DNA from: Amphiscolops sp. MND2022
Lineage: Eukaryota
Length of the DNA: 64,000 bases
Reading direction: 5' to 3'
Assembly: GCA_964187785.1 (NCBI GenBank)
Contig: OZ076419.1
Span: 9,486,001 to 9,550,000 of the forward strand
The notes under the pieces: generated by a model
The model's input: only the letters and a program-made list of their open reading frames with translations
What the model was told of the DNA's origin: nothing
The model's database searches: none
Position numbers and translations under genes: made by a program
In this document: positions 1 to 64,000 of the stretch, in pieces
Layout of the letters: each line of letters begins with the position of its first letter
Position numbering within the stretch: position 1 is the first letter of the stretch

Positions 1-1720
1 ATTAAGAAGACTTTCCTGTTCATTCGTCAAACTCAACCATTTAAAGCCCTTCGCGTATGGTTTTGTCATGCTTTTACAAGAGAGCTGGATGATTAAAACA
101 TGTACTGGTTCTCAGGATGTACAACAACTTTGGCATACTGAAGCAAATTTTCAACATCAAAAAAAATAATGCGCATCTATTTTTCAACAATTTCATTACC
201 ATTTTCCAGTTCAATATTTTACCTTTCCAATAAATCTGCTTGTGATTTCGGTGAACCAAGAATGATAAGATTACATTTCTTTGGTGTTTTGATCCCGGGG
301 CAAAGTTTTTGGAAAGATGCTAAAATTGTACATTGTCGTTTTTCAGTGATGTCACCAAGGAAAAAAGCTTCGCTTTTCGTTGGTTCAATTTTGAGTCCCA
401 GTGTTTTTTCAGCTTCAACAGTTTTTTGAGATCTTTCAGAACTGTTCTGTAATCATCACCTAAATTTCCATCGCCAAGGTACCATGTTTTTTCTGTCACT
501 CCAAACTGTCAATCAGATCCTGAATGGAATCCAAAAATAAAAATTGGAGACTCAGGATCTCCTTGCTGGATTTCTTTCACGAGAGTTGATTACAGAGTCA
601 CCGTAAAAAAGAAAATATGGCTGACTGTACGCCGAGTACTTATAAACTTCAGGGTGTTTTTCAAAAGTTTTGTCTAGCATGATTTCTCGGTTTATCTAAT
701 TGAAAGCGTTTTCAGAGTCAATTTTCAAAATTACGCTTTCTTTGGGCAGGGGGCTTTCTATCAAACAACGGAAAACATGTGAAGCCAATTCAGCTTCCCT
801 TTTGGTGCCTTAGTCTTTTTGTCGACTTCCGTATCTTGATTGACGCTTTTGAAAGACATGGTACCCGGCACATTTTGCGGACAACCGGGGGAAAGTAATA
901 CCTACAGCGATAAGACGAAGTCCTCAATCGGGCTTTTCAGCTCAATAAGTTTCGCACCGAAGAAGTACGGCCGAAGTTCCAAAGGTACTTTTCCTTCAAG
1001 AATCACACTCACAAGATTTGTTAAAGCTCTGAGAAAATTCACTCCAGTTTATCTCCACGACTCCGCAATCAAATTGTTCAAAATTTGGGGCAAAATGCAA
1101 TCCAAACCAGCACTAGAGCTGTTGTGGAAGGACATGAGAGCATTGTAGACGGAAAACTCCGAGGTTGAAGAACAATCGACGTCTGTGGGGTCCGGAACAG
1201 AGCAAATATCCCTCTGCGGATGTTTCAGCTTGAGGGCAGCGTAGTTGTCGACCGTGAAATCCGCGCGCTTGTCGTTGTCTACTGCTCTTCCTTCTCCGGC
1301 CTTAGCATTACCTTCGTCTAATTTAGTGCAGTCGCCAGTCTTACTTGCTTTTCTGTTGCAGTTTTCTGTCGCCTTTCGGTTTTTTCTCAATGACACCATC
1401 ACGAATACGCTTGTTGATATGGCATCTGGCTTGGATTTGCTTCGTCTCGATGTCGTCCCCTGCATTCTCGCTCCCTGTGGCCTTGTTTTCGACAATAGAA
1501 GCATTTTCCTTCGAACCGCTTGTTATCTGATTTGGGTGGATTTTTGTCGGATTTTGTAAATTCTCGTTTTATAGTGGTGTCTGACATTTGGTTGAATGGC
1601 CTGTAGGTTAAGGTACACTGTTGCATAACCTGCTAGTATTTGTCTCTGCCAAAGATTCTTCAATTCAGAGAAACTTTTATACAAATTAGGTTTCCATTCT
1701 AACTAAAACTACGGGCCAAC
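1..1720 (-). mobile_element. Decayed CRE-like non-LTR retrotransposon RT fragment joined to a gag-like CCHC segment (copy 1)
   Basis: Minus-strand fragments match CRE-type RT: SFHNSSSAGLDCILPQIL, ALTNLVSVILEGKVPLELRPYFFGAKL, QQGDPESP (~550), WYLGDG (~480; the YLDD equivalent is mutated), LGLKIEPTK, CFSMPKLLYILRTS. A zinc knuckle CFYCRKQGHRERECR lies at ~1430-1490. Many stops and frameshifts. Confidence 0.75.
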
Positions 1721-2639
1721 TGCGGTCTTCAATGCAAGTTTTTCACCTCGATTTTTGTTTTGTGAGATTTTTCTGTGTAAAAATGTTGCACCATTATTTT
1801 CATACAGCCTAGAATCTAAAGTTCGTCCAAAAGGCGCGGAAGGGCTGCATGGAAATTTTTAAGTATTCAAGTGAGTTCAGAAATCGAATGAGACCAAAAG
1901 CTCCTCCAAATAGTTTTTTGCAACTCTGCCACTTTGATTTTTAAATTTCACTAAAAGTTCTACTCCTCGCTCATACCATGCTTCCAGCTGAAAAGGTCGT
2001 TACTTGGGAAAGTTTCACTTCCGTTTTTTAATGATTTTAATTCCAATTTTCTGTTTTGGTCTCATAAAAAATTTTTGATGAAACATTCGAACACGAACAC
2101 AGACAATTCCTGTGTGAGCACAGTTCGTATTTGCACAACTGCGCTGGGTAATCTAATCATCTACCAGAAGATACTGCTTAGGTTAAACAGTTGAAATGGA
2201 GCAACTCTGCATCCAGATTTTTTTTTAAATTGCGAAAAAGTCTACTCAACTTGAACAGTCTAAGATAAAAAACAGTTCAAGAAAATTCAGGGCCATACGA
2301 AACGCGTTCATTTCGACTTTTCTCTGGGGTTAAGTTTCTACTGACAAAAGAACCGAGGCAACGGATATAAAATACCATTAAAGGTGAACAAGTGCCCAGA
2401 TGTAAATTGACAGCCATTGGATGGATGTTGAAGAGAAATTAAATCAAAAAACTTGAGCTTATGGTCTATTGAGTTTCTCTTATCTAATTTTGACTGTATA
2501 AAAAACCTCTCAAAAAGAATCCAAAAATCTATGAGTATACCTGCACCAGACAACTAGTCAATTTCATTGTGCTACTTTCCAGACCCATTTTCAGTTTCGA
2601 AGTACTGTGCTAATTGCCTAAAAACAACACTCTCCTTGC

Positions 2640-3780
2640 TGGGTCCCTTTACAAGATTTGATTACAGAATTAGCTGACAAAAATTAGCTGACTGTACACC
2701 GAGTGTGAGTACTTATAAACTCCAGGGTGTATTTCAAAAGTTTTTTCTAGCATGATCTGTCGGTTGATCAATTGAAAGCGTTTTTAAAGTCAATTTTCAA
2801 AATTACGTTTTTTTAGGGCTGGGGGTTTTTTATGAAACAACGAAAAACGTGAAGCCAATTCAGCTTCCTTTTTGGTGCCTACACATACTTGTCGACTTCC
2901 GTATCCTGCTTGACGCGATTCAAAGACATCGTATCCGGACAACTGGGGAAAGTAATACCTACAGCGATAAAAGAAGTCCTCGATCGGGCTTTTCAGCTCA
3001 AAAACTTTTGCACCGAAGAAGTACGGCCGAAGTTCGAAAGGTACTTTTCCTTCGAGAATCACACTCACAAGATTTGTTAAAGCTCTGAGAAAATTCACTC
3101 CAGTTTACTTGTACGACTTGGCAGTGAAATTGTTCAAAAGTTGGGGCAAAATGGATGCCAAACCAGCACTAGAGCTGTTGTGGAAAGACATGAGAGCATT
3201 GTAGACGGAAAACTCCGAAATTGAAGAACAATCGACGTCTGTGGAACAGAGCAAATATCCCTCTGCGGATGTTTCAGCTTGAGGGCCGCGTAGATTTCGA
3301 CCGTGAAATCCGCGCGCTTGTCGTTGTCTACGGCTATTCCTTCTCCGGCCTTAGCACTACCTTCGTCTTATTTAGTGCAGTCGCCAGTCCTACTTGCTTT
3401 TCTGTTGTGGTTTTCTGTCGCCTTTCGGTTGATATGCCCTCTGGCTCGGATATGCTGTTTCCTTCGTCTCGTTGGCGTCCTCTGTATTCGCGCTTCCTGT
3501 TGCTCAGGGTGTTTTCTACAGTGGAAGCATTTGCCTTCGAACCACTTGTTACCTGATTTGGGCGGATTATGGTCAAATCTTGTAAACTCTCGTTTTGTTG
3601 TGGTGTCGGATATTTGGTTGAACGGCTGGTAGGTTGAGGTAGACTGTTGCATAACGTGCTTGTATTGGTATTTGCGGAGCAGGTACGTTTTCATTCCTTC
3701 TGGGCTTCTATCTTCTTTGTTTCCCAATATTTTATCCTGTTGGAGGTTGACTGGTCGTTTTCCGAACAGGAACATTTTTA
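2640..3780 (-). mobile_element. Second copy of the CRE-like RT / gag-knuckle chimera
   Basis: Aligns by eye at roughly 90% identity to ~590-1700. ORF 2790-3098 (NFLRALTNLVSVILEGKVPFELRPYFFGAK) and ORF 3368-3775 (FEGKCFHCRK). Confidence 0.75.
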
Positions 3781-3829
3781 TACATTTGTCCGCTTCGTAA
3801 CCGTAATCTTGTTTATCGATTTTTTTTGA

Positions 3830-4532
3830 GATCTTCTAGGAAATCGTCAAATGACTGTGTTGTGGGGTCATATTTTGCTTCATTCTACTTGTGTCTGGCT
3901 ACTTCTCGCATATCTTCTCTGGCGAAATCCTTCCTGAACATATGGAGGATGTCCGTTAGTGTGGTCATGTGAGTGATGATGATCGTCTGCCAGTAGTCTA
4001 TGGCCTCGTCGCGTAATAGACTTTGAAAGGAGTGGTTTTTGTATTCTGTGATTTTGTTGACTATCGGTTGGAAATGATTTAGTTGTAAATGCTCGAACTA
4101 GTCGTATTTGTCGTTCGCTCCTCTGAAGTTCGGGAAGTGTGTTTGGAGCAAATTGTTGTTGGATTTTTGTAATCGTCTTGGTAAGTCCTGGATGGCGTTA
4201 AGTAAGGCGGTTTCTGTAGTATTGCGGAATGAGTCCTCATAGTCTTCTTTATCTTCGTAACCCTGTTTGCGGTCGCGTTGAGTCCGGGAGACTCCTGTTA
4301 CCATGTTAGACGACTGCGCAGTGAACGAGGATGTCGTGGGAGCAGTGTCTACTTGCCTCACTTTCTCACTGTTTTGTTCGGGTAACTTTTCCATCATATA
4401 TTTCAGTGAAGATGTTTCTCTTTGGAGCATATTGAATCGCGCTTCATTCTCGGGCTGGATTTCAATGTTATTCTGAGGAGGAGGAGATCTAGTTCGCGGT
4501 TGCTCGCTTTCACCATTGTTTACGTTTTCCAT
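3830..4532 (-). pseudogene. gag: Ty3/Gypsy gag remnant
   Basis: ORF 4098-4532 continues past a stop as FEHL...FQSLLRDEAIDYWQTI...DILHMFRKDFAREDMREVARHK...KYDPTTQSFDDFLEDLK, a retrotransposon gag-type pattern. Confidence 0.65.
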
Positions 4533-6099
4533 ATTCCCATATTTATTGTAAGACTTTCACTAGGTAGAATATCAACTTGATTAGAACTTTCTTGACTAAA
4601 TAGATTACCGTTCCTGAGCTTTGTAGGCGAAAAAAAGGTTCATGTATTACTGAAAGAGAGACTTTGATAGACAAGAATTGAATTGTGAGTTAGAATCTAA
4701 CCGCAAAATGTATAATCAGCAGTTGTGGTCAGGAACGTATGGTAATCAGTGTACTAAATGGCGTAATGATGGTTTGTTGGTAGGCCCGCGCTAGCGGGTG
4801 GTAAGCCTCAAATCCTTACCAATGGCGTAATTTCATTGGTTCAGCAACGAGGTGTTAATGTGCGTCTGGTCAGCTGACCAGATCTTCTCGTTGGTGTTAA
4901 GGGGCTACCATCGTTAGTTACGCGCCAATTGAAATTTCAATCTTTTTACATGCATATGTAATGAGTGTGATTCACATCGTGTAGTTAATATCATTAAAGC
5001 ATTGTTAAACTGTAAAAAATACCCATCATATATGAAATCGATGAATCTTGTAGCACTCAGGGGTCAAATAACAGCAGTTTGGAAATGAGCGATGCAAATG
5101 CGATGATTCTACTATAAATAGAGGTTAATTGCACGAATTAGATTCGATTCATCGTTTAAACATCGTTTTTCATTTGTTGTGTGCGTGCGGTTTATGTATG
5201 TTCTATGGATTTGAAAACGATGGATGAAGATCATCTCTGGTAATAAGTGAAATTTATAACGCAAGGGTGTTTGTTTAATAATTAGAACTAAACTATCAGT
5301 TGATTCCATCTATTTGTCACCACTTACTTTTGTGCTAGCCACATGTATCATTAGTTCTGGGTTGGTTTGGTAAAACGATTTTATACAGATGAAAGGTTTT
5401 AGAATAGCACAATTAGTGATTAAAACATAGCTTTCGTCATTTTAGTATCTTCACAATTGTTGGGGGAGCGGCTCTTTTGAGCGATCTAAAAGCGATGAAA
5501 CTTGATCATTGTTTTGCATAAATGAAACAATGTGAAATAGATGAATTTCGCGTTCAAGTCAACAGTATGCTGTGAGGCTCAGCTCTCTGTCGTGCTATGT
5601 GTTTCATCGTTCTTCCATCGTTTTAGTCGTTCTGTTTTCCTCTTTCGTGACTTGTGTCCCTAATTAGAGTTTCTCCAATATTTAAATGTAACAAACGTAT
5701 GTGCACATTATGGATCAAGGATACTGATAAATAAACAGAAGATAGCTCAAAACACAGGGTGGGGGATTAGAGTAGTAACATAGAGTTGCGCACAACCTTG
5801 AATCTTATTATATGACATCATATTACCCATTGACATGTATATATGACATAAATTGTACATTATGGATATTATTAGATTGTATTTCGATCATGCTGGCATA
5901 ACAATTGTCGTTGCCTCGTGAAAAACATTCATTTTTCCTTCATCAGATAATACATCGTCGCCAAAAGCCTAGAGGGATTTGGCAATTGTGTTAGATGTTA
6001 AAAAGCTGGGGTCTGGAAACGATAGATAACAATCGGCCACAAGTCATTTGGCTTAATGTCATTATACTTAGATGTTTCGTAATCATTCGAATAATTTGT

Positions 6100-9000
6100 T
6101 CGGTCAAACTGTTGTTTCGTCTGCTTAGTTAGTGGAAGCAGGTAGTAGTCTGGTTTCAATATGGAATTTTTTTTCTCAAGTTTTTGTCTTCTTGGGTACC
6201 GTTGGTGTAAGATGTAGTCGAAATAATGTGTGTTTCTTTGGTTTTGTTAATTTGCATCAATTACATACCACGGGTGATCAGGCCAAAGCCTTTATTCGAT
6301 TGTTGTTGGTTTCGTATCATCAAATTGATTACACAATTACCATCTATCTTCATTCATGTCTTGTTTTTGAGATTGCAACCTTGTTCAGCTTTGAATCACC
6401 TGTTATCAAGGATGTCCGATGACCAATGAATAAATCTGCTTATGAGGCAAATCCGTCAAGTTAGTTTTCTCTATGGTATCGTCACAACTGTTGTGGATTT
6501 GGGCAACTATAAGTTGTTATTTTCCGTTTAACAGGTGAAGAAATCGGAACAACTATGATGGCTGTGTGTCCAAGGGTGTGTGCCCATCTGACTGGCGTGT
6601 GGCCTTTGTCACCAATGCAAGGCCCGGGTAAGTATCGTGTCTTGCCCAGCTTTCCTAGTGTAAGTCATGTACCGTTACTACAAAAGTTTGTTCCGCTAGT
6701 CAATTCCAACGTCTGTTCATCGTCAAATGGGTATCTTATCGTTTTTGTCTATTCTTCGTAGCAGCAAGCTCTGAGTTCATTGTCGCTGGGATGATACGAC
6801 GGATAAATCAGGAGTGTTGTCCGCGAAGAACTGGCTGCTGTTGGTAAGTGGATCTTTTTGTCGTATTGCTTGTAGACCGTTCGAATTGGTTAAGGACTGA
6901 AGAAGAGGGGGTAGCGAGGCAAGAGGATGCCATAGTAATACCTGGCGATGTAAAACAGATGGGCTTTTGTTTTCAGTCCCTCGGAAAGGTCGTGTCGTTG
7001 AGAGGCCCACTGCACAGCGAACAGTGTCTGTGTCGTGCGGAGTGGAAATGCAGACTGGCTCTTCCCAAACACGGCGTGAGTTCACTGTCATGTCGCCTCC
7101 CGACGATGTTGCTGGGTCAGAAGGTGCTGCATCGCCAGTGGTGTCTAATGCCGGTCTTTTGGAAGTGGGTGTATTGAGCGTGGAGGCTGTTGTGGGTATC
7201 GCGTCATCAGTGGAAATGAATGCGAGTGATGGTTCTCCAGTTGCTGGTATTGTTGTTGTCCAGGATCATCCTGAAAGTGCCGTGGCGTCCATTGCCAGTG
7301 ATACGATTGCCACAACTCCTTCACTTCGTCCAGGTAAACTAAACAGCTTCAATGATCTTGTGATTTACCGTCATTCGATTTACCGTCGGAGATTGATTTT
7401 AGTTCTATATGTTCTGACTTGTGTAATACAATGTGGTGTTATTGTATTTGCATGTGTTTAGGTGTTTAGGCAGTGTTGGTGTTTGGGATCTGGCCATATG
7501 TGGTGCGATCAATCTCGGCTTCGTTGTGTGCAGAGCGGCATGTCGGATTTTACGTGGATCTGGACCGTCTGCCCTTGGTCATGACCTTCCTGCTGACCAA
7601 ATTGCGTGAATACCTGACAGAGCCGATCGTTATGGCGTGTCCGGCTTTGTTGCGAGTAAGTGTTTAACCATTGTTTTGAGTTTAAGTCGACATTGAGAGG
7701 AAAGTTCAAAAGACAAAGGGGGAATACTGTTTTTGTAGAATTGTGTAAAATGTGTGATTGTAAAATTTTCACTGTGTAGTAGCTGGTGAACTCTCTGATT
7801 GGGAGATCGTGGCAATGCTAGAGGAGTTGAGTGGGTCTTGGGGGCGACTGGTCACGCTGGTAGAACTCTTGACTCATCAAAGTGGGAGCGTGGATCCCTT
7901 GAGACTGGAGTTACTAATATTGCATGAAATTGATTTGTCGCTCAAGTTTCATGTGGTGGGCGTGGTGTATTCAATAGGTAATTCTCGTTATAATATCAAA
8001 TAGACTTGTTAAGATTTTACAAAAGATGAAGTAAAAAAGGAGGTGTTCGAGGAAAAAAAAAGGTAGCGAATATGATTTTGCTGGTAACGAACTTGGATTG
8101 TGTTTTGAACTAGATAAATGTACTTACGTAATAAATATCATTGTTGCGACATCGGCCTGGGGGGATTGGTAAGTTTCATCGAGATGACATCTGTCGAGTA
8201 GTAACACGTTTCATCGTTGCTATGTCTGGTTTAGTGTCAGATAGATTGAAGCAGATACTCAGCGAGAGCCTTTACAGGGGCTCTACGGTAAATATTTAAA
8301 ATGGTACGCCAATTGTGTCTGATTGTTGCGAAATAAAATACAGTCCCGCACGCTTATGAATTGCACAACTGGTCTGGAGTTGACCTGTATGTTCTTCGGA
8401 TAAACGCTTCAAGGGTAGCGGCGATGTTTCGAACTTTTGGGTATCATCGTGGCAGTTGTTCTTGTTGCAATCAGCATGCAGTCCACGTTGGTAAGAAAAT
8501 TGTTGATCACTGTGGCTATGAACATATTGCAGATGCCGCAAGTTTCTAATCAGGTGAATTTGGCTCTTTCGTGTTGGAGTCCATATCTTTCAATGCATTA
8601 AGTGTTAGCGACATGGAAGAGACTGTAATCTATTATTTGGAAATGCTCGAGAGCAGAGGACAAGTGTCGCATGAGGACAGGGCATCAATGTTAGAATCAT
8701 ATGTGCAGTTTATTGGGAAATTTAGAGACAATCATTCTGAGGATGACGATTTGGGGGCCCATGAGAGTGAGCTATGGCAATATGGAACAGCAAATTTGAG
8801 TTTGCAACGATTGATGCAGTGGTCCTTTTGTGTTAGCGGAAGTGTAAATCAGACCGTCCAATTTGCGTATCCTAGTGTGCCAGTACTGAAATTTCATCAG
8901 AAGAGCAATCGAGTATGTTGTGTACGATTCTGAGCTGGTGCAAGTTTCGAGCGGTGGGCAGTGTGCAAAGTATTCCAGCTGATCTTGTGGCAGATAGCAG

Positions 9001-10720
9001 TGACTCAGTGGGTTGAGCGATGAGGGCGGGAGTTGTCTGGCTTGTAATTTAATGTAAGTTATTGTTTGCGTAGGTTTACAAACTTTTGTTTTGTCAACAC
9101 GAGGCGAAGCCTACGAATTGTTGACGATTGAGGAATGAATCTCTGTTGAAAACAAATGTAGGCACAGAGATGGAGGGGGCTGTGGAAGTGACGGGAATTG
9201 TTCATCTCTTTCACATATTTTAATGTTTGTGTTGATGCATGGTCAGCGAGAAGGTACACCATCAAAATTGAAATCCTTTGGTTTTTGTACTTCACTCCTA
9301 GCGATGTGCATGTCATGGAAATATTCCATCGTTTTTACATCGTTTTTGGATTTCTTTGTTTTGTTCACAATAAAACATCAATCCTCCATCGTTTCTGTTG
9401 TCTGATTTGTTTCGGGTGTGTCAGGTGTGTTTCTACTGCAGAGCAGTGTATGTTTTGCGCAGGGCGCTTCAGGCAAGTGTGATTTCGTGGACTAAGAATA
9501 CTGAATACCGTTTGGATCGAGGATTTCCGAGAACTTTATTTGCTTTTAATCATCCTCTTCGTGGGTGAATTCATCGGTTCTTCATCGTTTGTAGCCGTAA
9601 TTGGAGTGAGAGTTGGGGTGATTGCTTTTTATGTCTTTGTTCGGTGTGAGCGTGTTCTGAGTTAATTTTTTGGTTGTCGTGGAATTGGACTTGTGGAATG
9701 TCTGGAGTCCTTTCGTCAATTTCTGTTTCCAGGTAGGCCTGTGTGAGTGTTCTCGGGACTTGGTTGATTGCTGGTCGGTTGTGTCGTATTGTTTTGCGCC
9801 GGTCTGGAGATCTATAGTGAATGAAACTCTCAATCGGTGTTTCATCTTCGGTTTCTACTTCGTTGTGACCGCAAGTGTCTCTTCTCCTTGCGGAATGTTC
9901 GAGTGAAAGATTTCAGTGTCTTCTGTACGCTCGCTGTCTGCCTACACTGTAGTTGCCTATGTCTATATATGGGACATGATTTCCGGGTTTGAAAAATTCC
10001 AACCGCATGCGGTGGACAGTTGCCTATGTCTACATATGGGACATGAATTTCGGGTTTGAAAAGTTTCAACCGCATGCGGTGGACACATTGTGTTTTCAAC
10101 GTTCCCACTTTCCGAATGATGTAGCTACTGTCGGACAGCACTTTCATCACTTTGAACGGGCCTTTCCAGTGAAAGGTCTTGAACTCTTCTTTACAACCCA
10201 GTGAGCCGTACTATCAAGCAGGAAGACAAAGTCGTTAACTTTGAGTGGATGTGCTCTTGCTTTCCTATCATACTAGGCTCTGTACTTGTGGTACGCGGTC
10301 ACAGTTTTGTCGGCGTTGTCTCCGTATATTTCGTTCATTTGGATTAGTATTTTGTTGACGTCTCCTAATTTGACGTCTTTCAGGGTTATGGTATTTCAGG
10401 TCCAAAGCGTTTTATGGAGTGCGTCCGTGGAAGGTTTCAGTAGGTGAGCACTTCAGAGAAGCGTGGTAGGTTGTGATGTGTGCCATTATTGCAATGTCGA
10501 TATAGCAGTCCCATTGAGGTCGGTCTACATTTACATGTATTTTTAGGATCTTTTTAGGTTTTCCATGACTTGCCTCAACCATGTCTATGGTTTGTGCGTG
10601 TTTAATGGTTGCATGTGATAGCGTGATGCCAGCAGCTTTGGTGAGTTGTTCGAACAGACCAGCAGTGAAGACGAAACGGAGACTTTGTCAGAAGACGGCT
10701 ACGGTGCACTTCCAAGATTT
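6100..10720 (-). mobile_element. Decayed Ty3/Gypsy 3' region: integrase fragments plus a long degenerate downstream ORF3-like region
   Basis: Integrase core remnants at 10250-10720 (TAGLFEQLTKAAGITLSHATIKHAQTI, PQWDCYIDIAIMAH) and C-terminal GPF-type remnant KVLSDSSYIIRKVGTLKTQCVHRMRLK (9842-10150). The region 6.1-9.5 kb is heavily broken and its left boundary is uncertain. Confidence 0.55.
9951..10084. repeat. 67-bp tandem duplication (2 units) inside the integrase remnant
   Basis: agttgcctatgtcta(t/c)atatgggacatga...aaccgcatgcggtggac occurs at 9951-10017 and 10018-10084 with a few mismatches. Confidence 0.9.
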
Positions 10721-10729
10721 TATTACCCA

Positions 10730-11290
10730 ATCCAGTCACTGACTCCAATGATCTTGAATGCTACATAACCCATTTTGAAATAATGGCTAGTCTCCAAAAC
10801 TGGCGCACGCAAACCAGTGACTCGCGAATGGAACGAAGTAGAAGTAGATGACCAAGCAACTGCGCTACGCGCTACGTCTTCGAAAGTCGGCGATTGATTT
10901 CTATCAAGTTCTAACGAATGAGCAAAAGGTTCACCGAACGCACTAGACCGGAAAACCAGTGATGTTCCTGGGTCGGCTGGCAAGAAGAGTTCCACTCCTG
11001 GGAGAAAAATTAACGGATTTTTTAGGTGACTTACAGTGCTTTGCAATGTAAAATACCCGGGGTGTCCATAAAGATAAAATATGAAGTAGTAGTGCACGGA
11101 TTCCTTGAGGGAGTTCGGAATAGCCAAGTACGTTTGGACATGAGAAAAACCGTTGAGGATGCAGAAATAAATATCGAGAAGCTAATGGAAACGGCACTAT
11201 AAATAGAAGCTCCGACAAGAATTGAGGAAGAGGAAAGAGTGCCCCGAGTAGCAATGCTACAGCCCGACAAAGACAAAAAAAGCATCAATG
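10730..11290 (+). pseudogene. gag: Gypsy-type gag fragment in the opposite orientation
   Basis: Plus-strand frames read DLECYITHFEIMASLQNW...AIDFYQVL...GEKLTDFLGDLQ...VVVHGFLEGVRNSQVRLDMRK...EEEERVPRVAML with stops and frameshifts. Confidence 0.55.
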
Positions 11291-13810
11291 ATGACAAAAT
11301 TTTAAGAGTTTCCCTGTGACGAATGAGAAATAAGTCTTTTAGTGCCCATAGGTATTCTAGAGTTAAAATGAGTTGCATAATAATAAAATGGTAAGGGAGG
11401 AGAAATAATATTAGAATTGATAGAAAAATGTTTGATCGTTTGACATTCAATAGATTCATGAATGAAAATATAAACAAATACGAGTTTGGTTAGAAGAGTG
11501 TTGAGTTTTTAAAGAGACTCCTTCAAATATTCTGGAGCTGGGTGTATTATAATGAACAAGATGTGAGTTTGGGTACATATATAAATATTGGAAATGCTTG
11601 TGATTTTTATAGAGAAAAGAATTAGCTTCAAAATTTGGAGTCAAATTGTGAGGATTTTGTTTTTACCATGTATAAACAGAGGAGATCATCTTTTCGAACC
11701 TGAAGCAGAATGGGTATTGGTGGAATTGTATTCGACCGGACGAAAAAGTTTTCAAAAACTTTACAATGCGCCAAGAAAGATTGTTAAAATAATGACAACG
11801 ATTGAGTAGAGGTAGGTTAAACAGGAGTTTGTGTTATGGCATTAGTATGAGAAGATTCATCAATATTTGGAGATAAAAAATTGTCATATTGGGTATAATA
11901 CCTTGAGAAAGGCGGGAGTTTTTAAAATATTGGTATTAAATTTCAGAAAACAGGATGTGGATAAGATGAGATGGTTTGGGTGATTGTGATTTTTGTTGCG
12001 GAATCCTTTTAGTAACAGGGTGATTAGCTTCATACAAGCCAGTTTCGTGTAAAAAAGGGTTCTGTTGAAGCAATGTTTTGACTTTATTCTTTATTGGTTT
12101 ATATTATTCGTTCAAAAAAGAAGGGACAGGTTGAAAGAAAAATGAATTTAGAGGAATGTAAGCAACAGTATTACCTTTATTTCAATACGAATTTTAAATT
12201 GATCATCACCAGAACCAACTAAATCTGGGTGTGAATCATTTTTTGTGTGGATAGTACGTCTTCAAGTTTGGCTAGATAGCGGATTTGTTTTAACGACTTC
12301 TTGGTTGGGTTTGAGTTCCATAAATTCGATGTATGGAGGGAGTGTTTCGTGCTGTAATTGACACATCTTTTTGTTATTTGTGAAAAATCTCGACAAAGCA
12401 TGTCAGCAACTGTTACGTTAGTACTGGCAGTTTGAATAATCTGGTGATTTGAGAATTTTGTCATTACCATTTGAGCTTTATATTGTCTTGGTGTGATGCT
12501 TCATTGCGGGTATAGAGGAAAAGAATAAGATTATGATCTGTGAAATCAGTGATTGGGAATTTAAAGCCAATAATACCAAATCCATATTGGCAAAGAAAGA
12601 GCGAAAGTTATAGCACAGTTCTCGATCATAAGTAAAAAGTTTTTGTTCTTGAGTTGATAAAATACGGGAGTAAAAAGAAATAACATGCATTTAATGGAGG
12701 TGTCTTCGAGAGGTTTGAAAATGTATGGGTTAACGAACCAAGTAGAAGGGGTTATAACATTAGCATGATTATTTAAAAAATGGAGTATTGTAAACAAGTG
12801 GAGGTGTCAGAATGAAACATACTAATTCCAAACTTCGGTTTTGTGGAGGGAGGATGGTGAACAAATGAAGGCGGTTGTTGAGTAAGATTAACAGTAGGTT
12901 TGTATGGTAGTTTGAGTATGGTTTCGAAAAATATGTCATTTAGTTTTAAGAAAAATATGTTCTTGAAGGAGATTTTTTATAACGAGAATTATATCGAGAC
13001 TCTCGAGAGAATTTTCGATAGGGATTACTTTTACTCCGACTACGATAACGAGAAGTTTGGTTATTTCATTTATTGGAGTGTGTTTTAAAATGTTATTAAG
13101 GGGAAAGAGTAGGTGATTTCGAATGTGGTTTAGATTATTTAGGCATATTGGCTTTGCGATAACAAGTTGTAACAGAATGAATATTTTTATGGCAGAAGGA
13201 GCAAAAGTTTGAATTGAGGTTTAGATTTGATATTAGGATCGATCTACGGTCTGTACATGTGTAGAGTGTGTGGAGACCACAATTAAAAATTTCAGGACAT
13301 TTGAGGTTTTTGGTTATTGGACATTCGTTATCCCAAGCTTGTTTAATAGATTTTGAACTTTTAGCGCAGAATGTCTATTATTCTCATTATGCTCTTTGAC
13401 AAGAGAGATTGCTTCAAGTTCGGCATGATCTGCATGTTTTTGAGAGAGAAATTGTTATTTGAAAATTTTTAGATAGGAAGGCAAATCATTGTTTCAAACT
13501 TGAGGGAGACGATCATACCAATCAGAGGCAGTTCCTGTGAGGGAACAATAAAGAAGAGACATACGTCTGGAGTGCCAAGTTAAATATGATTGTATATCAA
13601 GTGGTTGAGGTCCAAGTTGAAACGTTACACGTGCACTGAAGTAAGCTAAAAATGTTTCAGGAGGGTATGTGTGATCCAAGCCATCAAAGAGTTTCATGTG
13701 GTCGGAGAGAGCAGCAAAAGGAACAGAAGGTGAAACAAAAGGAAAACGGGCGGAGGAGGGTAAGCAGAAGGTGGGTTAAAAGGATGAGTAGAATTAGATG
13801 CTGGAAGAGG
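11290..13810 (-). mobile_element. Internally deleted Gypsy element, copy A (gag, RT, RNase H, integrase fragments)
   Basis: gag KLFDGLDHTYPPETFLAY...SLTGTASDWYDRLPQV (13494-13697); RNase H FYSRILSTQEQKL..YDRELC...TDH (12478-12797); integrase remnants 11300-12000. Confidence 0.7.
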
Positions 13811-13829
13811 GTTGGCAGGTTAAGTAGGA

Positions 13830-14180
13830 GGTTGAAAAGTCACAACTGCAAGGAACTCCATAAAAGAAACCAAACAAGAAGCAGCTCGAGAGCAAGTAAC
13901 AGAAACAGAACTACAAGTAGACCAGGAAGAGGCCGTGGCAACCAAGGAGAACTCCACCACAGACCTCCAACGCCTGGAAAGTCACCCGCAAATCAAAATA
14001 ATTCCCTTTTCCGAGAGAAGGTTTCAGAAACTGATCAAGAGGTGTGGTTTTACAAAGATTGCTGCCAAATATACGGTCAGAAAGGTCACTGGATGAGAGT
14101 CTGCAGAAACTCATACAACTGTGGAAGCTCTCCGCGTTATCAAAAAGTGTGCCCCATACAAGTTTTAGAAGAGTCAAGTG
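13830..14180 (+). pseudogene. gag: gag fragment with two degenerate CCHC zinc knuckles
   Basis: Within ORF 13652-14257: CQIYGQKGHWMRVC and YNCGSSPRYQKVCP. Confidence 0.5.
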
Positions 14181-14559
14181 GTAAATTGAGAGAGAAAGTT
14201 AATGGAATACGGGGGTGTGTACGAAAAATAATTTGGACTGGGAAGAGTTTAAGTTGATAAAGAGGAGTATTTTTGTGAACCTAAGGATTTTGTGAGTTTG
14301 AAATGACCATTTAGTAGGAAGGTTTTGTAAAAATAAACGGAGGTGAAATCCAATAATACAGTTTTGGACTTCGAATAAACAATTTGACAAAAAAACGGTA
14401 TGTAGTCTGTGGAGAGTGGGTAATATTTAAGAGAGCGTAAAGATGGGACATATCTCGATTAAAATACTCAATACCTCAATCAGTGACGTGATTTTGAGGT
14501 GGGCCAATCTTTGTAATCCAGTGGTTGAGTAAATGGCGTTTGAAAAGCATATTTAGAGG

Positions 14560-17500
14560 TGATGTGAGGAGCAGGGTTAGTGACAACAAAATGACTAAAA
14601 GCATCAATGTAGACAAAAGTTCAAGAGCTTCCCCGTGACGAAGGAGAAATAAGTACTTTAGTGTCCATTTAGATTCAATAGTTAAATTGATTTGCATGTT
14701 CATAAAATGGAAAGGGTGGAGAAATATTGGAAGGTTTGAAAGGAAAATGTTTGTTCGTTTGACATTCAAAAGAAACATGAATGAAAAAAGAGAACCATAG
14801 AGGTAAATGAGTAATATAATAAAATTGTTAAAAGTTTTATCGAACAGTTTTTCACCGTAGTGACCATGTGAATGGGTTTTATTGAATGCAGCATACAAAA
14901 GATCAAATGGTATATAAATGCAAATTTGGTAAATAGAGGTTTGAGTTTTTTTGAAAACTTCTTCAAATATTCTGGAGTGGGGTGTATATTATTGAATAAG
15001 ATGTGGGTTTAGGTCAATATATAAATATTGAACTCGCTTGTAATATGAATAGCGAAATAAAATACCTTCAATATTTGGAGTCACAGTGTAAGGTTATTGT
15101 TCTTGTTTTAACTATGTATAAACAGTGGAGATCATCTTTTTGAGCCTGAAGAAGAAGGGGTATTGTTAAAAATGTTTTAAATGGGAGGACAAAGTTTTCA
15201 GAAGTTTTACAATGGGCGAAAAAAAGACAGGTTGAAAAATGGCAACGATTGAGTAGAATTAGGTTTAATAGGAGTTTGTGTTATGGCATTAGCATGAGGA
15301 GATTCATCAATGTTTGGATATAAACTTTTTGTTATATTGGTCATTATATCTTGAGAAAGGTGGGGTCATTAAAATATTGGTTTTGAATTTCAGAAAATAG
15401 GGTATGGATATTATGAGATGGTTAAGGTGACTGTGAGTTTTGTTGAGGAATCCTTTTAGTAACAGGGTCATTAGCTTCATACAAATCAGTTTCGTGTAAA
15501 AGAGAGTAAAAAAGAATCTAGAGGAGTGTATGCAACAGTAATACCTTTGTCTTGAATACGAAGCGTAAATTGATCATCACCATAACCAACTAAAATTGAG
15601 TTGAATCATCTTTTGTGTGCGTAGTACATCTTCTATTTGTTTAGATAGTGGATTTGTTTTAACAACTTATTGAGTTTGAGTTGCATAAATTCGATGTATG
15701 AAGGGAGTGTTTCGTGCTGTATTTGACACATTTTGTTTGTAATTTGTGAAATGTCTCGACAAAGCATGTCAGCAACAGTTACATTAGTACCGGCAGTTTG
15801 AATAATCTGTAGATTTGAGAATTTTGTTATTAACCTTTGAGCTTTGTAATGTCTTGGTGTGATGCTTCATTGCGGGTATAGAGGAAAAGAATAAGATTAT
15901 GATCTGTGAAATCAGTGATTGGGAATTTAGAGCCAATAATACCAAATCCATATTGGGAGAGGGCGAAAGTTACAGCACAGTTCTCGATCATAAGTTAAAA
16001 GTTTTTGTTCTTGGGTTGTTAAAGTACGGTAGTTATGAGAAATAACTTGCATTTATAGGAGGTGTCTTCGGGTGGTTTGAATATATATGGGTTAACAATG
16101 GTGTGAGTAGGGTTTCGAATAATATGTTAAAAACTCTGAGGAATAAAAAATTCTTGAAGGAGAGTTTTCATAACAAGAATTATATCGAGACTCTCGAGAG
16201 AATTTTCGATAAGAGTTATTATTACTCCGAATACGATAACGAGAAGTTTGGTTACTTCATTTAATGGAGGGTGTTTTAATACGTTGATAAAAGGAAGGAG
16301 TAGGTGAGTTTGATTGTGGTTTAGATTGTTTTGGCATATTGGGGCAGCAATAACAAGTAGAAACAGTGATTGTTTCATGGCAAAAAGAGCAATTTTTGAA
16401 ATTGAGGTTTAGATTTAATATTAGAATCTACGGCCTGTAATTGTGGAGATTCTGGGGAGTTTTCTTTAACAGTGGCTTTCTGGTTAAAATTATCGGAGAG
16501 AGTGATATTCTCAAGAGAAAGTTCTTGCGTTTCAAGTTTTTCTTTGCGTTATATCTCCAGAGTCAACCATGAGTGAGACGGAATAGAGGGTTCAAGTGAG
16601 CTTGAATTATGTTTGACTTGACGTTTGTTAGCGAAATCTTTTAACTTTTTGGGAGACCACGAGTAAAAAATTCATTACATTTGGGGTTTATTGTGGATGG
16701 ATTTTCATTATACCAACCTTGTCTAACAAGAGTTTCAACTTATAGGGCTTAATGTCTAACATTTTCATTATCCTTTTTGACAAAAGGGATTGTTTCAAGT
16801 TGAACATGGTATGCATGTTTTTGAGAGTCGAATTGTTTCATGAAAGTTTGGAGAAAGGAAGGCCAATCATTTTTATAAACTTGAGGGAGACAATCATACC
16901 AAATGGAGGCAGTTCCTGTTAGGGAACAAAAAAGAAGAGACATACGTCTGGAGTGTCAAGTTAATTATGATGGTATATCGAGGGTTGGAGGTCCAAGTTG
17001 AAAACTTACACGTGCACTGAGTTGAGCTAAAAACGTTTCAGGAGGGTGTGTGTGTTCCAAGCCATCAAAAAGTTTTTTGGGGTCAGAGAGAGCAGCGAAA
17101 GGAACAAAGACAGTCATTGGAAAAACGGGCGGAGGAGAGTAAGAAGGTGGGTTAAAAGGATAGGTGACTTAGATGGTGGGAAAGGGTTAGAAGGATGTTG
17201 AAAAGAGGAGAGATAATAATGAAAACCGGGATGGAGGGATGCGTATGGGTCATAAGATGTGGAGGAAGGATGCATAGAATATGGAAGTGTTGAGGAAGGA
17301 TTTTGAAATATAGGAAAAGAGGATGTACGATTAGCATTTGCAGGACGAGTTGTTGGTAAATATGTTTGAGTTGAATGAGCTTGAGGTTGGGTAGTAATTA
17401 CATTAGGAAAAGAAGTAGGTCTTGGAGGACGCGTTTGGAATTTGCGAAACAGAGGGTTGACTAATAAAAGTATTTGGTGGTGGAGGAGAGTTAGAAGGAG

Positions 17501-19100
17501 TATGATTTTGGTGTGATGAGTGAGAAGACGAAGGTGAGCAGTGATGGGATTATTTAAAGAAAGCGGAGATGGAGGATCAAGATTTAGAGGAGGATTACCA
17601 ATATTGTGAGTATTCACTAGAACATTAGAAGCAGAAGGGAAGGTTTGAAAAGAAACATCAGAAGTTGTGTCAAAAGGAGGAATTTGAGGAATACGCGTGG
17701 CGTATGGTGGCTAAGGAGAAGGAAGTTCAAGACTTTTATCTATACTATGATTATCAGAGGTGAGGTAGTTAAAATGAGATACAGGAAAATCACTGAGGAT
17801 TTAGAAAAAAGGATGACAATTGTCCGAGGTAGCAAGAAAGGTAGGAGTTGATAACTGAAATTGATATTGAAAGTGGTGAATTTCGATAAAATCGGAGAAT
17901 ATAATGAACCAATGATGGGGGTTTGTTTTCGATAGTGCGCAGTTGTTCAATATTGGGAAAATCAAAGATATTGGGAATGTGAGAGATTTTTTTCCGCGAG
18001 GTTTTTAAGACAAGTGGTGGATACATGAGCAATAGAAATGTAAAGATTGATGTGGTAGATTTCTTTACGTAAGGTTTTTTTGGAGTCAAGAAAAAAAGAG
18101 GAACTGTTTCAAATGAAAGAGGAACTGTAGATTTATAGATACAATTTTTAAGAAAGTTGGCTAAAATTTGAGTGGTTTCGCAAGAAAGGCGAGAATGGAA
18201 ATCATTATTGGAAAAGGGAAGTGGAGTTAAAGGAGCAGGTTGGTCATCCATAATGGATGACGATGAGGGTAGTAAATCAGCCAAATACGATCGAAAATGA
18301 TGTAAGGGTGAACAGAAGGTTCAGTGGGGAGTGGATGAAAATACCGATGGATATTGAGAAATGTATATTGAGAGTGGAAATGGAGGAGAGGATGAAAGGG
18401 TGTTTTTGAGAGGAGGATGAAAAATGTGATTATTAGGAGTTGCGAAAGAGCGATGAAATGGTTGGTTTGAGTTTAAGAGAAAGAGGAACATAAATATATA
18501 TAAGGTGAGAGAGAGAAGGGGATTACAGTTGCAAGATTTTCGGTGAGAAACGTTGGTTATGAGGTGAAAAAGATTTACCGGGGAATGAAGTAAAAAAAAT
18601 AGTCGACAACGAGAACGACGATCGCTGAATGAAAACTGAATCAATTAGAGAAGGCAATAAAATTATACAAAAAAGATCATAAAAGGAGTTGTACAGTTGT
18701 ACCAACAGAAGTATAGAACCAAAACGAGTATTTTCGTTAGTACAGAAAAGGGTGTACCGACAAAATGTCGAATCAAAGAAGGTAACTAGTTGAATTGTGC
18801 CGACGGGAGTCGAACCAAATTGATTAATACAGAAAGATTAAGTGTACCAGCACGAAGCTGAATCACTGTTTTGTGATTAGTACAGAAGAGATGAATCTAC
18901 CGACTACGAGATCAAATCACGTTTGAAGAATGGTTAGTACAGAACAAATTTTACTTTGTACCGACACTCGGTCGAATCACATTTTGGTGATTAGTACAGA
19001 AAGACTTGTGTACTGATATTGGAAAATTCGAACCGAAAGATGGTTTCTAAAGAAAGTTGTAGAAAAGGGAGGAAAAGAAGGGAGATAAACTGGTACCACC
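14560..19100 (-). mobile_element. Internally deleted Gypsy element, copy B, extending through the gag 5' region and UTR
   Basis: 14600-17130 is colinear with 11300-13760 (SLLFCSLTGTASIWYDCLPQV at 16749-16943). It continues through P/S-rich gag N-terminal remnants to 18300. A PBS-like TGGTGGTACCAG lies on the minus strand at ~19089-19100. Confidence 0.65.
18690..19020. repeat. Degenerate ~55-60-bp tandem array in the putative Gypsy 5' UTR
   Basis: Recurring motifs ttagtacagaa, tgtaccgac and tcgaatca, about 5-6 units. Confidence 0.7.
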
Positions 19101-19289
19101 AATTGAAGTACTTGTTTTTTGTTTAGAAGTTGTTACGGGATTTCAGAATATTCAAGAATCGAGATGCGAAGTACTTTAAGAAGACGCTAACAGAGCCCGC
19201 AGATCTTAGGTCTTTAAAAAAGATGACACCCTGATGATGAAGAATTTTTTTGAGCTGTGAACAGTTATAAATCAGAAAAATAGTTTACT

Positions 19290-19720
19290 GTATAAGGTGT
19301 GGTTTTGAATATAAATTAAAAAGATAACTCTAGATTTGTAGACGTTTCCATAAATCGTTTTGTGGTCAAAAAGAAAAATATTCAAAACTATATTCTTGAC
19401 TGATTTCAATCAAAATTTTAACAGCCGTATGTTTTCAGAACATTCAAATAATATAAATGAAGCATCAAAAAAATTATTATAATATTTGCCAAAAAGTGTA
19501 AACAACAATAACAAAAGTAGCAAGGCCTTTTTCAATGTGATTTCAACTAACTCAGAGAAATCATTAGATCTTGTTTCCAAAATATCAAAGATTCGAAGTG
19601 ACCGGGATTCGAACCACTGATCTCCTGTTTACGCGATTTAAGCATTAACCATTATGCTACCGAGCTGTTGGAATAACAATTTTGTTTTTACTTTTCTTTC
19701 AAACGTTTATTTTCAACAAA
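19290..19720 (-). mobile_element. tRNA-derived SINE-like repeat, copy 1 (tRNA-like head 19598-19665)
   Basis: Minus strand has A-box TAGCATAATGG and B-box GGTTCGAATCC. About 400 bp is homologous to 31780-32175. Confidence 0.65.
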
Positions 19721-19869
19721 ACTTTTTTTCTTATTTTCATTTGTTACACGTGTTACAAGAAATATAACTATGTACGGTGAAATCAAACAAAAATGAAAAT
19801 TATATAGAATGTAGTTTCTTTGGGAATGGGGAAAACGGGAGCGAGCTTGACAACTGAGAGATCAATGTT

Positions 19870-22800
19870 TCCGTTCCAGCTATTGACTTCACTTTAACGG
19901 GCGATGGCATCGGTGCCATAGTTTAGCTTCACTACGCGACCACGTGGATAGTGTCCTGTGGGTGCAGAGGGTTCTACTAACCAGACAAGATTTTCAATTT
20001 CTAGATCTCGGTTAGACGACTTGGACCATTTTGAGCGTCGGTTGACGTTTGGAACGTACTCCTTGAGCCAACAATTCCAAATTGCGTCTGAATACGCTTG
20101 AGCAAGAACGTATTGCTTTCGATTGTCTATTTCAGGGCAAAGTGCGACGGCAATGTGGAACTAGCAGTTCCCAGAAGAAAGTGATTTGGGGTAAGAGCGT
20201 CAAGGTTGGTAGCGTCAAGGCTTACAGGAGTGATTGGCCGAGCATTGAGACATTGTTCCACCAAGCAGAACGTTGTCGTCAAACTTTCATCTGTCAAACG
20301 GCGGTTTCCTAAAATGGCATAGAAACTGTGCTTGAAGCTACGAACTAGGCGTTCCCAAACATCTCTGTGATGGAGAGCACTTGGAGGGGTAAACTGCCAC
20401 TTAATCCCTTTCTTGACGAGTGCATTTCAGTAATTCGTTAGTTCCAACTGTTGATGTTGGACAAAAGATCTTTCTGGCTAGCAACGAAGTTCTTCTGTTG
20501 TCGGACCAGATTAGCGATGGATTCCACGACGGGCGCAAAATCTTTCTATTCCCATCACACAGCTGCATAGTGGGAACAGAGTCAAAGTTGACAGCACGAG
20601 TCGTTAGGCAAGAGAAAAGAAAACACCTGAGTTTTTCACTGGACGGGCTCACGGTTACAAAAAAGGGTCAAAAAGAGTCTAGACCAGTGTTTGAGAAAGA
20701 GCCTTCTTTGAAAGCAAGTCTTTCTCGCGGGAGGTTCGCCATCACTGACGTAACATTTTCAGTCCTTTGCGCCATCTGACACACTTGAAACTGTTGCTCA
20801 AAGTTGCTCGCAGTTTGACCAGTGCAAGACGTTGCTGTATGAAAGCGCGGACGTAGTCAACACCTTAATGACAGTGTTGAACGTGCGTGTGTTCCAACTG
20901 GAGTCGCACCAAGGGGTGTCGGGCGTCCAAAAGAATGAGGTGTTTCACGTCGAAGGTTGCAACATCAAGGCTTTTTGTTCGACCGTTGGGTCCTATGAAG
21001 GGAGAAAATGGGCAAGTTTGGAAATTTGGGCGTTTTTACTGAGCGGTATTGACTTCAGCAATTTACTTTTTTCAATTTGGAAGCATTGTGTTTGGGTCAG
21101 ATAGAAAAGACGTAGTTCGGCATTGTGAAGTTTGGCCGGGTCCACAATGGCACCAGTGTTGGTCCTGCATTCGCTGTTCTTCGTCAAGAGCCGCAAAACA
21201 GTTCTTCGTATCATCAATACTTCTGCCAGTCGACAGTCTTTACAATTGCAACTTGGGTTTCGGACAGCGTTGACAAAGATTTTGTAACTAATTCGTCCGT
21301 TGGATCCAGTTTAACTTCGTTCAGTTTCTGTCGGAAGCCTTCGGATGGCTTGAAGTGCCATTGATCTGTTTACAGGAATCCAGGGCATTTAACCAGCTAC
21401 TTTGCGTAGGAGGCTTGGCAGATAAACCTCTTTTTCCTGCAACAGCAGGATTGTTTGCGGATTGAACATGGTACCACTCATCTGAAGTTGTCAGTGCAAG
21501 AATCTCTGCGACACCAGCTGTTTGCAACGAACACCAGGGGTTTTTCAAGAGAATGTAGCCTTTGAAGGACCGTAATCCTGACATTCCCCATAAACGTTTT
21601 CTCAATCTGTGGAGTGAGCGCGTGTTGCACTTCGTTTCTGAATCTTGCCGCGAGTACCGCGACCTGTGGTTCGAGTTTCGGGGCGGTCAGTGCTTTCATT
21701 GGTGCAACTCGTGCTTTACCAAACACAAAGGCTTTTTCGGTAGAACAGCTAATTCCAGTGTTGATTTTCGGTATAACTCCCACCTGTAAGAACATTCCTT
21801 TAATGTTGGTGGACGCGGCCATGAGAATTGACGGAATCTGAGGAGGATATGGGTCAAATTAATAGTAGATCCGGACCGGTTAGAAGAGCGTTGTTCAAAG
21901 AGTGCCCATGCAATTTTGCATCGTCATTGAGAACTCTTCTCACTTTGCCGAGTTCGTGCGGGTGTATCACGGGGTGATTTGGTAATGTACCACTCATGAC
22001 GGTTATCGGTTCGGAAGCAATCAGACTTATTGACTCGAACGATGTACCATGTTTCGAAATCCTCTCTGATTGTCTTGCTGTAACTCTTTCAGTTGAGGAT
22101 CTTTTCCAAGGCGGCATTCCAACGGCCTAAATTGTACAAGAGCCAAGAAGTAGTTGTTCGGCAGCGTACTTTCTTCATCGGCACACAACATTCCAACTTG
22201 GTAACGGCAGTCATCGTTAAATATCGTGTCTTCGAGATTTTTCATCACTCGCGCATCAGCTGCGGAGCGGGGTCAACTTGTTTGTAGGTACCATATGACC
22301 CCATGTCATACCAGCTGCGACGTTGTTTGGCTAGAATAGAGCTGTTCTCTGAACTAGTGACAGCTTTGAAACAAGTCGAGAAAAGACCCGTAGTGGAAAG
22401 AAGCGAATCACTCAGTACCAGACCCAACAGTGACAGCCATTGGAGTATTCGGACGGTCGGTTTCGAAGTTCTCCAATGGGCGGAAACAGTTGAAGATATC
22501 CTGACCAAGGATCATCTGAACGTTTCAACAGCTGTAGGGGGATCGGTTCTAAATGCGGTTAAGCTGTTTTCAATTTTTCACTGTCGATAATGTCGTTTCA
22601 ATTTTTCAAATCATTTCGAACGTAAGGAGTGAGAGGAAAAGATGAACAGAGCCCGCCAAAATAACGGTTGTCAACTTAAGCTCAACTGTTTCCGTGTCGA
22701 TCTGATGTTGAGAGTTTAATCCGCGTACGGTTAATTTGGTTGCTGAGCCCATCACTTGTTGTTTTTCGGTCAATCGAGATCCATGAATGACTACAAGCTG

Positions 22801-25270
22801 AACCACATAAAGCAAGAACTTTTACGGATCTAGGCGGCGATGTCAATTCGACTTCTGTTATTTGCAACAAGCCTTTGACGTCGGTTACGAAAAGCATGCC
22901 GGAACTTTCGTTGCCAGTTTGTCTCTGACTGACCTTTATTGTTTCAATTTGAGAATTATTCGCGTCGCCGGGGTTTTTCTGTCAGACCCGTGAAATAAAG
23001 TTTTCATGAGACTTGCTACAGCAGTCTTTGGTGCATTTTTTGGTTGCGCGCATTGGCGGAATGAACGTCTTTCGTTTGACAAGAAAAACACAGTTTGCTC
23101 TCAGCAGCTAGTTTGGTTTTCTCTGTCGGAGTTTTTGGCGAAATACTGTATAACGCCAGAGCGGGTGGCTGGCTTTTCATGCTACGCATTGTTTCTCACT
23201 TCTACGCTTGGTAGCAGCGTTGGCTTGGTTCTGGTGGTCGCTGCAAAAACTTTGGTTCCTGTTTTTGTCTTGGTTACGATAGTGACAGGAACTTCTTCTG
23301 ATCTACCTTGCCAAACGTGCCAACTATCCGCCAGTTAAAATGCACAGTCTCATTAGCTATTCTGCCACAGTTTTCTCACTTTTTGGCGTTTTTCGATCCT
23401 TGAACTACCTGCAGGATTAGTCGAGTGCTTCCCTCCTGGGGCAATCAGTGCAGAAACTTCCGCCAAATTTGAAGGAAGCGTGGTCGACGAACACTGTCAA
23501 ACGGAATCTGGATCGACCGATATTGATTCACTTCAACGATTGGCTGAAGGAGAAAACAGAGGCGCACGAAAGAATGAAGGCAGCCTCCGCTAAGGCAAGG
23601 AGGCACTAACAACTGTCTGAGGTTGCCCAAATTTTCGTTCCAACGTTTTCAACGCACTTTGTACATGGTACCGCAATAAGCAAACTCGGCGATAGCAATC
23701 TTCGCATTACCGGACACCAGTGTCTTCAGGTAGGCCAGCTTCACGTCATCAGTAAGGGGGGCTGAATCGATGGCACTCTTGAACTGGCCGAACCACTCGT
23801 GACATTGAAGTGGATCTCCACTGTATTGGGCCAGTTTCCATTCCGTGAGGTGGTCCCTCTTCGATGACGCAAACAGTGAAGCACCTGAAGAGTGAAACTG
23901 TTACTGGTTGCGGTGCAGCGATGACTGGAGGTGGTGTAAATGACGTTGTTGTTGAAGGAATGGCTGGGAAGGTAGTTGATACTGGCGCACAGCTCGGTTT
24001 GGGAACTGTTGCAAGAGACGTCGAGTTAATATAGTAGACGGTTCCTCCAGCGGTGACTGCAATAATGGGCGAAGCTGTTGGGGCGATGCTAGTAGTCGGC
24101 AAACTGTCGGAAACACGGTGTGGTTCGTAGTCACAAGAGCTGCGCTCACAGGCGGGTTACTTGTTCCTGTTGTCAACGTCGAAGCTGATACGTTGGGAAG
24201 AAGATGACTTGCGGGAACGGTGACTGTCGAAATCGGAAGTGACGTGGCGGTCGCTAAAGGAGCCGATGCTTTAGCAGTTCAGTTACAGATAGAGCATTTG
24301 TCCCCTGAGGCGTCGTGGTCGATTGGTGAACTTGGACGTAGCCAGTGTTTGGTAGGTAAAATATTGAACATTGTTCCGTAACTAAAGGCATGTTGTTAGT
24401 CGATTTTGCGGTTCGAGGGGCTACAGAAGTCACTACTGGGAAGCTAGGTGTTGGTGTTGTTGTAGGAGCTCCTCTGTTTAATGAATTTTGTGCTACAGTA
24501 GTGATGGTAACGGCTTTCGGGTGCAAAATGCCAGCGTTCGTGTGATCACTTGCAGTACCTACGGGTGAATTGTTAACCCACTTGATGACATGGACCGTAT
24601 CGACAGCTTTAGTCGAAGCGGCTAGTTGCGACACAGAGTCTAGAAACTCCAATTGAGAGTCCAACAAGTCCTCAGTCAGTTCAAGCTCAGTGAGTGTAGC
24701 TTCAGCTAGTTTCTTCCAATTTTCCTCTTCCAACTGTTCTACTCGGAGTGCTTGCTCCTCTTTGAGTAGGTCGGTCCTCAGTCTGAGTAATTCTTATTCT
24801 TCTTGTAGAAGTTCAGGTTCCAGTTCCTGCTGTTGCTTTGCAATTCTGAGGGCGGCTTCGTTTTGCCTTCCCATCGCCTCCTTCCGTTGCTTAGCAATTA
24901 GAATGTCTCTTTGTCGCTGACTGGATGTTCTTGATTGTCTGGATGTCCTTGAAGCTGACGTTCTGCTTAAGTGCTTGCTCTTGGCGACATTCGTTGACGA
25001 TTGAGATGCTCCATCGACGAGCGGACCTGTTTTGCCAGCCAGTTTTAAAAGTTGTTCAGGTTTGGCAAACATTTTCGTCATTGCTTCATCGCAGGAAGTA
25101 ACAAATCTTTCAACTGGGACACGTCTATTTTTCTTCTCCACGGCATCTCGAACCTTTTCTTGCAATCTCTCTAACTCGGTCTCAGCTTTGGCACGACTTT
25201 CGAAAAGTTTTCCAACTTTGTCATGCCTGGTAATGGGCATTTTTGTCGTGATCTTTTGTTAGAAAGTGAA
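19870..25270 (-). mobile_element. BEL/Pao LTR retrotransposon, internally deleted and decayed
   Basis: Coiled-coil N-terminus (24794-25240); DUF1759-type gag (DPIQW...IDSAPLTDDVKLAYLKTLVSGNAK, ~23700-23850); RT start HPVIHPHELGKVRRVLN..SLNNALLTGPDLL (21854-22117); Pao RNase H FVFGKARVAPMKALTAPKLE (21478-21822); integrase remnants ending VWLVEPSAPTGHYPRGRV (~19930-19990). The RT core is deleted and no LTRs were recognised. Confidence 0.85.
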
Positions 25271-25635
25271 TCAAAGTAGGGCGAAAAGGGTTAACCAAAA
25301 GACATAGAGGAATGATCTCTTCGACAGCGTCAACCGATTAATTAGGCTCAGACACAGCTGAACGAAGGCGATTTCGGGTTGAGTGTAAGGATGTGGAGCT
25401 GATGGAAGCTGTATCTCACGATAACAACAACGGTAGAGAATTTTTACGATTTTTTGTTTTTTAAAAATAAATACAAGACACGGGGGGAAGTTACCTGGGA
25501 CGCGACGGCGATTCAAAAACACGCTCTTCCCGAAAAGATGACGTTCGTCCAATACTTAATGCCTAAAAGGCGGAAGAAGGCCGAAAGAACTTCAACCAGA
25601 CAATAAAGTCCGGACAACATCCAAAGGGCAAGAAG

Positions 25636-25732
25636 AAGGAGGGGGAGTAGACTTCTGCGTATCAACCGGACTCTCAAGTCCGGCCCGGACTTGAGAGTCC
25701 GGTTGATACGCAGAAGTCTACTCCCCCTCCTT
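25636..25732. repeat. Perfect palindrome, 48-bp arms with a 1-nt centre
   Basis: aaggagggggagtagacttctgcgtatcaaccggactctcaagtccgg (25636-25683), then c, then the exact reverse complement (25685-25732). Confidence 0.95.
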
Positions 25733-25903
25733 AACTGTACGGTAGCTACTGTGCCCCGACTTCTTTGTCTGGTTGAAACTCCTACAGTATTTTATCCGTC
25801 TTTTTGAGTTGTGTCCGGGACACAACTCAAAAAGACGGATAAAATACTGTAGGAGTTTCAACCAGACAAAGAAGTCGGGGCACAGTAGCTACCGTACAGT
25901 TAA
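25731..25903. repeat. Perfect palindrome, 86-bp arms with a 1-nt centre, TTAA at both ends
   Basis: ttaactgtacggtagc...gagttgtgtcc (25731-25816), then g, then the exact reverse complement (25818-25903). Confidence 0.95.
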
Positions 25904-26526
25904 GACGGAAAAAAGGGATCTAGGACGAAGCAGCGATGGAGACTCTGCTCTTAATAGCCTTTCGGGCGCACTTACTAGGCCACTTGGGGCGGCTTTTGTG
26001 GGTGATAGCGTCAAGCTCGATCTCTTTTCTCTGAAGGAAGTCAACGTGTTTGATTTCAATCGCGTGGCTCTAGTGTAACGCCTTGAGTGTCTTGAGATAC
26101 TCAGGATCTTTCTTCTTTCTCGGCGAAATGAGCACTTTATTGTGCGTGGCATTTTTTCTATTTCCTCAAAAGTTTGATAAATATTAGGTTTACAGAATCG
26201 GTGGCAGTACACTAGAGCTCAGAGTTTGTTTTCAATTGATGTCAAAATTTCTAATGATTGTGGGACTGGTAAAGCTCGATTTATGTTGCTCTCGTGTTTA
26301 GAAATGCTATTATCATATCATGCCAAATAACAATGTCGGTTTTCTCGGAAAGATCTTTTGAGAGCAAGTTGTGTCCATTTTGTTTCGGGTTTTTTGTGTT
26401 TACATTAAACTTCAGGCCCGGTTTAGAGAAAACTTTGCCTTGATACTTCTCGCGGTTTTCAGGTGTTAAAGTTTCGAGAGCAGGATCAACGGAATAACAT
26501 GGGTGTTTCCCACAAAAGTCGCACAA
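25889..26526 (-). pseudogene. Broken ORF, possibly SGNH/GDSL-hydrolase-like, TE-associated
   Basis: ORFs 26281-26526 (YQGKVFSKPGLKFN...DIVIWHDMI) and 25889-26212 (YCHRFCKPNIYQTF) look like two parts of one gene. The family assignment rests on weak motif resemblance only. Confidence 0.3.
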
Positions 26527-26654
26527 AAAACAAATAGTTACACTCAGTAGGAATGTTTCTACACTCGAATTTCTTTTGATTACTGATAAGATAATGGGTT
26601 ATATCAACTAGTTTTCAAAGGCCTTGCTATAAAGGAGCACAACGTAACCAGATT

Positions 26655-26854
26655 TGTAACTTCGTGGGCTCTTCCGGGGCTCCGGTGGCGGGATTGTTGG
26701 CGTGTCACCGTGTGAGGGTCACAGGTCAACTCTCCTAAGGGTTTCGGTTTGTATTTTGTATAGCGCTACCCCTCTGTGAGTGAATTTGTGTGATAGTGCG
26801 TGCCCTCTCATCGAGTCCTCCGAGGCATGCGACCATAAAAAGTAATGTCTTACA
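26655..26854. repeat. Possible short solo-LTR-like segment
   Basis: GC-richer 200-bp block with termini TGTAA...TTACA; no target-site duplication found. Confidence 0.25.
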
Positions 26855-27310
26855 TCACCGAAGCAATCAACCATTCGGGATCCAAATCTCCACAGGAAGA
26901 CATCAAGGTTCTTTTTGTGATCAAATGAGGACGCCGTGAAAACGAAATTTGGTCACTCAGAGACTGACGTCATACATGAGTTGAAGCTGCAAAGCATATA
27001 TTGAAAAGATTTGGACCAATTAGGTATTAGAAAGCGTTCACGTCACCATTACAGATCACATTATTTAACATTGAATCAACCCAGAAAAATGCAACAGATT
27101 GTTAACCGCATTTAAAATATCACAAGAAAACTCTCTGCTCTGTTTTTTTCTAATTTTGATTCAAAATTGTTTTGGAATGCATATGAAATTTGGGAATAAT
27201 TTCGATTTGAATTTTGGTATCTCCAGGAGGCAATTCTTAGTTGCCCCCAATTGATGACAAATTGTTCCAGCAACCATTGAGAAGAATGTTGAGAATAATT
27301 CATTATTTTT

Positions 27311-29096
27311 TTGGGTTCTTTCAAATATTATCTTTTCCAGTGCGGAATGGATACTTTGGAGAATGTTATGCGCGATACCGATTGGGAAAACGATTTTGAT
27401 TCAGATTCTTCCGACATCGAAGAATACTTTCCTGGCTTTTCTCAATTCGAGGATCAACTAAATGTATCTATATCGACAAGCGATCTTATGGATCAGTGTG
27501 CCGATTTATTTGACTTTGATGACGAAGAATTATCAGCTGTGTTTGGGGAAAACTCCGACGATAACTTTACGCTTTCGGAATTAATTCCACCAAAGAAGAA
27601 GAAACGCGAACCCGGAAGATAGAGTGTCTGGAAACATGACAATGAACTTATAGTTCCAGATAATCCTTGGCTGCGCGTTGACAAATATGAAGAAGCATTG
27701 GAGCAATTAGGCAAGAAATACCTCATCGCGCGTTTTGCAGACTACTTACCACTCGAATTCATTGACTCAATGGTTGAATATACAGGTGGAGCCGCTAAAA
27801 CGGAGCATAATTTAACCTCAACCTTCCAAATATGCTTCGATTCATAGCTTTGTCAATTCGCACGAGCATTTATCGGCTTCTTTCTTCGAAACACTACTTC
27901 TCAAACACATTTGGAGATGTGGGAGCAAAAAAACAACAAAGACAAGGCAACCTTTTTCAAAATAAGGGCAAAATTGAAAAGCATTTGGGATTCTGACATT
28001 CCAATCGAGCAGAAGAAAATGGTTCCGCTCTGGAAGGTACGCCCAATTATGGAGTCCGTGCGGTCAGCGATGCTTTCTGTACCAGTCCCACCAGATAATG
28101 TTTGTATCGACGAGCAAAACCTTTCGTTTACATGTGGAATGACAAATAAAGTTGCGATCAAATAACTAAGCCCCACCATGCGGGCCTGAAATTGTACCAT
28201 CAGGTACTATTCTCAATTTCGTTCCATATTGTGGGAGTCGCACATACTCTAAGCAATTCGAGGAAATGCCACAGTGACAAGCCGCAGTCCTGTCGCTGTG
28301 TGAGAAAGTTGAGAGAGACTGCAATTGTTTTCTGGACAGGTTCTTCACAGGTCTCAGAGTCGTGAAGGCTCTTCTTGTCGACGGAATTTTTGTAACTGGT
28401 ACGGTACAGCGAAATCGGATACCTCGAGGGTTACGAGACAAACTGTCGTTGGAAAACGTCGAAAGGAGTTCCAGTTAACAGCGAATCAACCATTGGCTTG
28501 ACATCTTGGAAAGATAGCAAAAATGTGCTGGTTCCCAGCTCTCGACATACAAAGGCCCCCGAAACAACTTGGAAAAGCTGGGTCAAAGGCCAGAAGTGCA
28601 AGAGTTTTCCACAGCCTCAAACGGTAGCAGCGTATAATGCCAACATGGGTGGAGTTGACTTGACATACAGAATGTTGGCCCTGTATCCTCATTGGGCATA
28701 CCGTACAAACAAGTGGACCGTGAGAGTTATTCTTCACTTTTTCATTGTTGTTACAACAAACACTTGGTTCGAAAAGGTCAAAACCACTACAGTCTTTGAC
28801 CATGCTCGCCTTCTCTATGACGAAGTTCTAGCCCGTTTGAAGCAACTGGAACAAACGCAGGACATTCTCTCATCCGATATGAACAGTGTTTGCCTAACAC
28901 CTTCAAGGGCAAACCGAATTTCGGATGGACATTCGCCCCAACGTTCTGGAAAAAAAACGCCAGTCGATGCAGATATGAGGATGCAAACAAGAAATCATGC
29001 GGTGGAAAGTCTCGTTGGACTTGCATGAAATGCGAAGTACCGTTGTGTTTGAACGAACGCAAAAACTGTTTCCAACTTTTCCATCTGAGCAAATAA
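27311..29096 (+). pseudogene. piggyBac-family transposase, decayed
   Basis: Acidic N-terminus (27311-27622); PLWKVRP...VCIDEQ (27911-28165); FLDRFFT...GTVQRNR (~28330-28420); WKDSKNV, YNANMGGVDL, KWTVRVILHFF (28498-29028); C-terminal Cys-rich domain RCRY...CGGKSRWTCMKCEVPLC...CFQLFH (28890-29096). Confidence 0.9.
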
Positions 29097-29201
29097 AATG
29101 TTTTTTTTTGGTTGAAGAGGATATCTTGCCATGATACGGAAGAGAAACTGAAAATTGTTTGCCCAACGTGTTTTGTTGGGTAAAAGCTTTTGGGTACCAA
29201 A

Positions 29202-31637
29202 CAGTGTTGGGAAAGATCATATTGTCACTGCAATATATTGCCAATCATACAAATAAATAATATATTGGTAGATTTTTCCAGAACCAATAATATTGACAAT
29301 TTATTGGATTATGGGCATTATATTGAACAATACTATAGATGGAGAAGTTTATTAATCTGAGCAGACACAGCATTGAAAACAGTTCTCAAGCAAAGCTACT
29401 TGAGAAATCAGTTGTGACAAAGTCGTGACCAATCGAATTTCAGCATTTGTTTGCGTTGTTTCAAACTTTGTGACTACAAAACTCTCCCTTTTGCAAAACG
29501 TGTACACTGTTAAAATGACCCTGAGTAGCTGATTCACTGAGAATTAAATGATTAAATTCACCGGCAAGCAAATATCTGACTTTTATTTCCATGTCATGGA
29601 TGAATGGAAGTCTCCTGTGATTAAATTTGAATACAGTTGCAAGAAAACAAGAACTCAAATAATCTTGTCAGGGTACTCCAATCTGGTATCTCATGACAAA
29701 GAGAGGCATCCTGATTGTTTACAGCGTATGCAACAAACTTTAAACACAACCAGTACCGATAGAACTATTCAAATGCAATCTCAAATATTGTGCGTGCCCA
29801 AGCAGGCTTCCACTTTATATTCGTGGTTAGAGTGGACAACAGTGGACAACAACCCTTTATCATCTTGTGAGAAAACTCTTGTTAAAAAATTTTCAAAGTT
29901 AGAGCCAGTTTTTTCAAATATGGCAAATTTGTCGAACTGGTAACTCGAAAAGTGGAAACAACGAAGCAAAAAGTTGCCCGGTTCATTGGAAGTAGTCCTT
30001 GATAGTTGGACTCACGGAGAAACGCATTAAGTGGGCCGTTTTGCAGTTTATCCGTATCCAGCAAACGCCAAACAGGCTGCAGCTCTTTTATTGGCCTTTT
30101 CGCCTCTGCTTAATGAACAAGATTTAACAGCTTCAAGCCACTAAGATTTCATAAAGGCTAGTCTGAAGGAAGTTTATCATTGCAAAATTGACCAAATAAA
30201 CTTTTTAGTAGGAGATACTTGCCCTATGAACAAAAGCTTGTAAGCCTTTCTCGGTGGGCCTTTATTTTACTGTTCTTCACACGGGTTAAATATTGCATTG
30301 AAAAACTACTGGAAACTGAAGACAGCGATGACGTTATAGACAACGTGCGAAAACTAATGGCGAAACGGAGGGATTTAAAAAACGCTGCTAAACTACGGAA
30401 AAATGCGATATCGTTGAATAATGACTGTATAAACTGGTGGAACTCAAACCATCGCATGTTGGTGAGATATTTCGAGATTTTACCATTTCTGGATTTTTCT
30501 GATACGGATATTGCTCGTCCGACGATCACCCCGGGTGAGAACATGAAGATGAAAAAGTTGATTTCTGCTTTATAAAAAGTTGAATCTGTTACGTTGAAAT
30601 TTCAAGGAGAAGATTTGGACCTAGTATCTGCACCGATTTTTTTGATGAGCTCATTAAAGAGTTTCCACAGACGGGGGAGCACATTTGAAAAGAAAAAACG
30701 CGAAAGTTGTTTATAGCCCCAACAATGAAAACGCTCTCGTCAAAAGGCGGCTCGAGGAGAAAGACCATTTGACAAATGTTGAAAAAAAAAACGAACTACA
30801 ATGCTTTGCCGTTAACTCGCATGAACTTTGTGCCAAAATAACTCAGCTAGTAATTTCTCATTCGCTGATAAAGTTTTATGAACACAAAAAGTCTCAAGAA
30901 ACATCCTATCAGCTGCTGAATATCACACCAGCTACTTCGAATATGGTCGACACACTTTTCAGTGGGGCTAAATCAATGAATACCGACCAAAAAACCACCT
31001 TTCCCCTGTCATGTTCGAAAAAATATTGTTTTTGAAGCATAACAAAAATATTGGGGAGTTTCCGCAGTTTCCGAATTGTTCTCGGAAGCAGGTGCTCGAA
31101 AAAGAAAGACACCAGAGGAAGAAGTACACACAATTAATTAGTCAAGCAAAGAACCAGTGGTTTTCTGAATAATGCACGGGCGGGGAAGAATCCAACGTGA
31201 ATAACCAGGAAAAACAATAATTCAATGCCATAATCCTATATTGGGATATACTGTTGGATTTCTACTTACTAGTTATCTTCTTTCTGTTGCAAAATTTTGT
31301 CTGTTTTGTTTTTATTTCAGTTATATTTTATGTTTTTCAATGTTATGGACTTGAGACATTTGATGATAATAAAGATTTCTCAAGCGTTTGTATGTTTATA
31401 CAAGTTAAGCGGACCGAAACAAAAGCATCGAGCAACTTTTTCTTAAAAGAATTGCAATTTTCAATATTTGCGCTTCTAGTCGATGTAAACTAAACGAATG
31501 CGTGTATTGATAGGACTATTAAACCAATATAATATTTTTATGGCAAAGTATTATTGTCTAGGTATTTGTAAACCAAAAGAATACTGTTTGAAATTATTAC
31601 TACCAACTCTATTGCAATATATTTATTCCGAACACTG
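29202..31637 (+). mobile_element. hAT-superfamily DNA transposon (2436 bp) with TIRs, 8-bp TSD and a decayed transposase
   Basis: TIRs CAGTGTTGGGAA (29202) and TTCCGAACACTG (ending 31637), 11/12 match. TSD GTACCAAA (29194-29201) versus GTACCGAA (31638-31645). Transposase remnants GYSNLVSH...H, STLYSWLEW, LLAFSPL, FLVGDTCPMN, CSSHGLNIA, PATSNMVDTLFS. Subterminal CAATAT repeats. Confidence 0.9.
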
Positions 31638-31779
31638 GTACCGAATGTCCTCATTTGAGGACTTGCCGGGGGCATTTTTGGCAATAATAAACTTCCGGTT
31701 TTCCGGTTTTTGACCTAAAAATTACTCATGGATGAGGAGATCAAAAATTCCTAGCGCTGTCAACAGTCACTCAATTTTA

Positions 31780-32175
31780 AAAAGTCTGTCGAGGGTATAA
31801 GAGACTATAGAGTTGTCGACGATTCTAAAGATCGTTTTATGGTCAAAAAGAAAGTTAATCAACACTGTTTTCTGACTGATTGCAATCGATATTTTAACGT
31901 CCGTATGTTTTCAGAACATTCAAATAATATAAATGAAGCATCAAAAAGATCATAATAATCTTTGTCAATAAGGGGACACAACAATACTAAAAATATCAAG
32001 GCCTTTCTCAAGGTTATTTTAACTAATTCAGAGAAACATTTAATTCTTATTTCCAAAATACCAAAGAGTCGAAGTGACCGGGATCCGAACCACTGATCTC
32101 CTGTTTACGATATTAGAGCCGTAACCACTTTGCTACCGAGCTGTTGAAACAATCAAGTTTGTTTTTACTTTTAAT
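31780..32175 (-). mobile_element. tRNA-derived SINE-like repeat, copy 2 (tRNA-like head 32074-32141)
   Basis: Homologous to 19290-19720, with A- and B-box-like motifs on the minus strand. Confidence 0.65.
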
Positions 32176-32235
32176 CTTACCAAATGCTTGTCAACAAATT
32201 AGATACATTTAGCGTTCAAGATACATACTTCATTA

Positions 32236-32420
32236 CAGTGCATAGACAAGCTTTTTCTGGCCTTTTTGCGGAAACCACGACAAGGATTTGCGGAATCCAT
32301 GACACGCTTACAGAATTCCAATCTCTTTGATGTTTGCGGAATCTAAGAAAAGCCCTTCCTTTGATGTTGCGGAAAGTAAGAAAATCTTACTTTCCGCAAA
32401 TTCAAATCTCGGATTCCACG
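32236..32420 (+). repeat. Left TIR and subterminal GYGGAA repeats
   Basis: TIR followed by ttgcggaaacc, ttgcggaatcc, ttgcggaatct, ttgcggaaagt, ctttccgcaa and gattccacgg. Confidence 0.85.
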
Positions 32421-33243
32421 GAAAAATTTAATGAGCCAATTAACCGTCTTGGACTCAATTATCTATCTTAGATTCGGCAATTGAAACTGGTCCTCAATTT
32501 AATCTCTTGGACTCCGCAAAAAATTCTAGTCTCCTCAAATTACACCCTAGCCTATTCTGAGAATCCTAGATCCCTGGATCTCCTTAAAAGACCTAAGATT
32601 GGTACCAAATAGTATTTTCGAGAGTTTTAATGTGATTATGTTGGTATTGAATTTCTTTTTTGAAGAACTTTTGAAATGATGGAAACCCTTGATTGGGACC
32701 AAATAGTTTTAGTGTGATTATGTTTGTATTGAAGTTCTTTTTATGAAGAACTTTTGAAATTATGGAAACCCTTGATTGGGACCAAATAGTTTTATACGGT
32801 ACATAAATGATTTAAAGGTTTTTTGGAATATTTTTGATTTTATGTAGATAGTATTTATCTGTAGATATCCACATAAATTTATCATTTTTGAATTAAATTG
32901 GATTTGAATTAAATTCATTAGTTACAACACATTTTGAGCAAAGAGTTGAAGAAAGTCCAAATTATCTTTATCGACACTGGATTAGGATTCCTTGTTTTTC
33001 TAATCAAAGAACCTATATTTTGTAACTTGTTCAACTCAAAATTGGTACCAAAATGTTTATTTTCCATTCTGAAACAATTCAGAAATTCCTTGATTCGGCC
33101 CCAAATGGAAATTCGAAACAACATTACAAAATAGTAATAAATCAAAAGTGTTTGAAAATGTTTTGAACAAAAGTTTGATGAAAAAGTCCTCAAAAGATGG
33201 AAAGTTTCATTCCGGAAAGTATTCTTGGCTGTATACTTGGTCG

Positions 33244-33870
33244 TCATTGCAAGTTTGTTCCTTCGCTGAACTCAGAGCGGGCAACCGGATCTTCATAATC
33301 AAACCTTAAATGCTCGAAGGGTTTGATTGGTTTGATAGCCCGGAGAACAACAACGCGTTGGTTTGGCTCTGCAAAAAGTTGAATGTCTGTCGACTTCATG
33401 TTCGCTTCAGCAACAGAGTGATTGGCCAGTCGACCCATGCATCTGTTCTCTGGGTGAACGGGGCACACTTCTGCAGTTGCATTTATGATTCTTCGGCCAG
33501 GGCCTTTAACTTCCAGGCAGTATTCGCGTTTGACGCCCTCGGTTGCCGAAACTTCTTCCATGGTCTTTTTGGTGAAAACTTGGCCATGGTAGTCGATGAC
33601 CACTTCATTTCTAATGAATTCGCGGGTGGCGACGAGTCCCCTGCCAAAATTCGCGAATACTGTTTGGGTGACTCCTGGCCAGCTTTGGGTTCTGGCTCTT
33701 TCAATGAGCAGGGATTGATCCTCATAGTCCATGTTCCCTGCCATTCCTTTAAAAATTATCTTCTGGATTCCACTGTTCTTCCTCTTAGGGGTACTTGTAA
33801 TCATAGCAAGAACTGGGAGATGAACTTTTTTGATGTCGAGGTTTGAATCATCAGTGGTCCACTTCTGGCG
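33244..33870 (-). CDS. SET-domain histone lysine methyltransferase, SETD8/PR-Set7-like (last exon, intact)
   Basis: Motifs FGRGLVATREF, VIDYHG, MGRLANHS and HLRFDY. Acceptor ttttttccag at 33871 in phase 0, matching the upstream donor CAA|GTACTA at 34197. Confidence 0.9.
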   Translation of the reverse strand, partial: RQKWTTDDSNLDIKKVHLPVLAMITSTPKRKNSGIQKIIFKGMAGNMDYEDQSLLIERARTQSWPGVTQTVFANFGRGLVATREFIRNEVVIDYHGQVFTKKTMEEVSATEGVKREYCLEVKGPGRRIINATAEVCPVHPENRCMGRLANHSVAEANMKSTDIQLFAEPNQRVVVLRAIKPIKPFEHLRFDYEDPVARSEFSEGTNLQ

Positions 33871-34197
33871 CTGGAAAAAACAGTTCGTATGATAATACAG
33901 AAAATAAGACCATATCTTTGAACACGTGTCGTTGAAACCAAATATAAATATTGAAACATTGCTAAATTCTACTCAAAAAGGTACTCCTAAATTTCGAAAA
34001 AAATATTCTAGATTTTTTTCGTTTGTTTTGACGAAGTTTATTCAAATATCAGAATCAAAAATCTAAATAGAAAATTCGAAGCATTTGATGTGAGCAGAAA
34101 CTTGAAAATGTAGTGCCCAAAATACAAAAATTTTCTCGGATAACACTTGATTGGAACCAGAATAGTAAAATCAGAATCGACATCTTTAAAATAGTAC

Positions 34198-35150
34198 TTG
34201 GAAAAATCCGTTCAGGCGTCCTTCCATTGTAGCGAGGTCTACCTTGCCATTGACGTGCTTGAAGAAAGCAGAAGCACGCGCTGCTTGGCGAGCATACCGC
34301 TGGCGGTCTTGGTGTTTCCTCACAGCCAACTTTACGGTTTCGAAGTCAAATGTGTTGTCGAGTATTGTGGAATACACCTCGTTTGCCTAGACTTTCAGCT
34401 TTGGCAGCACGATGTCTGGGTTATTCGCAATTGGCAACATGCTGTGAAGGTGGCGTTCCAAGTTCCATAAAGGACTACAAGTGTTTTTGAGTACCTGTTA
34501 TAATAAGTTGCGAAATACCGTGGAAATAAACGTTTTCAGTACCTGTTAAAATGAGTTATTAACATTGTTCGTTTGAACTGAATTGAAGCTTTTAAATTGG
34601 TTTTGATACATACCGAATCCATATATTGGTCGACAACATGGCTGGGCCTAAAATTTGACTTGCCATTAGAGTTGACAAAAAACACCTCTGTTTGAATGGC
34701 CCGGTCATCTGTCTCGCTGATTGATCGTTCGAATTTCGTGCTTTCACCTCCGCTCAGGAAATCACTCCGCACAGTGCTGTAATTCATCATCCCTTCTAGC
34801 AACCATCGTGGGACATTGTACGTGGTCTTCTGAGCACATCGCTCAGCAACATCAATTTCGAGGGCAAACTGGTCCATCGCTTCGTCCGATTCCTTCATTA
34901 AAATAACCGATTGGACAACTGCATGAACTGTGATCATGCTGAGCTCCCGGTCCAGCAACTCAAGGAAAATCAAAAGATATGCCAGGAGACTCCGAAAGAA
35001 ATCGATCTGAACTTTCTTTGTAGCCTCGATTTTCTTCCGGCATCTTCGCACATTGTCTTCTATTGTCCATTTCAGGTAGGACCCGACCGACTCGATTTTA
35101 TACTCCGGCTTCTTCTTCTTGCATGGGATGGCACTCTGTTGAACACATAC
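34198..35150 (-). pseudogene. Upstream exons of the SET gene; tyrosine-recombinase-like domain, degenerate
   Basis: ORF 34536-35051 contains LLAYLL...RELSMIT, CAQKTT, MNYSTVR, FFVNSNGK and SIQFKRTMLIT, reminiscent of Crypton-like YR folds. Donor AACAG|GTACTG at ~34541. The next exon has an in-frame TAG at ~34387, and no catalytic Tyr was identified. Confidence 0.4.
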
Positions 35151-35619
35151 TGTTTAGAATACAGATAATTCGTTTGAATGTTTTTTCAAGGATTATTGTG
35201 GATTGTCTTGGTTTCCACGAAATGAATATGAACTTTGAATTTCTGTGAAAACAAATGCGGAAAACAAGACCATATCTATATACACATGTCGTGGAAACCA
35301 AATACATATGATAAAACATTGCTGTATTCCACTCGAAGGGGAATACATTATCTTGTACTCATACTTTTTGTTTTTTTTTTAAACAGAATTTCTCATTTAA
35401 TTTCATGCAATTTGATCAAAGATCAAGATCAAAACGTTAAGTAGAAAATACTGAGTCATCAGATGTGAGAAGAAGCTAGAAAATGAGTCTCAAAGAAAAC
35501 GAAATTTTTCTCCCATTACCCTTGATTGGAACAAAAATTATAAAATTCCTTGAAACCCTTGATTGGAACAAGAATTATGAAATCCTATGAAACCCTTGAT
35601 TTTAACAAGAGTTATAAAA

Positions 35620-36177
35620 TCAAAGCCGACATTTCCTTTTCACACACAAAAGTAATACCTTTTCACACACAGGCATTTCACGTGGACGTTTCAGTTGATC
35701 AGGGCTCGCAGGCTGGTGGGCAGGAAACGGTGTGTTGATTGGCCTTGTTGGCGGTGAGTTTAGTATGAGTTCCTGACTCCCACTCGATGCACACTCGGTC
35801 ATGATGCCATCCTCGTTAATTGAAAACATGACCGTTGATTGTGCCGATTCAAAACACGGAGAGGGGGTAAGTTGGTTCGGGGACTTGGTCGGAGTTCCAG
35901 GCTGTGCCAACGTGTTTTCGAACAATCCAGTTGGGGTTTGCATTTGGCTGAACGAAGTAGGGGTCAAATTAGTCAATTCCCGAAAAGGTGTGCTATGCAT
36001 ATGAGAAATTGGTAATGGTTGCAAAGTTTGAAAAGTCTTATTTGGATCCATTTCAAGTGAAGTTGTATGCAGATGAGAGACTTGACTTCCAGAAAAATTT
36101 GAAATAATGATTTTACAAATCAAGTTATTTCTCAATTGAATTGGCACGTGTTGACACCCTGCTGATCCGGATGTCAA
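35620..36177 (-). CDS. S/T/P-rich low-complexity ORF, probable 5' exon of the YR-SET gene
   Basis: 185-aa ORF on the same strand, ending near a donor AAG|GTATTA at ~35655. The exon phase was not reconciled with the next exon. Confidence 0.4.
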   Translation of the reverse strand: MTSGSAGCQHVPIQLRNNLICKIIISNFSGSQVSHLHTTSLEMDPNKTFQTLQPLPISHMHSTPFRELTNLTPTSFSQMQTPTGLFENTLAQPGTPTKSPNQLTPSPCFESAQSTVMFSINEDGIMTECASSGSQELILNSPPTRPINTPFPAHQPASPDQLKRPREMPVCEKVLLLCVKRKCRL

Positions 36178-36528
36178 TCATAATTAAAGAAGAATTGACA
36201 CCTTCAATTATCCATAGGTATTTTCGAGTACTTAATTCACTTAATTAGAATTAGCTGTTCTATAATACCTCTTGGTATTCGCGGTTTCGTCAATCATAGT
36301 TGATGAAATGACACCTTCAATTATTCATAGGTATTATCGAATACTCATTTCACTCAATTAGAACCTAAGACGCAATTAAGAGGTGCAATTACCATTTTCT
36401 GGTGAAAATTGCAATTAGTAAGGTGTAATTATTGGTGACTGACATCAGGTATAGACATCAGGTATAGACAATCGAACATTTGTATCATCGTTTCACCCGG
36501 GTAAAACTATCATCCTTAATCATCAAAA

Positions 36529-37825
36529 ATGCTTCTTCAAATTTTTTCCGAGAATGAAATTGTCCAGATTTTGGATCCTGCTACCTTCAATTTGGGAGTC
36601 AGCAAAGATCATTGCATTTATCAATGATTGGTGTGTCAGAATCAAATGGGTTGACTGGTCGTCCAAGAAGAAGGAAGACATTGCTGTTCCCGAAAAAGAT
36701 CGATCAGAAAGAAATTGTTGGAATATCAGGAAATCGCAGCGACTTGTTCTCGAGACAACGCAAAGGAGACGATCTACGCCACTTGTCTTCAACGCTTGCA
36801 GACTGGTCAGAAGCGATCAGGTCTACTTTTGGCAACCAGAGTGTGATTGCGTGGATACTGATAGATGCCGTGATGATCGTTGCTGTGGCTCAGTTGTGAT
36901 GGGCAGTGTAAAAATAAATGATCCTTTCATTAATCAGTGCCTAGTAACAGACGTGGAAGGCAATGATGTGTTTGTATCATATCGCCAACTACGAAACAAA
37001 CCTTGTTCCAGAGAGACTAATCCTGATAATGAAAATGATGAAGATGGAGATTCAGAGTCTGAATCTGCCCGCCCACCAATTCGGAAACAAGCTCGTGTGA
37101 CTTTCGCCCCTCAGCCCCAGCCACAAATGGAAATCATCTCTTTACTCTCAAGTGTTGATGATGACGTTGACTTGACTTACGTTCCATGTGCCAATGATAT
37201 AATTAAGGTTGGATCCATTGCAGCATATGCCGACGACGATTTTGAGATCAAGCGACTTTTTTATGACCACCAAAGGAAAAAAGCATTTGCATCCATGCAG
37301 AGTAGAATCGATCCCGACATTGAAGTGCGAATACCGTCAAATCGAATCGTCAGCAAATCATCCTCCAAAGGCGAAGTGATGGACTTCAATTCCATAACTG
37401 AGCCAATTGACCAAGCGTTTGCTTTGTTTTTGGCTATAAAGCGAATTGTGGGTCTCTCTAAAAATAAACATTCGATTACTGCAACATTGGTTCCCTGCAC
37501 CCCATTGACAAAGAAATTATGTGGCTTCGAAACCAACAATTGCAAAGAAGCTGTTAAATACAGTGTCACGAACAAAGAGGGAATGAGATGGTGTAACGGT
37601 ACGTGGGACAATGTACTGGGTAGAATGTGGGATTTGATCCCATGTTATTCAAGTGATGGAGAAGACGTCCTCATCAAGACAATGAGATTCACCGAAAATC
37701 GTGAATTCGGGATGTTCACAATTCGTGTCCAGATCTTAACAACACAAGGTCACTACAAAACGAGCTGCCTATATAAAGAACTCTCTCAGAATGTTCCTTC
37801 ATCAACCTCAAATGCGACACTTTGA
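36529..37825 (+). CDS. Protein with an N-terminal Tudor/chromo-barrel-like domain and further beta-barrel-like segments (one frameshift near 36585)
   Basis: 423-aa ORF 36554-37825. Removing one T at ~36586 joins it to ATG 36529, giving FSENEIVQILDPATSIWESAKIIAFINDWCVRIKWVDW, a Tudor-knot-like pattern. Confidence 0.5.
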
Positions 37826-39054
37826 AAATGAAAGAATGAGATGTTCAAAAACACTTTGAAAACTTTTCGATATACTTTCTGTGTCACTTTTGATAATTTA
37901 TGATCGTAAATTATGAGAATATTTTGTTGATGAGAAAATATTTTTTTCAACCTCAATTGGAACCAAAATGAAATCTCGGTTTCTACGAAATTATAGTTTG
38001 TCTTGGTTTCCACGAAATGCATTGTAAAAATTCAATTGCTCTGAGAACGAATGCGGAAAACAAGACCATATTTTTAAACACATGTCGTGGAAACCGAATA
38101 CCTATCTTAAAACATTGTTGAATTTCACTCAAAGGGGTATACTCATGATTTTTCAGAAAAAAACCATGTGTTTGTTTTCACTTATTTCGATCAAGGTAAT
38201 CAACTGTTATTCACATGTCAATATAAAAAGGTATGAAACAGTTCTGAGTCCTGCTATGTTGGAAAAAATCTTTGGAAAGAAGTTTTGAAATGGACTCTTT
38301 TTCACCTCTTTATATACAAAACATCACTTTTTCGTCCTCAAAACGACTAGAAAACATCTGTTAAGAAAGATGGTTTCATAAAACATTCAAAAAATGGCTT
38401 TTTGCCCATTCAAAGTATAAAATTGGTTTCTCTATTGTAGACTGAAATGTACTTCTTGAACAGTCAGAACGACCCATAATTGGAACCAAAATTTCAATGA
38501 ATCAGAGTCGAGTTGAAAACCTTCCATGCGACCAGAGACTCCGAAAGAGAAATAATTTTCATTGGAAAAACAATTATTCATGATGGGATCACTTAAAATG
38601 TGGATATTAGGAAACCTATCAGATTGTCCTGGTTTCCACGGAATTCATCGTGAAATTTCAATTGCTCTGAGAACGAATGCGGAAAATAGGACCATATCTT
38701 TATACACATGTCGTGGAAACCAAATACATATCTTAAAACCTTGCGGAATTTCACCCAAAGGGGTGTACTCATGAATTATTTTAAAAAACCCTTGATTTTT
38801 TTCACTTATTTCAATCAAGATCAAATGTCATTCGAAAATCATTGTAAAAAGGTAAAAGCAATTCTGAGTCCTTATATGTGAGAAAAAAGCTTGGAAATTA
38901 GGTCCTAAAATTGGACTCATTTTCAACTCACGATTTGACACTCAATTAAATTATGACTTATTGCCTCAAATCATGGACTCAAAATACAGACTCAAATAAA
39001 TGATAAGCAGCCACACCAAAGTTTTACATTCTAATTTAATTTCACTATCTAGAC

Positions 39055-42000
39055 ATGACTCCACTGTCTATCTGGGAAAAAAACCTTATCCAAGTAAAAA
39101 ATGGAAAATTTTTTATCAACAGCAGAATCTTCGATGAGATATCCGGAAAAGAAATACCAAACAAGTTCAGGCGATTTGAAACCCTTGTTGCAGAAATGTT
39201 TAATGGGCAAAATATAAATCCAAACGAGTTTATCCGGAAGATTCCAGTAAAAGGCCATAAATCGGCACCTATATTCCTTGCCGCAAAAGTTGCGATGTTG
39301 CTTGTACTCCGTGGATTTAAAGACTTCCCTTGGAATTCATGCAGAGAACAGTTTGTTGGGTTCTTTTTCAATAAAGATGTTATACCGTACGTGAATCCCT
39401 ACATGACAAATGTTGTTGCGAAAGATGTAAACCCCGAAATAGTCAACCCCACGAAAAGTATCAGCCTCGCGAACGAAGTCAACCCGACTAAAGATATCAT
39501 CACAGAGAAAGATGTCAACCCCGGAAGAGTCAACACCACGAAAGAAATCGGGCTTGCAAAACATTCAGGCAATGAATGGGTTACCTTCGAAACGCCTCCA
39601 AATAATCATTTAAGCGAATCGAACTTAGAAGCCACAGAGACAAAAAAACGAAAGCTGAACGAGACGATCTTTTTAACACAACTCTAATGTCAGATGATGG
39701 CTTCATCCGGTTCATGAAGCACATCAAACAATCAGCAAAAAGTGTGGAAAGTCTGTTGGAAACGAGAGGGTCCACTGAAGACTTCAGACATCAGTTATCC
39801 CTTGTGATGAAAACGGGGAACACTGAAGACGTAATCAACGTTATCCGCAGGAGACTATCCATCGTTGGACTTGGATACAATTTAGTCCCATGCATTCGAT
39901 TAGTCAAGAAGTCAACAGCTGAAATTCAGTTTTATTTCACAGCAATGTGTGAACCAGAAAGGACATTCTCTGGTTTTCGCTGCAACCTCATAAAATGCGT
40001 CGAAATAGCTTCGTATTTTTTGTTCGGGTCCAATGAATTCAGAGACTTACGGGTCGATATATGGGGTGACGGGTGTGAAATTGGTGGCGTGGAAACCACT
40101 CGAATTGCATTCCGGATCCTAACAGACAAAATGAAGTGTCAATCTTCAAATGCTGTATTCTGTTTCGCTGCATACAGGGGTAAAGATAGCAGATTTGCGA
40201 TGGAACAGAATCTCGGACCGACTCTGGCAGGTGTTCAAGAATCAGGCTGGCTCTTCAACAAGACCATGGAGTTATCTAATCGAGGGGTAAAATTGACGTA
40301 TAGCGGTGATTCCCCGTTTTTGATCAGATTGATTCTTGGGATAACAAACGAAACATCGAGTCCATCTAGAATGCCACTCCATGTAACGGACCCTCAATAC
40401 ACACCAATAACATGTGACCCAAAGACTGGTCTACGATCTGACGTGGCCATACCATTCAGAACGGACCTCCCGAAATTGTCCTTGGTCTACTTCGAGAATG
40501 TACAGTCAGTTTGCCCCGATGTCACTCACATGACTACAAGATGTGTTGAAAATGATCTCCAAAGAATAGCACAAAAAATTATTAGAGAAAAGTATCCACA
40601 TCATGATCTGGCAATTCGACAACTTGAAGAAAACTTAACAAGGAGAGACGCAAAAAGACCATATTTTCAATTCAACGTTACCCACAAAAGTGGTTCTTTG
40701 ATTGGCACTGTGGGTCCAGTATCGCTTGCTGGTAGTAATGCCCTAGCGGTGATTGCAGATAAAGAAGAACTTTTGGACGCGAAAGAAGGAAGTATCGGCG
40801 ACCTTTTCGAAGGTGTTTGGGATGTAGCGGATATAGTTCTCGGAAGTGAAGAAAGTGCACACGTCCAATGCGCGAAAGTCCTCAGAAACTGGTACCCCAA
40901 CCTTTTCGACAAAGACAACTCTAAAGAAATCGGGTCAGGTGACAAGTTTATTTCGGCGTATGATGCATGCGAACTCTTAAGACACAGCTTGAATTAATGT
41001 GTTTTATGTCTAAGATCTGAAGAATTCAACTGTGACACATTCAAGAAATGAGCTGAAACATATTACCAAACAAATGTATTGATTTTCGGACATGCAGGTT
41101 TGACACCGTACAAACTAAAAATGATGATGTTTCCTCAGTTAGTTGAGAGTGGATTCATACAACGGCCATTCGACCATTTGTGTGAAGGTCTTGAAAAATC
41201 GAATCATCATGCTAATCGTGACTTCCAAACAAAAACGATGCGTGGCGGAGGGAAAATTTATCATAAGGATCCACTCTTTCTCGAATCCTCGTCTTCGTTC
41301 ATGAAATTCCTAAGAATGGCAACTGAATTGAAGGAGAGAGAAACGAACCCTGCCAGTGGTACCCTGGAGAAAACAACAGTGACAGTTTCGAAAACTAACC
41401 CAATCAGTGTGATGAGTTTGCTTCAAAGTGCAGCAACGGCTATGAAGATTCAGGTCCCGCGTCCAGAGTACCTCGAAATTTGCCGTAAAGAAATAACGAT
41501 TCCGAAACTTGCAATTGGGGCCAAGGAAAATGTTTTAGCTGGGTTGAGGTTTTGCCTACTTGGTCGCCTGGGTACTTGGAAAAGACAAACCCTAACACAT
41601 GACAATGTAAAACAGATGGTAGAGAATATGGGAGGAATCGTTTTTGATAATGATCGAGCTGGGGTGCTGATGAACACCCATTCACATTTACCTAATTGTT
41701 TTGTTATTGTCAAGGACGAAAAAGACTTGATTATAGGCACCGGGTCCACCGATGAAATAAAAGATTTGAAACTGAAATCGAGACGAAGAAGTTCTTCATC
41801 AACAAGAGATGGTGAAAATGAACCCTCACAACACTCTAACGTTGCGAAACGATTTGCAGCGGGGGGTTTCAAGTTCATAAAGGCTGATTTTTTGGCAAAA
41901 AATCATGAAAAAAAATATTTTGATTGACCCAGAGACATACATTATTCACCCCGGATCTAAACTGGTTGAAAACCGTGTGAACGATAAAAGACCGCTGCTT

Positions 42001-42099
42001 CTCGACCAATGTAGTGGAAAAACTTCAGTTGAAAATGTATCTGCTATTGTTGCTCTCAAGAGATATCGTGATGTAAAATTCAAACAATCATTTTTTTGA
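39055..42099 (+). pseudogene. RAG1/Transib/Chapaev-like DDE transposase with C-terminal BRCT domain (~1000 aa; 2 frameshifts, 2 nonsense codons)
   Basis: D1 IWGDG (40068), D2 YSGDSPFL (40308), PDVTHMTTR, LTPYK...LCEGLEKSNH (E at 41193). ORFs 39687-40997 and 41079-41927 share a frame, separated by TAA 40995 and TGA 41049 (FKK*AETYY). BRCT pattern LAGLRFCLLG...VKQMVENMGG...FIKADFL...(frameshift)ILIDPETY. Confidence 0.75.
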
Positions 42100-42302
42100 A
42101 ATCTTTTTGTGTGGTTTAGTTCAAGTGCTATTCTGAGCAATTTAGCGTGAACAGTTTTGAGAATTGAATTCACATTGATAAATATTAGTTTTTGGAAAAT
42201 CGCAGTCCCAAGTCATGATGGGATCACATAATGTGCCACATGAAAAATCATGAGCCTGAAAGAAACTGAAAAAACCTCACAGAAATTGTGCCTGAAAATC
42301 AA

Positions 42303-42631
42303 GAGTATACCCCTTTGAGTGAATATCCGCAATGTTTTAAGATATGTATTTGGTTTCCACGACGAGTGTTTAAAGATATGGTCTTGTTTTCCGCATTCGT
42401 TCTCAGAGCAATTGAATTTTCACAATGCATTTCGTGGAAACCAGTACTATCTGACGGGTGTCCCAATTTTCAGACACTTATCAGATTGTCCTGGTTTCCA
42501 CGAAAATCATTGTGAAGTTTCAATTGCTCTGAGAACGAATGCGGAAAACAAGACCATATCTTTAAACACACGTCGTGGAAACCAAATACATATCTTAAAC
42601 ATTGCGGAATTTCACTCAAAGGGGTATACTC
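42303..42631. repeat. Long inverted repeat (arms ~142 bp, loop 46 nt), duplicated at 44994-45322
   Basis: Arms 42303-42444 and 42491-42631 are head-to-head copies of the internal module with scattered mismatches. Confidence 0.9.
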
Positions 42632-43383
42632 ATGATTTTTTTTAAAACAAACCCTTCCATTTTTTTCACCTATTTCAATCAAGGTAGTCAAATGTCATTC
42701 ACATATCAATATAAAAAATTTAAAAAAGAATTCTGAGTCGTTATATGTGAGAAAAAAGCTTTGGAATCAGGTCCTGAAAATGGGACTCGTTTTCACCTCT
42801 TTTCATACAAAAAAATCGGTTTTTTTCGTCTTTGAAATGACTAGAAAACATGTTTCTTTACTTTAATGTAAAAACAGGCAAAAAAAACATTTCCATGCAT
42901 GCTTTTGGTCCTGGAGAATTGTTCAAAACAAGCTGAAAAAATTTTCGAGAGTAAATCTAAATATAAAGCTAAATCTAAATCTACATCTAAATCAATCTAC
43001 ATCTAAAATATCGTTTTCAAGAGAAATGGATTTAATCCCACAGGTGGTTAAGATGAGCATATTCCTTTTTGGGTACAAAGTGGGGTCAACGAGTTCAGCT
43101 GGCACTAAAATGTTTTGCGTCGAGTGCATCATTGCGGGCTTGCTCTCTTCTTCGAGTAGGCTTTCAGTTGTTATTTTTGTCTCGTAGCATCTCGTGTATG
43201 GATGTGTGATCTGGCTGTATGGAGGAGCTATTTCCATCGACTTTTGAGGATCCGTTGATTTGGCCCTGTACTTTTTGAGGTGGGTTACAGCTAGTTTTTG
43301 TATGGTCACCGAAGGTCGTTCCGAAGCTAACACGATTTCGAGGCGCTTGTTCAAAAATTCTGGGAACACCTGTGAACACCTGT

Positions 43384-44790
43384 GTTCTTTGATTGGCACT
43401 GTGGGTCCAGTATCGCTTGCTGGTAGTAATGCCCTAGCGGTGATTGCAGATAAAGAAGAACTTTTGGACGCGAAAGAAGGAAGTATCGGCGACCTTTTCG
43501 AAGGTGTTTGGGATGTAGCGGATATAGTTCTCGGAAGTGAAGAAAGTGCACACGTCCAATGCGCGAAAGTCCTCAGAAACTGGTACCCCAACCTTTTCGA
43601 CAAAGACAACTCTAAAGAAATCGGGTCAGGTGACAAGTTTATTTCGGCGTATGATGCATGCGAACTCTTAAGACACAGCTTGAATTAATGTGTTTTATGT
43701 CTAAGATCTGAAGAATTCAACTGTGACACATTCAAGAAATGAGCTGAAACATATTACCAAACAAATGTATTGATTTTCGGACATGCAGGTTTGACACCGT
43801 ACAAACTAAAAATGATGATGTTTCCTCAGTTAGTTGAGAGTGGATTCATACAACGGCCATTCGACCATTTGTGTGAAGGTCTTGAAAAATCGAATCATCA
43901 TGCTAATCGTGACTTCCAAACAAAAACGATGCGTGGCGGAGGGAAAATTTATCATAAGGATCCACTCTTTCTCGAATCCTCGTCTTCGTTCATGAAATTC
44001 CTAGGAATGGCAACTGAATTGAAGGAGAGAGAAACGAACCCTGCCAGTGGTACCCTGGAGAAAACAACAGTGACAGTTTCGAAAACTAACCCAATCAGTG
44101 TGATGAGTTTGCTTCAAAGTGCAGCAACGGCTATGAAGATTCAGGTCCCGCGTCCAGAGTACCTCGAAATTTGCCGTAAAGAAATAACGATTCCGAAACT
44201 TGCAATTGGGGCCAAGGAAAATGTTTTAGCTGGGTTGAGGTTTTGCCTACTTGGTCGCCTGGGTACTTGGAAAAGACAAACCCTAACACATGACAATGTA
44301 AAACAGATGGTAGAGAATATGGGAGGAATCGTTTTTGATAATGATCGAGCTGGGGTGCTGATGAACACCCATTCACATTTACCTAATTGTTTTGTTATTG
44401 TCAAGGACGAAAAAGACTTGATTATAGGCACCGGGTCCACCGATGAAATAAAAGATTTGAAACTGAAATCGAGACGAAGAAGTTCTTCATCAACAAGAGA
44501 TGGTGAAAATGAACCCTCACAACACTCTAACGTTGCGAAACGATTTGCAGCGGGGGGTTTCAAGTTCATAAAGGCTGATTTTTTGGCAAAAAATCATGAA
44601 AAAAAATATTTTGATTGACCCAGAGACATACATTATTCACCCCGGATCTAAACTGGTTGAAAACCGTGTGAACGATAAAAGACCGCTGCTTCTCGACCAA
44701 TGTAGTGGAAAAACTTCAGTTGAAAATGTATCTGCTATTGTTGCTCTCAAGAGATATCGTGATGTAAAATTCAAACAATCATTTTTTTGA
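43384..44790 (+). pseudogene. Duplicated 3' part of the transposase (catalytic-Glu region and BRCT)
   Basis: Copy of 40693-42099 carrying the same two stops and the same A-run frameshift. Confidence 0.85.
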
Positions 44791-45682
44791 AATCTTTTTG
44801 TGTGGTTTAGTTCAAGTGCTATTCTGAGCAATTTAGCGTGAACAGTTTTGAGAATTGAATTCACATTGATAAATATTAGTTTTTGGAAAATCGCAGTCCC
44901 AAGTCATGATGGGATCACATAATGTGCCACATGAAAAATCATGAGCCTGAAAGAAACTGAAAAAACCTCACAGAAATTGTGCCTGAAAATCAAGAGTATA
45001 CCCCTTTGAGTGAATATCCGCAATGTTTTAAGATATGTATTTGGTTTCCACGACGAGTGTTTAAAGATATGGTCTTGTTTTCCGCATTCGTTCTCAGAGC
45101 AATTGAATTTTCACAATGCATTTCGTGGAAACCAGTACTATCTGACGGGTGTCCCAATTTTCAGACACTTATCAGATTGTCCTGGTTTCCACGAAAATCA
45201 TTGTGAAGTTTCAATTGCTCTGAGAACGAATGCGGAAAACAAGACCATATCTTTAAACACACGTCGTGGAAACCAAATACATATCTTAAACATTGCGGAA
45301 TTTCACTCAAAGGGGTATACTCATGATTTTTTTCAAAACAAACCCTTCCATTTTTTTCACCTATTTCAATCAAGGTAGTCAAATGTCATTCACATATCAA
45401 TATAAAAAATTTAAAAAAGAATTCTGAGTCGTTATATGTGAGAAAAAAGCTTTGGAATCAGGTCCTGAAAATGGGACTCGTTTTCACCTCTTTTCATACA
45501 AAAAAATCGGTTTTTTTCGTCTTTGAAATGACTAGAAAACATGTTTCTTTACTTTAATGTAAAAACAGGCAAAAAAAACATTTCCATGCATGCTTTTGGT
45601 CCTGGAGAATTGTTCAAAACAAGCTGAAAAAATTTTCGAGAGTAAATCTAAATATAAAGCTAAATCTAAATCTACATCTAAA

Positions 45683-46060
45683 TCAATCTACATCTAAAAT
45701 ATCGTTTTCAAGAGAAATGGATTTAATCCCACAGGTGGTTAAGATGAGCATATTCCTTTTTGGGTACAAAGTGGGGTCAACGAGTTCAGCTGGCACTAAA
45801 ATGTTTTGCGTCGAGTGCATCATTGCGGGCTTGCTCTCTTCTTCGAGTAGGCTTTCAGTTGTTATTTTTGTCTCGTAGCATCTCGTGTATGGATGTGTGA
45901 TCTGGCTGTATGGAGGAGCTATTTCCATCGACTTTTGAGGATCCGTTGATTTGGCCCTGTACTTTTTGAGGTGGGTTACAGCTAGTTTTTGTATGGTCAC
46001 CGAAGGTCGTTCCGAAGCTAACACGATTTCGAGGCGCTTGTTCAAAAATTCTGGGAACAC
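45683..46060 (-). CDS. Possible terminal exon of the JmjC gene (copy at 42992-43369)
   Basis: 125-codon open frame preceded by acceptor ttgttcacag at 46061. The link to the JmjC exons is not phase-confirmed. Confidence 0.35.
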   Translation of the reverse strand: MFPEFLNKRLEIVLASERPSVTIQKLAVTHLKKYRAKSTDPQKSMEIAPPYSQITHPYTRCYETKITTESLLEEESKPAMMHSTQNILVPAELVDPTLYPKRNMLILTTCGIKSISLENDILDVD

Positions 46061-46115
46061 CTGTGAACAATGAAGTGTTGGTCACCATGAATATACAACA
46101 TTCAAATCAAACGGT

Positions 46116-46320
46116 GCGAAATGAGCCAGCCCATGGTTGGAACTAAAATTACTGAAACACGTTCCCTTTGATTTTAATCCTAGACTTAACCCGCAATTGG
46201 AACCTAAATCCCAAAATCGTGAAATGAGCCAGCCCATGGTTGGAATCAAAATTACTGAATCACGTTCCCTTTATTTTTAATCCTAGACTTAACCCACAAT
46301 TGGAACCTAAATCGCAAAAT
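46116..46320. repeat. ~102-bp tandem duplication in the putative last JmjC intron
   Basis: gaaatgagccagcccatggttggaa...ttggaacctaaatc occurs twice. Similar local duplications lie at 32625-32790, 36195-36365 and 48590-48840. Confidence 0.85.
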
Positions 46321-46453
46321 TTTTTCCAAACTAACATAATGTTTAAAAACAGAATCTTACTTGGAGGACTTCATTATGGTTGTATATCTGTCGCACAGTG
46401 TTGTACGCGGATACAAGGCGTCGGCAGAGGCGGGGGTGGAGATCCACAACAAG

Positions 46454-48540
46454 TTAGTGCATCATGAGAACTAACATCTCTGGAAGGCCCGGGAACTTGT
46501 CATTGGCGTTTTTTGCGTACTCCAGGATCATTGACTCTTTTATCATTGGCAAGTGACCCATTGCCAAGAAATTTGTACCCAATGATACTGCGTCACCTTT
46601 CGTCAAGACAAAATGGAGATAGTTGGCTGGCATGACCAAAATATCTCCAGGTGGCATGACCAAAAAGTGAATACCAGGTTTTTTGATTGAATATTCCTAC
46701 AATCACTATATTCGGACAACAGAGACTGTTAACCCAGCATTAATTTTTTCTCCTATTTTTTACGAGTAACTATTTTCCCTTTTGTTCAAAAATGTTTCAG
46801 ATCATCATAACATTTGATGTATTTTGTTTGAAATGCTGAAAATTGATATGAAAGACACTGTTTTATTGAAGTTACTGTTTTCAGAATTTTGACTGAAATT
46901 ATTATGCTTACATCATGACACTCTCGAGGTTGGACCATTTTTCGAAGATAGTGGGGTTCTTCTTGATGGGTTTGACGAGAAAGAAAATCTTCTCTCCAGC
47001 GAGTACCGTATAGAAGACCGAAGTTGCCGAATAGTCCTGATGCCAAGTGGTATGAGCAGAATCCTGAGTCACCAGGGTATAATAAGACTTTGAACAGGAG
47101 TAGGGCTCACTAATTGGCTGATGTATGAGTTCGTCTGTGAGGTGGTTGATGGAATTTTGCGATATCATGTCTGGCACAGTGAAGATGGATTTGGGCCGGG
47201 TCCGAATGTCAATGACGTTCAGCGGGTGGAACTGACTGTCTGGGACGCAGGTGTCCAACTCTGCGAAAAAGGCCTCGTAATCCATCTCCCGTGTCTGCAA
47301 ACAAAATAAATTAGTTATCAACACTCCCAATCAATGATTGTTTCAGTGAAAATGCTTACTAGACCCTTAATGCTTACTATATCCTTAATGCTTAATATAT
47401 TAGTACATCTAGATTTCTTCCATTTTCCTTTGGCTGCTTCGACATTTCAGAAGGAATTTGTCTTTTCATGATTCCAAATTTTCCAAAAAATGTTTCTAGA
47501 ACTGAATATATTAGTGACTATGCAAAGGAATTACTTTGGTGATTGGTGAAACATTTCGAATCGACGTGATCAAAACCGTATGATTGGTGAAAAGGATGTT
47601 TACATATGTTTGATAATTACCTCGCCCAATTTCGCTGACTTGACTTCAATCGTCTCATTCGGTTCCACAAGGTTGCGAGGCTTGAGGATACGTTTCACCT
47701 CCGTAGTGAAACCTCTGTCCAAGTTCATCTTCGGAACTTTCAGTCCGTCACAATGTTCGGCACCGCCCTTCCAAAGTAAGGGTACCCCATGGCGGAGAAG
47801 GTAACCAAGATGCTCGGTCTGGTTCAAATGGGGACCTTGCCATTGAGCATACGTGAAGCCACACTGCAGGGGGACGTTTTCGCAAAACGTGAAGTATGAA
47901 CGGGTACCGAAAGGGGCCGGGGGGTTCCGGAACTGAATGTCAACTCAGTTGGCATAGGCGTCAGGGCAGTTTTGCAGGCTGACGATCTCGCAACATGGTT
48001 TCTTAGGCTGTACCCATATCCGAATCCTTTGCCGCATGCTTTGCACAAATGTAGGCTCCTCTGTTTTCCTTTAGCTGCTTCTGCAACAAAAGGAATTTTC
48101 AAAAAATGAGAAATTTTAAAAATCCCTGCGAAAACGTCTCAACCCCAATTTTAACCAAAATTATCCCGAATGCCTACTGAATTTGTACATCTTTTTTCTT
48201 TTGTTTTCTTTTGGCTGCTTCAGCAGTTCAAAACAAAAAGCCTAAAAAAAATCGAGAAAAAATACATGCGAAAACGTCTCGCAACCCTTAATTGGAACCA
48301 GAAAATATGCTTACGATATTGGTACATCTGGACTGTTTCTACCGCGGCAATTTTTCTTTGTTGTTTTTCGCAGTATTTAGCCCTTCTTTTGTGACGCTCC
48401 TTGCTTTTTTTCGTTGTGAAAATTTGGCCACATTTCTCGCAGGTCTTCTGCGTGTCACGTTGTTGTCGACTCAGGCCATCGCACGACTGGAGGTTACGCG
48501 TTAGGTGCCAATGTCTTACTCGCACGGCATATTTGGACAT
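46454..48540 (-). pseudogene. Spliced zinc-finger + JmjC histone demethylase, KDM2/KDM7(PHF8)-like (2 apparent frameshifts)
   Basis: Exons 48540-48315, 48080-47621, 47294-46912 and 46696-46454 with GT-AG introns; the first two introns are phase-consistent. Zinc fingers CEKC..H..C and CKAC..H..C. JmjC motifs LNVIDI, HTTWHQD (HxD), GEKIFFL (K), PANYLHFV (H), TNFL and KFP. Frameshifts at ~47920 (G run) and ~46680 (T run). Confidence 0.85.
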
Positions 48541-50679
48541 GGGAACCCTGAGAACAAAACAAATCAAGGACGGTTCATTTTTGAAATAGAAAATGTTTGA
48601 GAATGCATCAGAAATTTATGTTGAACTCCTCGATGATGAAAATTCTTTGATGGTTAAAATCAATTTAGGATAATCAAAATCAAGAAATTGATTACTATTA
48701 AAATGAAAAAAAATCCAGGACAGTTTATTTTTCAAAACAGAAAAATGTTTGAGAATGGGTCAGAAATTTTTGTAAAACTCTGATGAAAATTCTTAGATCA
48801 ATAAAATCAATTTATGGTAATCAAATTAAAAAAATTGAACAATTGGATTGCTTACGTTTTTTCGCTGTTTCACAGTCAGATGCTGCAGGTACAGTGCATC
48901 GTGATGAACTGGGTTGAGGTTGAGAGCTTTTCTCCATTGTAGACTGAAATATAAATTTTGAACACTCAGAACAACCCATAAATGACCCAAGTATCTATTT
49001 AATGAATTAGAGTCGAGTTAAAAGTCTCACAAGCGACCAGAGTCTCCGAAAAATAATTTTATTGGAAAAACAAGTTTTCATGATAGGATCACTGAAAATG
49101 TGGCAACTAGGACACTTATCAGATTGTCCTGGTTTCCACGGAATTCATCGTTAAAATCGAATTGCTCTGAGAACGAATGCGGAAAATAGGACCATATCTT
49201 TATACACATGTCGTGGAAACCAAATACATATCTTAAAACATTGCGGAATTTCACTCAAAGGGGTATACCCAGGTTTTTTTTCAGAAAAAAGCCATGGTTT
49301 GTTTAAACTTCAAGATGCTGTTTTTGCAATTAAATATAATAATAAAAACACTTGAATACAAACCAGAATCCTTCAATTTTAAATGTATTTCCAGAGTGAC
49401 AGTTCTTAATTGAGATACAAACTTTGTTCACACTATTTTAAAAAACGACTCTTTTCCCTCCCCTCTCCACGCACTTTTTAAAGAAGAGTTTTCACAAAAA
49501 ATCTTCAAAAATGGCTTTACCTCCATTTGTTTTAAAATAGGGCCATAAATTATTTATATTTCATCGCAAAAATGAAACTTATTTATTCTCAGACAGAGGT
49601 CACGGATGTAACTTATATAACGTACTTCAAATCTTTCAATATACTTTTGGTGCCAATTGAAATGGAAAACAAACAAAGCCCGTGATCAAAGATTCTATTT
49701 GTTAGAAAAGGAGAAAAACCCCCGCAAATTTTTCTGAGAAAGTAGTAGATCTATTAACTTTTATTATTATTATTCTTATTCTTATTATTGAAATGAAACT
49801 AAGTTTGTGAATGTTTGATTCTTACTGCAGACCTACGAGAGTCTTAAACTGAAAGCCCATTTGATATGAAAGCCCAACCAAATTAATTATTGGAACCAAA
49901 TTTTTCAAGATTGACCCGTTCTTGGAACAAAAAGTTAAAAAAACGACCCACTATTGGAACCAAATTTTTGAAGAAGGACTCGTGATTGGACTCATTTTTT
50001 TAAAATAACAACCCACGATTGGAACCAAATTTTTGAAAAAAGTTGAAGATTTTAATGAAGCAACTTAGTTCTGAACACAACTTACCGCTGAAAGTTTGAA
50101 GGTTTGAATGACAATTCCTCTGCCCAGGTTTGCTTGATTTGTAAGCTTGATACGCGACGCTGAATTTCTTGATACGCGCCGCTGAATAGCCAATAGGAAT
50201 CAACCGTTATTTGAATTTCTTGCTTTTTACATGTACTCGTATCATGCATGATACGCGACGCTGATCTTTTATCTTCTGAACATATATAAAATGAAATGAA
50301 TTTATAAATGTTTTATATAAAAATTAAAATATAAATTATATAAATATATCAATATATAAATATATATAAAACAAATATATAAATGACCCAAAATTGGAAC
50401 CAAATTTAAATAATTTCAAAAGTCTAAGTATTGAATACCCCCCACATACAAACAAATTATATACACATACACCCACATATACAATTATTCGATCTCAACT
50501 TTATTCTGTAATTTGTGAAATGAATACATTTGTGAAGAAAAATCCTATGGTAAAAACTCAACAATACTGATTATATTTGAAATTTTGTTTTCCAAGAAAT
50601 TTCGATTTTATGGGAAACCGTGTTTGCAAACGTTCATTTAGCAAACAATTATTGCGTCCATACTGTCAGTTAGGTAAAT

Positions 50680-51048
50680 TAGTTTGATTCAGAGATAAAA
50701 GGAAAATAGCCGACACTTCTACGGATTCTGAGATCAAGTTGAGGATTAAGTTTTTGTGGATTCTAGGACACCAAAATTTCAAGCAATTTGATTGGTTCAC
50801 AAAATTGTTGTGGAATCCGGGACCATGAAATGCGGAAAGTAAGACAAAAAGTTGCCGACAGCTCTGCGGCACAGCTAATGTTTTAAGTATTTGTTATTGG
50901 ATTCCACAGAATTGCGTTGACGCTGTCTCGGTTTCCACAAAACTAGTGGAAAGTAATCAATTTTGCACGTTTAAAAACATGTCTGTGGAATCTAAGGGGT
51001 TACACGCTCAGAAATGTGTTTGTAGAAATTTAGCTTGTCTATGCACTG
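50680..51048 (-). repeat. Right subterminal GYGGAA repeats and right TIR
   Basis: ttgtggaatcc, tgcggaaagtaag, gattccacag, gtttccacaa, gtggaaagt and ctgtggaatct, followed by AGCTTGTCTATGCACTG. Confidence 0.85.
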
Positions 51049-51139
51049 TAATGTTTATTGCGGATCCTCGACTTCGGCAGATGTTCTTCCACATCTTCAA
51101 TGAAGGCAGATGATCATCAACATCTTCACTATATCGTCA

Positions 51140-51245
51140 CTGCTGGTCACCCATCTTCACTGGTCACTTCAACGTCACTTCTGGTCAACTGCTGGTCACT
51201 GGTCAACACTCGCCCAACGTCAACTTCCACATACTGGTCACTGCT
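51140..51245. repeat. Short CTGGTCA-motif cluster
   Basis: About six ctggtca(c/a) units just outside the right TIR. Confidence 0.6.
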
Positions 51246-51488
51246 CAAACCCGTCTTCTTTCGTCATACTCAATACTCAATGTGTTTCAAACTTGAACTG
51301 AATGCTTGGACTATGAAAAAGAATCAGATTTTTTCAACCTTATAATCCAAATTCTAACCATATTACTTATTTAGAACACTAAAATTTGTAATTTTATTTA
51401 GCGATTGTAATCCAATTATTCATCATTCAATTGTACTCTCACAATGACTCACCTAATAGTGCTATATTAATCGCGTAATAAATCTATT

Positions 51489-52371
51489 GTCGTAACCATC
51501 ATCATCACTTTGTTCGAAATCTACTAGATTCTCCCTACGGTGATTATTCTGGTTACTGGAAGTTGCGATTAATTTAGGAAAGTTGTCACCTGAGTCCTGG
51601 ACCTGTTGGCAAAATTCACTTTTATGCCGTCCATGTGACTCAAGGTCTGGATGTTGAGTCATTTGGGTGTTTCTATCTGGATGCCGTCCATCTGACCGAA
51701 GGTCCCATTTTGTGTTTTTAGCTTCCCTATTGCTCATAATTACGTTTTCAATGCTTGGCAATATCCTTTCTTCAATTGCTGAGTTTATAACCTCCAAAAT
51801 TTGAGAATTCAAGTCTGATTTCATTTCCTCTATTCTCCTTGACATTTGTGAGTCATTTGAAATTTCTGAGTTTATCATTCTACTAGTCTCAACGGTAATT
51901 TCACTGTTTTCACTCAAATTAGTGTTTAGGAGTGATCTATAGTTTGGCTCATTTTGGTCCAAGGCCTGTTGCCGTCTTTCTGACTCGGGGTCAATCCCTA
52001 TCTGATCAATGGCTTCTTGATCTCTATTTTCACTATTGGTATAATTTCCCAACATTACGTCTAAATTTTCAATATCTGACATTACGTCAGAGTGTCTGGA
52101 GCGTTTCTCTTTTGCCTTTTGCTTTCTAGTTGAAGGCATATCGATAAAGAATTTCGGATTTCAACAATGAATTGAATATCGCGGTAATGTGAACAGTGTG
52201 ATTGTAAGTGTATTGAATGAATCCTCTCTTATTGGAAACATACATATATATACCAACTACTGCATGACGCTCAATATTTAGGGTGTCATTTATCAAAAAT
52301 AGTCATGATGTCATTGTCTAAAATAGCATCTTCTAAAAATAGACTAATAGGGTCAAATTAACCTTACGACA
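51489..52371 (-). repeat. LTR (883 bp), probable 3' LTR of the Gypsy element extending beyond 64000
   Basis: Inverted termini TGTCGTAA (51489) and TTACGACA (52371). Contains the start of a gag-like ORF (MPSTRKQKAK...DDDGYD) that ends at the LTR edge. An A-rich tract lies upstream on the minus strand. Confidence 0.7.
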
Positions 52372-52900
52372 TTTGCTTTATTAACTATAAATAGCAACAA
52401 CAACAATTTGATTCTAATAGCTACATATATATGCGATAGCAACAATATATGCGTTCAAAATGATATTAAGCTAAATGGACCAATGGTCATTGTGGCGGCA
52501 GTATAATACTGGTTACTGCAATGTGATTGGTCAAAAGTAGTTCGGAAACGCGTCAACTTGACGCCAACGCTGTACCAGTTGAACGCGTTTCCTGTATACT
52601 GTCAGCTTACAGCATCAATTGATTTATCATTAATCCAACTTTGTCAATAGCAACAAACAATTTACTACAGGTCTGTGTGAAATACTAGTTCACAACAGGT
52701 AAGGTTTATCGTGAGTAATGCTACTTGTCATTTATGACGGTAAAAATACAAGTAGGCGTTTGCCGTCGGGCTGACCTTAGGTCACAATTCATAAAGTAAA
52801 TGCGCACAGTGACTAAATTAAGCAACGAAACAGTAAGATATTGACATGTATAGTAAAATAATGGTATTCGTGAATGTTTTAATTGAGTTCTGAGTTCTAC

Positions 52901-53898
52901 CTATATTGGGAGGACACCTGGGCCGGGAACGTTTGAGTCATCTTCAGGGGTGATCTGATATAGTAGACCGTCGCAGGCGGCAGCCTCCGACACTCCCCTG
53001 GGGATGAGAATGAAGGATCCCGCCTTCATTCCGGCTTCGAAGGCGTCTCTTTTTGCAAGCCTCGTTTCGTAGGATTCACCTGCAACGTGTGTACGTTCTA
53101 AGTAGCCAAGTGTAATTTCCTCTTTGATCGCAGCGTAGTCTTTCCCGCACACTACACATCCCGTGTAATAGACATCATTTGGATGCCCCTAAGTCCTACT
53201 GATGCTTATTGCCAATCCCGTAATGTGAGGGTTGTTAATCCAATTGTCATCTTGAGGTGGCAAGTGGGTTTCTCGCGCATCAACATAAGCTGGTCTCTGG
53301 TCAATTAATGGAGGAGACAGAGGGGATTCTAAGATTGGGTTGAATTGGCTACACTGGGCTATTGGGTGATCACTAGCAGATTGCCCATAATATGTGGGGG
53401 GTGGATTCCCAACGAACCAATCAATCAATGAATTCGAGGGTTCTGTAAACGTACTCACTGATTCAGTGGGTTCACTGATGGGCAAGTTAAGATCGATGAG
53501 ACATTCAGTTAGCTCGGTTGTCATGGCCCTTCCTGCCGCTAATTGTGAAGGGAATTCAGTATTGTATCGGTAGCAAGCCAAAACTTGTATATCGTCGTCC
53601 TCGCCGGTAGCATCTAGAATATCGTCAGCGGAATTTATGGAGTCGACGTCCATATCTTCATCTGATGACTGGTAGCTTAAATCTACTAGCGATCTGGGAA
53701 GTAATTCACAGTTGAATTGTAGAGCCATCTCATCGTTGTATCGATTGAGGAATATCCTTTTCGCAATTTTGCTAGCTTGAATTCTAGGCGACTAATTTTC
53801 AGAACGATAGGATGAGAAGTAAACTTTTGCCGTCCGCCTGACTTTAGGTCCAACCCCAATTTTGGCGGGAATACGGCGCGGGGTTTCTCCCAAATCAT
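52901..53898 (-). pseudogene. Accessory ORF of unknown function upstream of the 3' LTR
   Basis: ORFs 53189-53728 and 52901-53152 are in one frame, separated by a single TAG. 53686-53898 overlaps by frameshift. Acidic middle region and a CVVC motif. Confidence 0.5.
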
Positions 53899-54378
53899 AG
53901 TTTCAACTTTTTCCTTTTTAGGTTTTGATTAAGAGTAGAGTCTCAAATAATTTTCGAGCAATTTATCTGCGAAGCTTGTTAATAGCCTCCTCAAGTTGTT
54001 TTACGTTATTCTTCAAAGGCGTCACTTGACAATTTAGGTGTCGTTCCTCTTAATTCTCTGTCAACAATTAACTTGAAAGACCGTCGGTCCGTGTGACGGC
54101 AATAATGATGACAACCAATCAGGTGACGCTAATTTGAATGAAGAAACGTGGTGAAAGTTTTCCTAAATGTGAAATGAAGTAATTAATTTGATGCGTTTTA
54201 GGGAAGAATAGTGAAATAAAATAACAGGGAAGTCCATGAACATTTCACTGGCAGGCTCCATATCATGGAATAGTAATGAGGAAATCTAACTAGTGCAGAT
54301 GAGGAGATGGTAACAAGAGAACGTTTTATATGTAGCCACGACGTCCAGTTGGTAAGAATAACAACAGTCATAATATTA

Positions 54379-54400
54379 CTAATAATAATAATAGTAATAA

Positions 54401-54440
<40 letters not shown>
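54379..54440. repeat. (AAT)n microsatellite
   Basis: About 20 imperfect AAT units. Confidence 0.95.
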
Positions 54441-54442
<2 letters not shown>

Positions 54443-55163
54443 ACAAAATAGAGTAATAAAAGACTAAGTTGTGGCGTTAACTTGACAGTACGAATTAGTA
54501 ATTAGTCAGTAGTGTGATAAAGAGTATGGGAAGTAGAATAAAAGTACATTTGGTAACAAGTAATATCTTGCCGTCAGGATGACTCATAGTCAAATTTGCT
54601 CGCGGTGGTTGAACTAGTAATACGTTGCCGTCAGGTTGACGCTGAGTCCACTACCTTGTGCTGCTGTATTAGAACCTTCCACTTATATCAATTGTTTTCT
54701 CGTGAAGTATCACTTGAGCTAGACTGTATTACCCAGTGATCAGGAAAGTCTCTCTGACCTCGAGTTACACTTTTATAGGGTCACCATACCAGAATTTTCA
54801 ACTTTTCGCCAATCGAGACATTCGAATTGTTTATCGATTCTAATTTGAATTCTCATTTACTTATTCCTCCTTTAGTACAATCTTCGCCATACAAAAGATC
54901 TTACTACACGTCACGTCCGTTCAGACACAAAATTCTGTGGGAAGGATTTTAACAACATTCCGCTTTTCTCCATCGTGAAAGGATATTTGGAGTAGTGTTG
55001 CCAACTCAAATAACTCTCTTCTACTTCAACATACAGCAATTGGGGCACATCAATTTTGCTGATCAAATATGGATTCAACATCAGGTTGGTTCTTTTTTAA
55101 AGTGTTAAAATTAGGCTTGATCAGGGCTCGTAATTTTAACTAAGTTACTTCCTCCATCGTGAA

Positions 55164-58100
55164 ATGTTTGCTGTCAGCATGAACACTAAGTCAAAGAACT
55201 TCCGGAAGAAATTTAAATGCGGTAAGATGGATTCATATTCAGGAAGTGAACCGCGATTATTTATCTCATTCCGTTTAGGTAATGAGTCGAACGGCCAACC
55301 TCTCCAAGTTGCTGCTGACGAAGAGAAAATGGATGCTAGCGATTCGTTTGTCACTGCTGTCTCCAATGTTGGGAATCCTCCTCCAACAGGGGCCAATACT
55401 TGCGGTCTACCTGAGTCTGAAGTCAATGCCACTAGCCTTGAAGGAGTGATAGAAGTAACTGCAATGAGTATTGAGGAACGTGAGACGGTCACTGACGCGT
55501 TGCAAGCCAATGAAACACTGGATCCCTCAGTTGAGGTAGCACAAGGGTCTTCAGCCGTTGAACCCAGTACTGCAACCACTCCAGACATTGCTGCCGGGCC
55601 TCCCAACATTGAGAGTAGTAGCACCGACGAGAGCTGTGGCGCATACATCGCCAGGAAATGGGAGCAATTGGGCACTTCACAAGAACCGTGTACCTCCAGT
55701 CAAGTTGACGGCAAGGACGCTAAGTATAGTGAAAGCGTGATGATGGAATTAATACCTGGACAGCGTCCCACAGACTACGAAGAGGCTGACAATGACTCTG
55801 TGTCTGAAGTGGCATTTTTGGATACCCCAAAGCTACCACCAAAAAGCAATTTGAAGTCTCTGTATAGACCTACTGAGGCTAAGGTTCAAAAACTCTGCGT
55901 TAAAATGGGAGATACGAGAAGAGAACATTCCATATCTGACTATGAGACCGAAGGACTTTCAACTTCGGAGAAGTACTCTGCCGACGAATTTGAAGATTCT
56001 GGTCAGCATGATACCGTCATCCGGGTATCACCGATTAAGTCAGGAAGCGACCGCGCTCAAGAATTAGATGGGCCGATTGGATCAACGGTAGCTGAAGCAT
56101 TGTATGCGCCTGTGCAGTCAAATATGTTCCGAGTGAGTGACGTGGCCAGTAATACATCTGCCGATTTTCCTGAGGTTATGCCACGGGTTGCTCAATTATC
56201 TGCCAGTGGACGGGCCTTAATAAAGGAATACTTTGAAGAAGCAACTCCTGTCCGTTTGCCTCCTGGGCATTCTACTCTCGCTCTCAACGAGGGACAAGTT
56301 AGCCAAATGCTAAAGGTTTTGGCTGCCGAAGCAGTGAAATCGTCCATGTAATCTGAAGGCCATGGAAAACTTAGTCCACCAAGCCAGTCGACTGAACCTT
56401 GGGCAGCAGACGTCAACCGCTTTTGGTATGCCTATGTCAAGGCGACCTTCTTCTCGAGGTAGCGATATTGGCTCCCAGTCTGGATTCTCCTCAGGCCATG
56501 CCAGTGATACTAGCGGAGCCATCAAAAGTTATGATGATTTGGGAAGCATTGGTTATGTCTATGAACACTCCGACCTAGAAAGCCTTCGGATCACTCTCCC
56601 TCCAGCAGGTCCATTCGGAAGCCGTCATGCTGACCTTGCGTCCCCAGAGGTCTCTACTCGTGTGGATAGTCCTGGAGCGCAGACCTTGGCTGGACTTAAG
56701 GCGGAAGCAGTTGCTGAGAAAGTCAGGTCAAGTTGTCGGAAAAAACAGCGCAAGGCGCCTGCCCGGTCCGGTGGGGGAAATAGACATCACGTGACTCGAG
56801 CCTGCAAAGTGATGAAGGAGGCTTATTTCAAGGGGATGGAGTGGACCAGGACATTTGTGTCCGGACCAGTAGACCCACGCTGGAACCCCTATAAATTTTA
56901 CTGCCAAGTATGTAAAGGCAACATATCCATCTACGGACGAGGCGCCAGGGAGATACTCCGTCACCACGCCACTGAACGCCATCTCAGGAAAGATCAGAGG
57001 TGGCGTTATGAACATCTCTCAACTGAAGATCCCATAACAAAGCAGGTGAAGCACTACGTTCGCGGAAAAGACGGCTGACTTCTCACTCCTTATGAACTCC
57101 AGCTGGAGTTACCCAAATTCATTGGAGTTGAACTCATTGATATCGGAGAGAAAGTGCCGTTCTACGATGAGTACTTACAAGGAACCGACTACATGGCTTC
57201 GTCATCGGAAAATCGGGTCCGAGTGCAGATTTCAGTACTTGGCAATTATTTACGAAGTTACGGAGACATCAGTACATTGAGGGAATTTTGGCGAGACATT
57301 GGAGTGGTAGTAAACCACCAGTCTCTCTTCACTGATTTCGACTGGAGTAAAGAACGTTTGTCGGTGAGTAAATTCTTCTAGTCTTCTTGACCTTGGGTCT
57401 TTCCTAGGAACGTTGTATTTATCGTTCTTTTATCGTATCATTGGTGTTTTCCAGGTTCGTTTTCACCATCTCTTCTTACAAGTGATGCGCGATGTGGCTA
57501 GTCACGTGATCGCATCGGGAGAATACTCACTGGAGTTCATCAAGCAAGGTGTCTTCCTGCTGGTTTTCGTGCGCTTCTGGAGGAAAGACGAGTTGTGCCG
57601 TGTGTTCTTAAAGCGGACCGGACGGGTGTTAGGACAGTCGTCAGCTGAGTTGGGCCTAATCAGTAACGTAATGGCTGCCGTATCCACAAGTCCCAACATT
57701 GTCTGCTGTTCAGACAGCTCATTGGAGACGATTCACCTCTTCGACAATTCACCTTACTGTGAACATGGACTGCAATGTCCATTCAGATTTGAGGACTTTT
57801 CAATAGCCCGCCTAATGCACAAGGGAAGCTACAGCGTCTTTGGGCGGATAGATTTCCATTCAGTCCTAAAGTATTTGATTGTTTTCTTGGGCGGATGCTT
57901 GGATTGTGATTGGACAATGATGACACCAATACTAGCCAAGGTTAGATCCTGTCTTGTATTCACCTAGTAGAATTACTTGTCTAATGAGCAAGGGTTAGTG
58001 TGTTACGTGACTTCAGGCCGTACGAACTTGTCAGATTGAATTGGCTACTCTGCCCACACTCTGTCAGGAACTGTTAACGAACTGGACAAAGATCACCACT

Positions 58101-59361
58101 TATTTGAATACTCACGCTCCTCCTCACGAAATGATGGGAGCTCGAAAGCAGGTAAGATACTGCCGTCACTCTGACCACTGGTCCAACAAGATCTGATTTG
58201 ATTTCCTAACTGCTGTTTCAGCCGCAGAACCTAGAAAGTGCAATGATTCACGATGAACTATTTTTGTGCCGACTTTAACTTTTCTATCGCTTGGTCAGAG
58301 ATTGTAAGTCTTGATAGTCAAACTTATGCATCAGTGTTTGGTTTTGTTTTGGGCATAATCAATGTCTCGTTTAGATACCACTAGCTTTGTGCCGCATCTT
58401 GTAGAGAGACGAGACCACGGGTTCCATGTGTACAGACAACTGTGCCAATTCTTGTTCAAACTGGGCAGGCGTTGCATTAAGCCAAAAAGCCTCCCACAAG
58501 AAAGTGACCTGTCCGGAATCCTCAACATAGCCGTGTCTGACGCCAAGGCACTAAGCGTGACTGACTTCATCGCGCGCTCCAAACTTGATCAGAGACTGAA
58601 CGTTGCATGCAAAATAAAGGCTGACAAAGAACTGAGCGACAAAAAAGGCAATCGATCCAATCTGCCTAAACTCATTAAAGAAGCCAAGGAGGAGTTCGGT
58701 CGACTTGGGCGCAGTTATGTTGCGTATCTATTTCTCGCGACCCAAAACAATTTGCAGCTGACGTCTGACATAGTGAAGGGGTTGGGATCATTTGACCTCG
58801 AAATTATGTTCCGGTCTCCCCTCAGCCAGGCCTTGTACTGCTTTAAGCAGCTCTTCCGTAGTTTCCATCTCCGTGGGTATTTTCAGGCGGACGACGAGTC
58901 TATTCTTACAGAGGAATATCTGTCATTTCTTGATGAACTAAGAAAAGAGATGCCTGATTTGGAACAACCCAGAGTCATGATTCTTGATGCTGTCTCGTAC
59001 ATTTCCAAGCATTCGGCCTTGCAGTCTCGGCCCCATCTCACTCGATTTCAAATTGAGTTGTCTCTGCCTTGATGAGAGTTATACCAGCATGCCAGTAGTG
59101 AAGTTTGATCCCGTCCGCACGGATGATCCTAAGAGCAAGCTCATAGATACCATTTTGCCAGTTCAATCGTTCTTTATCAACGAGGGACGAAGTATAGATA
59201 GCCTTACATCAGCCTCTTCAATTGCCGAATTTTTGGCCTTTGAGCCTAACTTTGGAAATTCTGCCTTTAGTGACACATATTGCCCTTGGGACAGTCTTGA
59301 TCAATTCAACCGCAATACGATCCTTGCTACTTTGAAGCCCGAGTCACAGAAAAAAAATTAG
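55164..59361 (+). pseudogene. Five-exon gene: acidic N-terminus, BED-like zinc finger, degenerate hAT-transposase-like body
   Basis: Zinc finger FYCQVCKGNISIYGRGAREILRHHATERH. Phase-consistent GT-AG introns at 57364-57454, 57941-58016, 58152-58221 and 58304-58374. Lesions: frameshift ~56349, TGA 57076, TAA ~58276, frameshift ~59050. Confidence 0.7.
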
Positions 59362-59670
59362 ACTCTCGGAAATTGAGGTTCCAAAATTTGAAGCGGGGCA
59401 ATAGATCTGAAAGCCTTCCTCCACCCAGCGCTAAGGGGTCGCCGATCAAACGTCAATCTGACAGTGAGCTGCCTACTAGTTCTAGAGTTCGATATTTTGA
59501 TAACGATTGTTAACTGTACTATATGTACTTTTGTGTTTATCTGTATTTATGTAATCTTTCGTTTGTTTGTAGTTTTGAGTTTTTCTGTTTATATAACCGT
59601 GTCATTTGTGACACCAAGGTGAAAAGACAGTCTGGGCCTAGCAAATGATTAAAGAATCACAAAAGATATG

Positions 59671-62600
59671 TCAGGCCAATAAATTCACGTTTTCTGTATA
59701 GTATCTGTATTCGTCAGTAAAGTTGGGGGTAGGATTGGGGCGTATGTTATATTTCCCTCCCCTAGGACTTTCGTTTTCTACAACGTAATCATCAGTTTCT
59801 TCAATTAATACATCAGGCACGGTTGTATCGTTCCCTCCGATATTTGAAAAATCAGAATTTCCATCCCTAGAAGAGTCCCGATTGGGCAGATTATCGTTTC
59901 CCAGTTCAGTACTTTGTTGCCGTCTGCTGGACTGACGGTCTTCATTAGGTAGGTCGCGCGCAAACTGATCAGAATTATCAGACTCAGTATTTGTTTGCCG
60001 TCGCGCGGACCGAAGGTCCGCTTCAGCTACTTCACGCGAGTGTGAATCAGAATCCGCAGCGTCAGTATTTTCTTGCCGCCGCGTGGAAAGAAGGTCCAAA
60101 TCCGTGATTATAGCGTCTTGTTCATCAAAGTGAGTAGGAGAATCGTTGGGAATGATTTGCTGTTCAGTACTAGGAGGGAAATCATCGAAATTGCTTTCCC
60201 ATGAAATAATGTACAGGTCGTCTTGCGGAATAATAATTTCATCATCAGCTTGTAAAGTTCCTTCAGGACGAGTATCTTGTAAGGTAGTATTTGGAGTATA
60301 TTTTCGAAGGCGTATTCGGTGTAAAATTTGCGTTTTGTTAGAATTAAGTTTGCGCACTATATAATTCTCGTTAGGAAGGACCTTTTCGATGACATATGGT
60401 CCAATCCATCTAAATTCTCGAAATGGGATTTTAGAACCCTGATGATCTGCTAGTGGCTGTAAAATGAAACAAAAATCTCCTTGTTCTAAGGGAGCTGCTT
60501 TAGCCTTCCTGTCGTAATAGTCTTTGTACTTTAAGTATGATTGTATAATGTTTTTCTTTGTTTTATCGATAAGAATTTGAGTGCGGCGTTGGAGTTCTTC
60601 AGCAAAGTCAGTTGTTGGTATGATTTTCGGGTTGGGGTTCAGGCCTAACCTATGGTCCAGGATGTTATAAGGCACTCTGCCATGAAAAATTCTGGATGGC
60701 TCGCAACCTAGGCTAGAGTGGTAGGTTGTATTGTAATTAAGGACAGCCAAAGGAAGGTATTTATGCCACTGGGGCCTGTACTCTCCTGATGCCATTTTGA
60801 GGTTTCCTTTAAGGCTGGCATGGGTTCTCTCTAGTTTACCTATGGTCTGAGGATGCTTTGTGGTGGCGCATTGAAGTGTGATGCCCAAAATTTTTACTAC
60901 TTCTGATACTACGCGAGACGTAAAAGCTGTTCCTTTATCTGTGATAAGTGTCGTTGGTAGATATGTGTGTCGGGTCATGATGTCAATGAGAACTTTTGCT
61001 GTACTGATGGCCGACGCGTCCGTTACGGGATACGCGAAGAGGTATCTGGAGAAGACATCTAAAGCTGTTATGATGTTTTCATATCCTCCACTTGGTGGTA
61101 GATTCGGTAAAAGGTCAATTTGTAAGGCATCTTCCGGGCCTAGATCCCATTCAGGCAAATTTAGTAATTCGGGTGTTATTGATGCGTTAGCGATCCGTTT
61201 GTCTTTGATGCAGATTTCGCACCCTTGGACCCATTTTTTGACAATTTTTGCAACGCCCGGATAATAGTATTTTTGACGTATCTCATGAAGCATTTTGGAA
61301 ATTCCCGGATGTTTATTCGCAGTTCCATGTAAGGATTGGAGTAATTCAGTAACAAGATGTTTTAGTAGTAACACCTGACAAAATTGTACACTGCCGGTTT
61401 CATCGTAATAGTCTCTGTAGATAATATCTGCATGAACGGACAAACGGTCAAGTTGACGGCAGTAATGTCGGTAACGTGGATCTTGCTGTAAGATGGTTTC
61501 AGAGTATTCTTCTTTTTGTAATTTGAGGCGTAGTTGTTGCAATGTGATGTCATTGTTTTGTTCAATAGCCATGGTGATTGGTTTCGCTAGTTTTTGCAAA
61601 GTTGGAGTCTGGATTTGGGTACTTTTATGTAGACTGAGTTTATCCAAAGTAATATCAGGTAGTTGATTTGTAGGATTTGACCTGGCCTCCTTTTTTCGTT
61701 GCCATAATTGTTCCTCAGTTTCTTCATCATCGTCTGTATAGAATATCTGGTCCTCTTCAGTCACTCCCGCTGATTGGACATTAAGTTCAATGGGTGTAGT
61801 GGGAATGTCCTCTCGTATGCGGAGTACAAGTTTCTCTTTGGGACAGATTTCGAGACGAGACAGATAATCTGCGGCGGTGTTATTTTTCCCTGGTATATGG
61901 GCAATCGTGCAGCTGAACTGAATAACATAGTCACACGCGTTCCATAGCGTTGGTGGAATAATTTTCGTCTGAAAAAAGCGAGTAACTGATTTGTTGTCTG
62001 TTAGAATGATCACCGGTGTCGGGGTCCCCCAGAAGATGTGTCCAAACTCCTTGAAGGCAAAGAATATCGCTAAGGATTCTTTCGCATAGATGGACATTTT
62101 CAGCTGGGCGGGACTAAAGGTCTTGGATCCATATGCTACTGGTGCAAAGGCTTTGCGCGTTGAACTATATTTTTCCATTGGATCATCCTCGATGAGAACT
62201 GCATAACCTGCTGCCGAAAAACTAGCGTCTGTCATCAAGGCTATCTGTTTGTTGGGCAGGGGTTGTTTGAGTGCGAGTTCACAACATCGGTCAAGAGCTT
62301 TATTGATCTCGGTGAATTGTTCTAACAGTTCGGGAGTCACCATGACTTTGGCATCATTTTTCAACAGCTTGAAGAATGGTGTTAGCTTTTCAGAGAGCCT
62401 TGGAATGTAATTGCGGTAGTAGTTTAAAAATCCCAAATATCGCTGAAGTGCTTTTTTGGATTTCGGAAATTTCGTTTTCTCTAGGAAGTTTTGGACCCTG
62501 GGTCGTTGCGGCCGCACTCCCTCAGGAGTGATGGTGCGTCCCAGGAAGTCAATTTCTTTGGCTCCGAAATGACATTTGTGCATCGTTAATTTAAGACCTG

Positions 62601-64000
62601 CGGTTCTGATGCATTCAAAGGTTGCTCGCAAGTTGTTGATGAGTTGAGTGGCACTGTTGGCGGCAATCCCAATGTTATCGACATATTGAGCACATTGATC
62701 CGCTTTAATCACTTTATCTAGGTATTCACGCATGAAACTTGAGAAAGCTGATAGGGCGCGGCTTAAACCTTGCGCGAGTCAGCGGTAGGCAAAAGTTCTA
62801 CTGGCGAAATTGAACGCCAACATCTCTATGGACCTTTGATCCGCCATCTGCAGACAGTGATATGCCTGAGAACAGTCGAGCTTGCAGAAGAATCGTTTGC
62901 CTGCCATGTGTTGCGCTGCATCCGTTAGTGTACTGACAGGATGGTTGTTGTTGATATAATCGTCGGAAATCAAATTGTTGATTTTTCGGAGGTCAACCAA
63001 CAGTCGTAATTTGCCATTAGGTTTTTTCTGGGCAAAAATGGGACTCGCATATTTGGAAAACGGTAGTGTCGTTATGATCCCATAGCGGTGGAGTAGCGCT
63101 TATTCAACAAGAATGTCTTCTTTGAGGTTGATAGGGGTAGGTAGGCTTTGACTGTAGGCAGGAGAGTCGTCTTTTGGGGTCAGTGTGACTTTGAAGTCCT
63201 CGTTCATACCTATATCAAAGCGGTGCCTTGCGAAAATGTCGTGAAACTCGACAAGTATTTCTTCAATTTGGGCAATTTCAACTGGATTTAGCGTTGAGTC
63301 AGTCCAGTCAAAGTTGGCAAGAAACTGTTTCCTGGACTCAAGGTCATGCTGAGGGTTGAGTTTCTCTGAATCCTGAAGGCTTTGTAATTCCCTGAGGATT
63401 CTTTGTTGTATGGGTGTATGTGTCTGAGGGTCTCCCGGTTCTTGTGGGGTCGGGAACCAATAGTTTTCACTGTCTTCGCTAATCTTCGGGGATTTGATGA
63501 GGCTGCTGGCATAGTATGCAGCATTTTCCGGATTATCCTTCAAAAAGTGCCAGGTGGTCACCGGGTCGATGGGTTTGACATATTTCATCTGTTCTGGGGT
63601 GAGAACAGAGAAATTTGCAATGTGCGAACCTCTTTTGATAGTGTAAGGCTGGTCAGTGAAATTGTTGACATGGATCGATACCTGACCTTGGGTCAGTGTG
63701 ACGAGAGCAGCGCAGAAGGTTATATCACCATCTTCTGCAAGGTCATTGCCCGGTTGAAGAATTCCAGTGACGTTTGTGTCGTCATATAGTTGTGAGGACA
63801 TGGAGACCATATGTCTGTCGTTGGGGGGAATAGTTATATCCTCCCGTGCACAGATAGGTTCCATGACATTGGTGTACTTGTGGTCAGCTGTTTTCAATTG
63901 CATGGAAAAGAATGGGAAGTTTAAAATTCCCTGTCGCATGTCCAATATGGTATTGTTCCGTTGCAGGAACGAGAGACCAATGAGCGGACTTGAAAGTTTT
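59671..64000 (-). pseudogene. pol: Ty3/Gypsy pol (protease end, dUTPase-like, RT, RNase H, integrase), lightly mutated
   Basis: ORF 63100-63945 has a dUTPase-like segment and the RT start; 62779-63000 has CKLDCSQAYH; 59671-62733 has YVDN (for YVDD), MTDAS, FGHIFWG, TDNKS, HHCC (LHG..HPG..CEIC) and integrase LQIDL, ITDKG, KLERT. Stops at ~63098 and 62779. Confidence 0.95.

What the first reader, a model, noticed from the sequence alone, without database searches (positions are those of the whole stretch)
32236..51048. Giant 18.8-kb TIR transposon carrying a histone writer/reader/eraser gene set
Seen in sequence: matching 17-bp TIRs, a 2-bp duplication, subterminal repeats, and private internal repeats that bound one 18.8-kb unit. 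It holds four genes in two tail-to-tail or divergent blocks: SET (minus), Tudor-like (plus), transposase-BRCT (plus) and ZnF-JmjC (minus). Established knowledge: SET domains methylate histone lysines, JmjC domains demethylate them, and Tudor domains read methyl-lysine. Inference: this is a cargo-carrying DNA transposon that encodes its own chromatin-control machinery, for example to counter silencing. I do not know of a described family with this exact combination. This copy is decayed, with lesions in most genes.
Basis: partly seen in the sequence, partly recalled or inferred. Interest (0 to 1): 0.93.

Follow-up and report, generated by a model that had tools for sequence, protein, structure and literature searches.

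The report
Giant transposon carrying histone-modifying genes
This is a broken 18.8-kb copy of a many-copy jumping gene whose cutting enzyme resembles RAG1 in predicted fold and has travelled for a long time with its own histone methyltransferase, histone demethylase and a probable methyl-mark reader; I found no published description of this gene set.

Summary
The element is window 32231-51053. It has perfect 22-nt terminal inverted repeats (5'-CATTACAGTG...) and a 2-bp target duplication, TT.

Three other copies on other DNA (two complete, one cut at its left end; 93-98% identical) and one diverged full element in another sample share these ends and sit in different flanks. It is therefore a real mobile family.

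The gene set is as described:
- a SET gene (KMT5A/SETD8-like, with a tyrosine-recombinase-like front part);
- a gene with three small beta-barrel modules (Tudor/Agenet/KOW class);
- a DDE transposase with a BRCT tail;
- a zinc-finger JmjC gene (PHF8/KDM7-like).

The same partners stay linked to the transposase in lineages only 32-54% identical, in shuffled order. They are under strong purifying selection (omega 0.06-0.10).

By fold, the transposase is nearest to RAG1/ProtoRAG/Transib. No sequence-level link was found. The 2-bp duplication and the CA..TG ends fit the wider CACTA-Mirage-Chapaev-Transib (CMCT) clade, not canonical Transib.

A 9-mer, GYGGAAWCC, marks both ends and every internal repeat unit.

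The window copy is decayed: a frameshift and two stops in the transposase, a 2.7-kb tandem duplication, and broken Tudor-like and JmjC genes.

What the kit does is inferred, not shown. This scan found the same family earlier on other DNA of this genome.

The parts
32229..32230 (.). Left copy of the 2-bp target-site duplication (TT)
   Evidence: It lies directly outside the 22-nt repeat and matches 51054-51055. Other copies show TT/TT and TC/TC.
32231..32252 (+). Left terminal inverted repeat, 22 nt, 5'-CATTACAGTGCATAGACAAGCT
   Evidence: 100% complementary to 51032-51053 (I23). The same terminus is found in L001, L005 and, diverged, in L007/L008.
32253..32420 (.). Left subterminal repeats carrying GYGGAAWCC motifs
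   Evidence: Motif hits at 32267, 32289, 32335 and 32411.
33247..36177 (-). SET gene in four exon blocks: 35611-36177 low-complexity front part; 34599-35138 tyrosine-recombinase-like part; 34198-34470; 33253-33879 SET domain. No lesion seen.
   Evidence: Pfam SET E 1.6e-9. Nearest solved relatives are KMT5A/SETD8. Blocks were mapped with the L007 proteins. Splice signals flank the intron at 33880-34197, and L007 is continuous there. The features of the middle block match only tyrosine-recombinase-fold families. The GxG, NHS and FDY motifs are readable in the translation.
36554..37825 (+). Tudor-like gene: three small beta-barrel modules plus a conserved C-terminal domain. The first ~20 residues are out of frame in this copy.
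   Evidence: 96% identical to P0081. The N-terminus differs from L001 and L007 by a frame change near 36587. AF2 gives three all-beta modules. Foldseek hits are Spt5 KOW, FMRP/ADCP1 Agenet, UHRF1 and SETDB1 Tudor. All named Atlas neighbours belong to the Tudor clan, but scores are low.
39055..41927 (+). Transposase-BRCT gene, broken. N-terminal domain 39055-39561. Frameshift at the A7 run 39642-39648. In-frame stops at 40995-40997 and 41049-41051. The DDE core spans 39687 to about 41330. BRCT at 41523-41717.
   Evidence: A single 826-aa ORF in L007 and 717 aa in L001. D110/D114, D194 and E486/E489 are unchanged in every aligned homologue that covers them, apart from one Arg at D194. The fold is nearest RAG1/BbRAGL/HzTransib. 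BRCT: Pfam hits and a fold match to BARD1/BRCA1 BRCT.
40694..46069 (+). Tandem duplication of 2685 bp (40694-43378 = 43385-46069). It repeats the transposase 3' half, one repeat unit and the last JmjC exon.
   Evidence: 99.93% identity, 2 mismatches. Absent from L001, L004 and L005.
45686..48615 (-). ZnF-JmjC gene, broken. C2H2 fingers at 48223-48615. Linker block 47612-48138 with a frameshift at about 47920-47983. JmjC first half 46920-47306 (HxD). JmjC second half 46355-46648 (His), with its 5' part missing. Last exon 45803-46078.
   Evidence: PDB sequence hits to PHF8, KDM7 and KDM2A (E 1.1e-12 and 1.2e-4). C2H2 hits. Exon map and frame change.
33894..49289 (.). Seven family-private ~170-bp repeat units: 33894-33983, 35201-35346, 37991-38153, 38606-38786, 42295-42650, 44986-45341 and 49110-49289. 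Six of the seven hold an inverted pair of GTGGAAACC 82 bp apart; the partial unit at 33894-33983 has no exact 9-mer.
   Evidence: None occurs outside the element in the window. Units are also present in L001, L002, L004, L005, L006 and L007.
35518..50400 (+). Second private motif, ACCC-N3-ATTGGAAC, at 9 sites, all on the + strand (arrays at 35518-35628, 46118-46320 and 49889-50037)
   Evidence: 9 hits, all inside the element, against 0 expected. Tandem arrays.
50720..51031 (.). Right subterminal repeats carrying GYGGAAWCC motifs
   Evidence: Hits at 50809, 50900, 50931 and 50984.
51032..51053 (-). Right terminal inverted repeat, 22 nt
   Evidence: I23.
51054..51055 (.). Right copy of the 2-bp target-site duplication (TT)

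Best explanation
Shown: window 32231-51053 is a decayed copy of a multi-copy cut-and-paste DNA transposon family. The family has 22-nt inverted ends (5'-CATTAC...GTAATG-3'), a 2-bp target duplication and four long-linked genes.

Shown or strongly indicated: the transposase is a DDE enzyme with a long insertion domain. Its predicted fold is nearest RAG1/ProtoRAG/Transib. Its end features place it in the wider CACTA-Mirage-Chapaev-Transib (CMCT) clade as a lineage that no Pfam model recognises. It ends in a single BRCT domain.

Inferred mechanism:
1. The transposase, through its N-terminal domain, or another element-encoded DNA binder (the C2H2 fingers of the JmjC protein, or the tyrosine-recombinase-like part of the SET protein), recognises the 9-mer GYGGAAWCC. 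This motif is arrayed under both ends and in every internal repeat unit.
2. The ends are cut and moved. The BRCT tail brings in double-strand-break repair factors.
3. The KMT5A-like methyltransferase, the PHF8/KDM7-like demethylase and the three-barrel reader-like protein are drawn to the element's own motif-bearing non-coding units. There they set the methylation state of its nucleosomes and keep the element transcribed and mobile, that is, counter-silencing. This would work like the sequence-specific VANDAL anti-silencing protein or Spm TnpA, but with enzymes the element carries itself.

The confidence given is for the whole statement, including the inferred function. The anatomy and the family claim alone I put at about 0.9.
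For: Ends and mobility:
- 22-nt perfect inverted repeat.
- Other copies share these ends and sit in unrelated flanks with 2-bp duplications: L001 and L005 complete, L004 truncated at its left end.
- L001 and L005 are 98.4% identical, so movement was fairly recent.
- A full 13.1-kb relative sits in another sample.

Family size: 80 close homologues, and 485 clusters at 50% identity.

Linked genes:
- Same order in L002 and L007.
- Same partners in shuffled order in L003, L006 and L010, with identities falling in step with the transposase.
- Omega is 0.06 for SET and 0.10 for the transposase. JmjC has dN 0.18 with dS saturated.

Transposase fold:
- The Foldseek top 46 PDB hits are RAG1/Transib (E 1.7e-5).
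- The top 8 Swiss-Prot models are RAG1.
- In an independent wide search, the only 6 of 48,161 chains with Z>=8 are RAG1, BbRAGL and HzTransib.
- The acidic residues are unchanged in every aligned homologue that covers them, apart from one Arg at D194. They sit on beta-1, after beta-4 and in a later segment.

BRCT.

Enzymes: SET; JmjC.

Motif: 24 of 26 GYGGAAWCC hits lie inside the element, against 1.4 expected.

Precedents for transposon-encoded epigenetic factors, and for CA..TG ends with 2-5 bp duplications: PMC12730594.
Against:
- The link to RAG1 is by predicted fold only. The model has pLDDT 61 and pTM 0.47, TM-scores are about 0.2, and rmsd is 16-17 A.
- No Pfam or PDB sequence hit appeared even with a widened profile.
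- No CACTA, Mirage or Chapaev transposase has a solved structure in the hit lists, so RAG1 may simply be the nearest solved representative.
- The Tudor-like model is poor (pLDDT 47.6), and KOW domains score as well as Tudor.
- A KMT5A-like writer together with a PHF8-like eraser could just as well impose silencing or a targeting mark as remove silencing.
- Which protein binds the 9-mer is a guess.
- L007 shows TT/TA rather than a perfect duplication.
- Repbase and Dfam could not be searched.
Confidence: 0.55

Rival explanations
1. The chromatin kit serves target choice rather than counter-silencing. The reader-like protein, with marks written or erased by the SET and JmjC enzymes, tethers the transposase to a particular chromatin state. 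RAG2's PHD finger couples RAG1 to H3K4me3 in this way, and chromodomain integrases steer retrotransposons.
For: - The Tudor-like gene lies next to the transposase gene in most lineages examined, and it is the partner found in all of them.
- The transposase fold is nearest RAG1, whose partner reads a histone mark (the RAG2 PHD role is established knowledge).
- The BRCT and barrel modules are both protein- or mark-binding modules.
Against: - Only three independent insertion sites with intact flanks were seen, so no target preference could be assessed.
- This reading does not explain why the 9-mer is arrayed in the element's own internal non-coding units.
- An element has no obvious need to carry both a writer and an eraser only to read a mark.
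Confidence: 0.2
2. The element is a composite. The tyrosine-recombinase-SET gene and the JmjC gene belong to a separate Crypton-like mobile element that became fused with a CMCT-clade transposon. The kit works for that other element, or for neither.
For: - The middle exon of the SET gene has features of tyrosine-recombinase-fold families only: Phage_integrase, DUF3504, Integrase_2, NDC10_II and ResT-TelK.
- Earlier notes of this scan report elements in this genome with a recombinase, SET and JmjC but no DDE transposase (I did not test this).
Against: - SET and JmjC sit at opposite ends of the unit, not as one inserted block.
- Both are linked to the transposase, and have diverged in step with it, across lineages.
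- No Pfam recombinase hit appeared, and the catalytic residues could not be confirmed.
- The whole unit is bounded by one pair of ends and one duplication.
Confidence: 0.1
3. The accessory genes are passengers: captured host genes that hitch-hike and do nothing for the element.
For: DNA transposons often pick up host gene fragments. The SET and JmjC domains are ordinary host-type families.
Against: - Omega is 0.06-0.10 across subfamilies whose synonymous sites are saturated.
- The same four partners are kept through rearrangement in lineages down to 32% transposase identity.
- Catalytic motifs are retained even in the decayed window copy.
Confidence: 0.05
4. It is not a transposon: a host gene cluster that happens to lie between two short inverted repeats, or between two small Tc1-like elements.
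For: The ends contain TA followed by CAGTG, which resembles Tc1-type termini (my own recollection of Tc1/Tc3 ends). No empty site was recovered.
Against: - Homology between copies stops exactly at the 22-nt repeats, and the flanks outside are unrelated.
- The TA lies inside the conserved terminus.
- Duplications are TT, TT and TC.
- There is no Tc1/mariner transposase.
- A 22-nt perfect inverted pair in 64 kb is expected about once in 10,000 windows (my arithmetic).
Confidence: 0.02

Closest known systems
Transib transposons and the RAG1/ProtoRAG (RAGL) transposase
   Same: The predicted transposase core gives RAG1, amphioxus BbRAGL and HzTransib as the best, and the only strong, solved-structure matches. 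It is a DDE enzyme with a long insertion domain between the second Asp and the Glu. The Glu motif reads EGxExxN, which I recall from memory is also the RAG1 pattern. A partner gene with a histone-mark-reading type of fold lies next to the transposase, loosely like RAG2 with its PHD finger.
   Different: The target duplication is 2 bp, not 5 bp. The ends start CATTAC, not CAC. No sequence-level similarity to RAG1 or Transib models was found. There is no RAG2-like kelch/PHD gene. The BRCT tail and the SET and JmjC genes have no counterpart.
[quoted passage not shown]
   Same: 5'-CA..TG-3' termini and 2-5 bp duplications. PlavakaB has 5'-CATCA..TGATG-3' ends with 2-3 bp duplications, close to the CATTA..TAATG with 2 bp seen here. 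Members such as ESTA were also recognised through similarity to RAG1. Chapaev transposases (Pfam DUF1280) group with RAG1 (PMC3985635), and language-model and shape neighbours of this transposase include DUF1280-bearing clusters. Subterminal binding-site arrays are as in En/Spm (my own knowledge).
   Different: No Pfam hit to DUF1280, DUF1258 or Transposase_21. The clade's C(2)C and H(3-4)H motifs are not evident as such. Instead the conserved pattern is C-x4-H-x4-C (C262, H267, C272) plus C424. The host appears to be an animal, and the cargo is different.
Fungal DNA transposons encoding TET/JBP dioxygenases (Kyakuja-Dileera-Zisupton, Plavaka and others; PMC12730594)
   Same: Cut-and-paste transposons that stably carry an enzyme acting on an epigenetic mark, presumably for their own benefit.
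   Different: There the cargo is a single DNA-base-modifying gene, gained repeatedly and passively by many transposon lineages. Here three histone-directed genes have been co-inherited with one transposase lineage.
HarbingerS and Phytophthora MuDR families encoding a SET methyltransferase (Repbase Reports 2014, cited in PMC12730594)
   Same: [quoted passage not shown]
   Different: Different transposase superfamilies. No JmjC, reader-like or BRCT component is reported there. I could not read the Repbase Reports themselves.
VANDAL (MuDR) anti-silencing protein, and Spm/En TnpA
   Same: An element-encoded factor that acts in a sequence-specific way on motifs repeated in the element's own non-coding DNA to change its epigenetic state. 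VANDAL is cited in PMC12730594; TnpA is from my own knowledge. The GYGGAAWCC arrays in the ends and internal units fit such a design.
   Different: Those proteins have no catalytic histone-modifying domains. Binding of any protein to the motif is untested here.

Membership tests
Transib superfamily | 5-bp target-site duplication | tested here: not met
   2 bp in the three copies with intact ends (TT, TT, TC), and TT/TA in L007.
Transib superfamily | Termini beginning 5'-CAC (heptamer-like CACAATG/CACAGTG) | tested here: not met
   The terminus is CATTACAGTG. A heptamer-like TACAGTG sits 3 nt inside it.
Transib superfamily | Transposase with sequence similarity to the RAG1 core | tested here: not met
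   No Pfam RAG1 model and no PDB sequence hit, even with profiles A1 and A4.
Transib superfamily | RAG1-core-like fold (RNase H domain with a long insertion domain) | tested here: met
   Foldseek and two VIA-align runs put only RAG1, BbRAGL and HzTransib at the top (Z 8-9.6; the next unrelated chain scores 6.5). About 300-350 residues align. The model is of moderate confidence only.
CMCT clade (PMC12730594) | 5'-CA..TG-3' termini | tested here: met
   5'-CATTAC ... GTAATG-3'.
CMCT clade (PMC12730594) | 2-5 bp target-site duplication | tested here: met
   2 bp.
CMCT clade (PMC12730594) | [quoted passage not shown] | tested here: inconclusive
   The conserved pattern is C262-x4-H267-x4-C272 plus C424. 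A C-x2-C at 424-427 is present in this subfamily but not conserved. No residue-level alignment to clade members was possible.
Chapaev (Pfam DUF1280) | Match to PF06918 | tested here: not met
   No hit at E<=10 in 24 family members. Only neighbouring clusters in the Atlas carry DUF1280.
Tc1/mariner | TA target duplication and a Tc1/mariner DDE/D transposase | tested here: not met
   The TA is inside the conserved terminus, and the duplications are TT or TC. No such transposase was found.
SET-domain lysine methyltransferase (KMT5A/SETD8-like) | SET domain above the Pfam threshold with the GxG, NHS and (F/Y)DY motifs | tested here: met
   PF00856 scores 38.6 bits against a cut-off of 22.4 for the window ORF. 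KMT5A chains are the best PDB matches. The motifs FGRGLVA, ANHS and RFDY are readable. Substrate was not tested.
JmjC demethylase (PHF8/KDM7/KDM2 group) | JmjC fold with HxD...H iron ligands and 2-oxoglutarate-binding residues | tested here: met
   The exons hit PHF8, KDM7 and KDM2A at E 1.1e-12 and 1.2e-4. WHQD, FY...GEK and YLHF are present in the window copy. The Pfam score is below cut-off because the domain is split over exons. In this copy the gene is broken elsewhere.
Tudor 'royal family' methyl-lysine readers | SH3-like barrel with an aromatic cage that binds methyl-lysine or methyl-arginine | tested here: inconclusive
   Three all-beta modules in a low-confidence model. Fold hits include Agenet and Tudor but also KOW domains. 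No Pfam hit. Conserved Trp residues are visible in module 1. The cage and binding were not tested.
BRCT domain | BRCT fold or Pfam match | tested here: met
   PF16589 scores 29.8 bits against a cut-off of 27.3 in homologue P0060. Sub-threshold hits occur in the window copy and in distant relatives. The fold match to BARD1/BRCA1 BRCT has Z 4.3-4.6 and rmsd 2.1-2.4 A over 54 residues.
Tyrosine recombinase (Crypton / DUF3504-like) | Catalytic R-H-R-Y tetrad in a phage-integrase-type catalytic domain | tested here: inconclusive
   Language-model features match only recombinase-fold families, and the best cluster's neighbours are SET-containing proteins and phage integrases. There is no Pfam or PDB sequence hit, and I could not identify a clear HxxR.

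The most novel reading that the evidence does not exclude
The element is a self-contained write-read-erase chromatin circuit attached to a RAG1-type transposase. The three-barrel protein would be a RAG2-like accessory subunit that couples cutting to a histone mark. The SET and JmjC enzymes, recruited through the GTGGAAACC units, would set that mark (for example H4K20me1 or H3K9me) on the element's own nucleosomes. The transposon would then license its own transcription and excision. This would be an independent, older or parallel solution to the chromatin coupling seen in V(D)J recombination.
Probability: 0.15. Interest if true: 0.9.

Novelty: new variant of a known kind. Interest (0 to 1): 0.68.

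Why it matters
Transposons are usually seen as targets of histone-based silencing. A family that has kept its own methyltransferase, demethylase and reader-like protein under selection through deep divergence would be a clear animal case of a mobile element bringing chromatin enzymes to the conflict with its host.

It would also widen the known diversity around the transposase lineage that gave rise to RAG1, in three respects: a different target duplication, a repair-factor-binding tail, and a different chromatin-linked partner.

The GTGGAAACC arrays give a concrete, testable handle on how such enzymes could be aimed at the element itself.

For this particular window the news is modest. It is a decayed copy of a family that this scan has already flagged elsewhere in the same genome.

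Tried and rejected
- Tc1/mariner reading (TA + CAGTG ends). Rejected: the TA is inside the conserved terminus, and the duplications are TT or TC.
- Canonical Transib membership. Rejected on duplication length, terminus and lack of sequence similarity.
- Sequence-level link to any solved structure, using two profiles: none found.
- Pfam on 24 family members and 8 long distant relatives: only BRCT.
- Restoring an ORF across the empty site to find what the element landed in: nothing convincing.
- Source or organism names from cluster look-up: none given.
- Similarity of the L010 SET protein's front part, or of its neighbouring ORFs, to the recombinase-like exon or to JmjC: none.
- One long relative (P0096) could not be fetched as DNA.
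- The internal repeats as ordinary foreign MITEs. Rejected: in the 64-kb window and the ten fetched loci they occur only in this family, and they carry the family's terminal 9-mer.

Full report
OBSERVATION

The repeat finder gives a perfect 22-nt inverted repeat, CATTACAGTGCATAGACAAGCT, at 32231-32252 and 51032-51053 (sequence read).

A homology search with the largest ORF found a large protein family. Its contigs hold further copies:
- L001:175-17870 and L005:2002-19635 align with the window from 32228/32231 to 51054/51055 at about 93%. They are 98.4% identical to each other.
- Homology stops at the 22-nt repeats, and the flanks are unrelated.

The 2 bp directly outside the repeat are TT/TT in the window, TT/TT in L001 and TC/TC in L005. 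A diverged full element from another sample (L007:142-13252, 13.1 kb) has the same kind of ends (CATTACTGTGCATCTCCAAGCT) with TT/TA outside. L004 is a fourth copy that has lost its left end.

The element is therefore 32231-51053, with 22-nt repeats and a 2-bp, non-TA duplication.

REPEATS INSIDE THE ELEMENT

Subterminal repeats are confirmed. For TGYGGAAWC, 7 of 10 window hits lie close to the two ends, against 2.8 expected.

The 'private internal repeats' are a ~170-bp unit, often in palindromic pairs. It sits at seven non-coding places in the element and nowhere else in the window. It also occurs in every related locus that holds several genes of the set.

These units carry the same 9-mer as the ends. 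GYGGAAWCC has 26 hits in the window, 24 of them inside the element, against 1.4 expected. Each unit with exact hits (six of the seven) holds an inverted pair of GTGGAAACC 82 bp apart; the partial unit at 33894-33983 has none.

A second motif, ACCC-N3-ATTGGAAC, has 9 hits. All are inside the element and on one strand, against 0 expected.

The compact L007 element has only two units, one on each side of the transposase gene. In the window's subfamily the units have spread into other intergenic spaces and into an intron.

THE GENES

SET gene.
- The ORF at 33244-33804 (-) passes the Pfam threshold (E 1.6e-9).
- Its best solved relatives are KMT5A/SETD8.
- The GxG, NHS and FDY motifs can be read in the translation.
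- Mapping the uninterrupted L007 proteins onto the window gives four exon blocks for this gene.
- The intron at 33880-34197 has canonical splice signals and contains a repeat unit. L007 is continuous at that point.
- The middle block has no Pfam or PDB hit.
- Its language-model features match only families of the tyrosine-recombinase fold: Phage_integrase, DUF3504, Integrase_2, NDC10_II and ResT-TelK.
- Its best cluster has SET proteins and phage integrases as shape neighbours.
- This is a lead, not a demonstration.

JmjC gene.
- The exons hit PHF8, KDM7 and KDM2A (E 1.1e-12 and 1.2e-4).
- They keep the HxD...H and Tyr/Lys positions.
- C2H2 fingers lie upstream in the same gene.

'Tudor-like' gene (36554-37825).
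- It has 15 homologues and no Pfam hit.
- Its alignment shows three similar modules plus a conserved C-terminal domain.
- AlphaFold gives three all-beta modules but low confidence (pLDDT 47.6).
- Foldseek returns Spt5 KOW repeats, FMRP and ADCP1 Agenet, UHRF1 and SETDB1 Tudor domains.
- I accept 'small beta-barrel of the Tudor/Agenet/KOW class'. 'Methyl-lysine reader' remains a hypothesis.

THE TRANSPOSASE

- It is a single ORF of 717 aa in L001 and 826 aa in L007.
- Pfam recognises only a C-terminal BRCT. It is above threshold in P0060, and sub-threshold in the window copy and in distant relatives.
- A profile search of 1.84 billion representatives finds 485 clusters (170 at E<=1e-30). The family is therefore large and old.

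Fold evidence. The AlphaFold model (pLDDT 61, pTM 0.47) has an RNase H-type core.
- The Foldseek top 46 PDB hits are RAG1 or HzTransib, followed by Hermes.
- The top eight Swiss-Prot models are RAG1, aligned to its catalytic core, residues about 558-1030.
- VIA-align on Foldseek's list gives Z 7.2-9.6 for 35 RAG1/BbRAGL/Transib entries, then a drop to 5.8.
- An independent scan of 48,161 chains finds only six with Z>=8. All six are RAG1, BbRAGL or HzTransib.

Catalytic residues. D110/D114, D194 and E486/E489 are unchanged in every aligned homologue that covers them, apart from one Arg at D194.

Limits of this evidence:
- There is no sequence-level link to RAG1/Transib, even with a widened profile.
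- TM-scores are low.
- The PDB hit lists show no CACTA, Mirage or Chapaev transposase, so RAG1 may only be the nearest solved representative.

Placement from the literature:
- PlavakaB has CATCA..TGATG ends and 2-3 bp duplications.
- Majorek et al. (PMC3985635) equate Pfam DUF1280 with Chapaev transposases and group it with RAG1.
- DUF1280-bearing clusters are among the language-model and shape neighbours of this transposase.

My placement is a lineage not recognised by any Pfam model, inside the CMCT clade on its Chapaev/Transib/RAG1 side. It is not a canonical Transib.

IS THE GENE SET INTEGRAL TO THE ELEMENT?

Yes.
- L002 (70-78% nucleotide identity) and L007 have the same four genes in the same order and orientation.
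- In more distant lineages the partners remain, in a different order:
  - L006 has Tudor(-), recombinase-like-SET(+), transposase(+).
  - L003 has transposase(+), JmjC(+), Tudor(-).
  - L010 has SET(-), transposase(+), and a Tudor-like gene recognised by profile comparison (probability 94.8%, E 5.5e-8).
- Identities to L007 fall in step. For the transposase, SET and Tudor genes they are about 76/72/77% in the window subfamily, about 54/49-57/46-67% in L006, and 32/31/26% in L010.
- Between L001 and L002, omega is 0.06 for SET and 0.10 for the transposase. The JmjC exon has dN 0.18 with saturated dS.

This is what long co-inheritance under selection looks like. Repeated capture or passive hitch-hiking would not give this pattern.

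STATE OF THE WINDOW COPY

Transposase gene:
- An A7 run at 39642-39648 shifts the frame between the N-terminal domain and the core. A8 would be in frame. L004 also has A7, while L001 and L005 have A9, so both sublineages slipped from an in-frame ancestor.
- There are two in-frame stops, at 40995 and 41049.
- A 2685-bp tandem duplication (99.93% identity) repeats its 3' half together with the last JmjC exon.

Other genes:
- The Tudor-like gene has lost its first ~20 codons to a frame change.
- The JmjC gene has a frameshift in the linker block and lacks the start of its second catalytic exon.
- The SET gene shows no lesion.

L002 has an independent tandem duplication of the whole transposase gene (99% identity).

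HOW IT PROBABLY WORKS

Shown: a cut-and-paste element with defined ends, a 2-bp duplication, a DDE transposase, and three chromatin-type genes kept by selection.

Inferred:
- An element-encoded DNA binder recognises the GYGGAAWCC arrays at the ends, for synapsis and cutting.
- It may also recognise the arrays in the internal units.
- The BRCT tail recruits break-repair factors. This fits an enzyme that leaves double-strand breaks.
- The KMT5A-like writer, the PHF8/KDM7-like eraser and the barrel protein act on the element's own nucleosomes.

I favour counter-silencing directed at the motif-bearing units. The analogy is the sequence-specific VANDAL factor (cited in PMC12730594) and Spm TnpA (my own knowledge).

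The main rival is chromatin-guided target choice, as with RAG2's PHD finger. The two cannot be told apart with the data available here.

NOVELTY

Six full-text searches found no description of this combination.

Related things are known:
- SET genes in HarbingerS and Phytophthora MuDR.
- TET/JBP genes in many fungal transposons.
- Anti-silencing proteins in VANDAL.

I therefore rate it a new variant of a known kind. Repbase and Dfam could not be searched, so prior cataloguing cannot be excluded.

Earlier notes of this scan report the same family on other DNA of this genome and reach the same reading. I re-tested the transposase fold, the linkage and the selection independently.

This report adds:
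- the corrected ends and duplication;
- the placement in the CMCT clade;
- the shared 9-mer of the ends and internal units;
- the lesion map of this copy.

Noticed in passing
window 33880-34197; L007:764-1729: The intron between the two SET-gene exons contains one of the ~170-bp private repeat units. The compact relative L007 has one continuous ORF there. A unit insertion may have created this intron, or it may have landed in an existing one.
   Followed up: partly
window 39642-39648; L001 ~7925; L004 ~9741; L005 ~9859: The homopolymer that joins the transposase N-terminal domain to the core is A7 in two copies and A9 in two others. Only A8 keeps the frame. This could be independent slippage mutations, homopolymer assembly errors, or a site where transcriptional slippage restores the frame.
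   Followed up: partly
window 40694-46069; L002:6125-12009: Two independent, very recent tandem duplications involve the transposase gene: 2685 bp at 99.93% identity in the window, and about 2854 bp at 99% protein identity in L002. This may be a recurrent rearrangement or an assembly artefact.
   Followed up: partly
window 35518-50400: The motif ACCC-N3-ATTGGAAC (it contains a reversed CCAAT box) occurs 9 times, only inside the element. It is always on the + strand, whatever the orientation of the neighbouring gene.
   Followed up: partly
window 30661-31066: Two exact TGYGGAAAC motifs lie 1.2-1.6 kb left of the element. They could be a remnant of another copy or a related short element.
   Followed up: no
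L006:14076-21818 and 17529-17550: In a diverged relative, a matching right terminal repeat lies between ORFs of a Gypsy-like retroelement. This points to nested insertions of the two element types.
   Followed up: no
L007, L008, L009: An identical 424-aa Tudor-like protein (P0082) is encoded in three independent public samples (an ENA assembly, a Logan run and a JGI metagenome). The host of the compact subfamily therefore turns up in environmental data sets.
   Followed up: no
window 59671-63945 (-): A Gypsy-like pol (RT, RNase H, integrase) lies next to an ORF with a dUTPase domain.
   Followed up: partly
window 4000-20000: A long stretch has strong G-over-C skew (up to 0.49) and shifting AT skew. 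No large tandem array explains it.
   Followed up: no
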